DNA of 63,936 nucleotides, filler included, from Perkinsus olseni (taxonomy: Eukaryota), in the NCBI GenBank assembly GCA_013115125.1. It is 3 parts of 3 records of this genome, joined end to end, with 100 filler letters (N's around TTAATTAATTAA, not from the genome) between each part and the next. Parts side by side here need not be neighbours in the genome. Positions count along the whole stretch, not along the records: positions 1 to 22,145 come from JABANN010000544.1; positions 22,246 to 44,382 come from JABANN010000545.1; positions 44,483 to 63,936 come from JABANN010000599.1. One strand, given 5' to 3'. Positions 1-63,936 of this stretch are shown in pieces; positions within the stretch are counted from its first letter, which is position 1; each line of letters starts with the position of its first letter. A program made the position numbers and the translations under genes. The notes beneath the pieces are model-generated. The model did no database searches and was not told the origin of the DNA. It was given only the letters and a program-made list of their open reading frames with translations.

Positions 1-300
1 TCCTCGGACTCGGGGCCTGGTAAATTTCCCTCGGACTCGGAACCCGGAAACGAAAAGCACTTGAATAGGCCCCGGGTCTTTAAGACCCCGAAAACTTTTT
101 GAACTTGGAACTCGGAAAGCTCAGCACTTTAATCGACAATCGTGAAATCGCCTCACTCGGAATCGAGTGACACGATTTCCGAGCTCGGGAAAAAGCTCGG
201 ATTTTAGAACGCACTTTAATTCATAGTTTTTATTCGAGCTCGGCAGAGCCGCTTTTCCGAGAACTTGGACTCGGAAGTCAGAGCACTTTAATCGGCTCCA
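1..300. repeat. Degenerate CTCGGA-rich repeat region with palindromes
   Basis: GCACTTTAAT recurs at 124, 211 and 283 (variant at 57). The blocks 101-135 and 260-294 are near-identical. Hairpins GGGTCTT-t-AAGACCC (74-88) and TCACTCG-gaat-CGAGTGA (153-170). Confidence 0.6.
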
Positions 301-2656
301 GGCCGGACACGGAAGCCAGCCAGGCATTGCCCAGACCCCGCCATGGTCGGGAAAACCCTGTAACACAACAAAGCTAGAGGTGTCAGAAGCAGCAGTGAGT
401 CCCAGCATCAGGAAGGGAAAAGAAGGAACGACAAAACCCCTCTAAGGGAACAAAAGCAGGCGAAGAGGGCCAAAACCAAGAAAATTGTAATGTAGGAATT
501 TGGGGGGCCAAGCGGAAATTTTGGGGCGAGCTCTAAAATTTGCTCCGCCGAACTCGAAAAATTCGGCGGCAAGCCCTCTAAAGCGGGTGTTGAGCAATGA
601 GTGTTTGATGTGACCCTTATAGTTAACGCAAGCCATCGTACATAGTCATAGGTCTCAGTAGTTCTTCACAGTAAGAGTTCCAAAGACGTCTGAATCATAT
701 TGAGCTAACATTGAGACTTCTTCCATCCCATGTTTATGCGTGCTGCTAGCATCGAAAGTATTGCAAGTTTCCAAGTTTTGGCAACGAGTTGCAACATGGG
801 CAAAGTGCGCCGATAAAAATTAAATGCAAAGCAAAAGATTCGCTCCGCTTTCCCGCCGTTCACACCGCTGGGATCAGCGATGGTGACTCCCTCGGAGGAA
901 CTCCCTTCCAAGTTTGTCAATCAGTGACTGGGAATTCCTTCCACAGCTTCCCTCTTGTTATAATGCAAACCTTCATTATTTGGATAGCCCCTGTCATCTG
1001 TTCGATGATTCACATACCGCAAGTGTACGGAGCAACGGCCTTCAACACCGACAATAACGGAAAGTCCATGGATAAGAGCTCGGCGAGAAATAGACTGATA
1101 CTCCGCGCTCGTCGTTGAGTTGATAGTCTCATAAGAAGACGCAGAAGTCAACCAATGCCGGATACCTCCACAAGTGCCAAACGCAAACGAGATGAGCCCG
1201 AATCGGAATCGCCTCTAGCCAAATGAACGACGCTCAGTCAGGATTCTCCATTGCAACCATCAGTAGAGGTATCGCCTATTTTTAAGGTGTGGTAGATTTA
1301 GCCTCTCCAGAAGCCACCTCAACACCAAGCCTTGATGATTGAGACATATTATTGTAAATATTAATAATACGAGTGGGAGTTAATAAGGTAACAAATGACA
1401 GATGCAATCACAGATCGGCATTGACTCATCAGATCATGTCACTCGATTAGTAATGATGGATGAATGGTAATAGCTAGAATCATCATCTACACAATACAGC
1501 TGAAGTATCTTGTGTTGAAGGACGGTGGTTGGATCATGAGTAGAGGAAAGACTGACAGAGCTGCACATTATCACAGCGCGCTCGCCACAAAGGGAGTAAG
1601 CATCGTTTCACTTTACCTCCTTCAGGACGGTCAATGTGGTGCAGATTATCATGCGAAATCCGACGCTTCAGGAGGCATTGCAGTTCGTACAGAAATGTGC
1701 GTATTGTCGTTTACCTCGTCCTCCGGCCTTGTCTACATCACTAAAACCGTTGAGAATACTGGAGAAACTCTGCAAATTTCAAGTGCTCTGTGCGGAGGAG
1801 TACAATACGTGATGTAAGGCTTCGGCTTCCTGACGGGATCTCCTTTGCGCTCTGTCGGGTTCAATGGTGAATCGTTGTTTCGTTCTAAGAAAGGTTCAAC
1901 TCTATCAAGCGCCGCATAGCGTTTTGAATCTCATTTTCCGTTTCCCGATAGGTGATATGGGATTTTTTTGATCATCGTCTTTTATTGAGTAATTATGAAT
2001 TTGAGTATCGAGGTTGTCGTTGTGGTAGTTGTCGATCATGTGGAGATTTGACAGTTCTCGAATCGGGAATCCCGATTGGAGTGACGATCCATGATGAAGG
2101 TTGACTCTGGTGTTTCTCGTTCGGCGTTCACAGTAGGCTTCTCGGACGACATCGCCGTAAGATCGGACACCTTTGGAGTAGCATTGAGGTTGGCTTTTTC
2201 ATCGTCGTATGAAAAAATGTATAGAGAAGTCGTCCTATCAGAGGGTCGGTCGTCTTGCGGCAAGCAAGCTGGTCGATACCTGACTTAGTTCCAGTTCATT
2301 TGTTCATGGATGTTTTCAGAAATTACGAGGGAGTCCACGGGATGGTGATAGAAAACGACTTCATCGACCTTGGCCTACCTGATCCCCTTCATGATTTCAA
2401 TTCCGAGGCCTTCCGCCTGCCCTGCTTGGAAGTTTTCTACAAGTGGCAGAGAAATTTCTTCCCGACCACTCCTGTTAGGAATTTGCTGGACAAGACGACT
2501 TGTGAGGAGATGATTAACCATGTATGCGGCATCTATGATGGACTCTTGTCATGAGATGATTTGCGAAAGTTTTGGTAGGTGCATGCTAACCGGAATACGT
2601 GTGCATTGATGTTCATGTGTTGTTCATGGAAAGCTTCTCGTGTTGTGCATTATAGA

Positions 2657-2803
2657 AGAGTATCTTAGGTCGATCCGAGGCAGTTGCATGTCGCTGTGAG
2701 AGTATCTTAGGTCGATCCGAGGCAGTTGCATGTCGCTGCGAGAGTATCTTAGGTCGACCCGAACTAATTGCATATTTCAGAAGGGATATCTTAGGTCGAT
2801 CCC
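2657..2803. repeat. 42-bp tandem repeat (about 3.5 units) containing TATCTTAGGTCGA
   Basis: TATCTTAGGTCGA starts at 2661, 2703, 2745 and 2787 (exact 42-bp period). The first two units are nearly identical. Confidence 0.9.
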
Positions 2804-3125
2804 AGTTGTTTGTGTTTGTCCTCCTCTTCCTCCCATGGCCAGAGGAAATGCCCCTTAGGAGAAGAGCTCGCTGGCTCGATAAGCGACCATTTCTTCTAAG
2901 TCGCTGTACTTCTTTTTGATGGGATCAGATTTGGTATCTTGTTGGCCATTGAACTCCATTTTTTTCACTTATGGAACGAACGAGTGTTGATATTTTTTCG
3001 CTTACTGAAGGTTAGATTGACCAATTTCAATCCGATTGCAATTGCCCGTCCATCTTGCCAATTGTGCCTAGCAGTCAACAGTATCCGAGGTTTACCCTAG
3101 CTGTTTGTACCGCTTTCCCCTCGTC

Positions 3126-6100
3126 ATGGCCAAAGGCAACGTCTCCCAGAAGAAGAGGACGCTGGTGCGTTGCGCGACTCTGTTCGCCGTGCCACCGCTC
3201 ATTCTCCTGTTCGGATGGGGTTGGATAACGCTAGGTCAGGTGTCTTCAATTCCTTCCCATCCCATTCCTTCGCTCTTCTTGTCTTCTCAGGCGTTTCCTT
3301 GGGGATTTCGGTGCTGGCTTGTTTGGCATTGATATTTGCGAGAAGCTCGAGCGTTTCTCGGTACCCTTTCCTCTGGCGATTGATTGTAAGTTCACGTTGA
3401 ATTTGGGGCGAGCTTGGTTATATGGAAACATGAATAAATAAGCATGAGCGAAGCAATCAGATCTTCGGATATGGTTGAAAGCCTCGGCATCATGATGAAT
3501 TATAATGAAAACTCAAAAAATTTTCCGAAATGATCCGAAAATTTCAGGGTTTTCGGGGAATTTCGAACCGTTCTTCGACTACTCTCCTATTTTTGCTCAG
3601 GCATTTTATCTAATACAAGTACTAGTTTGCGCAGTAGTCTACAGTATGGTCACCCCAGAGATGGACAGCAGAGCGAAATCGGTCTTCATTATGGCGCCCG
3701 GTGGTAAACTGAGGGGAGATGAGAAGGTCCAAGCTGGTGGGGCAGCGAAACAAAAGGAGAAAGGTAGTCCGTGGTTTTTGATCTGTCGGGCAGATAAGCT
3801 CGATTGGCCTCATTATGAGGACGGCTCGTGAATTTTATGGTATTGTATTGGACCGATTATAGAAATAGTTGAGTGGTTTCTTCTTGCATCTGTCATTGTG
3901 AGAGCAATGGAACTTCTCTCGATAAGGTCTGGTTGTTATCGGCAGTTTTCTGAATGCGTTCGGTGAGTAATTGGAGGCAATTCTGCTGCAGCCTAGATCG
4001 ACCCGTGTACTTCGCATAATATTTTACCCTGACGTAGTTCAGCACTCGGTCGTGGAAGTTAAGAGTAACGGAAAACTTGGTATTTATGCTCACTCAGGTC
4101 CTGAAGATTTCGCCCAACCCGGCGGAGCCTTGCCTGGCGGATTCATGGCCCAACCTAAGATCAGTGTCGTAATACAAAAGGGCGGCGAGGTGTCCATAGT
4201 GGCACTGAACTCCGTTGTTCGTTCGCGTGAAAGCGGGTGTCGCGGCGACACTGTCGCCTCGCGTGAAAAAACCCATTCGCGTTTCCACGCTTTTTCCCCA
4301 CTCGGGTATGAGTTCGGTAATGCGAAAAGCATAGTTGTTCTTTCCACGGTTAAATTACGGAATGGTTTTCTTCAACCTCGAAATTCCGGTGGGATAATTT
4401 CTTCATGGTTACCAATGGTAATTGATCGCTGATACTTCTCCAGATAAGTTCCCGAAAAGTTGGTATCGAAAATCGTCAGTTTCATATCTTGAAATCCGGA
4501 ATATATATACGATATGGAGTTCCGCTTCAACAAGCTTCGGTACACGCGGTCTCAAACTTTGCATCTTCAGATCTTTCGGTCATGTCGCGCGCCGCGAAAC
4601 TGGACCGGCTTCCCCCAGACCGTTTCGTGATGTATTTTCCTCAGGTCCTGCCCTGCGCAAACGAGGGAGAATTTATGGTTAAAACTGCTCAGTCAATTAA
4701 CGAGTTCACACCGGCGTATTCCCTGCATGAGGTTGTAAGTGGGGAAGTAGCATAAATCAGCGGGCGGTTGAGTGGTCGGAAAGTTCATATTAACACCTGC
4801 TAAAGATACGAGTGAGGAGTCAGCTGCGTTTTGATCATATTTTTCGGGAAATGCTTGACGTGCGGATCGCCATGCATGACCGTATGAAATGGCGCGGATT
4901 GTGATTGGGGAATTGTTCGGGTCTTCTGGGCGAAGCTGTCCAGGTTGATGACAAATGGTGAAATTGAGTGACTTTTGATGAGAAACTAGCAGCACCTGCA
5001 ACAAAGTCGGTTCATTTATACAGAAAGGAACAACGCTGGAAGAATTCTTCCACTGGAAATTCCTTGTAAGTTTGAAGTCGAAGTTCGTTGTGAAGTTGAA
5101 ATCTTCCACAAAAGGGGAGTCTCTTCTTTAGAAAGCTTGCGAAGACGTGTAAACGCGTCTTCACCACTTGGTGAGAATCTCTTTGAATCAAGCATTCAAG
5201 AGTGTATCGTGCATGGAAACCGATTTTTGGGGGGATTTTTATCAAATTTCTGGAAGAAGAAATGCCCGTGTTCGATTGCGAATCTACATGGTGCCAGGTT
5301 GTTGTTGATGATGGTAGTACTCCGCCCCTGAGGACACTTCTGACGGACGAACAACAAGAAAAGTAAGTGTGATCGGCAGGAAGTGTTTTTTTGGTAATTT
5401 ACTGTTTTTCACGGTAATTTACTGGTTATTTTTTGGTAATTTCCTGATAATTTTTTTAGGTTGAAAATCACTTGGGTGCGGCATGAGCATTTCACTGGTC
5501 TCATTAATGCTAAGAGCAAAGGTAATACCTAAAAAACTTTGCGACAGATTGGTGAGCTTGTACTGCTCTTTGCTGTGTGATGGTTTGAGGAAGAGAATCT
5601 TAGGTTGAACCTTGCTTGTTACGCAGGTGCTGCAGCTGCCACTGGTGATATCATCATTTTCTTGGATTGCCATGTTAAGCCTGCGGAAGGATGGGATAAG
5701 CCGATCGTCGATTTCATCAAGAGCAATTATAAGCGTAATAAGAGCGGGTGGCAGAGATATTATATTTTCGTTGACATATCTTTACGAACGAAGAGGTATT
5801 TCGGTTGCTCGTGGACACCCAATTCTCAATCTATGCAGGAATGGGTGTACGCGTCGTATCTTATGTCCTTGCTGGCATCATACGGAGAGGTTCATGTTGA
5901 TGATTTTGGCATTTAGTTTTACAAAAAAATAGGAAAAACTAAAACTCTTTTAGTTTTTGCTGAGGAAACCGAGTCTGGAAACCGCAGTTTGTGCTCCGAC
6001 GTTGCTCCAGTGAATCAGCAGGAAAATCCCAGAGTTACGTGTGGTTTTCCAGTGGAATTTTCTCATCTCGTATAATGGCACTGCGCTTTCTCGACTGGAT

Positions 6101-9100
6101 CTTTCTATTTTCAGGAGTCGTCGTGCCGTCCATTACTGATCTTGATCCCGACACTTGGGAAGAGCATCGCGGAGGAGGCGGCATGTCCAAGTGCTATCTG
6201 ACTTGGGATGCTGATTTCAAGTGGTTCACTTCGGATGATATGTAGTAATCTTGCTCTCTTGCATTTCCTCAACGCTAATGTATCAGGTATGTGCCGATCA
6301 TGTCCGGTGGCTTGCTTGCGATGTCTAAGAAGTGGTGGGATGAGACGGGGGGGTATGATGAGAATATGCTCGGTTGGGGCGGAGAGAATATCGATCAAAG
6401 TCTTCGGATATGGTTGTGTGGCGGAGAGATTGTAATAACGGGAAAGGGCGTCTACTGCGAAACTCGACTCCCCTGGATTTTCACGCGAAGTTTGGCAAAA
6501 CGGCGATGTAAAATGCGACATGTGTTTTTTACTAGTGTTTTTCGCACTGTGGGTGAACTTCCACCGGCGTCTGAGATTCTCAGTTTTGCTTTCGCTGCAG
6601 TTTTAGCCATTTTGTATTTTCGTACCTGAGCTCGGTGTTGGATCGTCACGAGATTAGTTACGAAAGTTTTGGTATGGTCAATTGTTTTTATTCATCCTCA
6701 GGTTAACGCGCAGGATTCCTATGTAGCGCACATGTGGAGGTTGTCCAGTCGGCCGAAGACAAGGGCTAAGTACACAGTACCGGGAGGAGCGGTCACTACC
6801 AACAGGTAATTTCGTGGCGCGTGACGGTTTGTTGATGACTTTTTTCACTGCGCCACGAAATTTGAGTGCATCAGGTACCGTGCTGCCATGGCGTGGTACG
6901 ATGAGTGGCTTGAGAAGCTCGAGACGTATCCGGAGTTCTCACAATTCGCGCCGGGCGGACTGCGGTACAAGGACCGTCCTGATATCAGTAAGATATCTTA
7001 TGCGCACAGCGAAGAGTATCTTATGTTGACCAGGCAATATCTTGGAGGTTAAGGAAAGGCTGAAGTGCAAGCCATTTGGGTGGTTCTTACGGAGGTAATT
7101 TCGTGGCGTGCGGAACTTTAATTGGCCCCTTCTGTTCGCGGCACGGGCTTTGTGCTACTAGCACAGAGCTAATGCCTAGCGTATCCGTCGATTAGGATCA
7201 TAACTCGGGTCCTAAGCGTGTATTAGAAAAGCATCGCAGACAATAGTGATTATAGCATTCCATGCGTGAGAGAGCGGCTAGTTCACAACATGGCGAGAGT
7301 TCCTCGTGGTGGAAAAAGGAGTAATTTTTCGGTGCAGTATCCGAAAACGGCGGGAAATTGTAGCTCTTGTGTTCCGAGCGAAGCAGTGATGGCGGAAATG
7401 ATAGGTATGTTTTCATTCTGAATCGATTTATCATCGTTCTCGCCGAAGCTGTTCAGTAAATAAATGCTTATGATAAATCAAAATTTCATCATCAGAAACT
7501 AATTAGCGACTATTGTTCGTAATGATAGCAATGAGGAAACGATTTATTCTTGCTGGTTGCCTTCAGATTTAAGAAGGTATATTTCGACGGTGGTCTGGTA
7601 CCCGATAAAGTATTCCACATAAAGGATGAGAGGACCAACATGTGCATTGAGCGCAAGGGAGGTGATAGCGGTTGGAAGCGCGAACTTTCTGTGGGCGAGA
7701 TAGAGTTTTTCTTGAGGGAAAAATTTTCGTGATTTTCAGATTTTGTGAAAATATTTCATCTGCTCGATGGTGGTCGGATCCCGGCCAGGTTGCAGCGGGT
7801 TGCTGGCAAGTTTTCGCCCTTTTTCGGTGGGAGCAAAATTACACTTCTCTTTTTTCTCTCATGCATTGACCGTCTGAGGTGAAAACTGGTTTTTGAGGTC
7901 TCTATGGGAGGATAGGAATGATCTGCGGGTCGTTGAAAGGAGTGTGGGAAGTTATCGTGGTCATCTCGGAGTTTGCCAGGCACTAAGGTAGTACTGAGGC
8001 CTTGTTCGGAGCAATCGCCTGGCCAGCTGTGGCATGGGGCGAATAGGGATACTCTTACTAACACATGTTGCTCGTCATTCCGGTAAGACCGAGGCACAGG
8101 TTCGATCCCGGCGAATGTTGTTTTTCGTTAGAAATTGGAACACTGATCAATGCCTAGCGATTGACTCTATTGGAGGCCAGTTATACACGGGAGTTTGCAG
8201 TACCTGGGGAGATTTCACCAGTCAATGGATTAAGCTGGATGAGGCTACGCATCAACTGTAAGAGGTCCCTGGTTCGAATCCTAGTAGAGATATTTTTCTG
8301 TATTTCTCAGACAAATTGCTCCTGGGGCTTATGCGAAGACCCGCAGTGGTTGCATTGGCGGGCAGCGGCCGAAGGGCACTGACGTGACGTTGGAGGATTG
8401 TGAGAATCCGAACTTCAGGCAAATCTTCAAGGTTGGATCGGGGCACTTCTTTGCTGTGCGGTCGATGGTGGTATCTTAGGTCGATGATAAGACAGGAGGG
8501 ATGTTGGAGGTTCAGAGTGGAGAGTGTCTTACTGCAGCGAATGGCAAATTCGAGTTGTCACCATGCGAGATTGATAGCGACACTGGAAAGGTACATTTTG
8601 TGGCAACTGAAAAAATCTTGGGCTGATGCGTGCAAGTCCTGATATCAATTTTCCCCCGTGATCAGGTTGGAGGAGAGCAGAAGTTCTCTCTTGTTGACTT
8701 CGATGGCAAGACTCGGATCGAGGCACGAGATCTTGGCGGCCAGACGCTTTGTGCTGATAGTGCCTCGGGAAGCCAGCTTCTATTGTATAGCTGCTACGAT
8801 GCTACTGTAAGTCGGCCGGTGAAGCATGGGTGGGCGTATCTTTCGACGGTTTCGCATCATTTGAATGCGGAGGCCTTCCTCTGAGATCTTTCCTCATCAT
8901 TGGAGTTTGACGGATTCATTAATCGCATTGCGCGGCATATAATTTCCGTGAAGTAGAAGCACGGAAGTAATCGGTATGAAACGATTGCATTTGCAAGGAA
9001 AACGCATGAGCAAGGATCGAATGAACGATGAAATGGCGTGATGAAATAGCCGCACATGTCATCCGTTGGAGAACTAGCAAGATGGAGTTTGGCGCTTGTT

Positions 9101-12100
9101 TTCCTTTACCGTCCTCCCGAACGCGACTGGAACTCCATCGTCGTTTGTTATTCAATTTCGTTGGATTATACAGCCAGTGACCGATATAGAAGTTCAGAAT
9201 TTTTTTCGGGGCGCGAGGAGCATTCTGTCGATGGTTACACAAGTATGGAACGGTTGATCGATTTCGAAGTCTCACGCCTGATCATTCTGACTGGTACCAT
9301 GGACTGCCAGATGCCGAATAGTGAAGAGCGGGGTTACAGTTACACCCCTACAGTTACAGGCGCGAAGGCAATGTTTTGGTTTTTCAGTACCACAATACCA
9401 ATCAAGCCTGGAAATTTGAAGACAAAATTAACGGGGGAGCGATACGGTAAGGGTGGAGCAATTCGGCGTGGTGAATCCTTCAACGTTCGCGTCTGACCTT
9501 AGATTCACCGGAGGCTCGAACTTGGGTAAATGTTTCTCGGTTAAGAACGAAGCGAAGACGACTCAGCCGGTAGGTAGCGGGCAAGAGCTCACGCATTGTC
9601 TTCAGCTATCCGCACATGTATTGGACAACTTTATTTTAGGTCGTTCTGGAAGGTTGTATCTCGGAAGATGGCATGACGAAATACGGTCAAAGATTCAAGA
9701 AGGAATCTGTTACTGGTGAGCTGAGGAGTGCGAAAATTTTGATAGATTTTTGCTGTACTTCCATGGAAATGTAGAGAAAATAGCGAGAAAGAACTCACGA
9801 ATCAGCACGGAGTCGCGGGTTTAACGCCGCTAGCGACTCAGTTAGGCATTTTAAATGTCACATTTTCCTGCTGAGGTCCAGAAACAGATCGATGTACGAG
9901 CATACACAGGACTGCATCAGTTTTGATTCAAATATCCGGCAGAGTCGGGAAATTGCGGGTTCGGAAACTGCGAATTCACCCGTCGATTTCTGCTCTCATC
10001 CGTAATGCCCGAGAAGCATGCTCCGTTTGACATTCGAAGAATGAGCAAACAACTGCACTGCAGTAACTGTAGCCGGGTCGCGGAGAGCAGTTGAACCCTC
10101 TCTAGCAGTGAGCCATCACTGTGAGGTTTTGTGACTTGTCCGCTCAGCTGGCAAAACTTGCGCACTTCTGGCGAGAGTTCACATGAAAGTTGGAGATGAG
10201 GATCGACTTCTCAGCTAGGCACCCTAGCCTAGGGTCCGCGCTCTTCGCCTGAACAACATCAGTCAAAAAGCTAGAGGCGATGACTCGCGGCAGATGTTTG
10301 GCAGGAACTTCTGGCGCGCTGTTCTGGACTTGCCGATTCTGGCAATCCTGAGGCACCACAGCGTAACGCTGTCAGCGTTGGCATCTTGATCAACCGGTGT
10401 AACACTCAGTTGCATCATATTGTCTTGAGCTTCCCGGTACTGTTCGACGACGACGAGGCGCAGTTCTCTCTCGCGCGCCGACTTTGCCCTCCACCTTCTT
10501 CGCTTTGATCTAAGCGCAGGGCTATGCGCGAGGAAGATGTTGTCGCTAACTGTTTCTCGTACCATATGGTAATGTCGATGAAACCGGCGAGCAGCGCCTG
10601 CACTTGCAAGTAAGCCAGAGACTGGGCAGTCTGCCGGCATAGCTATTGCAGTGAGATTGTGTTTGGGAGGCAGGAGAAGTAAGTTTCTGAACTCTTATGA
10701 GAAACCCGCTCGTTCCGTCGCGAGGCTCATGGATGCTGGTGAAATGAAGGAAGGAAACAGCCTATTGTTGAGACTGATTAACCGGAGTTTCACCCGAGAC
10801 AAAGGCAGCATGGGGGGGGGTTTCAATTGTGACGATTTGGGATCTACGGCCCGTGATTTTTAACGCAATATGGCGACCTGTTTGCAAGTGCTAAGGCAAG
10901 TTATGGTAGAGTCTATTGAGGGTGGTGAGCTGAAGAAGATACTGTGTGGTACTGTAAGTTCTGTGACTTCCATCAGTATACAGATAACCACACACGGTTC
11001 GGAGATCACTACAACGTCTAGCAGCTAGACTAGAACCTACTGCAAAAGATAACGAGGGAGGGTCTCCCTCTGCATCTGGCTTCTTCCGAAGGCGTAGGAG
11101 CTTCTCGTGGTGCCTCCGTGCATTTAAGAGTTCTCGGGGAGAGATTGATGAAGATGATGATCATGCCCTGTTGTCTGTGTGTTGTCTAGCCATTTTCGTC
11201 GAGACCTTAACAGGTTCTCGGTGGGAACAGGATCAAGGGTTGCTTCAAGCAACTTGCTTGTTCATCATCTAACGCTATGGGGAATTTCCTAAACTTCCGC
11301 GCGAACGGTTATGTCAATACTACTAAGGGTGGACCACGGAGATCGGACTGTTTCCACTTCTTTCAGCTGATGGGAAGTACTTTTCCCTTCGGGACGGCAA
11401 TTGGTGTCTGGGCGCGAGCGAGAAGACTGGACTTGCGGTAAGTCGGGGATGGCATTCATCGACGAGATTTGCAAATGGGAGCTCTCACGAGGTTGATTTT
11501 TTTCCGATGGTTCGGCAGGTGTCGCAATGTGACGAGGAAGCTTCATCGCAGAAGTGGGAGTACGCTAAGTTCAAGGGCCTAGTGAATCAAGAATCTGGAC
11601 TGTGTTTGGACGCTGGTGGAGGAAAGCAGGCCCAGTTGTAAGATACGGGCTGGAAACTTTTTGTCATATGGATCGTATATTTGACTTCTCGTTCCTGTAT
11701 GTGGTACCTTCGGTCGGAGGCACTACCTCCGAGGCATAACCTTGCGAATGCGCTCCCTTTATACAGAATCATCTTCGTTTCTGACCATTCGAAATCCTCC
11801 AGGGTTTGCTAACGGATTTTTTTCTTTAGAGTATCGCAAATTTTTTTCTTCTCATTTGTTTCGTAACCGTCTCGTAACCAATTAATTTGTGAAGGCATTG
11901 CAGGATCCTTCAACACTACCACACTAGAAATGGATTTTTTTTCACTGATCGAATCGCGAATCGAATTTGAAGTCATTCCTGCTTTTTCAGGTATACTTGT
12001 TATACAGATGGCAGCAATTCCAACCAAGTTTGGGAGTTGAACGAGGCCGGCTTCATTCGAGGAGGCCCCGATCGAACTTGCTTGGATTTCGCTCCGGTGA

Positions 12101-12657
12101 GTCCTGCGAGCTCGAGTGTTGGCAATTCGAATCGCGTTTGTTCAGGTGTCTGACGCTACCCTCAGCGGGGTTCAGTGCTCTCAGGCGAAGAACTTCAAGT
12201 GGGCTATTTACAAGCCTTTCGTAAGTCCTTGTCAGTTGCCGGGGATTTTATGCTACTTTCCAATTGATAATGAGTTATGCCGTAGAATGGGACAGAGTTC
12301 TAGATGCGCTATTGTACCTCGACCTCACCTGTTATGAGAGTGAAGGAGCCGTTTCTTATTATTTCGTATTTCGATTTACTAAAGCTAGTTGTGACGAGAC
12401 GGGCCGTCTTCTCGTCCCAGCTGCCGTGGTCAAAATTTTTCACCACATTTTCGCCCCGGTATAACGATGTTGTTTGACAGATGTTGTTGAAACTCACGTC
12501 CTTTTTTGCTTCAATGTCGACAAGTGGATCATCTTGTGAAAGATTTCAATACCTTAAGATGGATGATGTATTCTTTCAGGAGCCCTTGGAGACCCGACTT
12601 TACCACGAGGCTGAGCAGAAGTATCCTGCGGTGCTCGCCAGCGCTGATGTTAACTAA
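3126..12657 (+). CDS. Polypeptide N-acetylgalactosaminyltransferase (GT27) with extended ricin-B lectin region; many exons
   Basis: Spliced reading: N-terminal hydrophobic segments, then KISVV|VLPCANE, VVVDDGS, GLINAKSKGAAAATGDIIIFLDCH (DxH), PIMSGGLLAM, GGYDENMLGWGGENIDQSLRIWLCGG, VAHMWR, LKCKPFGWFL. Then ricin-type CLD/QxW repeats to TAA at 12655-12657. Confidence 0.92.
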
Positions 12658-12758
12658 GTCCCTGATGTTCCATTATCGTCGCCGAAGAGTCGTCGTAATT
12701 TGAATAGGTTGCCGAGTGAAGTCCTTAACTTATCTCGAAATTTTCCTCTGTTTTAACA

Positions 12759-15700
12759 ATGACGACAACAACTATTACCTTCCTCAGTCCTTTAGTTCGG
12801 GTAGTGGGAGTTGCGTTTATTATACCAAGAGATTCCGGGAGTTGGAAAGACCTGTACGGAGGCGTCTACTGTCGTGAACCAAAAGGCCCCCGGTTCGAAC
12901 CCCGAGAGGTGCATTTTCATGCCTGTAATTTTGAGATGTTGCGGGTGTTTTGAGTATGACTAATCGCTCTCCGGTGGTGAACTCATCTGCCGAGCAGCTA
13001 GTGTTGTATCGTCATAAGCGGGCCTTGCAGAATCTACTTCGGAAGTGGCTGGAGAGACTCTCCGCGAAGAGTATTGTTAGTGGAGGGCGGCAGCCTCACG
13101 GGAGCGCTACCTTCCATAGAGGTGTGGCCCGGGTTCGATCCCTGGTGAGGGTATTTCCGTGCATTCCTAAGGTACAGGGCTGAAGAATAGTCAGCTGGAG
13201 CAGCTGTGGACCGCCCTTTTTGGTTACCATTGCGAGTCCATCAATGAGCTGCAGTTCTTGCATGCTGTCGAGACCAGCGACGGGTTCCCTGATGAATGGA
13301 CTTATCGGGAGAAGGTGGGAGCGAAGGCTCGGGGATGACCATCGGTTGTCGAGTAGAACATCTGATTGGCGACTTCGTGATGAGACCGACTCATTGAAAA
13401 CACAACGCCCGAGTTTCGCCGTTTTCTCGTCATGCGCCACTCAGTTGTTACTGCTGTCTAATCTGTCGTCTTTCGGAGAACTGTCCAGCTGGTCTCGTTG
13501 CCAGCGGTGCAAATGAGGCCTGGCTGACTTGATTCGATGGTCGAATTTTCACGAGACGGGCTGCCTGTGGACGTCCCGTTATTTCCATTTTTCAGGTGGA
13601 TCTTTACCGACTCCTTTGGTTCTCCTGTTGCCGTGGATCAGCACTGGATGGGCTCGGCACGATATTGACCTCCCTGGCATCCCCTAGCGAGCTGTCGGCC
13701 AAGTTGCGGCTCTCGAGGGAGTTCTGGCTGCAATGCGAGGTCCTCATGTTATTACCAGGTAGCGTGGGCTTCACTCAGTGGGGATCGTCGGAATTTCGTG
13801 GCGCGCGGTCAAATTTTGGGTACTGCCTTTAGTATAGATTGTATGCCGATGCTGAAAGTCAGAATTTCTCGTTGCGAAGCAGTTTCAAAATCGAGAGCTC
13901 CGCCTTCGGTGTTGTTCTGGTGGGGGGACGGACTGTTTGGCGACACGCCTTCAACACCGTCTTCTTATCGAAGATGGGGGCTTGTGATGACTGCGCGCTA
14001 CACCATTTCGCGATCAAATCAAATAAATTCGAGAAGCGGTGTAGAGGCCGTAACTTCTTAGCAACAGAGGCTTTGTGGCGAACATTTTGGTACAGGGTAG
14101 AACTTTACCCTTTTTGCTGAGTTGGACTGTGCGAAATTGAATATCGATTCAGTGCCGGAACCGAACCTGGGGTCTTTGTCTAGGACGCCTGGATGCCTGA
14201 CCGTTGTGCCATTTCAGCGAATAATCCGAAGTTTTGCCTCTCTCCGACGGTCTCCTGCGATGATGTGGACATGATCTGCACTGATGTTGCCCGAGCTGTG
14301 GCCTACCGACGGAACGATCTGTAGTGAGGGGATTGGTCAACTGTGCCGAGCGAATTCACCGGGCTGGACTCTTTGGGATCGCTCGGAAATGTCTTCCTTT
14401 TCCCGATTAAAGTCTTCGTATCAACTTTCTGCTGCTGTGAGGAAGAGTGTACTTTCCCTTGTTTTTTCCATGTGAATGTGATTGTAGCATAAACCACCTC
14501 TGGCAGAATCTTAGTCTCGGGATACTGTAGGAGGTTTTACTCGTGTGTCGAAGTTGCTCTCCCTATCGCTATAAATATGTCGTATCATTTGTCATTGTTC
14601 AATTCTCTGCTGTGCGGAAAAATATCTTTTGTTCGAATGGTTGTTACCCCCTGCCTCAAGGTCCATGTTGGACATAACGAGTAGCGAGTTGACATCAGCT
14701 GAAGAAGTCCAGCTGCTGCCCGGTCGGCCGTACAGGCTGGCTTTGATACGGCAGGCCGTTGGGAGGATCGTCGAGGCCTACTGTCAGGATACTCGCATAC
14801 CCATGACATGTGAGATTAGGGTATTTTCGTGGCGCGCGAAGTGGTTCTTCCGGTGCATCAGCGATAGTACCTCCACCTGCACCGTCTCAAGACTCTCGGA
14901 AGGGACAGGGCGGCTCTAGCATCAGCGGAACCACAGTGAGTGGGGAGGGGGGCTGCGAGGATTCCACCGCCGAACTGTGATGAACTAGTTTGACGAGAAT
15001 CAGCATCCGGTCGTCCATTTTTGGACAGTCTGGGTTGATGATACGTCGAAGTTCTTTCTCCGATTCTCACGAACTCGGCTTTTCTCTCGGGAGCCGTTCT
15101 TGTGGGCTGCTACTTCCGAATCGCTGGTATTTTTCGATCAGTCTACAGCCTTTGAAGGGCCGTGGAGGACGGATGCCCTTTGTGAAGCGTGTTTGATGTG
15201 GGATAAGAGGTAGGGTGGACTCGTAGACTTTTCCCACTTCCCGTGGAGTTATCAGTAGAATATCGATCGCTCGTTTCACGTTATCAGCCATCATGTTCAA
15301 CTGAAGCGTTTCTCATACCACAATTCGCGCAAATCGGGGGGGGGGGGCTCGGGGCTTTCGAGTTGCTACTGGAACCAGTCGTGTGGAGGCGCGGCAATGA
15401 GACACTTCGTGCTCTTTCTTATCGTCGGAGCGAAGCGCATGAGAGGTTTTCTCAGGAGAGTGGAATACGGTGTCTTGGCCAACGGAGACTTTCACACCAA
15501 CGCCCGCCGGCCATTGCCAGCATGGATGGTGAAGACTTTGGAGGAACGTCTTGCAAGTGGTAGTAATTCGTCGAGGAAATGCAAGTGTTCTAGATTGGGC
15601 AAGCGGCTCTGGCCTGTGCTTCAGGTGAACAATCGAGCGACTTGCCGGTTGGGAAGTCAGCAGCTCGGTAAGGTAGCCTAGGGTCGACCTTGGATACTTT

Positions 15701-16589
15701 TTTGACCAAAAATATTTCGTCAGGGCCAGCACGCTGGAGAGAGTAATAGCTAAACATGAGGCGGAATGGAGGAAATTTGGTAGTCCTTTTTCACCGGGCG
15801 AGCGAGATTTTCTCGCTGATTTTTCGGGATATCCGAGGTTGATGCTGGCTCATAACAGAATGAACACCTTCTCTGTTCATCACGCATACTGTTTGATATC
15901 GCGACATTGACCGGTACTTTGAGATAAAACTTTCGCCTCTGTTTCGGAATGAGCCTATCAGAGCGGAAGGGGATTCGTTCTGTCTGCTGATCTGATCAGC
16001 CTGATCAGGACGGCCGTCGCAGCTGCTAGATTCAGCGTATGAGGCGTCGGAAAGGGGGAGTGACAGTAGGGCCTCTTCTTCGTATGTGGTGGGATCGGAC
16101 GTCGCGGGGTCGGAAACTCGAAAGCCTCGAAAAAAGCCACAACTGAGTGAGGAGAGCGAGAAGTCTGTTGAAGTACTGGATAGAGTGGGCATGAAGGTCG
16201 AAGATACGACTCCTGCGAGCAGCGTCAGTGCCGCGGGTTTCGCTACGCCCGGCCTACCTCAGCGCAGTGATGCTGCTTCTGTGGGAGACAGTGTGAACTC
16301 TTGGGGCGGCGGGTTGCGTGATGATGGTTCGGGCGGATGGACGGAGAGTTCTCCGCAGTGGAGGGGCGTACGGGAGCGGCAGTCGAGGGAGGCTTCGTTG
16401 GACGGCTCGGACGTGAGCAATGGAAAGATACGCGTGTCGCTCACCGGAAATATTAGCGAGTCATTGCGGGAGGGTGTTGGTGATGCTGCTGTGCTCGAGC
16501 CGTATTTGGCAGAGTTTGAGCGGAGCGAAGCAGCAGCTAGCTCGGTTGTGCAAGACGGAGCGTTGTTCTCCTTCGGGGTGAAGGGATGA
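12759..16589 (+). CDS. Hypothetical multi-exon protein (boundaries uncertain)
   Basis: Series of GT-AG-bounded open segments on + (around 12990-13121, 13596-13757, 14661-14809, 15397-15560) and a long Ser-rich terminal ORF 16086-16589. No recognisable domain. Confidence 0.35.
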
Positions 16590-17050
16590 TCCACATGCCG
16601 ATGCATGAGCGTATCTTAGGTCGACTCTGGCACAATTCGGAATGGTGGAGAATGATGTGATGTGTTGTGTTAGTCTGTTATCAATCGTACGGCTGTGATG
16701 CTTCTTAGAGATAGTGGCGACCAGCGGCGTGGGCGCTGGAGAATCCAGATGAGCTTCGATGACACCATTGCAGAGCTGGCGTTGCCGACCCTAGCGCCGT
16801 CGTTGTGTGGCGCTGCTAGTCCCAGTAGAACTCCGTCGCACGGTCTCACACCTACGGACGCACGATGATCCGATCGGCTCATTTTGCTCTGACTGATAAT
16901 ACCGTACATTCACCTGATCGTAACCTCCATACAGCGGGGTGATTGTTGGAGTTGCACTTCCTCCTCCCAGGCCGCTGTTGTTGTTGTTGAGGGTTCTTCA
17001 GGTCGATCATCCGTCGATGGTCTCTGACAGTTGTATTAGGCTCTCCCAGG

Positions 17051-18548
17051 ATGGCAGATAACAAGGCGAACTGTCAGGGTAAAGCTGCATCGTTTACCAA
17101 TGAGTTTGGAGATGACTATGCTGAGCACTCCGCCGTCTTTGCCAAGGGTAACGTTCGCCTGGTAGCTATGGACGCTGATATTTTCCATCATCAGATGCTG
17201 ATGCCGAGCACATGGAGATGATGGGGGTGCCCGTGAGAGACGTTATCATGCCGGCTATTGAAGAGGCTTTGAGGGACCTTGGTGGGAAGGCACTGAAAGA
17301 AGCAAAGGTGAGCTTGTTTGACGTAGTTTCTTCCGTGTACGTTTCCTCAGCGGTTCCCTATCCTGGGGTATATTCTCGCATTCGATAAGGAAGGTTGACT
17401 CTCGTCTTTCTCACTGTGTCAAGATACTCGAAATCGGTTGCGGCACTGGAAGTATCCTCGACGTTCTCAGACTGGAAGGAGCTAACCCGGATTTTCTGTA
17501 CGGTGTGGACCTAAACGAGAAGAGCGTCGCCATCGCCAAAGCAAATCACAATTTCCATGTAGGTCTCCTGCTCTCCTACAGTACACGTTACCGCATGTGA
17601 AATATATGCTGTTCCTTGACGCAGGAAATTTGCAGGTGGTCATTCATCGCTTGAGTCAGCTGGTGAAGTCGAGGAAGATATCTTCTGATAGACAGTCTAT
17701 CCTAGACTTTCAACGATGGTCATTAGTCAGTCTTGATTGCGGTTGAATTTGAGACGACTGGGGAAAAAATTAAAATTACTTCGTACTTTTCTTTCAATCA
17801 TGTGTACGGGACCTGACGGGAGAATGCCCAGAGCCTAGGGATTTCGTGGTGATACGTTCTTCGATTCATTCGATCTGGCCAAGATTCTCGGGATAGCGTC
17901 AGCCAAGGTCGCGGTGACGCGACTAGAGGTTTGAGCTTGAATTCTTGTAATTCCTCAACGCTTACCGGTGACGGCACAAGACTGGTGTTCAAAAGACAAA
18001 TTCTGAAACTTCAGTGAAGTTAATTTTAAAACCACTCCCACTGGGAGTCTCCCAGTTTTTACACATTTTACGTGTAAAAAATTGACTCCGAAATTGATAC
18101 TGAGGGCTACTTCACGAAAGAGCGACGGCCCATCTCTATTGCTGTTGCTTCACCGTTGTTGGCATTGAATTTCTTTGTTGAGTACCGCTCCCTGCGTTCC
18201 TCGTAGGTCCAACTCGTCGAGGGGTACGACTACGTCCTTCCTGGTAACCCTGTCCTTGACATCGTCCTCTGCAAGCAATGCCTCAATCACGTCCCGCCGG
18301 CGGACTACGACGAGTTTTTTGATAAAATCCGTCGGTTGCATCCTAAGTACTTTATTTTCAGTGAGGGCATCAATCCCAACGGCTACGAGGCGAATCCTTG
18401 GGGACCATGGACCTTCCATACGAATGATTTTTTAAGGTTGTGTAGTCACCGATTCGGTGAGCCAATTTACGTTGAGAATTTTGTGGCGAAAGAACCTGAG
18501 ATGTTCGCGCCGTTGACCCATGATACTACAGCGGTTTTCAGACTTTGA
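17051..18548 (+). CDS. Class I SAM-dependent methyltransferase (4 exons)
   Basis: MADNKANC... then ILEIGCGTG (motif I), LYGVDLNEKSVAIAK (acidic post-I motif) and LDIVLCKQCLNHV. Stop TGA at 18546-18548. Confidence 0.85.
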
Positions 18549-18883
18549 GTACGTCGATTGAAGTCCTTCTTGTTCTCTACCGGTTCTATCAGTTTTCATG
18601 CGGCAATGTTGAGGTTGAGTTTTATTGGAGTTTGGTAGTAGTCAGGTGTCGAGCTTCCCGTTGCTTTGGCGCGGATGAAGCTGCCCGCCGGGAATGTACT
18701 GAATGGTATGCGTCAGTGAGGTCGGCGTGGTGAAGTGAAGGTACCGAATAATCATAGGAAAGATTCTCTTATAAGTGATACCCATTGGGAACGCCCGAGG
18801 GATATGGACGGTGGAATTTTGAGATTCTGTCCAACTTTACTCAAGGAACCTCTACCAGCCTAAAATGATACAGGGTGGAATCT

Positions 18884-19195
18884 GTGTTACGCTCCGTCTG
18901 TGTTAATGCAGGCATCGTGGTCTGGGCATCGGCTCTCATAAGATCCTTATCACAAGGTCCCGGTGTCCCACGTATGAGTAAGAAGGCTACGACCGTCTCT
19001 TTCGAAATTCGAGGCGTCATTAATACAACATTCTAGCGTCAGTGTAAAATTGTAATTCAGAGTGTAGTGTTACGCTCCGGCTATGTTTATGCGTGCAGAG
19101 TAGTCTGGGTCGGTATGCAACAGCTCTTCCATAAGATCCATCTCACAAGCTCCCTTCGGCCTTGTGTTACACGTGTGGGTAAGAAGACTACAACA
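18884..19195. repeat. Diverged direct repeat (about 110-130 bp, 2 copies)
   Basis: GTGTTACGCTCCG...GTCTGGG...CATAAGATCC...CACAAG...GTAAGAAG occurs at 18884-18992 and 19067-19195. Confidence 0.75.
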
Positions 19196-19831
19196 TGTAG
19201 GTATCCGAAGTCTCTGTACGCGTTCGGGTTTCATTCGGCGTCACTGGTTGGTCCATGCGCACGCGTGCGGCTTGAGAGGCAGGCTGGTTACTTGTTTGAA
19301 ATTTCCAAATTGAAATCGTCAGATCATCCGGTGTGCGATCACGCTCACGGTACGAGTCGAACTCCTGTTAATGGCATTCTGCGCCCGAGTAGATTTATCA
19401 GCCTTGGATCGCCGAGTGTCGAGGCCTTAGTGTCTGTGGTGGTGGCTCGAGACTGGAAGGTGCTCTCTCCGTTCAGAGGTGGTCTCAGCGGCCAGGTGAG
19501 GGGTTCTCGCAGCCTGCGTTCGTCGCTGACGCGCTTTGCAAGGTGCAAAAGCCAGTAGTGGTACGCGTTATGATGTGACTCCACTGAACGGGCTAGACCT
19601 CACCTCTGCTTGTCTAACGGTATGCGGGCTCCTATGTGCATGCGTGCAAGGAGAAAATCTTAGCTTGACCCCTGATGATGATAAATTGACTGTCCGGAAT
19701 TTGAATTTATCGCGGTGGTTATAGAGGCCCACTTTATGGTAGCATACGCTGGTTGCCCGCTGTGGACTGGTTGGCACAGTCGCCGGACTTTCTCGAACCT
19801 TACAGAGCATCTTAGTGAATTTCTAGTATCT

Positions 19832-21993
19832 ATGACGCTGCGATCTGTCATCGTCAACCTTGCAGCTGCCCTCATGAGTGTCTATTTGTTGCGGCATCTT
19901 TTTGGATGTAGCAGCTCTTCGAAGAACACCACAAAAGCACCAGAAAATCCCACCTCCTCGCCCGGTGACATGCAAGTTCAAGGGTGAGTTGAAGTCATCG
20001 TCACTTGACGGTTCTGTCACCTGGTGAGAAATGCATTAGGTTCACTACCACGCCGACTGGGAAGAAATGGTCTCCGATGGTAGCGCGCGTCTCGGGGGGA
20101 GCGGCTGGCTCGCCTAAGGTGAAGGTTAAAACCGGTGAGTATCTCAGCTGTTGCGATGCCTTCGACAGGTTTGCGTTCTCAGATGCAGTGGACGATTGGC
20201 CGATTATAGGCTTCGGTGGTAGCGTCCCTGAGATGCCCGGGTGGACTATGGGCAACCTGAGTCTTAGTGAGGAGCAGCGGCAACCTTTTTTTGATATGTA
20301 AGTGCCGGAGCATTCGGTTGAACTCCATCACGGAAGAGCGATGAGATTCCCGTTTTCGTATTGCCGCTGTCGCTGAAGAGTGTAACAACAAACGAATGCG
20401 AGGGTACAACGATAAAGTGAAAGATGAGAACTACGAATATTATTGCTTTGACGAAGGATAGCGTTGGGAATCATCGCTAGGGAGACACTAGACATTCGTG
20501 TGTAATAGTGATACTCTGGAGCAATGTGAATGACGCATCGTCTTTCATGATTACTCATCCGCAGGTACTTCGGTGATGACGGAGCCAGATACAATTTCCT
20601 TCGCCTTTGTATTCATACGACTTTTGACGATTATACTTTCGCTGATGTGCCGGACGACTTCAATTTGGATCATTTCGATTATAATGTCACGGGTGATCGC
20701 GAAAATTACAAGTTTCAAACCGTTAAGAAAGTTCAGGAAATGGTGCCGGATCTTACGATAATAGGTGGGGTATAGCTGGAAGGCAGTTCTCGTTATGAGG
20801 GCGCTTCTTTTTTAGGCAGCGCTTGGTCACCGCCGTCGTGGATGAAACTCGGCGACCACAGTATGGATGGCAGTCCGAATCCATGCCTTAAGAGGGATCC
20901 AAGATACCACCAGGTGTGGGCTAAGTACCTTGTTACATGGGTAGGTAGCGATCATTGGCTACCCTCTTCAGCTCCACTCAGGTCGACGCATACGAGAGGC
21001 TTGGAGTGCCAATATGGGCCATCACGCAGCAGAATGAGCCGCAGTAGGGCGACTGTTCTTCGAGGCCAGGAGGAGCATTCTCCTGCTGCAGGAACTACTT
21101 CACACAAGACTGGGCGACTTGTATCTTCGAGCCCGAGGCCCAACTTGCCTTCATTCGAGATCACCTGGGCCCCGCTATGAAGGCGGCTAATAAAAGCACC
21201 AAACTGTTCTTTAATGATGATGTTAAAACCTTCCTCCCAGACGTGGCGAAGCTGGTCCTCGAGGATGAAGTTGCTGCTAAGTAGTCTCAGAGCGGCGGTG
21301 CATTAGCGATGGGTGCCGAGGCCCTCTGTCAGGTTTGTGGACGGCGCCGCAGTCCACTGGTATACATTCGACCAGTACGCTGCCTTGAAGGGCTATAAGG
21401 AAAAGTATCTCGACAAGTATCTTCTCATCAGCACCGAAGCGAGTGAGTTAACCTTTCGATCCTGTATGCGATATTCACTATCTCGTAGTGGTAGTTGTAC
21501 GAAGCATAGTTAGCATGGGCTGATAGTGAGCGAGGTAGAGCCGGTTGATTGTGCCGAGTAGTTGAAAGAATTGGAGACAATAATGAGACGAGAAGAAAAT
21601 AGTTGATAATGAGACGCAAGTATAATGACGATAGTGAGGCACAGTTCAATTGCGTTACGTAGACAGTAGTGATGTCGAACTTCTCAGCCAACTCGGATCC
21701 ATCAGTGCAGCTGGAGTACGTCACAGACTGGGACCGAGCGATGCATTATGTTCACGGCACGATAGTTGACTTTGTTCATGGAGGATCTACTGTGTTCATG
21801 GATTGGAGCATGGCTGGGGTGAGTCGTCGGGTTTGTGTACGATGGAGTTTCCCACCGCCATCGATTGCCTTGGTTTGCTCGTGAAAGTGTATTATGTGGA
21901 TCCGGTCGACCATGATGATGGGTAGCTTTCTTGGATATTTCGCCTGTTCAGGATAGAGACCTCGTAACAGTCCATGACAACGGCACAATAAGG
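19832..21993 (+). CDS. Glucosylceramidase-like glycoside hydrolase family 30, 3' end lost in the assembly gap
   Basis: N-terminal hydrophobic segment, IIGFGGS, YFGDDGARYNFLR, AWSPPSWMK, WAITQQNEP (acid/base Glu), GAAVHWY, ISTEA (nucleophile Glu), FMDW. Confidence 0.88.
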
Positions 21994-22145
21994 GTGAGTC
22001 ACTCTACACCTTTTCCCGGGCAAATAAAATGCTTTTTCGTTCGGTTTAAACCATTTTGATAGCAATTTAGCCAGTGTCATTGGAATTAAAAAATTGTCAA
22101 ACCAAATTCGTTTTGCCACCCAAATTAATATTATGAGCAAATATG

Positions 22146-22245
22146 NNNNNNNNNNNNNNNNNNNNNNNNNNNNNNNNNNNNNNNNNNNNTTAATTAATTA
22201 ANNNNNNNNNNNNNNNNNNNNNNNNNNNNNNNNNNNNNNNNNNNN
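22146..22245. other. Assembly gap containing an artificial TTAATTAATTAA all-frame stop linker
   Basis: N-run with TTAATTAATTAA at 22190-22201. The same structure occurs at 44383-44482. Confidence 0.95.
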
Positions 22246-22405
22246 GGGGTTTTATGGTCACATGTCGCGAAAAATGGTTTGGGCAGGAAAGAGCTGTTGT
22301 CCAAAGGAGCGCTGACGCCCTTGGGTAATGGAAGCATAACGCCGCCAAGCTTTGCATTGTGCTTCAGACGTTGTAAAATTGTTGTTGATAATAATAGCGA
22401 TCACT

Positions 22406-24988
22406 ATGGTGTATACCTTTTCCTCTGATCAAGTGATGCATCAAGTGATGCATCAAGCGATAGTCACAGCCGTTACCTGTGCATTGGCCGGCATTCCAGC
22501 ATTATTCCCAATCCCTCACCGCTACATCCAGTTCTATTTAGTAATACTCTATTCGTTTGCTTGGCACTTATATCATCATTTTTCAGCTCGAACCTCCGAT
22601 CTGGGCCGGCTTCAACACCATCCTTGATTTCAAGGCCTCCTTGTTGTTCTTCCTGCGCGGTATCGTCGGCACCTGGCTGGCAACGGGCCTGGGCTGCCTC
22701 CTGCACTTGGTGGTATCTTCTATTTGTGCCGCCCTCGACGTTGGATACTTCCACATCTGGGCGATGGTTATCGCTCTTCCACTCACCTATTTCATAGCCC
22801 TCTCCCATCCTGACGCCGGCTGCAAACTCTCTGAAGTCATCAACTACGTCACCGCCATCATCTCTCTTTACGTCCCTATTGCCATTGAGATAACAGGGCA
22901 CCCCTACCTAGAGGGTCTGTGGAACGCCATTCTGGTGTCCTATGGTTTGACCTGTGGATTTCTCCCTGTTTTCATTCTCCACCTCTTGAACTGGTTGCCA
23001 ACACCAACTTCAAATCCCCTGCAAAAATTCAACTCGGCCACGGCCGATTATTTTGACGTCCTGAGCGCGTACGTCGTCAGCGGTGCGGAGAATCTTTACA
23101 CCATTGACAACCATCATGTCGACTATGACAGATCTCTAACGGCTGCCAGTGCTTACCTCAAGGACGATAGGCTCCGGAGTATCATCTGGCGGATGGCCAG
23201 TGCGCTTTATTCCCTGAGGAAGTCCATCACGGCTGGCACATACGACGAGCTCATCGTCGAGGGCCTGTGGAGACCGGTGTCTGCCAATTTACTCGAGTTA
23301 CGCTCGCAGAATCGAGCAGTGCTTCGGGTGGCTTCGGGGAGGGCTTCAGCGGCCGCAGGCGGGGTCCCGAATTTGATGGCGACAGCGGTAAAATGCAAAG
23401 AGAGTTTTAATGAGGCTTCCATGGCCATGCAGAAGTCTATCAAAATGGGGGAGATGAAGTCGCTGGACACTGAGGGTATCACGAGGTTTCAATTCGCTAT
23501 TGAATCTATCCTGAGGTATGCAGAGCTTGCTGAAGAGTATTCGTTGGCTATGGCCAAGTTGAGGAAGAGACAGTTGGCTGATGATGACGAGGAGGTACTT
23601 GGGGGGGATGTGCTCATCGGAAGGTCTACCGGGTTGAATAGCTCAGTGTGTCATTATGCACTACAGCGGCCACATTGTGCTTCACTAGTTGCACGATATT
23701 TTTATACTACATGTTATACAGCTAGACTATGATCTTTGTGATGAATAGTACATAGCGTCTACTGGCGCCCGTATCCGCGATACCGTTGGAGCCAGTTAGC
23801 GCCATCAATTCCCCATAGGCCTCGTCATTCAACATGACTGTGTCGATGGATCGTGTGCTTTCAGATACAGTGGTGGCAATCCCTCCGGCTATGGTGGGAG
23901 GAGTTTACGTCTTGGGCCAAGACATGGTGGTCCCGTCCCTTCTTCAAGGATGATGGTTCATCAACAGCCGAGCATCTTCTATTTCCCTTAAAGGCCTCTC
24001 TAGCGACGACCATTGCAATCATCATACTCTTCCCATGGGGCAAAGTCAACGCCAGCGTCGATCGCAAGTTCCTCTGGATCTACTTAGCATCGTCGTACTG
24101 TGTTCTGCCCGTTGCCGGAGCATGCCTGTTGAAGTTGGGCCGCCGACTGGTCGGTCTCACAGGCGCTCTCATCTACGGTCTCATCTGCGTCGAGGCGAAC
24201 CCCTTCAATCACGCGGCCTTCTTCCTCGAGCTCATCATTCTCGGTTTTATCGGCGGTTTCGTCAAGGCCACGGCCCTCAGCTATGCAGGCTCTGTCTTTA
24301 TCCTGACTTGGACGATCGTCGCCTTCACCCCTTCGGTGGCTCTCGGCGAACCTCAGGCGGACATCCTCTGGGGCCTCGGTTGGCGATGTGCTCTCAATCT
24401 CGTTGGTATGAGTATTGCCTTTATTTTCTCCTGCGTTTTCTTCCCCGTCTACGCCATCTCGAGGCTGCAGCGAGTCTCTGCCCTCGCCCTTGGGTGTGCG
24501 GCGAACAAGATTCAGGACGCGGTCCAACAGCTGGCCAACGTGGGCCTGGCCCTCGACGCCGAGCTAGTCTTGATCGATGAGAGGGAGGGCGTCGGTCGAG
24601 AGCTTTCGGCAATTTCCAACCGCCGGGCCTCGCTATTGGGCGATGCAGAAGCAGAAGTGTCAGTGTTTGGTAAACTGTTCATGAAGGGCTCTTGCACGAG
24701 GTGTTTCCAAGTTCAACCTTTCATCGGTCAAATTACGACTGCGGCGCTGAGCGCCTACGGGGCAACAACAGCATGCGCGTTGAAGGAGGGCACATCTCAC
24801 GATTTGTTGGTCGCTTTGGCCCCGCACCTCAGAGACCTCGGGATTGCCTTGGGACGATCTGGCGAGAGAATGTTCGCTGGCTTGGCGAACGGTGAAGATT
24901 CGCGACGTATCTGGTTGAACGACGACGTCCATGTGGAGATGCTGCGGTGCTTGGACGCCTTTGAGGAGACGAGACGATGTATGCTTGG

Positions 24989-25026
<38 letters not shown>

Positions 25027-25310
25027 GTGGTGGTGGTGCTGCTGCTGCTGGTGGTGGTGGTGAATCGACCTCGAGAGATGAGACCGAAGCCTTGAGTGAT
25101 GATAATGCCGCTGATGCTAGTAGCTTGTCTTATGCCCTTTACTCTCTTCACCTCTTTATAGAGGAATGGAACTCCATTGAAACATTCTTGTTCGGTGATG
25201 ATCATGATACAGTGAGAGAAGTTGAACTTCACACAAGAGCTGTACCTCAGCTGTCGTCTTCACCAACTTCGGTTGCAGACGTGGAGACTTGTGACGGTTT
25301 TCGCGTGTGA
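22406..25310 (+). CDS. Multi-pass membrane protein, ALMT/FUSC (aromatic acid exporter)-like, two TM+helical modules
   Basis: Two long ORFs (22557-23732, 23853-25310), each with about 5-6 hydrophobic helices followed by a helical soluble region. Motifs LRGIVGTWLA and RRLVGLTGALIYG, and WRCALNLVG...CVFFPVYA, resemble FUSC/ALMT modules. Confidence 0.6.
24988..25061 (+). repeat. (GCT)n/(GGT)n coding microsatellite (poly-Ala/poly-Gly)
   Basis: Runs of GCT and GGT in frame in the 23853-25310 ORF. Confidence 0.9.
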
Positions 25311-26087
25311 TTGGCGCATTGGCCGTCACACCGGAAGACGGGTTTGTTCAGAGGCGATCGGAAAATCTGATTGCCTGATTGATTTCGACACCCTTTGTCG
25401 GCTGCCAATCTTTTACGTGTTTCTTCGTTAACTATGAACTCTGTTGCGTAATTTAGTGGAGGATTGGAACTCTCTCACGAATCGCCACCGGTCGCCAACT
25501 CTTTGATGAAGTGCAACAGCAAGACAGGTCGGGTACTTATCAGCAGGCATAGATCGCGTTCGAGCCCCTTGAGATAGGTCCTGCTGTTGAGCAGCTCGGC
25601 AGTTGTTTGGTGCGGACGAAGTCTGTCATGCCGCAGGCCGAGAGTGAACGAGCTAAAATAGTCACTCTCTCCGTGGGAGCCCGGTGGAAACGAAGTTGAA
25701 AAACTCTCTTTACTCGCTTTTCCACCTCCGGGACAAAATAGGTCTAAAATTGAAATGAATACTCGCTGGACCTCGCCTTGGGAGCCAGTTCGTGTTCACC
25801 GTTAGTGCCACGGTTCTGAGGACGCTCTTGGGAGTCTTCTTGAGTCGGTTACTCAATACATTATCGGAGACTTCATCGTCTCTCTGATGGGATCTGATGG
25901 CATAGAACAGTCATTCTAGTGAACGGAAGCACTTCACACTGCGGACTTCCTTGTCGCTGTATGTCTTAATCGAAGATCTTTTGCCATGCCAGAACAAAAT
26001 ACGCTTAAACGACTACCGGACACAAGGCAGGGCTCGGTAACAGACAACATGATGGACAACGGCACGATCTAATGCTCAGATATTCTT

Positions 26088-27149
26088 TCATACACCTGTA
26101 GGAGCTGGCGTATAATCCTTCAGATCCCCGAATTTTGTGGGATATCTTAGCAGACGTTGGCCTTGCTCCGAACCACGAGAAATCTTCTGGGAGGGCCTCA
26201 GACGGTCTGGAGTGACTATACGCTGCGACGGTACCTCAACAACATCATCGTCTTCATCGTCCTCATCAGCCTTCCGCTTCCGGTTGTCCTTGAATTCCGT
26301 AAGGACTTCTCCAAAGGAAGTCGGTTGTTCGTGTACATCACCATCACGCAGGTTGAGCAGCGAATAGTTGATCGTCTCCTCATCCGCAGGTAATATCCCA
26401 AAAATGGTACCATCACTTACTTTAACCATATTCACAAAGAGGAAGTGTGTTCGGGTGTACACCGGTGCCCGCTCACCTCGATAAAAACCGAGGTCTATCG
26501 TACCATCATCATTCTGGCATACGAAAGTGCTGGTGAGCCGAGCCACAGAGAGAGACCCTGTAAACGCCATCCTGACGTCCCTCATCTGTTGCGTTGGAAG
26601 TATCGAACGGTTCCTGGCCGGACGCATCGCCCAGCATCTTTTGATATCCTCGTTTCCGCGCCTCAACAGGCGATAAAGATTCCGTTGCCAGTCTAACATT
26701 CTCAACATGGTAGACTTCACCGTCTTCGCGGGTGAAGTCGAGTTTAAGACTACGATACGCACTTCGTCCACCAAGGAAGCCAACTTCCATCTGGATATCC
26801 TTCAACCGGGGTATCTTTGTCTTATCAGAATCTTTAATTTTGTACCGTCCTCGGTTCAACATCGGGGGTCGGAAGTCGGTCTGACTGCTGATCACAACCC
26901 GCAACAGTGTTGTCGTTAGCGTGACAAGAATTTTAAGAGTGCTGTAGATTCTCCCGGCCATTGATGTATCAGAATAACCGTTTCAGAAATGCACTGGAGA
27001 GTGGATCCTCTCGAGCAGCGTGTTGCGTCCTTAGAAAAGGAGACGCGTAAGACCGGAAATCTAACAATGGTCTTTTCGAGCAGGACAATCAGCGCTGTCG
27101 CCTTCGGAAGGGCAGCCTTCAAACTGACTAGTGCTATTGCGGCTTCCAA
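26088..27149 (-). CDS. Hypothetical protein (probably spliced)
   Basis: 231-aa ORF 26088-26783 with a KRK basic patch followed by an acidic patch, and adjacent upstream ORFs. No family recognised. Confidence 0.4.
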
Positions 27150-27456
27150 AAGATATTCCGCTAAGGGGTTTGCTACTGACGCAATTTCTCGTGGGTTCTA
27201 CATCTTGTCGGCTTCAACGCTAAGGACGACGCAGTTTGACTAGCGCCGATGGAGGATACCTCAAGCGAGTATCATCCGTACCACTCCTTGCCCAAATCAC
27301 GAGCAAAGAACAGCGTGTCTCGTCCGTTGACCTCACTGCAGTTCATCCACCTTCATTACTCCGAAACAACAACACAGTTCGACTTAACCTCACGGACTTC
27401 CGTCGAGAGAGAAACATTTAACAGTATCACAGCAACTTATGCATTCGACTTTATTC

Positions 27457-28142
27457 TACTGCTTTTTCATATCGTCGTTCTTCGCATCCTTCTTGTACTC
27501 TTCGACCTTCTTCTTAGCAGCCTCGGCCTCAGCCCTCTCCTTGTCGTGCTTCTCTTGACGGAGCTGAACAGGCACCGATCCCAATCACGCATTCCCGAAT
27601 CACGTGCGGTCTCGTCAGGGGCCATGCCTCCTCACCCTCTCCTTCTCCTTATCAGCTAGTCGCTCGGCATCAGTCTGAATGTGGCCGAGCAAGAAGGAAT
27701 ACACCCCGGCACCGATAAGGCCACCCAAGAATTGCCACATCAATCGACTGAACAGCAGGCCTGAGAAAAGCGAAAATCCCCATCCGATCACAGAACCTAG
27801 GCGACGCCCTCTCTACAAGCCCCCAACCAGAAAAGAAGCGATTCTTGACAACCTTCATTTGTCTAGACCCGACGCCCGGCCTTACTCGTGTATGCCTGAT
27901 GAGCGTCAGACAACATACCCTGCACGCTTGAGCCGACCAACTCCGAGATGGTTGGGATGAGTCGCCCATCCTGAATGCAGCCGTAGTAGATGAGACCTGA
28001 GGAAGAGGAGTGCTGTCGAGGAGGTGTTGCCCTTCCTTACCTCCGACGATTAACGATTTGTGTGGTACTCGTCCGGCGATGGCGATGGAAATCAAAGCCG
28101 AGTTTATCGCCTCGAACGTGACCTCGTCAGGCGTTGGTATCT

Positions 28143-28200
<58 letters not shown>

Positions 28201-29876
28201 CGATGATGTTGCAGAGGAGCTTAACCACTTACCACAGCGACAGCCGGGACACCGCGGGCCTTCGACAAGAGACCGGCCAAGGCCCCTCCGATAACGGTAG
28301 AGGCAAAGGATATAGGGAAGGAGCAGGGCAGATGACCAGCCGAGAGATCTGAGAGGAATCTTATCATCCGTGTTACGCAAGCTTCAACCTCACCAGCAAC
28401 CGTCACAGCAACTCGGCTTGGCATCGCCTCGTACAGGACCGCGGCCGCCACGGCACCTTGGGTGGGTGCAGCAAGGGAGACGACGCCAACTGCGAAGCTG
28501 CTCGACATCAATCCTAATACCATAACATTCCGAACGACACTCCAATAGTTCACCTACCCAGTCCAACATTCTTAGAAGCGATCAGATAGACCGCAGCGAG
28601 ACCAGTGGCAAGGAGGAGCAGACCCGAGGTCCACATGGCGTCACTCAAGGCCATCCCGCCGGGCGCCGTCTCTGTTGCTGTGAACAGCTCCGATCGGTAC
28701 CCCGCCCACTGGACAGTGAGACGACTGACGATAACGTTCAACTGAGGACGGACGATGGAGGTAAGTTGACGAGCCGAAGCAGCTCACAGTGAGAGGTTGC
28801 AGGAGGATTGAGAGAGAGCCAGCATAGGGGGCCCGGCCGGGCAGGGTCGCCACGGCTGCTGATACCAAAACGGCGACGAAGGGACCCGACTGAAGAGGGG
28901 AGCGGATGGGGAGCCAACGGACAGCGGAGCGAAGTTATTACAAGCGTGGGAGCTGCTGCGTGAGTGTTATACATGAGTAAGTAGTGCATCGCTCCGCCGA
29001 ATACCGACCCCATGAGTTGCATTATCATAATCAGAGTCGCTTGGGAGTGACGTGTATACTCTCCGGTGACCATCCTGAGGAGGGTACAATCCACGTGACG
29101 TTCGAACAGAGGCAGCCACAAAGGCAGCCACAGAAGCCATTCATCAGATGCTGCAGAGTCTGCAGTGCAGACATCGATCGAAGCCTCGAACCATGATTAT
29201 TATACTATAAGTCCATCACACACAACGTGCAAACAGTATGAAGACATTACAAGATTTTCCTGCCTCGGCTGTTGGTATCGAGACCGCGGCGCCTCGATCA
29301 GCTTCCAAGCGCATCACAGGCGACGTCAAGTCCCGATGACCTCGTTGGGTGAGTGCAGAAGATATGATATTGAACACCGGGTCGATTATCGCTTCTACGG
29401 TCAAGTAAACTCTCCCTTTTCTTATTACCCCAACATCGTCGTGAAGGTGTTTCCCGTGACCTTCTGCCGAAGGGCGTAGGTGAGCAGACAGGGGATCAGA
29501 GCCACTACACGGATCTGCACACGGAGAGGTGGTACTCACGGATCGGATGATGATGATGATGCTCACGTCATCAAAGGTGGTGGCAGCGAACCCGACGAGC
29601 ATGGAGGTGGCTGCCTCGGCGACCAACTGAGGCTTCCATGCCTTCGCTAGGTGATAGTAGCGGAACTTGGAGAACATCTCATCAGCATTGGCGTATCTTA
29701 GATCAGCATGAACTCCTAGCATCGACCTAAGATACCACTTACATCATGAATGAACAGACGAAGAGAGCCAGAAGCCAGTCTCTGGATGTCTTCATCTTCG
29801 AGTAGAGCATGAGCCCAAACACCCCTCCCCACGCCAAGCATGACAACACTTGTACCGTGAAAGAGGCTGACCACAT
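27457..29876 (-). CDS. Multi-exon polytopic membrane protein, possibly a divergent MIP/aquaporin-like protein
   Basis: Hydrophobic exons: LVAEAATSMLVGFAAT, IMQLMGSVFGGAMHYLL, FASTVIGGALAGLL, FEAINSALISIAIA, LMWQFLGGLIGAGVYSFLL. Charged tail ...KNDDMKKQ*. The exon chain is not fully resolved. Confidence 0.45.
28143..28208. repeat. (GAT)n microsatellite in an intron
   Basis: About 20 GAT units directly before a minus-strand acceptor. Confidence 0.95.
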
Positions 29877-30296
29877 AAATGGAAGAAAAGGAAGAAGGCG
29901 GCAGTGAACTACTTAAGAAAAAGGGGCGGTGCATACGCGCGTGTCAGCTGACTGGCGGTTTTATTAGCAATTTATTACCATACCACTTTTCCACCAATTC
30001 ATCTCGACAGGTTACATCCTCATTCGCTGTCCCTCGACTCACCAAAGTTACTAATAATACCATCCAGACGTCAACACAAGGGAAGTTCAGCATTCAGTTG
30101 AACAATTGGTATCAGACAAGACGCTCCCAAGGTTGAAGCGTGGCAATCGCAGAAGATCTTAGCCGACGACAGAGAGGCGATAAGGGGGACTATAAAGAAT
30201 ATAAGTGTACAAGGACAGCGTATCCAAGGTCGAAGGCTGCAAGAAACAAATAGTACAGAAGTAAATCGATTGTCCTTCAGACGAGCATTTTGGCCA

Positions 30297-31001
30297 TTAA
30301 AGACGATACAACTCAGCGTGTATCAATGGGGGTATTCTTACGGCCTTGTGAGTACCACTCCTTCCCCAAATCACGACCGCAATGGTATCATCATCAGCCG
30401 ATCTCAAGACACATGTCGCGACATACAGGTCAATCATCGCTATCACCCAGCGGGGACTCAAATTGGGCGCAGAAAAAAAAATGAAGTAGAGGAGGGGCCA
30501 CAGAACCGAGGGCAGGAGCAGAGGAGCCAGAGTGCGCACGGGCAAGATTCACTTAGCAGGCGGATCTTCGGAGCTCGAGAAAGCCGACAGACAGGATATG
30601 ATATCATCAGGGTCATACACCCGATCGTCTAATGGCACCTCATCACCGATACTCAACTCGTCATCGAAAGGCGCAGGTTCGATCCCGGCATCAGCCGTTT
30701 CTCTCGTATTTTCCTGCTTCGGCTCCTCCTTGGTGCTGCTAGTATCAGTCGAAGCATCATCCATCTTATCCTTCGCGAACACCCTCTTAAGGGCCCTCCA
30801 GAATCGATGACTCTTAACGCCGAAATCCCCTCCCTCACTCGAGATGGATCTTCCAGATTCCGGCGAGTCCGGCGAGGACACCGTCTGCGTCCCTTCGGAA
30901 TGCAGCTCGCCGCTCTCCTCCTCCGGGCCATGGTGATCCCCATCAGCCGACGACGACCGCCGTTGATTGACCTTCAATGACGACGAAGACAAAATCTCCA
31001 T
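30297..31001 (-). CDS. Hypothetical Ser/acidic-rich protein
   Basis: ATG at 31001 opens MEILSSSS...EDPPAK, followed by a GT donor and a second open segment ending at 30297. Confidence 0.35.
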
Positions 31002-31435
31002 TCGTGCATAAACAACAAAACAACCTAACGAGAGGCAACCATGATCGATCAAAATATCTCTATTACCTTCTCATAGAACACAGGCTCGGTTTTACAGGGC
31101 TTTACAACTTAAGGCGAAGCAGCGACTCCCAGGACATACTGCAAGTTTAAGTTCGAAATTTCGGTATGGCATTCACCAATTGACTTAGTGACTTATTATT
31201 GTACTCCTCAAGTAATATTACTGAAGGCCATATATAAATTACTATTACATAATTAAACTGACTCATGCACAAAACGATAATCAAGTATAAATTCAACCTA
31301 AGATAGATCTAAATCAAACTCAGACTTATTTACACCGACATCAACCAGAGCAAGATAACACGACACTCCTTGGGATGTGGAAACGTTAGTGTGCTCTCCC
31401 CAGAGGGGAGCCTAGCAGCAGTATAGGAACAGGTA

Positions 31436-35590
<4,155 letters not shown>

Positions 35591-36266
35591 CTGGTCAGTG
35601 CCTCGCTTCAAGTCAACGCGCGTCCGCATGGTGAAGGGAAAGAACAGTGAACACGACAAGAAGGAGAGGAAGCTGTTGCTGGTGATGATGAACGCTTATT
35701 CCAGATCCCTCTACCGCCACGCAACTCACTCCAAAATCGATAGAAGCATCTTGCTAATCATGAATGATTCATGGTTCAACCTAAGATTCTCGCAGGGAAA
35801 TTGACTTGATATTCACATCCCATCCTTCCACTGTCTTCTTTCTGTCGCGTCTCCTACCATCAAGAACGCTATCGAAGGGCCACTCAGTGCTGCTGCTGCT
35901 GCATCAATCATCAGGGTGAGGCCCTCCAGGCCCCATCGCATACTCATCAATAACCTCAAAATTAGTACCGATCCGAGCGGCATACCAACGCCACGACCTC
36001 AACTCTGCACCATAATGGCGACGAGAGAATGCGGGTATTGACGGTCCGCAGGCCGACAGATTTCACATACCCTGAGTGCGGCCAAAAACAGGAAAGCCTC
36101 CTTCGAACCTGGCTGAGGTGCCAGGTAATCATCTCCATAGGCCAGTCGGTCCGCGACAAGAACAACTCCTCCTACAGACACGCAGGACAGAGAGGATCTT
36201 GCTAGATGCCTGCGACTGGGAAAAATACACCTGATAGATGGACTGAAGCAAGGAATACATCTCATG

Positions 36267-36393
36267 GGTCGAAGCACGTAAGATACCCTACAGGTCGAAG
36301 CCCGAAAGATACCCTACAGGTCGAAGCACGTAAGATACCCTACAGGTCGAAGCACGTAAGATACCCTACAGGTCGAAGCACGTAAGATACCCG
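36267..36393. repeat. 26-bp tandem repeat (about 5 units)
   Basis: GGTCGAAGCACGTAAGATACCCTACA starts at 36267, 36293, 36319, 36345 and 36371. Confidence 0.93.
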
Positions 36394-36822
36394 TATCAAC
36401 CATCGCCTTACCTGTCGCCTCACCTGCCGCCCCATCTTTCCATACCATCCGAGGGAATTCTCAGCTATGAGGCACAGAGCACTGCATCCATCTCCGCCCT
36501 CGCCTGTAGCGGATATATCCACCATTCCTTCCGAACCGACCGAAGACGAATTCATCGCAGACGGTACGAACGACCGAAGCTGCTACTGATTCTGCCGCCC
36601 GACTGCCTCAACGCAGACCTCAAAAACGACAAGGAGACTGTAAGCTCCACAAGACTGATGAGAGCCACCACCACGACGACAAATTCACGGCGGAATCACG
36701 TTCCATTAACAGCCTCCAGACAACGGAGTTATATAAAATGCCCGACCCGACCCGACTTGGACTCGGTTATCATGACGATAAACTATAAACATGACTATCA
36801 AATGAGGGGAAAAGTTGTAATG

Positions 36823-38373
36823 TTACTTGGCATCGAGAGCGTCTTCAGAAGAGGCCTGCTCTTGCCGTTCCTTATCAGACTGAGCTTGTCGCTCTGCGTT
36901 CTTCCTAGCCACTTTATTGAAATAAGGAAACAACGACAAGGAAGCAAGCCCGCCGAAGACGCATAGACCGATGAGGACGACATAGTAGTAGTCGTAATGG
37001 GCCCCGGCGACTGACTCAGGCGTCGGATTATCGGGCAAAAAGTTGGGCAGCCACGGCTTGGCCACGTCAAACACCACCGCTGAGAGGGCGCTCGAGATTG
37101 CAAAGAAGCAAAGGTTCACAGCAGAAGCGACAGCCTTGAGGGGACTTGGCGAATGGGTGAAGGCAATCTCATAGGAGGTTGATATGAGGAAGATCTCACC
37201 CGTCGCGATAAACCAGAATTGTGGTACTTGCCACCAGATGGAGACTGTGAACACTGGCTTCGCTTTCACTTGTAGTTCAACGATGAGAGCGCATAAGAGA
37301 GCGATGGCACCGAAGCAGCAACCGATGCAGAATCTGCCCAGCACTGGGGGCACCCTATTATGCTTCCTCAGCAGACGATAGACAACACCATCAACAAAAA
37401 GGGACATGACGACGACAGCGATAGGGTCGACATTTTGCATCAGGGCCGGGGGTATATGCCAACCGAAGGTGTTCCTGTCCATCTTCTGTGCTTGAGTAAG
37501 GAACGCGGTGGTCATGTTGTTGTAGGCCATGACGAATGGTATGATTAGGGAGAAGAGTGGTATGAGTCTTAGTAGAGCCTTGACATCCTCGATAAATCCG
37601 TCTTTGAATTTACCACCGTTGGACTGCTTGTTCTTCTCCAGAGACAACTTCATGATAGATGCCAAGCCGACCTTCAAGATTTGGATAACAGCTGAGCCTT
37701 GCGGCTTCGGACGGACATATCGACCCATGAGGCCTCCACCGACAAAGATTATGGTAGCAATAATGAAGAAAATAGTTGGGAAAAGGAAGCTTGCTGTGAA
37801 CGACACCTGCTGAAGTAGAATGGGGGTAACGATTCCACCAACGATAGCCCCGAGGTTGATAGAAGCGTAGAAGTAGGTGTAGTAGCGGGTAATCAACGAC
37901 TTGTGTATCTCAGGGTGGAACTGATGGGCACCCATGATGTTCACGCAGCTCTTGATACCGCCTCCACCGAGAGGGATGAGGGCCAGCAGAGAGAGGTGGA
38001 TCATCCAAGGTTGATGCACGGAACGAACACTCGAAATTGTCAGAAGGACAAAGCCACACAAATAGACCAACGAGAATATCAGAATTGTCAGATAGACGCC
38101 CAAAATGGTATCAGCCAGGGTAGCCGATATCAAAGGGGTGACGTAGAGGATAGCGTTAAAGCTGGAGATGTAGGAGTTTGCTGTAGTGTCCGTGTAACCA
38201 AGGTACTCCTTCAGAAAGGTCTGCAGGTTGGGGGTGAGGCCGTAGAAGGCTAAGCGCTCGCACAGCTCTTGAAGCAGAACGAACATGACGGCCTTAAACA
38301 TGGGGTTGTCATAGTAATGGTAGACGTTGCCCGAGGGGTCCGTCCACGACAATGATCTGCCGTGCTTCACCAT
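36823..38373 (-). CDS. Proton-dependent oligopeptide transporter (POT/PTR2, MFS), intronless
   Basis: ExxER motif LLQELCERLAFYG, ADTILG, GGGGIKSCVNIMGAHQF, YFYASINLGA, WQVPQFWFIATGEIF. About 12 TM segments in one ORF. Confidence 0.95.
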   Translation of the reverse strand: MVKHGRSLSWTDPSGNVYHYYDNPMFKAVMFVLLQELCERLAFYGLTPNLQTFLKEYLGYTDTTANSYISSFNAILYVTPLISATLADTILGVYLTILIFSLVYLCGFVLLTISSVRSVHQPWMIHLSLLALIPLGGGGIKSCVNIMGAHQFHPEIHKSLITRYYTYFYASINLGAIVGGIVTPILLQQVSFTASFLFPTIFFIIATIIFVGGGLMGRYVRPKPQGSAVIQILKVGLASIMKLSLEKNKQSNGGKFKDGFIEDVKALLRLIPLFSLIIPFVMAYNNMTTAFLTQAQKMDRNTFGWHIPPALMQNVDPIAVVVMSLFVDGVVYRLLRKHNRVPPVLGRFCIGCCFGAIALLCALIVELQVKAKPVFTVSIWWQVPQFWFIATGEIFLISTSYEIAFTHSPSPLKAVASAVNLCFFAISSALSAVVFDVAKPWLPNFLPDNPTPESVAGAHYDYYYVVLIGLCVFGGLASLSLFPYFNKVARKNAERQAQSDKERQEQASSEDALDAK

Positions 38374-39218
38374 ACTCAAGGGAAGGCTTATGACAGATGA
38401 ACGCAAGTTGTACGCAAGTGAGAGACAAGAGCGTTGAGGAATTGTAAGAGAGCAAGATTCGACGATTTTCCGCGCACCTCTGATTGTCCCTTTTCGCGGT
38501 GACGTTAGAGTTGCATGGAAATTGCAGCCCGTTGACTAAGTTCAATCTTCTGCATTCTTGAAAGCCTCTGCTCGCTGAGATCCAGCTCGACGCGGTACCC
38601 CACGGGCGTCGTGGGTAGCGAGAGTTACGTGAAGGAGAACCACGGCCGCGGATATGCTACAGATGACTGTCGCAGTCCGCCGCAAGTTACCTCTTAAAAA
38701 ACCAGTACCCCGTCGGGCGGACCGCTATCGGACGTCTATCGTCGCAAGCATGATGACCGGGGTACCGGCAAGCTGGTGTGAGAGACGCTACAGCAGCGGC
38801 ACGAGCTGCCCCATCGTCCGCACATTGTGCGTTGAACGTGAAACCTGTGAGGGGTGATGCAAACGCCTCCCCTCTCACAAGTTCCAACCGCTCGCGAATT
38901 TCTACTGGACGCTCCCTGAGTTTCCTTCAACTTGGAGAACAGCTGTGAATCAAGACTTCAAACTGGGCGTGAGTCTGATTAGAGGCAAGTCCACGCAGAC
39001 TGTGTTTTTCTGAATCAGACAAGCTTCAACCTTGGATGCTGCAAGCCCGTCAGCATGAGCGTTTTTCTGTTCTTCAAAAGTCCACACTTTCGACGCTCTC
39101 GTAAGCCTGAGCGCCACTCGTCGCCGAAAAATTTGAATTGATTTTGCGACTTCCCTCCCCAATATCTAGCAGGGTGTATCTTCTCCTGTGAGTTGCCTTA
39201 TACTCTACCTTTCCCTCT

Positions 39219-41225
39219 ATGACGCTATCCTGGTTTCTACTCATCGCGTCACCCAGCTTCGGTTATTCCGCTGGCACCAGGGGCAAATACGTACGCTGAA
39301 GATGCCTTAGTTCGTCGTTGTGGACGCTCGCTTCGTCATCAGACACCACGTCAACCCAGCCCGTTGCTGCACGAAGAGAAGCATACTGACGGGAGCGTGG
39401 ATGGCGGCTATCCTTGTTCGGTCACCTGCCCTCTCGACGGAATCAATTACGATCATTGCCGAGTATCCCTGGCGGGCGACTCTGGCAGCTCTGAGCTAAC
39501 CTGCGTATCGCCACGGTGAGTTTGTTATCGTTTTCTTGCTGCCGTGGTTGGAAGAGAGAAAGTTTGAGTAAAATCGTCGCAACGCCAAATATTTTACGAA
39601 AAAGTTGGTATTATCATTGTACATCAATCTTTCCATAGAATATATACTTTCAATGCTGTTATTCTTGTTGATTCCGCACTGTTTTCAGAAAGAGTTACAG
39701 GTGCACTCCAACTATTAGCGATATTTTTCTGGGAAATCAGCTGAAACTTCATAACATTATCAATCATTGACTAGGTTCACCAACAGAGAGGCAATTATCA
39801 CATCCTTCATGTAGAGCTTCAAGCGCTTGCCGGAGAAAGGCCAATCGGGCCCTCGCCACGGTCTTGTAGTCGAATAAGGTCACTCAGTAGCGCAGTCTTG
39901 CGAAAGATTTTTGCTCGGAGACGGTGCTGATGAGAACTTCCATCAGGAGTACCGCAATTCTCTTTGTTCAACTATGAGTTTTCAGATGGGTAGTCTCCAA
40001 GAACGTCTCGGATGTATTCGAGGCCGCTGCCTCCACCGAGATCGCCAACAGCAGCGGCCCCCCTTCTTGTCGTGATAAACTCCAATATTGGGTCCTCGAG
40101 TGGTGGCGAGGGAGTTGCCGTAACACATCCAGTCGTCTGCTAGATGTGATAGAGTATGAAGTGAATCGAGAGTACTCCCCTCAAGGAGGAGAGTCACATT
40201 GGCAGTGTGACCCGAGGAGCTTCTCCTTCCTACCATTCAATGAACTGCTTGTGGATCATAGCGGAGAATGGATCGAAGGAACACACTCACCGCTGGAACA
40301 TTCTCAGGTGATTTATTTGCTCACGGCCGACTCAGTGGTCCTGAGCCAACTGCTGTGAGTGCGTTACCGTAGGATTGAAAAGAATTCCCGATAATTGTTA
40401 CAGAAACGACGGGATTGTCAGCAGGAGCTCTACTGCCGCAGTAGAGCTCCTGCTGAGAAATTCTCAGCGAGAATCCTGTCGTTTCAGCTCGCCATTCGAT
40501 GAGGTCGCGACAGGGTCTGGAAAATCCGCGGGCTGTGCAAGCCTCGATCGAGGTCATCGAGAGCAGGTTCTCACCGACCCTGAAAGCCCGCGCGCTGTAG
40601 ATGAAAACGAGTTGCCGAAGAATGTTGTATTACATCAGGCCAATAAGAAATTCTGGGAGGAAGACGTGAGAAACACAATTTGAACTCTCATTGACCCGTC
40701 CTCCATTCCCGCAGCCTTTCGTTAACGCCATCTGGCAAGAGTGGAACGACGATCCCGAGGGCTCCGACTGGGATCCGTGCTTCCTCCGAGCCCCGACGCG
40801 GAGAAATGAGAAATCCCTCAATAATTGTCATCTTGGACTGCTCAATAGAAAGAGGACTTACCTGTGGTGTGAAGACTTTGGAAGGAGAAGGGGCGTGTAA
40901 CGAAGATCCCGCTTTGCTCGCTCGTGCAGTGGTTGTTTTTAGGCCAAAATTGAAGTCACTGTCGCCATACATGGAGCTCTTCACAACGCCTAATGTCCAC
41001 GGCGGCTGTTACGGTAGAATAACGGCATTCGTACAGTCAGCCATATACTTAGAGACGGAGGGAATGTTCTCATCGGATGAGATGATCGATGCTTTTTACA
41101 AGGCGATCGAGGAGGACCTCGGACCCAAACGTGGGACTTCGTCGTACCGTTTTGAGATGACCAGTCCCGACACCTTCGTCTCCTATGCCCTGGAGCTTCT
41201 TCATGACGCGTTGCCTGCCACATGA
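39219..41225 (+). CDS. Hypothetical secreted Cys/Trp-rich protein (multi-exon)
   Basis: Signal-like MTLSWFLLIASPSFG. GT-AG-bounded exons GYPCSVTCP, CRDKLQYWVLEWWRGSC, DWDPCFLRAP and HGGCYGRITAF. Stop at 41223-41225. Confidence 0.55.
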
Positions 41226-41611
41226 CCAATACCTGTGATGCCGATTGTCGTTGCCTGTTGTTGATGTTAACAACAGAGATCAAGCTTTGTGTTGCTGCCA
41301 TTCTGTCCGGCGATTACCCTGCTGCCGCTCCGATGGCGACAGTCCCCTCGCCGCGTTCTCGCCGCTAAGATGTTAGGACGTTTCGTGGTGGCACGGTCGT
41401 GGCCGGTCGTGCAAGTACTTCCAATGCTGCTTGTCTTGGTAACTCTGAGGCAACCGTGCTACTAAGCTTGGTTTGCCGCTCTCGACTCTGAGTGACTGTC
41501 TCTGTGGTGCACGACCTTCACAGGAGTGGTATCCTATTGCCATCCGAGGTTATCATACTGGGACTCTTAAATGGGAAGATATCACTAGGATGAGAGATAT
41601 ACCCGTGTCTA

Positions 41612-42440
41612 CACCATTTCCAGACCTACTTAGTGAAACCCCAGAGGGATTTAATGAAGGCCAGAGCAAATCAGTAAATCGCCAAAGCAATTCAGTAAAG
41701 CTCAGGTTGAATTAGTAAAACCCCAAAGCAATTTAGTTTCATGAAAGACCAATTTAGTAGAGCCCAACAAAGTCACCAACAAGTACGGGAAAAACTCGCA
41801 ACCGGCAGTCTAAATAAAATACGCTCTCTGTACATATCGTAGGTTGGACATTCGAACCGAGGCTCCGACTAGCATGCCTTCCGTAGCTGAGCAACGTGGG
41901 TACAACGTTCGGGCGTGATTGAAGCATCGTATACAAAGTTGCACCGTACCAACCGCTTCAACCCCAGTTTGAAGCAACTTCCTCCAGTACGACAGGAGGT
42001 ACTCTGCCTTCATTCCGCCGCCTCTCCCGCCACTCATGGCCGGAGTCCCCAGGCCGGGAGGAAGGACGATCCGGATGCGTCTCGCGTGCTGACTAAATCG
42101 CTTTGGGGATTTACTATTTCGGTCTGGGCTTTATTAATTTGCTTTGGGGATTTACTATTTCGGTCTGGGCTTTATTAATTTGCTTTGGGGATTTACTATT
42201 TCGGTCTGGGCTTTTTNNNNNNNNNNNNNNNNNNNNNNNNNNNNNNNNNNNNNNNNNNNNNNNNNNNNNNNNNNNNNNNNNNNNNNNNNNNNNNNNNNNN
42301 NNNNNNNNNNNNTTATTAATTTGCTTTGGGGATTTACTATTTCGGTCTGGGATTTATTAATTTGCTTTGGGGATTTACTAACTTGGTCTGGGCTTTGTCA
42401 AATTGCTCTGGAGTTTTACTAAGTAGGTCTGGAAATGGTG
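41612..42440. mobile_element. Non-autonomous DNA transposon (foldback/MITE type) with long TIRs and a probable TA target duplication
   Basis: CACCATTTCCAGACCTACTTAGT at 41612 is the perfect 23-bp reverse complement of the sequence ending at 42440. Imperfect complementarity continues for more than 80 bp. TA lies on both sides (41610-11, 42441-42). No transposase ORF visible. Confidence 0.85.
42099..42410. repeat. 41-bp subterminal tandem repeat array (interrupted by gap 42217-42312)
   Basis: CTTTGGGGATTTACTATTTCGGTCTGGGCTTTATTAATTTG at 42101, 42142, 42183, 42324 and 42365. Degenerate inverted copies at about 41630-41770. Confidence 0.92.
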
Positions 42441-42784
42441 TAGATCAACGCATTCAGCAGAGTTCCGGTAGGTGTGGTATCGCGAGGAACACCCGGCCAG
42501 AGAAGCTCAGGGCCTTTGAGCACCATTTGTGTCCCGTGTTTTATATAGATGGGATCAACTCCTCGTTATGGGCTTGACTAATTGAAAACACAACCTTCGG
42601 CTTCTGCCATCTGGAATCCTGTCCGTCATCAACTTCAATCAACCAATTACTTCAGCATCGCCTTACCGCATTGCTTGTACGCTTGTAATGCTTGCTTGCA
42701 ATGCTTGTACACTCCACCAGCGGGCGCCTGCCTCGCCGCGTAAGTTGAACCTTTATGGTATGGCCCGGCTAATGTCGTGATCAG

Positions 42785-43260
42785 GGTCCGAAAAGGCCTA
42801 CAGCGTTGGCGGTCAGGAAGCAGCATGTTGAGGGGCAGGAGAGCGAAAGGGGCTACCCTTGTTCGGTCACTTGCCCATCGCCCAAGTTCGTTTACAGCCT
42901 CTCTCTTATTGACCCCACCGAGTCCAGGCTCTTTCGCATAGCATCAAAGTGGGTCGCCCTACTACTGTACAGACTGACTTGTTCTTGCAGCGGCTCTGTA
43001 TCTACCCGAAACGTCTCGGAGGTATTCGAGGCTGCTGCCTCTTCCGAGATCGACAACAGCAGCGGCCCCCCTTCTTGTCGTGATAAACTCCAATATTGGG
43101 TCCTCGAGTGGTGGCGAGGGAGTTGCCGTAACGTACCCAGTCGTCTGCTAGATGTGATAGAGTATGAAATGAATCGAGAGTACTGCCCTCAAGGAGAAGA
43201 GTCACATTGGCAGTGTGACCCGAGGAGCTTCTCCTTCCTACCATTCAAAGCGCTTGTTCG
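42785..43260 (+). pseudogene. Partial paralog of the 39219-41225 gene
   Basis: 43010-43247 is nearly identical to 40002-40239 and the GYPCSVTCP exon is shared. Downstream exons were not found. Confidence 0.5.
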
Positions 43261-44382
43261 GGTGAGTGCGAACCGCGGCCTCGAGTGGCAACGGACTGAC
43301 GAGTCGAGGCAGGGGATGCCGAACCTTCCGCAGGTGAGCACGGGCCTCCATCAACAGACAGGCTCATAGGAAGCGTTGATTCGTTTTCCTGAATTGGTGT
43401 TGTGACGATGTAGTTTAGCTGAGTGTGAAGCTGCTGAGAGGTTATGGCTGCTAGAGTAGCATAAAATTATAGGGGCGGCTGTCACTCCACTCTGCTCTAC
43501 ACAGTTCGTGGTGAACACAATCAGAGGACTTCAATTCAGATTTCCGCCGGGACTTCTGCGCCTCGCGGGGCTGGCAAGAGAAGGAGATCTCCGAAGAGAA
43601 AGATATCAAGGTTGGGTGGCAGCACGCTTTGGATTAAGAACGTGAGCATCGCTCCGCCGTAAGATGCGCCATTTTAGGTGTTCAGCCCTTCGTTACAACC
43701 CTGTGGGCGATGTGGAAGCAAGATCATCACGGTGACTCGAAGTGGGACCCTTGTCTCCTGCGGGCAACAACTCGGCAGAAGGGCGACTGCTATCTGGGAT
43801 TGCTCGCCGGGTCCTCCCGGGCTTACATATGATGTAAAAACTATGGGCAGACTGGAGAGAGGTGGGATGCGGTTCGGCAAAGGAATGGGGTGGTTCTGAG
43901 GAACTAATCGATAGGAAGACTTCAATAGGGGAACACAGTGAAAGTAGCTAGTGTGAGAACAGTCTGTTCTCAGACTGTCAAGGGTCTCACTGTCAACCGA
44001 TGTCAAGCATCAGTCGCCTTCTCATGTGTCTATCAGACACATAGGAGGCGGGACATCGAATTGGGTCCCTTCAATCGATGTCCAATTATAAGGATAATTG
44101 GTGTATCCGACTTCACTACAGTGCTCCAAAGTACTCCGTTAGACTATAGTCTAAAAACTTAATCTAGCCTCAACAACCACTGAGAGTTTGAACCTGATTT
44201 ATTTACTCGCCCTTCGTTACGACGATATGAACAGACTCTTCAAGAACTGTGACCGTTTCATGCTCGCAAACTGATATATGGGCGAGCGAAAATTTCACCG
44301 GGCGACACCAGTGTACCAAAATCGATATCTCTCTGCTATAACTAGATAAGCCAACTCGACTCCAGCTCCTTTGTATACCAGC

Positions 44383-44482
44383 NNNNNNNNNNNNNNNNNN
44401 NNNNNNNNNNNNNNNNNNNNNNNNNNTTAATTAATTAANNNNNNNNNNNNNNNNNNNNNNNNNNNNNNNNNNNNNNNNNNNN
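44383..44482. other. Assembly gap with TTAATTAATTAA linker
   Basis: N-run with the linker at 44427-44438. Confidence 0.95.
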
Positions 44483-44585
44483 GATCGTATCATAATATAA
44501 TCGGCTCACTGGAATACGTGACCATAACCAGATCAAAATCAACAAAATCATTACAGGCGCGTCATAGGGTTCTTGCTGTCTTCCA

Positions 44586-45827
44586 ATGATGAAAGCCGCT
44601 GTACTTCTGTCGGCAGGGGCGTGGAGGTTGATTGCCGCCTCTTCGTCGCTATCGTTCCCGATGCAGCACAATAGGGCTGAGATGAACTTTGATGGCTATC
44701 CCTTGAAGCTTGCTGTAGACAGTGGAAGTGCTGAGTCTTACCTGGTGTACGGTGGTTGGTATGAAAGTCTCTACGGCCCAGGCTCCTGCGAGCACCTCGT
44801 CACTGGTTGCTACTTTTGCCCTTCGACTGACCCGTGTGACCTCGACAGTCTGCGAACTCAAGAAACTCACAAGCTCAAGTTCATTAGTGGATGTAGCGTT
44901 GATATCGTCGCTCGGAATGTGACCTTGATCGTTGGTGAGAAGCAGTTTAGAAACTTTCAGATTGGCCTGATGGTTGGTAACAACGGTTTAGACCGCTGTG
45001 TTCAGCCCTACGCTCTTCTGGGGCTGAGCATTACCCCAGCCAACACGACGACCGAGAGGTTACCATCTACTCTCCAGCAACTTGTTAAGGCCGGAGGAAT
45101 ATCTGAGACCGCGTTTTCGATACATGTTTCGAAGTTGTATGTTGGCATCAGTGGCTCGTTGGTGCTAGGCAGAGAACCACACAACTCGACGAGCATGATT
45201 TCATTTCCTCTGGTGAGACCTCGGTGGGCTAGGCAAGCTTTTGCGATAGCAGCCTCGGTCGTTCGAGTGAAGAGTCCTTCCACGACAGACCAAGTGATAG
45301 ACTTGTCGGGGAGACAAGCGAATCTTGAGGTTGTCGTTGACACTGGCACTGCTAGAACCAAACTTCCGACCGAGGTATTTTCTATGATACTGGCAGCCAT
45401 CACGGCGGAGTTTGGTTTTAACCACGTACGTTGGTCGGAATCGACACATCAGCTGCAAGAGGCCGAGTTGCTGTCGTACTCCGATAAGCATGGGCATATT
45501 TGGGTTCGCAAGAACCTCCTTGGGCAGCTCCCTATCGTGGTTGTCGAAGTTGGCGCCGAATCGTCTTTTGAAGTGAATTTGAGTAACCATGCTCAGATTT
45601 GTGAGAACGATTGGTGTGTCCTTTTACTCACCAACCAAATTCGATTTCTCGGGCCATCGCATATCTTCGTACTCGGTCAGTCCTTCTTCATGGACTACAA
45701 CCTTCATGTCAACTTCGATGATAATGTTATTCGTCTTGCAACTCCCCAAGGGCCGGTTGAGAAACAGGTCGTTTCTAAGCAGTCCTGGACGGAGATTTTG
45801 AATCCCCGTTGTAAACGAACGTTTTAG
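44586..45827 (+). CDS. Pepsin-family (A1) aspartic protease, secreted, intronless
   Basis: Signal-like N-terminus, two catalytic motifs AVDSGSA and VVDTGTA, LLGLS, GSLVLG, and FVLGQSFFMDYNLHVNFDDNVIRLA at the C-terminus. Confidence 0.92.
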   Translation: MMKAAVLLSAGAWRLIAASSSLSFPMQHNRAEMNFDGYPLKLAVDSGSAESYLVYGGWYESLYGPGSCEHLVTGCYFCPSTDPCDLDSLRTQETHKLKFISGCSVDIVARNVTLIVGEKQFRNFQIGLMVGNNGLDRCVQPYALLGLSITPANTTTERLPSTLQQLVKAGGISETAFSIHVSKLYVGISGSLVLGREPHNSTSMISFPLVRPRWARQAFAIAASVVRVKSPSTTDQVIDLSGRQANLEVVVDTGTARTKLPTEVFSMILAAITAEFGFNHVRWSESTHQLQEAELLSYSDKHGHIWVRKNLLGQLPIVVVEVGAESSFEVNLSNHAQICENDWCVLLLTNQIRFLGPSHIFVLGQSFFMDYNLHVNFDDNVIRLATPQGPVEKQVVSKQSWTEILNPRCKRTF

Positions 45828-46488
45828 CGTCGTTTTGGACACGTTTGTGTGTCTCGTGTGTTCTGTTATTTTATCTATTCAACTTACATGTTAAACGATG
45901 TCTGTGTTATCTTGCTTGTCTCGTTCAAGATCAATTCAATACAGACGGCATCAGTAGCTCGTCCATCTTCAGTGGCTTCTTTCACGAGTCATTCAGCGCT
46001 CTCTGTCCAGTCAGGGTCGACCGAAGGATCTGTTAGGAGGTCGATGAGGGTCCCCTCGGGCCGCGTAACCATTACGTTGGCGGCTTTGCATCGTAGTTTC
46101 ACAAGGGCCTTAGCCCTCGCCGCTCGTTGGTTACGATCAGTTCCCATCACCAACTCGTCCGCTCCACAACAAGCTTGGATCCATGAGTTCGGCGCTGGTC
46201 CTAGTTCCCATGGAAGCTCCCAGGTATTTCTAACCGCATGTTTCCTCCGAGATTGTGTTGTGTTGGCTGATATTATGGCTGTGAATCAGGACATGGAGTT
46301 TGATCGGACGTTTGCAGGTTTATTTGAGGGGCTGGCTGTGGCGTATTGGCTGATTGGTTGACGTTCCCTTGCTGATCGCCCAAGGTTCCTCCATCACACA
46401 AACTTCCCTGGGCGCGCTGCTAACGAGGATTCTGACGCAGCCGGTGAGTGAGCGGGTCTCCTACGAGTCTTTATATTATATTTGATAA

Positions 46489-49400
46489 ATGACTTCAACC
46501 ACCGACAGCAGCAAACCACAGGCGGTGGAGGTCACGAAGGGCAGACCACTTCAACTAGTGACTATTAAGATGGCCGATAATGAGGTAGAGAATAGCAGGT
46601 CACTCTTCCGTGTGGACTGTCTGAGCACCTTCGGGAGTGGTATGCTCAACAGATTCGATAATGATGTTGATTTTGGCGGGGTGTCATCTCCGCTGGTAGG
46701 TTCGTGTGAACGACGACGCCATGGACGAACTCACGAAGAATCTAGAAGCGACCGGTTGCGATAAGATATCAGTAGTATCCATCATGGGAGCTTATCGCAC
46801 TGGTAAAAGTTTCATGCTCGATCTGTTCCTGCGGTAAGTAGAGTGACCTCTGCATCCGACCATCATTGACGATCTATAAGGTACCTCCGTTACACTGATG
46901 GCAAGGAGGACACCTACTATCCCTTGGGTAAGTCTGCCCTCTCAGTACTGCCAGACTGATCGTGCATTTCTCAGGGGATCCTGCTGCGCTTAACAAGAGA
47001 AGGGGTAGCAGTTTCAATGCTGAATTCCAAGCACCAGAATGGCTGGTCGCTCAGGTAGTAGTAACAGGGCAGGTCGGTCTAGTCGGTTGGATTGTCTCGT
47101 TTAGGGTGATTGTCTTCAAGAAGGGCAGCAGGCTTCGGATTCGCATGGCTTCCATTGGCGGCCTGGCATGGACAAGTAGCGTACGTCTGACGGCGGGAGG
47201 GAGAGAGCTTTTATTATCAGGTGTACTGAGGGTATTTGGGTCTGGTCGATTCCGTTTGTGAGGCAATTGCATTCGGGGGAGAAGGTAGCCTTGGTCCTGA
47301 TGGACACTCAGGTAGGGGCGTGGGGTGGCAGTGTCCGCTGATATTGTCCGTTACACCGGGCGTAAAATTCTCATCCGGACGCCGTTGTTTTTGCAGGGAG
47401 CGTGGGACTCTAAGATGACGAAGGAACAATCAGCCACCGTGTTCGGTCTCACTGCTGTTCTGTCTAGCAAACAAATATATAATATATCCAAGCAGATTCA
47501 GGAGGATAAGGTAATCACCTGTCACAGTGTAATCGGGCACATTCTGAGTGTCAGGTCGAAAATCTTCATTTTTTCATGGAAGTGGCCTCGGCGGCATTAC
47601 GTGTGTCCGGAGATGAGAACGCCCAGGAAGGAAAGCCCTTCCAGTGCTTGGAGTAGTACGGGGGTTGTCCAGCTGGGTCGGGCTGATGGTGAGTATCTTT
47701 ATTTCCTGTGAGGTTCTTGGTTCGAGATTGGGCTAACTTTGATGATGATATGTCCATCAAGGATTGCGTAGCCCAGATGAAGGAGCATTTGGATCAGCAC
47801 ATGGGTGAGCTTTTCTCGCCGCCTGTCCCTGCTTCACTCGAGGCTCCGCATTCCGTTGTTGAATAGGCGGATTGTGGGAGATTTGCTCTTATCTATAACC
47901 AGCATATCGCGCCCGAGCATTCTCATACGGCATGCGTGATGAGAGATAATTTGGGAATGATCAGTCAACTCTGTTAGATGAGCACCGAGTGCGAGATGAT
48001 TCCACCGCAGTGGCGCTGAACAAAATGTTCGAGAGCGTCTCGTGCTTCTGTCTGCCACATCCTGGCCTGAAGATCCAGAAGAAGGGATGGTCGGGAAGGC
48101 TGGGTGATATTGATCCTGATTTCATAAGGTCTGTGCTGGGCTTCGAACCAGGGACCTGCAGGATGCGAGTACTGCTTAGGTTCCTCGATCTCTATGTTCG
48201 TTCGGTTTTCACTGACCCTCATCTCCACGCCAAGAGCATCCTCGGAAAAACCCTCTCGCCGCAAACCTTCGGTCCTGTTGTCAATGCCTTCGTAGAGGTA
48301 GTCGCCGTTGAATTTCGTGGCGCAGCGGTCATTTATCCCTCAGGCGTTTGCTAACGCCGTTCCTGCTGCTGCTACCTTCACCCAGGCCATGGCGCGCAGC
48401 AGTAATCTTTTGGGCAAGGAACAGGCCATCAATACTTATAAATCTGATATGGAGGCGGCTATGGGGTAATAAAGGACCGTTTGGGCACACTCATTGTTTG
48501 AGAGAAGTTTGACATTATACAACCGAACCGAGCCGTCATCACGAGCGATTATCTAATACAACCGCAACGAAACCGCTTGGTTCTGTAGGGTTCCGAAATT
48601 GCTGTTACTTACGGGTGGTTGTTCTTTTAGACCGAAGACTGGTAGTGGAATTAAGCCGGATCAGCTCGAGCGTGCTTCCATAAAGGCGAAGACTATGGCC
48701 TTGCAGAGCTTCTCTAAGCAGACACTCTTCGGCCCTGATGTAGGGGTAGAGCGGCTTCGTCTTAGATTATGGTTTGTTGGTAGGATGAGAGGGAAAAGAC
48801 CAAGGACGAGCTCGTGAAGGAAATCGATGTAAGGAGATCAACGCTCGCTGGTCGATTTTCGTACCAACTATCGCGGAACTTACTCGACGTTCGCTTAATA
48901 CGACGTGAAGCAGCACGTTGATAGTATCGGCATGGCGGAAGGGAGTGTGGTCTCGTAGCTATCATGGAGGTGGCGGAGCGTTTGTCTGCCTAGGGTCTCC
49001 TCGACTACTATAAGGATGAGAACCAGCGCCGTATGGACAAGTCACTAGCCGCCTTCGCTGGGGCTACAGTGTTGGTCATTGTACTCTATCTCATGGATAA
49101 GTTCTCTGACTTCGCCTGTGATTGGTAATGAGGCCTCTTCTCATCGATGCTGTGTCATCTACCGCTGTTACAGGTACTCTGACACTTGCGTGAGGTTTTC
49201 TAATATCCTCTTCTCGATCTACTTCACCATCATTGTCGTCATCGGCGTCAATGTATTCCTACTGTAAGACCAACCATTCTGTGCTTCGGGAGAATACTCT
49301 TCCTCAGGTACCGAGACCGTGGCCAGGTTGCGGCTGCGTCTGCCTTGATGGAGATGGTCAAAGAGTCGGTGAATCTTGGGCTAGGGGTACTCAGGGGCTC

Positions 49401-49527
49401 ACTGTCCTTCACTGCGGGGAGCATCCTTTTAGAACTGCAATTGGTGTTTTCTGTAGTCAGTTTTTTCGCCCGCGCTCCCATTTCTATACCAAGAATTTCG
49501 CAACTTTCACGTGATAAACCCTCCTGA
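46489..49527 (+). CDS. Atlastin-like (GBP/GB1-RHD3) GTPase with a C-terminal TM hairpin
   Basis: P-loop SIMGAYRTGKSFMLD, GFHWRPG..CTEGIWVWS, LMDTQG, LSSKQIYN, FLVRDW, CFCLPHPG. Two C-terminal hydrophobic helices. The 3' end is approximate. Confidence 0.92.
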
Positions 49528-50321
49528 TTCCCGCGAGCGTCGTCAAGATTTGTTACCTCGACTTCTTTTTGTAGTACGCGGAGAAGGTCCGAGAGCATCC
49601 TGACAAACAGCACTTAGTGGCGGTGGCCCGAAGCTTCGCCAGCGACTGTTCAGCTAGCCTCAGACCGGTGTATCATAAGGTAGTTCCCAAGGTGTCCATC
49701 TTGGGTGTGACAAGTGTCAGTAGGTCATCGATGTCATACAGCCATCAGCGTTGCATCACACAGCAGATCTTCCTACTCTGAACGAAAACAAGGAGGGCTC
49801 CGGGATCGGTAGAAGGACTAGGGGGAAGGCGTTGAGATGACGGTCTTCATTCTCAGAAATGACTGAGGCGAAGCCAAGTGAGGTGGAGAAGACCCGAAGA
49901 CGTCACAGACGCTCGGATTGAGACACAGAATGTAGTAGTACTCTGTAGCTTGTGTCGTCGCGTTCAATATGCTGGTAATGACCACGTTGGGATATCCCCG
50001 TTGGACGGCTCTCCTCTGTTGAAAATTGGTTTTCGTCCATGTGCCACCTATCACTCCTGTTCTTGCTCAGGTTATTCAAAAGAGAACTGATGCACAACTA
50101 GTACTACTCATTTGATGATACTCTTGCAACAACATCAACACTAATCTATTTTTCGTTTGACCGCTCCGTCCTGGCGTTAAGTGGATCCAATGATGGAAGA
50201 TTCGATATGATGACTTATTTGTAAAAGGTCTTACCCGTTCTTTGAGCGAGGCATGACTAAGAATCCTCTAACACTGATCGCCAACGCACTCTGAGGGGCC
50301 AGCGTGTGAATTTTCCTATCA

Positions 50322-53300
50322 ATGCAGTGGCGCGTGTCTTCCTCGCGTGCCTTTCTCTGCCTGCTTCTCGATCCGTCATGCACAGGGTATTCTTCCACAT
50401 GTTTGGTTATGTCTAGCAATGAAGCGTATGCGGGCCACCTGCTGGATGACGGTCGCGGATTGTTCGTACTACGCCGTTTCGTGTGGAGTACGGTACTAGG
50501 TGGGCTGAGGCCTCCTCCGTGTGGCCGCTGGTGGGCTTTGGCTTCGGCTATACAGCTAGTAGTCTGTCTGGTACCGCTAGGGGGCCTGCTAGTCGCTCGA
50601 GGCCTGGCGAGCGGGGCCGGCGAGTGGGAGCTCGCTGCGATCTTCGGAGTATGGGGCGTGGTGAGCACTCTACTATCGATAGCCGTTGGGAAAATTGCTC
50701 GTAGTCGAAAGGTCCCGAGTTCTATCCCCGGCTCGCAGATCTTCTGGAATGACTACGATACCAATGAGGAGGTGAACACCCTTTCCGCGGCTGTCCGGTG
50801 GGGACTAGGGGTGGCCTCCTCCAAACCATCCCTATTCGTACGACCTCTAGTTGCTGGAATCAACTTCGGTTTGCTGGTCTGGGCTTCCAGCCGCGGGTAT
50901 GCTTACTTCCTCCTCTCAGCCATCGCCGTGGCAACTGTGGGCGGGTTCTCTCTTATAACGGGGTTGGCTCCTTTCGAGCTGGCCCCAATGGTGTCCCATA
51001 CAGTCCTAGACCCGACGCTCTCTCGTTCCCTCACCCTACTACCACTTTTGATAGCCGGCTGTGCTGCTATTAAGGCTTCCCATGAGGGAGTGGCGACCGC
51101 CATTTACTTGGTAGTCGCTGTTTGCCCGCTCCTGTGGGCAGTTGGCCTTCTTCCGAGGTTCGAGGATGCCTGCCTGTGGCTGGTTGAGTTCGTCTCATAT
51201 CACTTCTGTGGTACTACCAACCCTGTGCCCATAGTGCCTCTGACCATAGTCGCAGTGTTGGCGTTGGCCCTCCCCGAGACTCACTTGTTGCTCTACTCCA
51301 TCATTGGCGTGCTCGTTGGTCTTATCCCTCCATTCTTGCCTTGTCAGCTGAGGGCAGTCGTTCGACAGGTCGTAGTATGTAGTGCAGGGGTCGGCCTAGG
51401 ATTCGCTCTTCGCCAGGTCGAGAACTCCAGCCCGACCCGTTGGTGGATTGCCTTGAGCCTTGGCCTCGCTGAATGTGTTATTCTCCAGTTCAAAGTAGCA
51501 AGCCGGTTCTTGGTGGCTGCTTTCGCTCGGCTCTCATTGCTGGTCAGTCTGGTTTACCTTCTTGCCTACCATGAAGCCGTCAGTGAGTGGTATGTGACCT
51601 GGCTGTCTGTACGTCACTTCACTAGTGCTACGGCCGGAATGCGTCGGTTTCCCTTGGGCCTACCAGTGACAGTTGTAGCAGCATTCCATCTGGTGTGGTA
51701 CGATGATGAGGACCCGGAAGCGCTCCCACAGGCAGCGGTTTTGCTGATGGCTGCGGACTTTGTCGTGCAGAAAACCTTCTCCGTCACCAAGGGCTTTCAC
51801 TTCGGTTTGGCTCTCATGTATTATTCTTTCCGGGCTCCTAAACAACGGCATCGTGGAAGGGAAGTCTTCGCTGGTCTGTCGACGGTGTTGCTGCCGCTGT
51901 CCTGTTTCTTCTCTAATGACAACACCCCCTTGCCGTTGTTCACCGCTCCGCTTTTTGTCTTCCGACAATGGTTGCCAACGTCTTCTAATTTTTACAGGGG
52001 TGGTGACAAGATGATGACGACGGGACTGCAAGGTTCACTCTGTCGGGCTCTGATGGTCCACGGTGGTCTGGTGGAGGCCACTCGGCGGCTCTTCAGGGAC
52101 CCTGGGAATGACCTACTACTATTCCGAGCGCCGGAGGAGAGCCTGCTGTTCGTCGGAAGGGTATTGAAGAGGTGGTACGGCGGTTGTATCATCGAGTTCA
52201 GATTCTCTGAGCTCGCCGACCAGACTAGCTGCCACCAGACGGAGGCCCGAGCGGTGGATGCTGCCTTCGCGGGGGAACGACGGGTGTGGGCCATGCGACC
52301 GATAGACAGCAAGGTGGCAGTGGGACACTATGAGTACTCGAGGCTGAGCCTGGCTGGAGTCATCACCTCTGAGGAATGCCTACGAGCGATCTGGAAAAGA
52401 TTCGGTATGGTACTGTTGGTCATGGTGAAACGGCTGGAAGATACTCTTGAGGTCGAGGTGGAAGATATCCTGCACGAGTATGAAACGGCTGTGGGATACT
52501 TCCCTCACCAGTTAGCTGATTGCCTTGGGATCCTCACTACGCCTCCGGTTGATCGGCGAGTCTGTGATCGCCCCACTGGAGTCCGCGGAGCCTTCGAGCC
52601 TACCGAGGTTTCTGAGAGGAGTGTGGGGGAGGATGACGATGTCGACGCGCTTCTACAGGATGTGCTGCTCTATGCGACGAAGTAGGAGTTGGATTTGGTT
52701 TATTTATAGCTTTGTTCTGTTTGTCAGGTCGACCAGTAACGTTGCAGAAGGTGCTGAGAGCGCAGAAGGCCCTGACTGGGCTCCACTCCGCAGAGGGAAA
52801 GCCGGTATGGTCGCTCAAAAGGTTCGTTCAGTCTTGCATGGTTTTGCCCTCGAGGTCGCACGTGGTTGAGGCTCTTCTCGCAGAAGGCAAGTCTGGTGGA
52901 CCGTTTTGGGGCGGACCCGGCCCTCGGAGGGCCTGGGCTGATAGCACGAGCGTGGAAGGAGAGCGGCGACACCCTCGCGGGTGGTCTGTCCTCTGAGGCA
53001 TTTCGAAGAGGCTGTGCTCTCGGTGAGGCCTGACTGCTCCCATACTAGGACCCCTTGATTTGTATGGTCAGGGTTGGAGACCTTCGTCACGACTGGCCAA
53101 GATGACATATCCATTGAGAGCGCCATTGAGGTTGTTGATGATTGTACGACTTATTCAAGGTGGTATCACCATCATGTTGTGGGCCCTCACGATTGACTTC
53201 AGGTTCATAGGCGACGTTAGTGGAGCTGGGTGGGAAGAGGCGATGGCTAAGAAGGCACCCTCTTTGTTCTCGCTCGTTATTGAGCCCAGTGGTTCGATTG

Positions 53301-53545
53301 GTGGTGTCATTAGACTGACTTGGCGAGAAGCGACGAGGAGCAACGTAAATGTAGCGCGATTGAACACCGTGTCCTTCGATGCAATAGCAAGCGCATCTGA
53401 GTTGGATTTGAAGTACTTTGCTAGCAACGATGAAGAGCGATACAGCATACAGCAACATGAGGAGATGTTGAGGAACTTAACAGTGCAGCTTACTGAGTAC
53501 CCGGTGTGTGTCTCCGGTCCTCTGCATGTATCATATGATGTTTAA
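50322..53545 (+). CDS. Pecanex-like multi-pass membrane protein
   Basis: Long TM-rich ORF 50322-52685 with TSCHQTEARAVD. Terminal exon LKYFASNDEERYSIQQHEEMLRNLTVQ...YPVCVSGP resembles the Pecanex C-terminal domain. Confidence 0.75.
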
Positions 53546-54204
53546 TCGAGGGAGACAGACTTTGTGTTATTGCGTGCTGGTGGGTGTTTTGGAGCTATGG
53601 ATCCTCGAGTGTGCTGTGCGTCCAGCGTAGGGGAGTGTAGCAGTTAGTAAGGGACAGTAAGAGTGACTCGTTCGAAGGCGAGGACGGTATGTGTGAACAC
53701 TGGGCCGCTCGGCTGGTAACAGCCGATTGTGCTCGCGTGCTGTAATCTGTCCCGATTTGCTATAGCTCGCATCATGACAACTTCCGAAAAGCTTGAGCAA
53801 GGTGTTCATGTCGATACTGTCGACGGTAGCTGTCGTTCAAGTCGATCGGTTCAACTAGGGAGTCTGAAGAGTAACGCGGCCGTTTATTTGTTCCTGCGAG
53901 CGGGTTTAAGCTTTCCTTGTGTCCCAAGTTACCAGCAGTGTAACTCTCTTGTGTTACTAGCTGATCCATGAACGCATCAGAGCTCTGCTATGACGAGCCG
54001 TGAGCAGATATCGGAGGGGTACTGTAGGGTTTTTGTAGGTCGCCCTATCATGAGAATCTTGAGAGGGAGGAACCATCGCTCGCTGGCTGGGGCCTATGGT
54101 GTGAACTTTGGTCAATTTCCGTGCTCGGTGGAAATATGAATTTTCCACTGGCAATTCACGCCGATTGTGTAGTATTGCACAGTTGTTATTTCTCTTTTTC
54201 CGTA

Positions 54205-55350
54205 ATGGATTTCCTATCTAATTCTCCCACGATCGGAGCACCAGACTCTGCCGTTTCGGCTGTAACTTCTTGCGACAAGAGCCTTCCCAAATCGAGCTCT
54301 TCTATGTTGTTGCCATTATCTAAAACGCCCTCCGAGGGTAGTGTCAGCACAACTGCTGATGCTGCCAACAATGCTAGCTGTGGCAGTTTGAATATCGATT
54401 CCGCTGCTGCCTTTGATCTGGACCCCGCCTCTTGCCGGACCCCGAAGAACAGTGAACTCCTGACGGCGTCTGAGTACCTCAAGACCTCCTTGCAGGACTT
54501 GGAGGATAATATCAGTAGCATCAGTACTGTTGATGATAATGCTACGAAGTCACCGTCGCTTTCTCTACCCCTGGCTGATGTTTCTCCCCCTGAGTTGTCC
54601 TTCTTTGCTGACGAAGAGTCCCTCACAGATTCGGTACGTGGTCTACTGGACTCGCCCAAGGACAGGCGTCTCATGCTCGCCATTCATGCGAGATTAGCAT
54701 CCTCGCCGCCCTCTGCCAACTGGGTCATCGATCAGCTCAGCAACGCCAGTCGGGTCCTGCTTGTCATCAGTCCTGCTTCGACGGGTTTGAGTGACATTAG
54801 GTGTGCGGTTTGTGTAGCTATCATGCGAACCGAAGAAGAGGCGGGGTATTTGTGCATGCCTGGTCGCTTGGGCTCTCGTATCACCGTCACCAGTTTCTCT
54901 AACCCTATCCTACCTGGATCGAACGATTTGGTCTCGATCCCAGGGTCGAAGGATCTGATGCAAATCGATGAGATTTGCGAGTTGCCTGATGGAACTCCGA
55001 GTATCTGTGGTGTGATGGCCTTGGGTGACGTTAAGATGCTACTCCCTCAAGATGAGACGGAATGCCAAGCTCGTGTGTTGATGGTGAAGCGTTGTCATAA
55101 GCTAGGGGCTCGTTGCAGTCTCAAGCTGAAGGCTTACTTCGATACGGTCCTTGGTCACGACGGTGCTGTCGAGCACGTTCTGATGCTGCCTCTCAAGGCG
55201 AGATGCACCGCTCGTCGTGGAGTACCTCCGAAGACCGGATTCGTTGTTTTCCGTAATCCTGCCGATGCGTTGCTTGCTCGTGCTCTGGGTAGTGAGCAAG
55301 TAGTCGAGCCCGAGGCATCTATCAAGGTAGAGACCTTCGACGGTATGTAA
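54205..55350 (+). CDS. Ser-rich protein with a C-terminal RRM-like domain, intronless
   Basis: C-terminus RVLMVKRCHKLG...LKAYF...GAVEHVLM...TGFVVFRNPADA...IKVETF fits a beta-alpha-beta-beta-alpha-beta RRM with RNP1-like GFVVF. Confidence 0.65.
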   Translation: MDFLSNSPTIGAPDSAVSAVTSCDKSLPKSSSSMLLPLSKTPSEGSVSTTADAANNASCGSLNIDSAAAFDLDPASCRTPKNSELLTASEYLKTSLQDLEDNISSISTVDDNATKSPSLSLPLADVSPPELSFFADEESLTDSVRGLLDSPKDRRLMLAIHARLASSPPSANWVIDQLSNASRVLLVISPASTGLSDIRCAVCVAIMRTEEEAGYLCMPGRLGSRITVTSFSNPILPGSNDLVSIPGSKDLMQIDEICELPDGTPSICGVMALGDVKMLLPQDETECQARVLMVKRCHKLGARCSLKLKAYFDTVLGHDGAVEHVLMLPLKARCTARRGVPPKTGFVVFRNPADALLARALGSEQVVEPEASIKVETFDGM

Positions 55351-57600
55351 GGATGCCTCCCTTCCACTGCGAAGTTGCTTCACTCTTCTTTCGTTGTTGA
55401 CATCACGTGTGAAGTCTTAGTGAAGGCAATGTCCGATAGTTCTGTATGACCTTGTGGTGGGCTCGGCAACAGCAGCAGCAGTCTAGTTTCTGCTTTCTAT
55501 GCTCTTTGAGCTGCATTCATCGGATGTTCACTTATCTGAGACGATCCCATTTTCTGGATTTCTCATTGTTCTCGTCAAGCTACCACTTGAATTTCGATTG
55601 ACCTCGCATTTTCCGGTTCCACAAAAGGAGCTTCCGGGGTCGGTGGTAGTCTTGATGGTGTTATTAGAATAAATCCTTCTGTTTTCCGTTGATTCTTGTC
55701 GTTGTTGTCTCTCTTTTTGCTATTGTTGTCGTTGAAGTTACGATTCTCCTGTCTACCATTACTATTACTATCACTAGACTGATACTGCTACTAAGTTTAT
55801 CTTCCTTAATGTGTCTAGCGGCAGTCTAAGAACTCCACTGTATAGCAACAACCTTACTCCTCTATCGTTCGATTCCCGATCGCCGGACGCCTGTACCGCT
55901 TTGTTGTTGCCGTCATAGCGCGGTTACCCCCACAGTGGATTTTTCTTTGCTTAAGACTCATTCAGCCCGCAGACACCATCGTTGTCGTAAGTTGCCTTGA
56001 TTATCATTGCCTCACCGCCCTCTTCTACATACCCATTACCGCCACAAGCGCGGACTTCCAATCCGTGGGTCGCAGCGGAACCATCATTACTGTCTATTTC
56101 ACTAACATCCTCACCGAGGCCAGTAGTCTCTGCTTTTCGTGTGTATTCCGTGACTTCATCTTCTTCTTGTGATAATACCAGTTCTAACTGGGACGATCGT
56201 CGTTGTAGTAGCGAATTGAGTTGCTACTTCCATCAATCATGAGGTGATGCTAGAGGCTATCCCTCCAACACCGTACGAAGTGTGCTACTCAGGGTTTTCG
56301 CTCTTCGTCGTGGCAGACGATTATTCGGCCTTGTACTAGTGTGGCGCGACTCTCGGCTTCAATCTTCGAAAACCAGGAGTTTCCGAGGGTCGAGGAGGTG
56401 CTTGGTGAGAGAGACGTTATTGATGGCCCTGGCCCTAGGATTGAGCGCGGTACGTTTACCGGACGTGTATCCCCTTCTACTACTTCAAATCCCCATTCGA
56501 ATTCGTCCAGTATGGTGTCCATTGTTTTATATTATTGCCGACGAGTCTGGTCACCAGACTCTGGTGCGGTAGGAGGTATGAGCGTGTCGGCCCTGTGCTG
56601 AGTTGGCTAGGCCGTATCTTCTGTCGGACGCCATCGTTGTTCCTGTTCCCGCTGTTACTTACTGTATCTCTCTCTTCCTTATTGTTTCTGTCGACGCTCC
56701 ATGCGTCTCTCCCTTCTACACTATGGTGATCAATGATAAGTATACAATCATTCACCCCATCACAACCTTGTATCTCAGTGGAATTATGATTTTCTCTCTA
56801 GTAGTGTGCACAAGCCCAGCGCCCACCATGTGAGGTAGCTGTTAAATGCTTGCTAAAATACGACTTACGCGTGCTAAGATTATTTCCTGTAACAATTCCG
56901 TTCAGCGGGCCACGCCTCTCTGTTGCGTTGCTCGGGGATCGTGGGGGTCGCTTCAGGGTTTGGTGCCCCAGAATGCAGGAAGTTGCCGTGGTGCCTCCTC
57001 CTCCACAGCCTTTGCTGCTTTTCGTGGTGAACGTAAAGACAGCGGCCACAGTGTGGATTGAAGTGAGCCAGAGTGACAAGGTGTCGATGCTGAAGAAGTA
57101 CACTCTCAAGAAGACAGGTGAGGGACCTTTTCAATATTTGAATGAAATCTGCTGTTTTGTCAGGCATACCGGTAGAAGAGCAAATCCTATTGCATTCCGG
57201 AGAGGAGCTGAAAGACGAGTAAGGGACTTCGTCTAATTCGCGTATTAGGGTGTTAAGCCTCGCCAGATATGTTCTGAGGGACTGTGCGGCCGCCCTGCAG
57301 GATAACAACGTCGTGCATCTCGTGGATAGGCGAGATGCCCCGGGTAGGTCGGGTTCATCGCGGTCAGACCGTCGGAGTCCGCTGACTCGTGGTCTTGGTA
57401 CCTCACAAGTGTCTGGTATCTGCCAGATGTTTCTGTGCGTTGTAACAGGTGAAATAACTGCAGAGGAGGCCGTGACAGGAGAGGCGGTCCCAGCGGCAGC
57501 TCATACTAATAATTAACACGGTGTTGCTCTCGATTTTGGTTGCACTTTCTTCGTATCATCGGGTGTCGGATGACGGTCAGATCGTTAGTCTTACACTTGC

Positions 57601-60364
57601 ATGCGAGAGGTCATCACGTGTCATCTCGGCCAAGCGGGATGTTCTGTGGGCCAGAAGGTCTGGGAGCTCTTCTGTGTTGAACATGGCATTGAACCAGACG
57701 GTAGAGCATGGGAGAGAGAACTCGTCCGCCTGTTCATCGAAGCCCTTTTTTTCCGAGTCTTTTCAGTGTGATCACGAGCTTCGATGAAAGGGGCTTCTAT
57801 CGGTTACGCTGTTTTTAACAAGCCGATTGGGCGCATGCCCCCTTCTGAGGGGCATGTTAAGTCGAAAACCTAGTGGGTGGGCTTCATGATCAGGAACGAT
57901 GCCGAGTGACGAGTCCGTCGGGTCTATGGAGGATCCCTTCAACACTTTCTTTCACGAGACTCCATCAGGGCAGCACGTCCCTCGAACCTTATTCATGGAC
58001 ACTGATCCAAGTAATAAAATGCTGTCAGGTGGGATCGAACCCGCGACTAGAGGATGCTCAGGTACTAAGCACGAGATACTTGGGCCGCGCTCCAAGTGGC
58101 GTGATCTGTATAATCCCGAGCAAGTGATGGGGTACAAGCAAGATTGCCGCAGTAACTTCTTCGAGGGCAGAACGCAGGCGATCGAGTAATACCAGGGTTG
58201 GTCGTCGCTTGACTCCGGGGGATTGAGATAAGGCACAATCTCTCAAGATCGAACTGCAAGCTGAGTTCGTGCTTAGTGCTGACTATCGGGGCAAAATGGC
58301 GGAGATCTACTTAAATGGGGACGATGTTTGCAGGTACCATATAGTGGACGAGATGATGGACAGGTTGCGGAAGGAGGCTGATAAATGCTCCAACCTGGCA
58401 GGATTCTTCGTGAGCACTCGCTGATACCCTAGCACACGTTGTTGAGCTCGCGACGTTTCAGACCTTTCGCTCTTTCGGTGGAGGGACGGGCTCGGGGATC
58501 GGCTGTGAGCTGCTGGAGGCTTTGAGGGAACAGTTCGAGAAAAAGGTAGTGACCTTACCGTAGGACTTGGGTTCGATTTTTCCCGGCCTGACCACTTTGG
58601 CTAAGATAGCTCAGTTGTGCATTGCAGGAAATCTCACAATGATTCTCACAGGTTATCCTAGAGCCCGTGTTGTACCCCAGTGCCGAATACAGCAGCTCAG
58701 CGGTTGAACCGTAGTACTTCCGAGAGGTGATCTCTGCAGGACTTGATCAGATACAACTGTCTCTTTGCTACTGCATATAGCAAGGCTGTCTGTGATCTCT
58801 CTCTCATGCTTGATAATCAAGCGGCCTATAAATTATGCCGTGATCAACTGGCAGTCAAAAACCCGGTATTTATCGAGAATCGGCTCTGATGGTGCATGGT
58901 GATCCTCTCAGACCTTCTATCATCTCAACCGGCTCATCTCCCAAGTCGTATCGGCTTGTACGACCTCCCTGCGCTTCGAATCCATGATCAACGCTAGTCT
59001 GCTGGAGATAGTCCATAACATAGTAGAGGCCCCTGTACGCCCGTCATCGGGCCTGTGTTGTATCTCAGGTCCCTACCCCGGTTTATAGGTATCCTATAGT
59101 ATCATTATCACCGGTGCGCCATGCATCGCGGCATAGGTAGTGCCAGTTGGTTGCCCATAAGAATCCTGATCTATTTCGTGGCGCAGTAGGCATGAATCCT
59201 TCTCCACCAAGGATATAGTTGTTGACCTTTTTGAGCCCAAGAACTTTCTTTGCGATGTTGGCTCGACGCTGCGGTTGAATCGCTATCTGAGTGTGTGCGT
59301 ACTGCTAAGGTGGGAAGAGAAGGTCGTGGGTTCAATCCCTTGTCACTGTATCTGAAGAGGTACTGATCCCCGTCACGACGGAGGTCCGGGCACTGTTGGC
59401 CCTCCTATGCAGGCGGTAGCATTCTCAATGGCTCGCCGTCTTCCTACCCGCCCTTGGTGTCTTCTCAGGTGGATGCCATGCAAGCGATCAACGGCCTATG
59501 TCATCCCAAAGCCAGCTATCGTGCAGCGCTGCGATTCCTACCGTGGATTGGTGAGGGGAGGCCTTACGCTGGGCGCGAGCCAGTTGTGGTTATGCTGACC
59601 GTCGGATCTCTTCGATGTTTGCTTCGAGCGACTCATCATGAAAATACGCCCCTGGCCACTCTTCTCGATGCCTCTATCCTCAGAGTCCGGATTCAAAGTC
59701 GGCGTTGTTGGCGTACCGCCCACCATACCTCCTGGTGGTGATGGTAAACCGTGTATGGCGCCTAGCGATCGTCAGGGGTGCCTCCTGGCTAACACTACTG
59801 CAGTCAGGACGATGTTCTTGAGACAATATAAGAAGTTTTTGCAGGTGAGGTTTAGTAGGGTATAGCCATCTATGATTCTGAGCGACGGAGCGGGTGACAG
59901 ACGGGCTAGGCTCTTTACTCGGACCCAGACTAGCTGAAGCGCCCTGGCGCTGATCCCATTGCCCTGAAGCGCTCGGCTGTTTTCTCTTTTGTAGTTATTC
60001 TATCATAAGTCGTATGTTTGGCAGTTCGTAGATGCCAACGGCGAGATGGATATGTTCTACGAGGCAAAGGAAATTGTGAGGACTGTAAGGCCGTAAGCGC
60101 ATATGGGCGCGTTGCATACCACTCCTTTCGTTAATTATCTGTCGTAGATCATAGATGACCACGAAGCGTTACTTCAGCAGTGCATGGAGAAGGAGAGCGA
60201 AACCAACGTTGTAGGGTACTCTGCGGGTTTATATCGTAAAGTCACTCCAGTTGGAGATGGTCGGTGCCACAATACATCCTCATGACGCCCATGCCGCCGC
60301 CGAGGATAATCCTACCCCGCTCGTGGATGAGGAGAACGATCAGAGAATTGCCCAGCGGGGTTGA
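57601..60364 (+). CDS. Divergent alpha-tubulin-like protein (about 14 exons)
   Basis: [107 protein letters not shown] at 60362-60364. Confidence 0.9.
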
Positions 60365-60483
60365 CGTCGTTCATGTCATGTGTGTCGATTGAGTGTCATT
60401 TCTAAGTAATAGTTTGTGTGGTGTTCTATGGTGGAAGTAGTGATGATGATTTAGTAGCTAGATACCGCCGTTACACTGTCCTA

Positions 60484-61822
60484 ATGTCGTCTGCCAGTCG
60501 TAGTCGATCCAGATCCTATTCCAAAAGCTCCGATAGGGCGGAGCGTAGCCGATCGAAGACTCCTACCAGAGAGGAGGAGGATAAGGCTGCCGAGCGTAGC
60601 GCTAGCGAGCATCAGGAGGACAGGGCTGTCGAGCATAGCGCTAGCGAGCATCAGGAGCCCGCCTCCGAAGAGAAGAGTCCTGTGAAGGAACGCGATGAAT
60701 CTGAGGGTCGTAGGAGCGGTAGTGAAGACTCGGTACGATCGAGTAGGAGGGGTGATAGTAGAGACCGTCGGGAGGAGCGAAGCCGCAGCAGAAGTCCGTA
60801 TAGTCGTAGACGCGGAAGTAGTCGGAATGAGCGCTCGAGATCTCGCAGTGAGCAGGGCGGCAGCCGAGGTAGGAAGTTGTTCATCATCAGCTTCAACAGT
60901 GTCACTGTTGGCCTGTCAGGTCGCTCGGAGTCCGACTCCCGTCGTCGCCCAACGGGAAGGAGGGAACGCAGTCGTTCTCGCACCCCTGGCGGTCGTGGAG
61001 GAGCTCGTGAGGGGTCCTGCAGTCTGCTAGTCAGAAACCTCGTAAGAAACTTCTGGGTTGGATATCTCAGCATCACGACCCACTACTTTCAGCCCGATGA
61101 TCTCAACCCTATGAGGCTCCGTGATGCCTTCGAGCGCTTTGGTTATGTCCGGGACGTGTACATTCCCCTCGACTACTACAGCAAGAGGCCTCGAGGCTTC
61201 GGCTTTGTCGAGTTTGATGATCCTAGAGACGCTGATGAAGCAAGAGACTCCATGGATGGCCAGAGGCTCGGTAGCAACTATGTTGGTAATGACAGTTAGA
61301 ATGGGAGAGGTCGAGCATGCGAACCGTCTCTGTCCTGTAGAAGTGGAGATAGCCAAGCAGCGACGGAAGTCCCCAAAGACCATGCGAAGGCTAGATGATG
61401 AGTATAGAGGTGAGAGGCTGAGCTGGTAGCATGGCTGTTAGTGGCCACCACGCCGTGTCACTGTTAGGCGGAAGGCCCTCTCGAGGAGGATATGGTGGCG
61501 GTTACGGTGGCGGTTACGGTGGTGGTTACGGTGGCGGTTACGGTGGCGGATATAGGTAAGGTTAATATTGCATTATCCCGGTTGTTGCTTTGACTGTTCA
61601 AAACTTCAGAGGTGATCGTGACTACTACTCAGAGGGCAGGAGTCGTCGCCGTTCCCCTTCCTACGGCAGGTGAGGAGCGGGGACGCCCCTACGCCCAGGT
61701 CGTATCGCTAATTCTAGTCTCACCGTGCAGTTTTTAGTATAGGTTCCGCGTCGCCTTCACCGCCCCAGTTCACCTCCTTTTCCTTTCCCTTCAGGCGCTC
61801 TCGCTCACGAGATCGTTATTAA
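60484..61822 (+). CDS. Serine/arginine-rich splicing factor (SC35/SCL-like, single RRM)
   Basis: RS-rich N-terminus, RRM SLLVRNL...FGYVRDVYIPLDYYSKRPRGFGFVEF...RKSPKTMR, GGGY repeats, and an RS tail ending RSRSRDRY*. Confidence 0.92.
61492..61554 (+). repeat. 12-bp coding repeat encoding (GGGY)n
   Basis: GGTTACGGTGGC units in the SR gene. Confidence 0.85.
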
Positions 61823-61979
61823 GTCGCCTTCAACAATAGGAGAGCCATAATAGCTCAGCCATTGCAGCGGTGTCTGGTTTACTAAGTAGATAAAATCGAA
61901 GATACGTACTTACTCGGAATACTTCAAGTTCTTGTGTTTTTCAATTTGGACGAGAGCTGGGTGGCATGCGTAACGTGTT

Positions 61980-63135
61980 ATGCTATCGGCCCCTTCAAGC
62001 CTACTACGGCCGACAGCCTGGGCCGCATCGCTGGGATGGGGTGGGATGCTGGCCCCTCTAGCCGGGCAGATCAGGTAGAAGCGGGCTGCCGTTCGGTAGA
62101 GCTGATGTGTACGACGGAGTGGATTCATAAGTATCCAAGCTTGGGAGTGGGCATGTGTGGCTTTCTGCTTCTAGTCACCGTGGAGAATGTATCATACACG
62201 GAAGTCTGTCGCCTCCGTGGAGTTGGGCTGGTGCGTTGCACTCGTTGTCGATTGTCGATCAGGGGTATGAAGGTTCGAGTAAGGCAACGGCGATCTCATA
62301 AAGGCCGCTTACTGCAGCATCACCAAACTCACTATGTGCCCAAGTAATACCACATACGCGATTGGGTGGTGAGGTCCGTCACCAGTTGAACCGGGTTGCA
62401 GCTTGGTACCACATTACAATTGTACTGAAGTTGGACCAATACCGATTAAATGCTTTTACTTGCGGCGTAAATTGAGATGTTCGAATTCACTTTCTAAATC
62501 CATTCCTCTTTGTGGTCTTCACTAGCTGCTTTCAGGCCGATATCATACATGGCGATACCGAAGAGCGTTATGGCTAGCGGGTATATAAGGAGGATGTTCC
62601 GAGCAGGTAGGGATGGCAGGTGAAAGGTAGGCCCTCAATATGGCTGTAGGTACGAATGAATCTAGAGAGCTCATCAAGCAAATTGAATGGACGAAGTATC
62701 TTTGCGGTGTGAGAGGTGTGGTGGTCAACCTAAGATACTTGCATGGTATCTTTTGACTGTAGGGGTGAGGTGGCATCCGAGCGGGTCCTGGAGAGTCCAA
62801 TTCAAGCGGCGGTGCTATGAACATAACTACTTCGTCAATTGCAGCTGTTATTTCAGAGTCGGCCAGTGGGGGTTCGACAGGTGAATCAAAGATGTGTAAC
62901 CAAAGGAGTGGTATGGAAGCATGCATTCAGGGCTAAGGAGATGGCCATAGCATATCGCCGTCGACTTGAGTACGAGTGGGCGGAGGTACAGGAGGCGTGG
63001 AAGGTGATTGACCACGAGCGAGAGGCCGCTCGGTTGAAGAAGCGTGAGGCCCGACGCGTAGCTGAGTTGGAGGCTCAGGATATGATGGAGCATGATGGTG
63101 ATGCGGATGGGCTGCTCATCGGTGGCGAGGAGTGA
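61980..63135 (+). CDS. ApiAP2-type AP2-domain protein with a putative mitochondrial presequence (6 exons)
   Basis: Spliced: MLSAPSSLLRPTAWAASLGWGGMLAPLAGQIR|GMKVRVRQRR...WTKYLC|GVRWHPSGSWRVQF...YFRVGQWGFDR|AKEMAIAYRRRLE. All junctions are GT-AG and in frame. Confidence 0.8.
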
Positions 63136-63140
63136 GGGGA

Positions 63141-63815
63141 TGTTTCTGCAGCATGTATCCTTACTAGCACTGTTTCTGCACGATGGGGTAGTTGTTGTCG
63201 TCGGTAACCCAGTCGAGGCGGGCTTCATAGAAGGGGCTGGGGATTGGTCGACAAGGGTGTATGCAGTTGATTGCGTAAGCTTCCTTGTCCTCGACACGTC
63301 GCCCTATGTGGTGCTATTCTCTGCGTTATGGGCGTAGCCTCACTACTTAGCGAGGCTCATGTTAATGTCATCTGCTGTCTACTTTTTAATATCTTTCTCG
63401 TCACGGATATGATGATCGAGGTTGGTCCTGTTTTTCCAAGTCTTGGGTTGTCACTAAATGTTGGGAGCTTGAGGATGGTATGGTATTATTCCCCGGATTC
63501 CACCTCCCCTATGCGGTCGCTCCCCCTGCCCTGCCTGGTGACCCTACAGGCTTATTTATGAAGATGCTTCATAGGGTACAGGAGATAGGGTTTAAGAACG
63601 GGGAGATACTTCAGAGGGGGGCTCTGGAAGCACAAGGGAAAAATGAGGCTTACGAGAAGTGGGCTAACGAGATGGCGAGTCATGGCAAGGTGAACTTCCA
63701 AGCGGGGATGATGCGCCTTACCAGTATGACGGAATGGCCATGGAAATCCATAATAGTCGAGCCTATCCCTTTTTCTGGCTGCGTCCTAACATCGTGGGCT
63801 AGAGGTGCGGCCTGA
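63141..63815 (+). CDS. Hypothetical protein with hydrophobic N-terminus (fragmentary)
   Basis: MFLQHVSLLALFLHDGVVVVVG followed by a GTAAG donor, with further open segments at 63480-63815. Confidence 0.3.
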
Positions 63816-63936
63816 CGTAGCGGAGTAGTGGTCGGTCACTTGGTCAGGATCCATCAGCATGGCAGCGGGTGCCCCTCCCTCCTCCTCGCAAATGCATACC
63901 CAACTACGATATGTGTCCTATTGGATGGCATAGGTT

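Follow-up and report, generated by a model that had tools for sequence, protein, structure and literature searches.

A short repeated motif in Perkinsus olseni introns as a candidate end of a tiny, introner-like repeat

We describe a short DNA motif that is enriched in a 63,936-nt stretch of Perkinsus olseni DNA (the window, that is, the whole stretch analysed). The motif is placed in introns, provides the GT or the AG at the ends of some of them, forms a hairpin with an inverted copy of itself in one, and marks a sharp edge of homology between copies. The best explanation, in which we place about as much belief as doubt, is that the motif is the end of an intronic repeat of micro size, MITE- or introner-like, with ends that can serve as splice sites. 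According to this explanation, AATTTCGTGGCGC(G / AG) would represent the outermost 13-18 nt of dispersed, very short repeats in Perkinsus spliceosomal introns. The complete form would be a palindrome of ~56 nt (6807-6862) with a 17-bp hairpin, similar to a miniature MITE or introner, that nearly fills a 69-nt intron, and most copies would be half elements of 23-36 nt. With GTAAT... at its tip, the left arm would provide a usable 5' splice site where a sense copy abuts an exon (6806, 7095), and the other arm, in sense ...GGCGCAG(TAG), could supply a 3' splice site (59189). Elsewhere, a copy would be internal or antisense, merely filling much of a 46-52-nt intron. We infer that the copies stem from a mobile or duplicative element that was inserted or copied, and that the repeat created some of the motif introns. 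Perkinsus is the dinoflagellates' sister lineage and an important shellfish parasite, and its genes are densely filled with introns of 40-70 nt.

Results

The 13-mer AATTTCGTGGCGC occurs in the window five times exactly, eight times at ≤1 mismatch and ten times at ≤2 mismatches, compared to means of 0, 0.08 and 1.52, respectively, in 100 third-order Markov simulations. Similarly, TTTCGTGGCGC returned 10 matches at ≤1 mismatch, seven of them exact, against a shuffled mean of 1.03, and 10 matches were reached in none of 100 dinucleotide shuffles. The 11-letter core of the motif ranks among the most repeated non-simple 11-mers of the window. When 3 mismatches were allowed, 14 matches to the 14-mer were found versus a simulated mean of 4.76, a noise level; the noise-level 3-mismatch set comprises 9202 and four others, and the match at 9202-9215 is probably due to chance. 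These weakest matches are what would be expected if the motif were a chance or compositional artefact of a CpG-containing word, as are the results of a 19-mer scan of metagenomes, which returned 14 loci (about the chance estimate), single matches on mostly high-G+C, bacterial-looking contigs with flanks unlike the window. However, five exact 13-mers where 100 simulations gave 0, 10 matches to TTTCGTGGCGC where no shuffle of 100 gave as many, and two copies identical across 23 nt refute this explanation for the eight strong copies and leave it extremely improbable overall. The two-arm hairpin pattern was found at 0 loci in the metagenome collections, in which no Perkinsus DNA was found. Every motif copy reported in an earlier, sequence-only reading of this DNA was recovered in its place, and the features are collected in Table 1.

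Table 1 Motif copies and associated introns in the window.
Position	Strand	Feature	Basis or context
4588..4601	-	Degenerate antisense copy, 2/14 mismatches	43 nt upstream of predicted acceptor 4644, GalNAc-transferase-like gene
6806..6874	+	69-nt GT-AG intron, GalNAc-transferase-like gene	Exon chain, open frame
6849..6862	-	Inverted copy, right arm; overlooked in the sequence-only reading	
7095..7117	+	Copy at donor GT of 472-nt intron 7095-7566, GalNAc-transferase-like gene	
9202..9215	+	Weak match, 3/14 mismatches	Within RNA-supported intron 8807-9387
13791..13810	+	Exact copy, unplaced non-coding DNA	873 nt upstream of ATG 14665
14821..14850	+	Copy in 52-nt intron 14810-14861, core at +14	tblastn of P0127 sets exon junction
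32430..32465	+	Copy antisense to 50-nt intron 32416-32465 (minus strand), Prp43/DHX15-like helicase	
48311..48341	+	...GCGCAG-type copy, 46-nt intron 48298-48343, atlastin/GBP-like gene, core at +14	
59172..59189	+	...GCGCAG-type copy, 3' end of 53-nt intron 59137-59189, tubulin-family gene	

Nine of the ten scored copies are located in introns and one (13792) is unplaced. The motif is absent from mapped exons and is present in introns in both orientations, with three of the ten scored copies being antisense. The donor GT forms the first letters of copies 6806 and 7095, two copies share an offset of +14 in 46-52-nt introns, and one of the ten stops 5 nt short of the acceptor (59189). A strong copy is found in each of six mapped introns, which belong to five unrelated genes (glycosyltransferase, helicase, atlastin-like, tubulin-like and the P0127 gene).

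The gene models around these copies were established individually. Joining the exons across 48298-48343 yields the P. olseni protein P0121 exactly. The proposal that the motif supplies the acceptor in the tubulin-family gene fits, since AG 59188-59189 is consistent with the reading frame and with a Tubulin_C match on the ORF that starts in the motif; an alternative AG 3 nt upstream also keeps the frame. The 14821 copy, in turn, does not begin at a donor, which is located at 14810. The copy at 32430 is, as had been read, antisense within an intron of a Prp43/DHX15-type DEAH helicase. PDB queries with the whole helicase ORF gave no match, and when the exon lying upstream of the intron was searched against the PDB, flavivirus helicase matches at chance level were all that emerged. 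A homologue search with the ORF upstream of 13792 gave no match. A home-made gene finder recovered the RNA-supported introns of the glycosyltransferase but fused neighbouring genes, and its predictions were not used as evidence; the "intron" that it placed at 13792 was rejected, since P0127 shows the gene start to lie within it.

The intron at 6806-6874 consists of nearly nothing other than a palindromic copy (arms 6808-6824 and 6845-6862) and a 12-nt tail ending in the acceptor, and the exons on both sides show Pfam glycosyltransferase matches. Its hairpin has a folding energy of -26.5 kcal/mol (z -4.65), which was equalled in 0 of 200 shuffles. Among 27 mapped short introns, strong structure was restricted to this one (z about -4, the sole z < -3), and hairpins were therefore rejected as a general intron feature. 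Both arms are present at one of nine loci (6808-6862, arms of 17-18 nt), the remaining copies being single-arm. The assignment of donors to 6806 and 7095 by the sequence-only reading holds in that the resulting exon chain sums to the 371 nt of an RNA contig between 6431 and 7978, every intron being GT-AG and the reading frame remaining open; the joints of these two donors are not among the joints listed (15 of 43). Further upstream in the gene, exon enumeration over 4098-6286 gave 1936 solutions, partly resolved by Pfam matches and reading frames, and the intron that holds 4588-4601 is a predicted one for which no joint was seen.

Similarity between copies extends past the motif. Positions 6806-6828 and 32430-32452 are identical at 23 of 23 nt (family D10). 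The 14821 copy has ~29 nt in common with the 32430 copy (86% over 29 nt), and its 3' end, GTGCATCAG, is common with intron 6806-6874. Copies 48312 and 59173 match at 80% over 30 nt, and 30 nt is the longest pairwise similarity between copies when 300-nt windows were compared. This 23-30-nt homology breaks off sharply at the outer edge of the motif (left boundary, alignment A1). Among the RNA contigs listed, those of run X2 have loose ends that fall exactly on 6807 (before) and 6862 (behind), a pair that the table does not assign to one contig, and those of X24, X2 and X10 begin to match at 13790/13791 after two differing, unrelated upstream sequences. Taken together, these ends indicate that motif-bearing pieces exist in other contexts.

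The sequence-only reading had offered, as one of two possibilities, an independent micro-element supplying splice sites, and the evidence is in line with it. Two donors (6806 and 7095) and one acceptor (the AG in intron 59137-59189) come from the motif, as would be the case for an introner, and to these are added the palindromic full copy, the sharp homology edge and, among those listed, the RNA contigs with unrelated flanks. At the five mapped motif introns, the copies are not bordered by any consistent target-site duplication; CAGGTA stands at both borders of intron 6806-6874 only, where it equals the splice consensus as well. Neither a transposase nor an autonomous partner was observed.

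It is rather unlikely that the motif is instead a selected cis-element, kept in non-coding DNA by selection and not spread by copying, such as the site of a DNA- or RNA-binding protein (for example, an intronic splicing enhancer, or a transcription or chromatin factor). Nine positions of the core do not vary among the nine aligned copies and the flanks have diverged, as selection on a binding site would also predict, but this conservation is biased and partly circular as evidence, because the copies were collected by their match to the core. The length of the shared sequence, with its 23-nt identity and 29-30-nt similarity, exceeds the needs of a binding site. Occurrence in both orientations and never within a mapped exon is compatible with a cis-element, as is the repetition of further short words, GGTTCGATCCC, ATCTTAGGTYGA and TACCACTCCTT, in the non-coding DNA of the window. 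The offsets recur (+3 in two introns, +14 in two unrelated introns), yet the position of the motif within the intron is not fixed, being variously at the 5' end, in the middle, at the 3' end or antisense. Finally, a 56-nt palindrome with both ends at RNA-contig loose ends, among those listed, fits a repeat unit better.

The other possibility offered by the sequence-only reading, that the motif is the 5' half of a tRNA-like element, found no support in the window. The A-box consensus TRGCNNAGYGG is fitted exactly by one of the ten copies (48318 only) and is not enriched, with 2 occurrences observed versus 1.88 expected. A proposed co-occurrence with the B-box was likewise not borne out: a B-box-like word (≤2 mismatches) at the tRNA-like spacing of 30-60 nt accompanies none of the ten copies, and the 400 nt downstream on the same strand hold a single such word, 157 nt off, in the next intron. 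ARAGORN found 0 tRNA genes in the window, and Rfam gave no tRNA match at gathering score, nor with the limit relaxed to E ≤ 10.

A broader form of this idea, which we consider unlikely, is that the motif descends from a tRNA, either as the 5' end and D-arm of a tRNA-derived SINE or as captured tRNA fragments. Its form ...TGGCGCAGYGG resembles an A-box/D-arm. The three ...GCGCAG copies are D-arm-like, match 10-11 of the 11 A-box positions (all 11 at 48318) and, in tRNA numbering, correspond to positions 8-19. The two arm types are one inserted A apart. The GCGCG-type copies (6/10) have no A where A14 would stand, which speaks against descent, as do the A-box consensus at its expected frequency, the B-box absent from the tRNA-like spacing in all ten copies, and the silence of both ARAGORN and Rfam; a cloverleaf is also missing. 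The matching 3' part would be represented by T-arm-like words that are found in the same introns: GGTTCRANYCC is enriched in the window (9 exact versus 0.68 expected, with 9 reached in 0 of 100 shuffles), and its copies lie in introns with T-stem-like flanks. The homology boundary also coincides with the expected tRNA position 1. SINE insertions, however, are usually truncated at the 5' end and not reduced to the 5' tip, so a 5' tip alone is unlike them, and so is a head-to-head palindrome. A tRNA could still be the remote origin of the micro-repeat that we prefer, and a bold version of this proposal would have captured tRNA fragments seeding new short introns.

Discussion

The Perkinsus motif resembles introners in being a repeated sequence in the introns of unrelated genes. 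Hairpin introner elements have been described in Amoebophrya, a parasitic alveolate close to Perkinsus; these elements contain no transposase, are proposed to have a MITE-like origin, and are mostly non-canonical introns that have direct repeats of 3-5 nt and lack a family-specific repeat motif (Farhat et al. 2021, PMC7789003). By comparison with that account, the Perkinsus motif introns are GT-AG and have one conserved motif in common, and a hairpin is seen in 1 of 27 mapped short introns, most copies being single arms. Introner families more broadly have median lengths of 30-654 nt, and carry TIRs in 72 of 177 and TSDs in 49 of 130 cases, with others having neither; an introner may bring one of its two splice sites, the other being recruited (Gozashti et al. 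2022, PMC9860276). The main text of that paper does not mention Perkinsus. As described there, introner families are defined by whole-intron similarity, whereas the Perkinsus copies share 13-36 nt of 46-69-nt introns.

A spliced-leader origin was rejected. Going by the primer sequences that PMC3101222 lists in its Table 1, the SL RNA intron of P. marinus begins GTARATATCAG, which differs from the motif, and no spliced-leader-like sequence was found in the window.

In the open-access literature, we found neither such a motif nor introners reported for Perkinsus; subscription papers or supplements could contain one. If a tiny repeat with its own splice signals does seed introns, introner-type intron gain would extend to the Perkinsozoa, and the repeat would offer a very small and tractable model for an insertion turning into an intron.

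Mirtrons are hairpin introns that are processed into small RNAs. The 69-nt intron is mirtron-like in that its hairpin begins 2 nt past the donor and is followed by a 12-nt 3' tail, but the stem in 6806-6874 is, unlike that of mirtrons, only about 17 bp. We regard it as very unlikely that the palindromic copies are mirtron-like introns giving rise to small RNAs, with single-arm copies in the introns of other genes as their targets; if true, a perkinsid would have a network of repeat-derived small RNAs that act on pre-mRNAs. As an example of such a pair, the arm at 6806 and the intron in the Prp43/DHX15 pre-mRNA show perfect complementarity over 23 nt.

A short word recurs in the window

With at most one mismatch, TTTCGTGGCGC occurs ten times in the window (seven copies exact), and none of 100 dinucleotide shuffles reached ten (mean 1.03). 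The 13-mer AATTTCGTGGCGC was compared with 100 third-order Markov simulations and was found five times exactly against a simulated mean of 0, eight times with at most one mismatch against 0.08, and ten times with at most two mismatches against 1.52. Matches to the 14-mer that carry three mismatches do not rise above noise (14 found, where simulations average 4.76). The match at 9202 is probably due to chance, and that at 4588-4601 was treated as a degenerate copy. Few non-simple 11-mers recur in the window as often as the motif core. This confirmed that the motif observation is real: every coordinate in the sequence-only reading is correct, and the identity claimed for 6806-6828 and 32430-32452 holds over 23 of 23 nt. 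That reading did not contain an additional, inverted copy at 6849-6862.

Most motif copies lie in introns

Contigs from four public RNA runs define a spliced plus-strand transcript from 3385 to about 12796, with at least 15 GT-AG joints among the matches listed. It covers the GalNAc-transferase-like gene, whose exons match Glycos_transf_2 and Glyco_transf_7C. In one 2826-nt contig, positions 6431 and 7978 are separated by 371 nt. The exon chain 6702-6805, 6875-6987, 7034-7094 and 7567-7659 sums to exactly this length, has only GT-AG introns and keeps one frame open, so two introns begin with the motif word GTAATTTCGTGGCGCG. The proposal that the copies at 6806 and 7095 start at the donor GT fits these exon lengths and the frame.

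Placements of motif copies in the window
Copy	Intron or position	Orientation	Gene	Basis or remark
4588-4601 (degenerate)	43 nt before acceptor 4644	antisense	GalNAc-transferase-like	putative acceptor
6806	6806-6874 (69 nt), begins with GTAATTTCGTGGCGCG	+	GalNAc-transferase-like	joint inferred from exon lengths and frame
7095	7095-7566, begins with GTAATTTCGTGGCGCG	+	GalNAc-transferase-like	joint inferred from exon lengths and frame
9202 (weak)	inside 8807-9387		GalNAc-transferase-like	intron RNA-supported
13792	unplaced, 873 nt upstream of ATG 14665
14823	14810-14861 (52 nt)		P0127 gene, start 14665	tblastn of the protein P0127
32430	32416-32465 (50 nt, phase 0)	antisense	DEAH helicase (minus strand)
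48311	48298-48343 (46 nt)		atlastin/GBP-like	spliced junction equals P0121 exactly
59172	59137-59189 (53 nt)		tubulin family	motif ends 5 nt before intron end

Nine of the ten copies lie in introns (six sense, three antisense), one is unplaced and none is in a mapped exon. No homologue was detected for the ORF preceding the unplaced copy. A strong copy is present in three introns of the two best-mapped genes (19 introns each). The helicase gene has the domain order Helicase_C, HA2_N, HA2_C and OB_NTP_bind, and the exon after its motif-bearing intron aligns with Prp43/DHX15 chains from residue one at a weak E-value of 0.19; 12 of the 14 matches listed for this exon, including the top 11, are of Prp43/DHX15 type. 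This supports the earlier placement of the copy antisense within a DHX15 intron. The P. olseni protein P0121 is 100% identical to 10 of the 20 ungapped exon segments of one window gene. For the P0127 gene, tblastn puts the donor at 14810 and not at the GT at 14821. In the tubulin-family gene, the reading frame on the upstream side ends at 59137 and the one opening within the motif has a Tubulin_C match, which fits the suggestion that the AG of this copy is the acceptor; with an AG three bases upstream the frame would be kept too.

The intron sizes of the window agree with those of P. marinus, which are reported to span 39-1622 bp with most below 100 bp (PMC3101222). Within the gene at 3386-12579, 10 of 19 introns have CAG/GT acceptors, the exon opening with GT, and many donors are preceded by G; exon junctions therefore often read AG/GT, a protosplice-like pattern. 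The long minus-strand ORF at 36823-38535 is a POT/PTR2 transporter whose best named relatives are from Perkinsus (P. chesapeaki, 87% identity). Together with the P0121 matches, this assigns the window to Perkinsus, with P. olseni as the nearest species.

Anatomy of the motif

In an alignment of nine copies, nine columns of the core do not vary and the similarity stops abruptly on the left; four copies have GTA(A/T) directly before the TTTCG core. The motif has two forms, ...GGCGCG(T/C)G and ...GGCGCAG(T/C)(G/A), separated by a single A, and these are the two arms of a palindrome at 6808-6862. The surrounding intron folds at -26.5 kcal/mol (z = -4.65; 0 of 200 shuffles as good), and six other motif stretches showed nothing special on folding. 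No other of the 27 mapped introns of up to 130 nt has z < -3, so hairpin introns are not a general habit here.

Similarity between copies extends over 29 nt at 86% for 14821 and 32430 (including GTGGTTCT) and over 30 nt at 80% for 48312 and 59173. No alignment longer than 30 nt was found among the 300-nt windows surrounding the copies. Introns 6806-6874 and 14810-14861 share the 3' end GTGCATCAG, which occurs three times in the whole window.

Among the loose ends listed for the RNA contigs, points where a contig leaves the window sequence, run X2 has one at precisely 6807, before the match, and one at precisely 6862, behind it. Its contigs match the hairpin and then run into unrelated sequence; the two ends may come from one contig or from different ones. 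Contigs of X24, X2 and X10 start matching at 13790/13791, preceded by two different unrelated sequences, and an X10 contig departs at 6826. Our reading is that units carrying the motif at their edge also occur in other contexts.

The main rival explanation is that the motif is a selected binding site. The unvarying core and the recurrence of the +3 and +14 offsets agree with such a candidate; the 23-30-nt similarities between copies and the contigs joining the motif to other flanks fit it less well.

Relation to tRNA

The motif had alternatively been proposed to be the 5' half of a tRNA-like element. The window has 2 matches to the A-box consensus, no enrichment over the 1.88 expected, and among motif copies only 48318 fits it. 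The other two ...GCGCAG copies are, by eye, one letter off, and the A is missing from all six of the ...GCGCG type. A search for B-box-like words (up to two mismatches, same strand, within 400 nt downstream) found none for any copy except 59172, where an exact word lies 157 nt downstream in the next intron. ARAGORN predicted no tRNA in the window, and Rfam gave none at gathering score or E ≤ 10. These negative results speak, within the window, against the motif being one half of such an element; a remote tRNA origin is possible.

T-arm-like words are enriched independently (9 exact, 0.68 expected) and lie 11-20 nt inside several short introns, where their flanks pair in part as a T-stem would. 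The B-box or T-loop word GGTTCRANYCC, the "first motif" of the sequence-only reading, occurs at 8099, 8271, 12892, 13132, 30676, 32135(-), 33500, 58031(-) and 59329; several copies have T-stem-like flanks (GGTCGYGGGTTCGATCCC...) at that depth in short introns. Its spacing to the motif studied here is unlinked.

A proposed short intronic repeat as the source of the motif

The motif is most likely the end of a short intronic repeat whose full form is a 56-nt palindrome. Such a very short dispersed repeat, with the motif as its terminal part, would populate introns, and a tip reading GTAAT... with ...GCGCAG on the opposite arm could furnish splice sites. Of the earlier proposals, a micro-element supplying splice sites is the best supported. 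Similar elements are the hairpin introners described for Amoebophrya (PMC7789003). The repeat also falls inside the broad introner range of PMC9860276, where family medians are 30-654 nt and TIRs and TSDs occur in some families only. Against full membership, only one of nine loci has a two-armed copy, no consistent target-site duplication was found at the copies, and similarity spans only part of each intron. Searches of the open-access literature turned up no paper on Perkinsus describing introners, MITEs or tRNA-like intron motifs, and two metagenome scans gave nothing above chance. The repeat is probably a new, very small member of the introner/MITE-like class, none having been reported in this lineage. 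Identification of the motif as the Perkinsus spliced-leader intron was rejected.

Other repeats and features

The word (GT)ATCTTAGGT(C/T)GA occurs at 2662-2788 (a 42-nt tandem array), 5597, 8473, 16613, 29725(-), 31296(-), 35779(-) and 62728(-), mostly on the strand of local genes. Its AG at 8479 is an RNA-supported acceptor, so there it straddles the intron-exon border; the copy at 35779(-) is directly upstream of the helicase start. The word may provide a strong acceptor context for 3' splicing or trans-splicing. The 11-mer AAGGAGTGGTA is dispersed over six loci (27279(-), 30353(-), 32586(-), 34512, 60117(-) and 62903). Contig depth is very high in all four runs over about 210 nt at 588-796 (about 60,000 in X1); the stretch has small indels around 723-725 and matches nothing in Rfam or Pfam. 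A small non-coding RNA of high abundance, or a sequence present in many copies, may account for it. N runs at 22138-22254, 42197-42337 and 44375-44491, two of the three flanked by TTAATTAATTAA linkers, are assembly scaffold joins and not biology. A 26-nt tandem repeat at 36219-36418 includes the 5'-splice-site-like word GTAAGATACCC in its unit, and GTAAGATA also opens two mapped introns (6988 and 11638). Another intronic repeat, ...CGAAAGTTTTGGTAT, is found at 2548-2577, 4440-4466, 6645-6674 and 39585-39611, two copies lying within introns of the glycosyltransferase gene.

Follow-up and report, generated by a model that had tools for sequence, protein, structure and literature searches.

Short introns of unrelated Perkinsus olseni genes share a module resembling the 3′ end of a tRNA gene

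Introduction

The origin of new spliceosomal introns is a long-standing question, for which the well-documented route is the insertion of transposon-type introners. Introners and introner-like elements are known in Micromonas, Aureococcus, fungi and dinoflagellates, including Amoebophrya. Two other systems involve parts of Pol III genes: tRNA-derived SINEs, in which a tRNA-related head containing both an A and a B box is followed by a body and a 3′ tail, and the ETC sites and chromosome-organising clamps of yeasts, where the B-box consensus stands alone, with no complete Pol III gene around it. The ETC sites known so far are mostly intergenic.

Here we describe a 35–45 nt module present in 12 copies in a 64-kb window of the genome of the oyster/clam parasite Perkinsus olseni (the whole stretch of DNA analysed, 63,936 nucleotides including filler). 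As with introners, the sequence common to introns of unrelated genes spans almost the full intron, both orientations occur, several families are found in one genome, and an insertion making a spliceable unit is the most economical origin. Unlike described introners, the Perkinsus introns are much shorter, at 44–63 nt, and also more diverged, the module alignment having a mean column identity of 66%; TSD and TIR were not seen, and the source would lie in the tail of a Pol III gene, not in a TIR, LTR, non-LTR, Helitron or Crypton element. An introner survey applied a BLAST cut-off of 1e-5 (PMC9860276), so that the Perkinsus module introns would escape surveys of this kind. tRNA-derived introners or SINEs are not mentioned in the main texts of PMC9860276, PMC12130899 and PMC11282704, nor is Perkinsus in the main texts of the first two.

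With tRNA-derived SINEs, the module has in common a B-box-bearing tRNA-related sequence, dispersed multiple copies and degenerate stems. However, a T-run terminator directly follows its discriminator, and the A-box half, the tRNA-unrelated body, the A-rich or repeat tail and the target-site duplication are all absent, which speaks against the tRNA-derived SINE proposed in an earlier note on this DNA. The B-box consensus in DNA (seven exact and 12 profile matches) recalls ETC sites, but in Perkinsus it lies within spliced introns together with tRNA flanks and a terminator. Within the genus, the Dada DNA transposons of P. marinus (4.7–11 kb) insert in the A-box of tRNA genes with the TSD TAGCTC; the paper describing them, which also records tRNA gene copies in the hundreds, does not report Dada elements in introns (PMC3706591). 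Dada resembles the module in belonging to this genus and in tying mobile DNA to tRNA genes, whereas the 5′ edges of the module fall near tRNA positions 32–42 and not in the A-box.

Results

In the module, AGGTC is followed by a T-arm/B-box (GGTTCGAWYCC), then by 13 nt and finally by a T-run. Judged by its sequence, this layout is that of the 3′ end of a tRNA gene plus a Pol III terminator: an AGGTC-type variable loop precedes a GGTTCGANNCC T-arm, after which 12 nt make up T-stem and acceptor and lead to a discriminator and a T-run, with no CCA. The earlier note was right to read AGGTC...TTCGANYC as the variable loop plus T-arm of a tRNA, and the layout extends to the acceptor strand, the discriminator and the Pol III T-run. 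The T-run, which that note had placed about 10 nt on, begins (with at least three Ts) exactly 13 nt past the T-loop in 9 of the 12 copies, reading TTTT in seven and TTTC in two; this spacing is the sum of T-stem (5), acceptor (7) and discriminator (1). Across the alignment of 12 copies, G5 and C7 of GGTC never vary, the B-box hardly does, and the discriminator is A in 9/12.

Exact matches to GGTTCGANYCC number seven in the window against 0.25 expected (seven or more in 0/100 shuffles), and 19 against 8.2 when up to one mismatch is allowed. Furthermore, a profile built on 11 copies recovers the non-seed twelfth (34632–34675, E=0.011), and leave-one-out scoring gives E<=0.011 for 11/12 copies. 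The copy at 48129 scores E~0.1, equal to the best non-copy match, and the scores grade from 25 to 9.6 bits with the top non-copy match at 9.5. The motif was present in all 12 intervals for which it had been claimed, weakly so at 58561–58586 (E 0.2–3.1).

Beyond the universal tRNA core, the subfamily string GGTCGYGGGTTCRATYCC is common to five copies, AGGTCCCTGGTTCGAA and CAGGTTCGATCCCGGC occur in two copies each, and the acceptor/trailer strings AGGGTATTT and GGTGCATTTT in three and two, respectively. The B-box columns have an identity of 0.95, those of the acceptor region 0.53 and those of the trailer 0.42, a gradient that would fit several source genes or B-box selection better than a single decaying master copy. 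The T-stem cells are paired at 66.7%, not above shuffles and without covariation, and 9/10 intron RNAs fold no better than shuffles, which disfavours the tRNA-mimic hairpins that had also been suggested; consensus T-stems of the subfamilies pair at 4/5 positions (by eye). ARAGORN called no tRNA genes with default settings and noise only, with huge introns, when relaxed, and Rfam at E<=10 gave no tRNA match in the window and two small slices. A full tRNA gene or pseudogene with cloverleaf was rejected, as neither program called a tRNA at any copy, and the tRNA origin therefore rests on motif and spacing.

Five genes hold ten of the copies in short GT..AG introns. Of the other two, one falls in a probable intron and the other in DNA that is transcribed but not spliced. 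The evidence for these ten introns consists of RNA for four, exactly mapped orthologue models for three and ORF restoration only for three.

The RNA-confirmed introns belong to a DEAH helicase gene (DHX15/Prp43-like, minus strand), where contigs from four runs skip all four claimed intervals, whose ends CT..AC are GT..AG on the minus strand. The 63-nt intron at 32099–32161 holds a sense copy (leave-one-out E=8e-07) and cleanly interrupts the OB_NTP_bind domain. In the 49-nt intron at 33486–33534, the module is on the plus strand, antisense to the gene, and the T-run is absent (E=0.0005). The 92-nt intron at 34242–34333 has a sense copy in its 3′ half (E=3e-05) and, upstream of it, an anticodon-loop-like CTCATGA (by eye only); no A-box/D-arm remnant was found there, and neither Rfam nor relaxed ARAGORN called a tRNA. 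The sense copy of the 44-nt intron at 34632–34675, the one recovered by the profile built without it, has the T-loop ATCGATT, and only 1 nt remains beyond module and splice signals.

Three introns on the plus strand are supported by P. olseni protein models that map exactly. The model of an atlastin/GBP-type GTPase gene (P0127) places a 51-nt intron at 48129–48179, with the weakest accepted copy in antisense (E~0.1); the 17 residues that reading through it would give are missing in six homologues. A divergent alpha-tubulin-like gene has a 51-nt intron at 58011–58061, with the module in antisense (E=0.00014) and a 5′ splice site, GTAAT, that is the complement of the trailer past the T-run. Reading through it would add 17 residues, which the orthologues do not have. 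The P. marinus tubulin model carries six extra residues exactly at this site, which hints that the intron position may be older than the species split. The 48-nt tubulin intron at 59310–59357 contains a sense copy whose T-run is absent (E=0.0012), and the exon after it (GTDP..PPMQA) is kept in orthologues. The model mapping moves the 3′ end of this intron by one from the 59358 given earlier; the antisense labels given at 33486, 48129 and 58011 were right. The weak motif at 58561–58586 lies within a 106-nt tubulin intron of the P. olseni model (58546–58651, plus strand) and is possibly a decayed copy.

ORF restoration supports three further plus-strand introns, all with sense copies. Two are in a GalNAc-transferase-like gene, identified by matches to Glycos_transf_2 and Glyco_transf_7C and a weak one to Ricin_B: a 49-nt intron at 8083–8131 (subfamily GGCRCAGGTTCGATCCCGGC, exact B-box, E=0.0064), the excision of which restores an ORF with 43 or more codons on each side, and a 53-nt intron at 8258–8310 (GTAAGAGGTCCCTGGTTCGAATCC..TATTTTT, E=9e-06). 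The third, of 50 nt, is in an unnamed gene at 13122–13171 and has a fully paired T-stem (E=1e-05). Another copy (12882–12926, plus strand, E=0.00065) falls in a candidate intron at 12874–12935 or 12874–12954. The interval is compatible with the ORF and has an atypical GAG acceptor; an orthologue search for this copy gave no usable one.

The module is strongly concentrated in short introns across unrelated genes, which confirms what the earlier note had seen. In three fully mapped genes it is present in 7/35 short introns (1,859 nt in total), 0/13 long introns (2,871 nt) and none of 5,665 exon nt, a difference between short and long introns that is significant per nucleotide (binomial p = 0.0014). 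The comparison with shuffled introns proposed in that note also showed enrichment: 6/35 short introns have the B-box (<=1 mismatch), whereas dinucleotide shuffles give 0.25 and reach six in 0/300 cases. The other 28 of the 35 short introns are spliced without the module. Module-bearing introns, the 92-nt one apart, measure 44–63 nt, like other short introns (median about 50 nt), and in nine of the ten, the 92-nt intron being the exception, module and splice signals cover all but 1–20 nt. Seven of the ten accepted introns carry the module in sense and three in antisense; the copy at 12884 would be sense. These counts come from 12 copies in a single 64-kb window, among which no young, near-identical one was seen.

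Only one clear copy is non-intronic, though non-intronic non-coding DNA is far more plentiful. This copy (30666–30710, plus strand) is spanned without gaps by RNA contigs X9, X10 and X14 from three runs, X10 covering 30097–31026. It falls in a putative 150-codon minus-strand ORF (..DAGIEPAPF..), for which an exact protein look-up found no such protein. It was absent from the earlier reader's list. The scarcity of non-intronic copies counts against an insertional origin.

Short introns of unrelated genes form at least three sequence families: in a comparison of short introns, 18/703 pairs scored above the 99.9% null, against 0.7 expected. The second family, with core TTTCGTGGCG, is exemplified by the intron at 32416–32465 (minus strand), which has 26 nt in common with a copy at 6806–6831, and has further members at 48298–48343 and 59137–59189. 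The third, with core GGAGTGGTA, is exemplified at 32551–32603 (minus strand), with further members at 34484–34532, 46585–46699 and 60085–60147. Both cores recur across introns with variable flanks. An inverted pair at 6810/6860 was found in family C only.

Discussion

Roughly a fifth of the very short introns consist almost wholly of a tRNA-gene tail, which suggests repeated intron birth from tRNA-gene pieces. We put at about even the chance that these introns were created by fragments of tRNA genes in an introner-like manner. Each copy would correspond to tRNA positions ~33–42 to 73, that is, the AGGTC variable loop, the T-arm/B-box, the 3′ acceptor strand and the discriminator, with the gene's own T-run terminator and 10–25 nt of downstream DNA directly after it. 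Because CCA is absent, the source would be a gene or primary transcript and not a mature tRNA. P. marinus has very many tRNA genes, with over 500 copies of five types (PMC3706591).

We infer that coding exons took up such fragments as DNA, by insertion or capture and in both orientations, and that these persist since the spliceosome excises them precisely. The direction of evolution is likewise inferred; the sequence anatomy, the splicing, the enrichment and the confinement to short introns are shown. In sense copies, a GT lies 3–21 nt 5′ of AGGTC and a YAG 7–25 nt beyond the T-run, which, from its position, may act as the polypyrimidine tract. Antisense copies would take their GT from the complement of the trailer/acceptor end and their CAG from that of the region 5′ of AGGTC. 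The behaviour would be that of an introner, with a Pol III gene tail as source and no recognised transposon: inspection of the flanks by eye revealed neither a target-site duplication nor a terminal repeat nor any link to a transposase, and the exon flanks look like ordinary AG/GT junctions with overlaps of 0–5 nt, the same as at module-free introns.

The earlier note had allowed for introns either created or colonised by such an insert. Near-complete filling of the introns and absence from long introns favour creation over the overwriting of old introns by tRNA-derived sequence, through insertion or gene conversion from many tRNA genes, which we regard as distinctly unlikely. Long introns are the larger target and should have been favoured, yet they hold no copy in 2,871 nt against seven in 1,859 nt of short introns; a 44–53 nt intron with a module of 34 nt or more leaves no space for an earlier functional intron, and conversion requires pre-existing homology. 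Consistent with colonisation are the length range shared with other short introns, mosaic-like copies such as 13122 (the 5′ stem of one subfamily with the AGGGTATTT tail of another) and the 58011 position, perhaps common to P. marinus. Whole tRNA genes may instead have been nested in introns, decayed and been trimmed by deletion to a preferred length, the 3′ half being kept as the T-run aids splicing. The very many tRNA genes in the genus would agree with this, as would the intron at 34242–34333, which reaches upstream approximately to a whole-tRNA start and shows CTCATGA; but this intron, the only one of the ten with sufficient length, yielded neither an A-box/D-arm remnant nor a tRNA call, and the useful T-run is missing in 2/3 antisense copies, making the nested genes a very improbable source. 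It is scarcely credible that the module simply results from the splicing signals or base composition of short introns, or from chance: the T-run does sit where a polypyrimidine tract is expected, but shuffled introns give 0.25 matches against the six observed, 28/35 short introns are spliced without the module, and it is present in both orientations.

Selection on the B-box is a possible, if rather unlikely, explanation of another kind. The intronic copies would be putative intragenic TFIIIC sites, ETC-like and acting on chromatin organisation or Pol II passage, and the tRNA-like flanks would be relics of origin, so that this is compatible with insertion and adds a present function. It would account for B-box columns that are far more uniform than those of acceptor and trailer, for either orientation, as a DNA site would allow, and for a T-stem whose pairing is not kept, meaning that sequence is conserved and not RNA structure; the cores GGAGTGGTA and TTTCGTGGCG, recurring with variable flanks, are likewise binding-site-like. 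Furthermore, as the six P. marinus residues suggest that the 58011 position may predate the split, its near-perfect B-box would be unexpected for an old neutral insert. However, the copies were found via the B-box, so their conservation is partly ascertainment, and leave-one-out scores fall continuously to noise level. GGTC and the exact 13-nt spacing are conserved too, which TFIIIC is not known to require; subfamilies can explain variable flanks without selection, and the mainly intergenic location of ETC sites also weighs against it.

Returning to intron creation by tRNA-gene fragments, confirmation would mean that introns can be built from tRNA-gene 3′ ends, a new intron source, that a Pol III terminator can double as a polypyrimidine tract, and that intron families can hide at 45–60 nt, where published surveys would not detect them. 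A functional B-box would link TFIIIC to intron biology. A broader and quite tentative reading, to which we give a low probability, is that Pol III gene tails (half-tRNA plus terminator) seeded a considerable part of the ~50-nt introns, with their B-boxes selected as intragenic TFIIIC sites and the other two families arising likewise; if this were true, Pol III promoter elements would enter Pol II gene bodies via intron gain.

A recurrent module resembling the end of a tRNA gene

We found 12 copies of a module that, when anchored on the T-loop, align without gaps to the consensus GnAGGTCGCGGGTTCGATCCCnGGnnAnGGTATTTTT. Read in tRNA terms, the module starts with the variable loop (AGGTC), continues through the 5′ strand of the T-stem, the T-loop (TTCGAWY) and the 3′ strand of the T-stem (5 nt), and closes with the 3′ strand of the acceptor (7 nt) and the discriminator, which is an A in 9 of the 12 copies. 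In 9/12 copies the base immediately after the discriminator opens a T-run of three or more (TTTT in seven, TTTC in two). This gap-free alignment agrees with an earlier note, made from the DNA alone, that had read the motif as a tRNA variable loop plus T-arm/B-box, and judging from the order of its elements the layout is that of a eukaryotic tRNA gene end with its Pol III terminator. The copies have no CCA, so, on established tRNA biology, their source would be a gene or a primary transcript and not a mature tRNA. Furthermore, no tRNA was called at any copy by a tRNA finder or an Rfam model, indicating that the copies are fragments, not genes.

The B-box pattern GGTTCGANYCC has seven exact matches in the window against 0.25 expected, a number reached by none of 100 dinucleotide shuffles, and 19 matches against 8.2 expected when one mismatch is allowed. 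The motif is present in all 12 intervals that the earlier note had named, though weak at 58561-58586 (E 0.2-3.1 in a profile scan). A profile of 11 anchored copies recovered the twelfth copy, 34632-34675, which had been left out of it (E=0.011), and gave no further match in the window better than E=0.1. In leave-one-out scoring, 11 of the 12 copies reach 12.7-25.4 bits (E<=0.011) and the copy at 48129 scores 9.6 bits, equal to the top non-copy match at 50709-50735; the scores thus grade continuously into noise, and further, weaker copies may have been missed in this sample of one 64-kb window and 12 copies. A circular profile for copies lacking the B-box with their flanks kept returned only chance-level candidates (57130, 45764 and 14654). 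A weak tRNA-tail-like stretch at 50709-50743 (AAGGTCCCGAGTTCTATCCCCGGCTCGCAGA, B-box 9/11, E~0.1) lies in frame within a 791-codon intronless ORF (50310-52685), and could be either a chance match or an exonised copy.

Intron status of the module-bearing intervals

Intron sets were drawn solely from RNA contigs and from orthologue proteins that mapped exactly; a de novo gene finder was discarded because, given a weak codon signal, it over-chained or over-fragmented genes. The RNA evidence consists of RNA-type contigs from four public runs for the region 24383-44382. The gene names proposed earlier are backed by Pfam matches on single exons, namely Helicase_C, HA2_N, HA2_C and OB_NTP_bind for the DEAH helicase (DHX15/Prp43-like), GBP for the “atlastin” gene, Tubulin and Tubulin_C for the tubulin-like gene, and Glycos_transf_2, Glyco_transf_7C and a weak ricin B lectin match for the GalNAc-transferase-like gene. 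For the unnamed gene, an orthologue search among representative proteins returned only two repetitive, unrelated proteins.

In the helicase gene, the RNA contigs skip 14 intervals, all of which, among the joints listed, have CT..AC ends corresponding to minus-strand GT..AG, and removal of the 14 leaves a single 734-codon ORF. The four DHX15 introns of the earlier note are all among them. The P. olseni model P0127 (atlastin/GBP-type GTPase) maps onto the window residue for residue over all 640 residues and defines 19 introns including 48129-48179, and the P. olseni tubulin-like model P0122 maps in the same way over 380 of 401 residues, defining, together with the P. olseni model P0123, 15 introns that include 58011-58061, 58546-58651 and 59310-59357. 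These residue-for-residue matches place the window in P. olseni or in a near-identical genome. Two of the proposed introns, 48129-48179 and 58011-58061, match this mapping exactly, and the third, 59310-59358, is an intron whose end had been placed one base too far. ORF restoration is the one line of support for the proposed introns at 8083-8131 and 8258-8310 (GalNAc-transferase-like gene) and 13122-13171 (unnamed gene). At about 12884-12918 the module copy (12882-12926) stands, and the intron is a candidate, an ORF-compatible interval with an atypical GAG acceptor.

The introns 48129-48179 and 58011-58061, which carry antisense copies, are each 51 nt long, in frame and stop-free, so that ORF logic cannot prove their splicing. 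The 17 read-through residues of either intron are absent from six homologues of each protein. Retention of either would add 17 residues including G(F/I)EP. The copy at 30666-30710, which the earlier note had not listed, gives GIEPA in a putative reading frame, so that exonisation of the module may be tolerated. This copy stays in the RNA, being covered gap-free by contigs of three runs, and lies inside a putative 150-codon ORF on the opposite strand (-), for which an exact look-up gave no matching protein. P0121, a P. marinus tubulin-like model, has six extra residues (DITSSG) exactly at the 58011 intron site, which suggests, from the protein model, that P. marinus may have an intron there too, with borders mis-set in the annotation.

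Several features of the gene models and assembly were also observed. P0123 (814 aa, window 57601-62753) fuses the tubulin-like gene with a downstream RRM gene, probably an annotation merge, and the tubulin-like protein has a lineage-specific insert, GTDP...PPMQA, kept among perkinsid homologues. An intronless POT/PTR2 peptide-transporter gene at 36823-38373 (-) is one of a large set of Perkinsus paralogues (more than 20 named matches, 54-87% identity). The named proteins closest to it are from Perkinsus chesapeaki, P. marinus and P. olseni, and the gene shows the top RNA contig depth in 24383-44382 save for the final bin, 43726-44382, which adjoins a scaffold gap. The N runs at 22146-22245, 42217-42312 and 44383-44482 are scaffold gap linkers, ruling out that they are masked tRNA genes; a six-frame stop linker (TTAATTAATTAA) is found in two of the three, and a 41-nt tandem repeat surrounds the remaining run. 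At 44310-44312, adjoining a gap, the RNA contigs part from the window sequence.

In the mapped genes the module lies in short introns and nearly fills most of them

We counted the module (leave-one-out or profile E<=0.1) in the 48 introns of the three fully mapped genes, excluding the partly mapped GalNAc-transferase-like and unnamed genes. It is found in 7 of 35 short introns (<=110 nt; 1,859 nt), in none of 13 long introns (2,871 nt) and in no exon (5,665 nt), a difference between short and long introns that is significant per nucleotide (binomial p=0.0014). The a-priori B-box with at most one mismatch occurs in 6/35 short introns; their dinucleotide shuffles give 0.25, and 0/300 reach 6. 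Long introns have it in 0/13 cases, with 0.56 expected. The excess in introns over exons and shuffles on which the earlier note had staked its claim is therefore present.

The intron 5′ edge falls at about tRNA positions 32-42 in 9/11 copies, and the 3′ edge lies 7-25 nt beyond the discriminator in 10/11. Of the ten accepted introns, nine have just 1-20 nt left over once the module and the splice signals are counted, the exception being a 92-nt helicase intron. Among the accepted intronic copies, seven run in the direction of the host gene and three against it; the 12884 copy would be sense. Collectively, the absence from long introns and the near-complete occupancy of short ones speak for the fragment being the intron and not its passenger.

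Sequence conservation and RNA structure

As an alternative, the earlier note had proposed that the module acts as a tRNA-mimic hairpin. Across the five T-stem pairs, 66.7% of cells are paired, a value not above shuffles; the outer three pairs form about half the time, and no covariation was seen in the T-stem of the 12-copy alignment. Furthermore, the RNAs of 9/10 module-bearing introns fold no better than their shuffles, and six control intron RNAs are likewise not above shuffles, with one exception. With T-stem pairing at the level of shuffles and nearly all of these RNAs folding like shuffles, a tRNA-mimic RNA hairpin is probably not the conserved feature, and this part of the proposal is disfavoured.

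Column identity is 0.95 in the B-box, 0.77 in the T-run, 0.68 in columns 1-10, 0.53 in the T-stem 3′ and acceptor columns and 0.42 in the trailer, a contrast that is partly ascertainment, because the copies were found via the B-box, and partly explained by subfamilies that differed from the outset. Five copies belong to the subfamily GGTCGYGGGTTCRATYCC, two each to AGGTCCCTGGTTCGAA and CAGGTTCGATCCCGGC, and three have a CCCGGG-type stem; acceptor/trailer strings are also held in common (AGGGTATTT in three copies, GGTGCATTTT in two). Decay from a single master copy cannot yield the contrast with only about 100 introns in the window; either the copies stem from more than one source gene or the B-box is under selection. 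The six extra P. marinus residues at the 58011 site are a hint, from a protein model, that would favour age plus constraint.

Other short-intron families

Pairwise comparison of 38 short introns (<=115 nt, splice ends trimmed) placed 18 of 703 pairs above the 99.9% point of the shuffled null, against 0.7 expected. These pairs fall into three groups, the tRNA-like family and two families with the cores GGAGTGGTA and TTTCGTGGCG, and about 14 of the 38 introns have recognisable family membership.

The core GGAGTGGTA, with 0.48 exact copies expected in the window, has eight (32551-32603, 34484-34532, 46585-46699 and 60085-60147; also 27279, 30353, 41523 and 62905). Mapped introns hold four of them, in both orientations, and one more lies in a stretch that is transcribed and left unspliced. 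A 24-nt stretch with one differing base, CGTGATTTGGG[G/C]AAGGAGTGGTAC, is common to the copies at 27287 and 30361. The core TTTCGTGGCG likewise has eight exact copies in the window (6810-6819, 6851-6860, 7099-7108, 13794-13803, 14825-14834, 32434-32443, 48313-48322 and 59174-59183) against 0.15 expected, three of them in mapped introns. The helicase intron copy at 32434 and the GalNAc-transferase-like gene copy at 6810 share a 26-nt identity, and an inverted pair is found at 6810/6860, about 40 nt apart. Copies at 6806 and 7095 open a likely intron as GTAATTTCGTGGCG. One linking copy (14811-14834) raised the idea that the TTTCGTGGCG family is what follows downstream as part of the tRNA-like module; this was rejected, since 2/12 trailers match TTTCGTGGCG against a null of 18% from other T-run-anchored windows (p=0.68).

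A further motif, GGTATCTTAGGTCGA (9-mer ACCTAAGAT, 12 copies), recurs at 2661-2795 (tandem, 42-nt period), 4153, 5597, 8470, 16611, 29722, 31296, 35779 and 62728. Several copies lie just beyond gene ends, flanking for example the helicase gene on both sides, and the motif may be a gene-boundary signal.

Origin of the module-bearing introns

The earlier note had attributed these introns to a tRNA-derived mobile element, SINE or introner-like, that created or colonised them. The introner-like behaviour holds, in that the fragments would work as an introner does, but transposon hallmarks are missing here, with no TSD, TIR or partner element seen. The SINE part does not hold, as there is no A-box half, body or tail as in a tRNA-derived SINE. 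Creation is the favoured reading; colonisation of older introns by the module is disfavoured, because long introns lack it. Nested tRNA genes that have decayed would cover the 92-nt case at most. The B-box may act today as a TFIIIC site, a putative function with which the data are compatible.

A full-text literature search returned no paper on Perkinsus introns of tRNA origin or on families of introns in this genus. Perkinsus, tRNA and SINE are absent from the main text of two introner surveys (PMC9860276, PMC12130899), and the main text of a 2024 review (PMC11282704) has no SINE and mentions tRNA in general passages only. Introners are described in Amoebophrya, with Perkinsus appearing in the relevant passages merely as a comparison genome (PMC7789003). 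P. marinus introns are reported to be mostly <100 bp (PMC3101222), its tRNA genes to occur in hundreds of copies, and Dada transposons to insert at the A-box (PMC3706591). Species lists in the supplements of the papers named here could bear on novelty.

We infer the age, copy number and direction of change of the module introns. Taken together, the most economical account is that tail fragments of tRNA genes were inserted or captured in coding DNA and persist as introns. The fragments would come from several tRNA genes or pseudogenes and, once inserted or captured, would have been kept as introns, with the T-run lying at the position expected of a polypyrimidine tract and with GT and YAG at the fragment ends or adjoining them.
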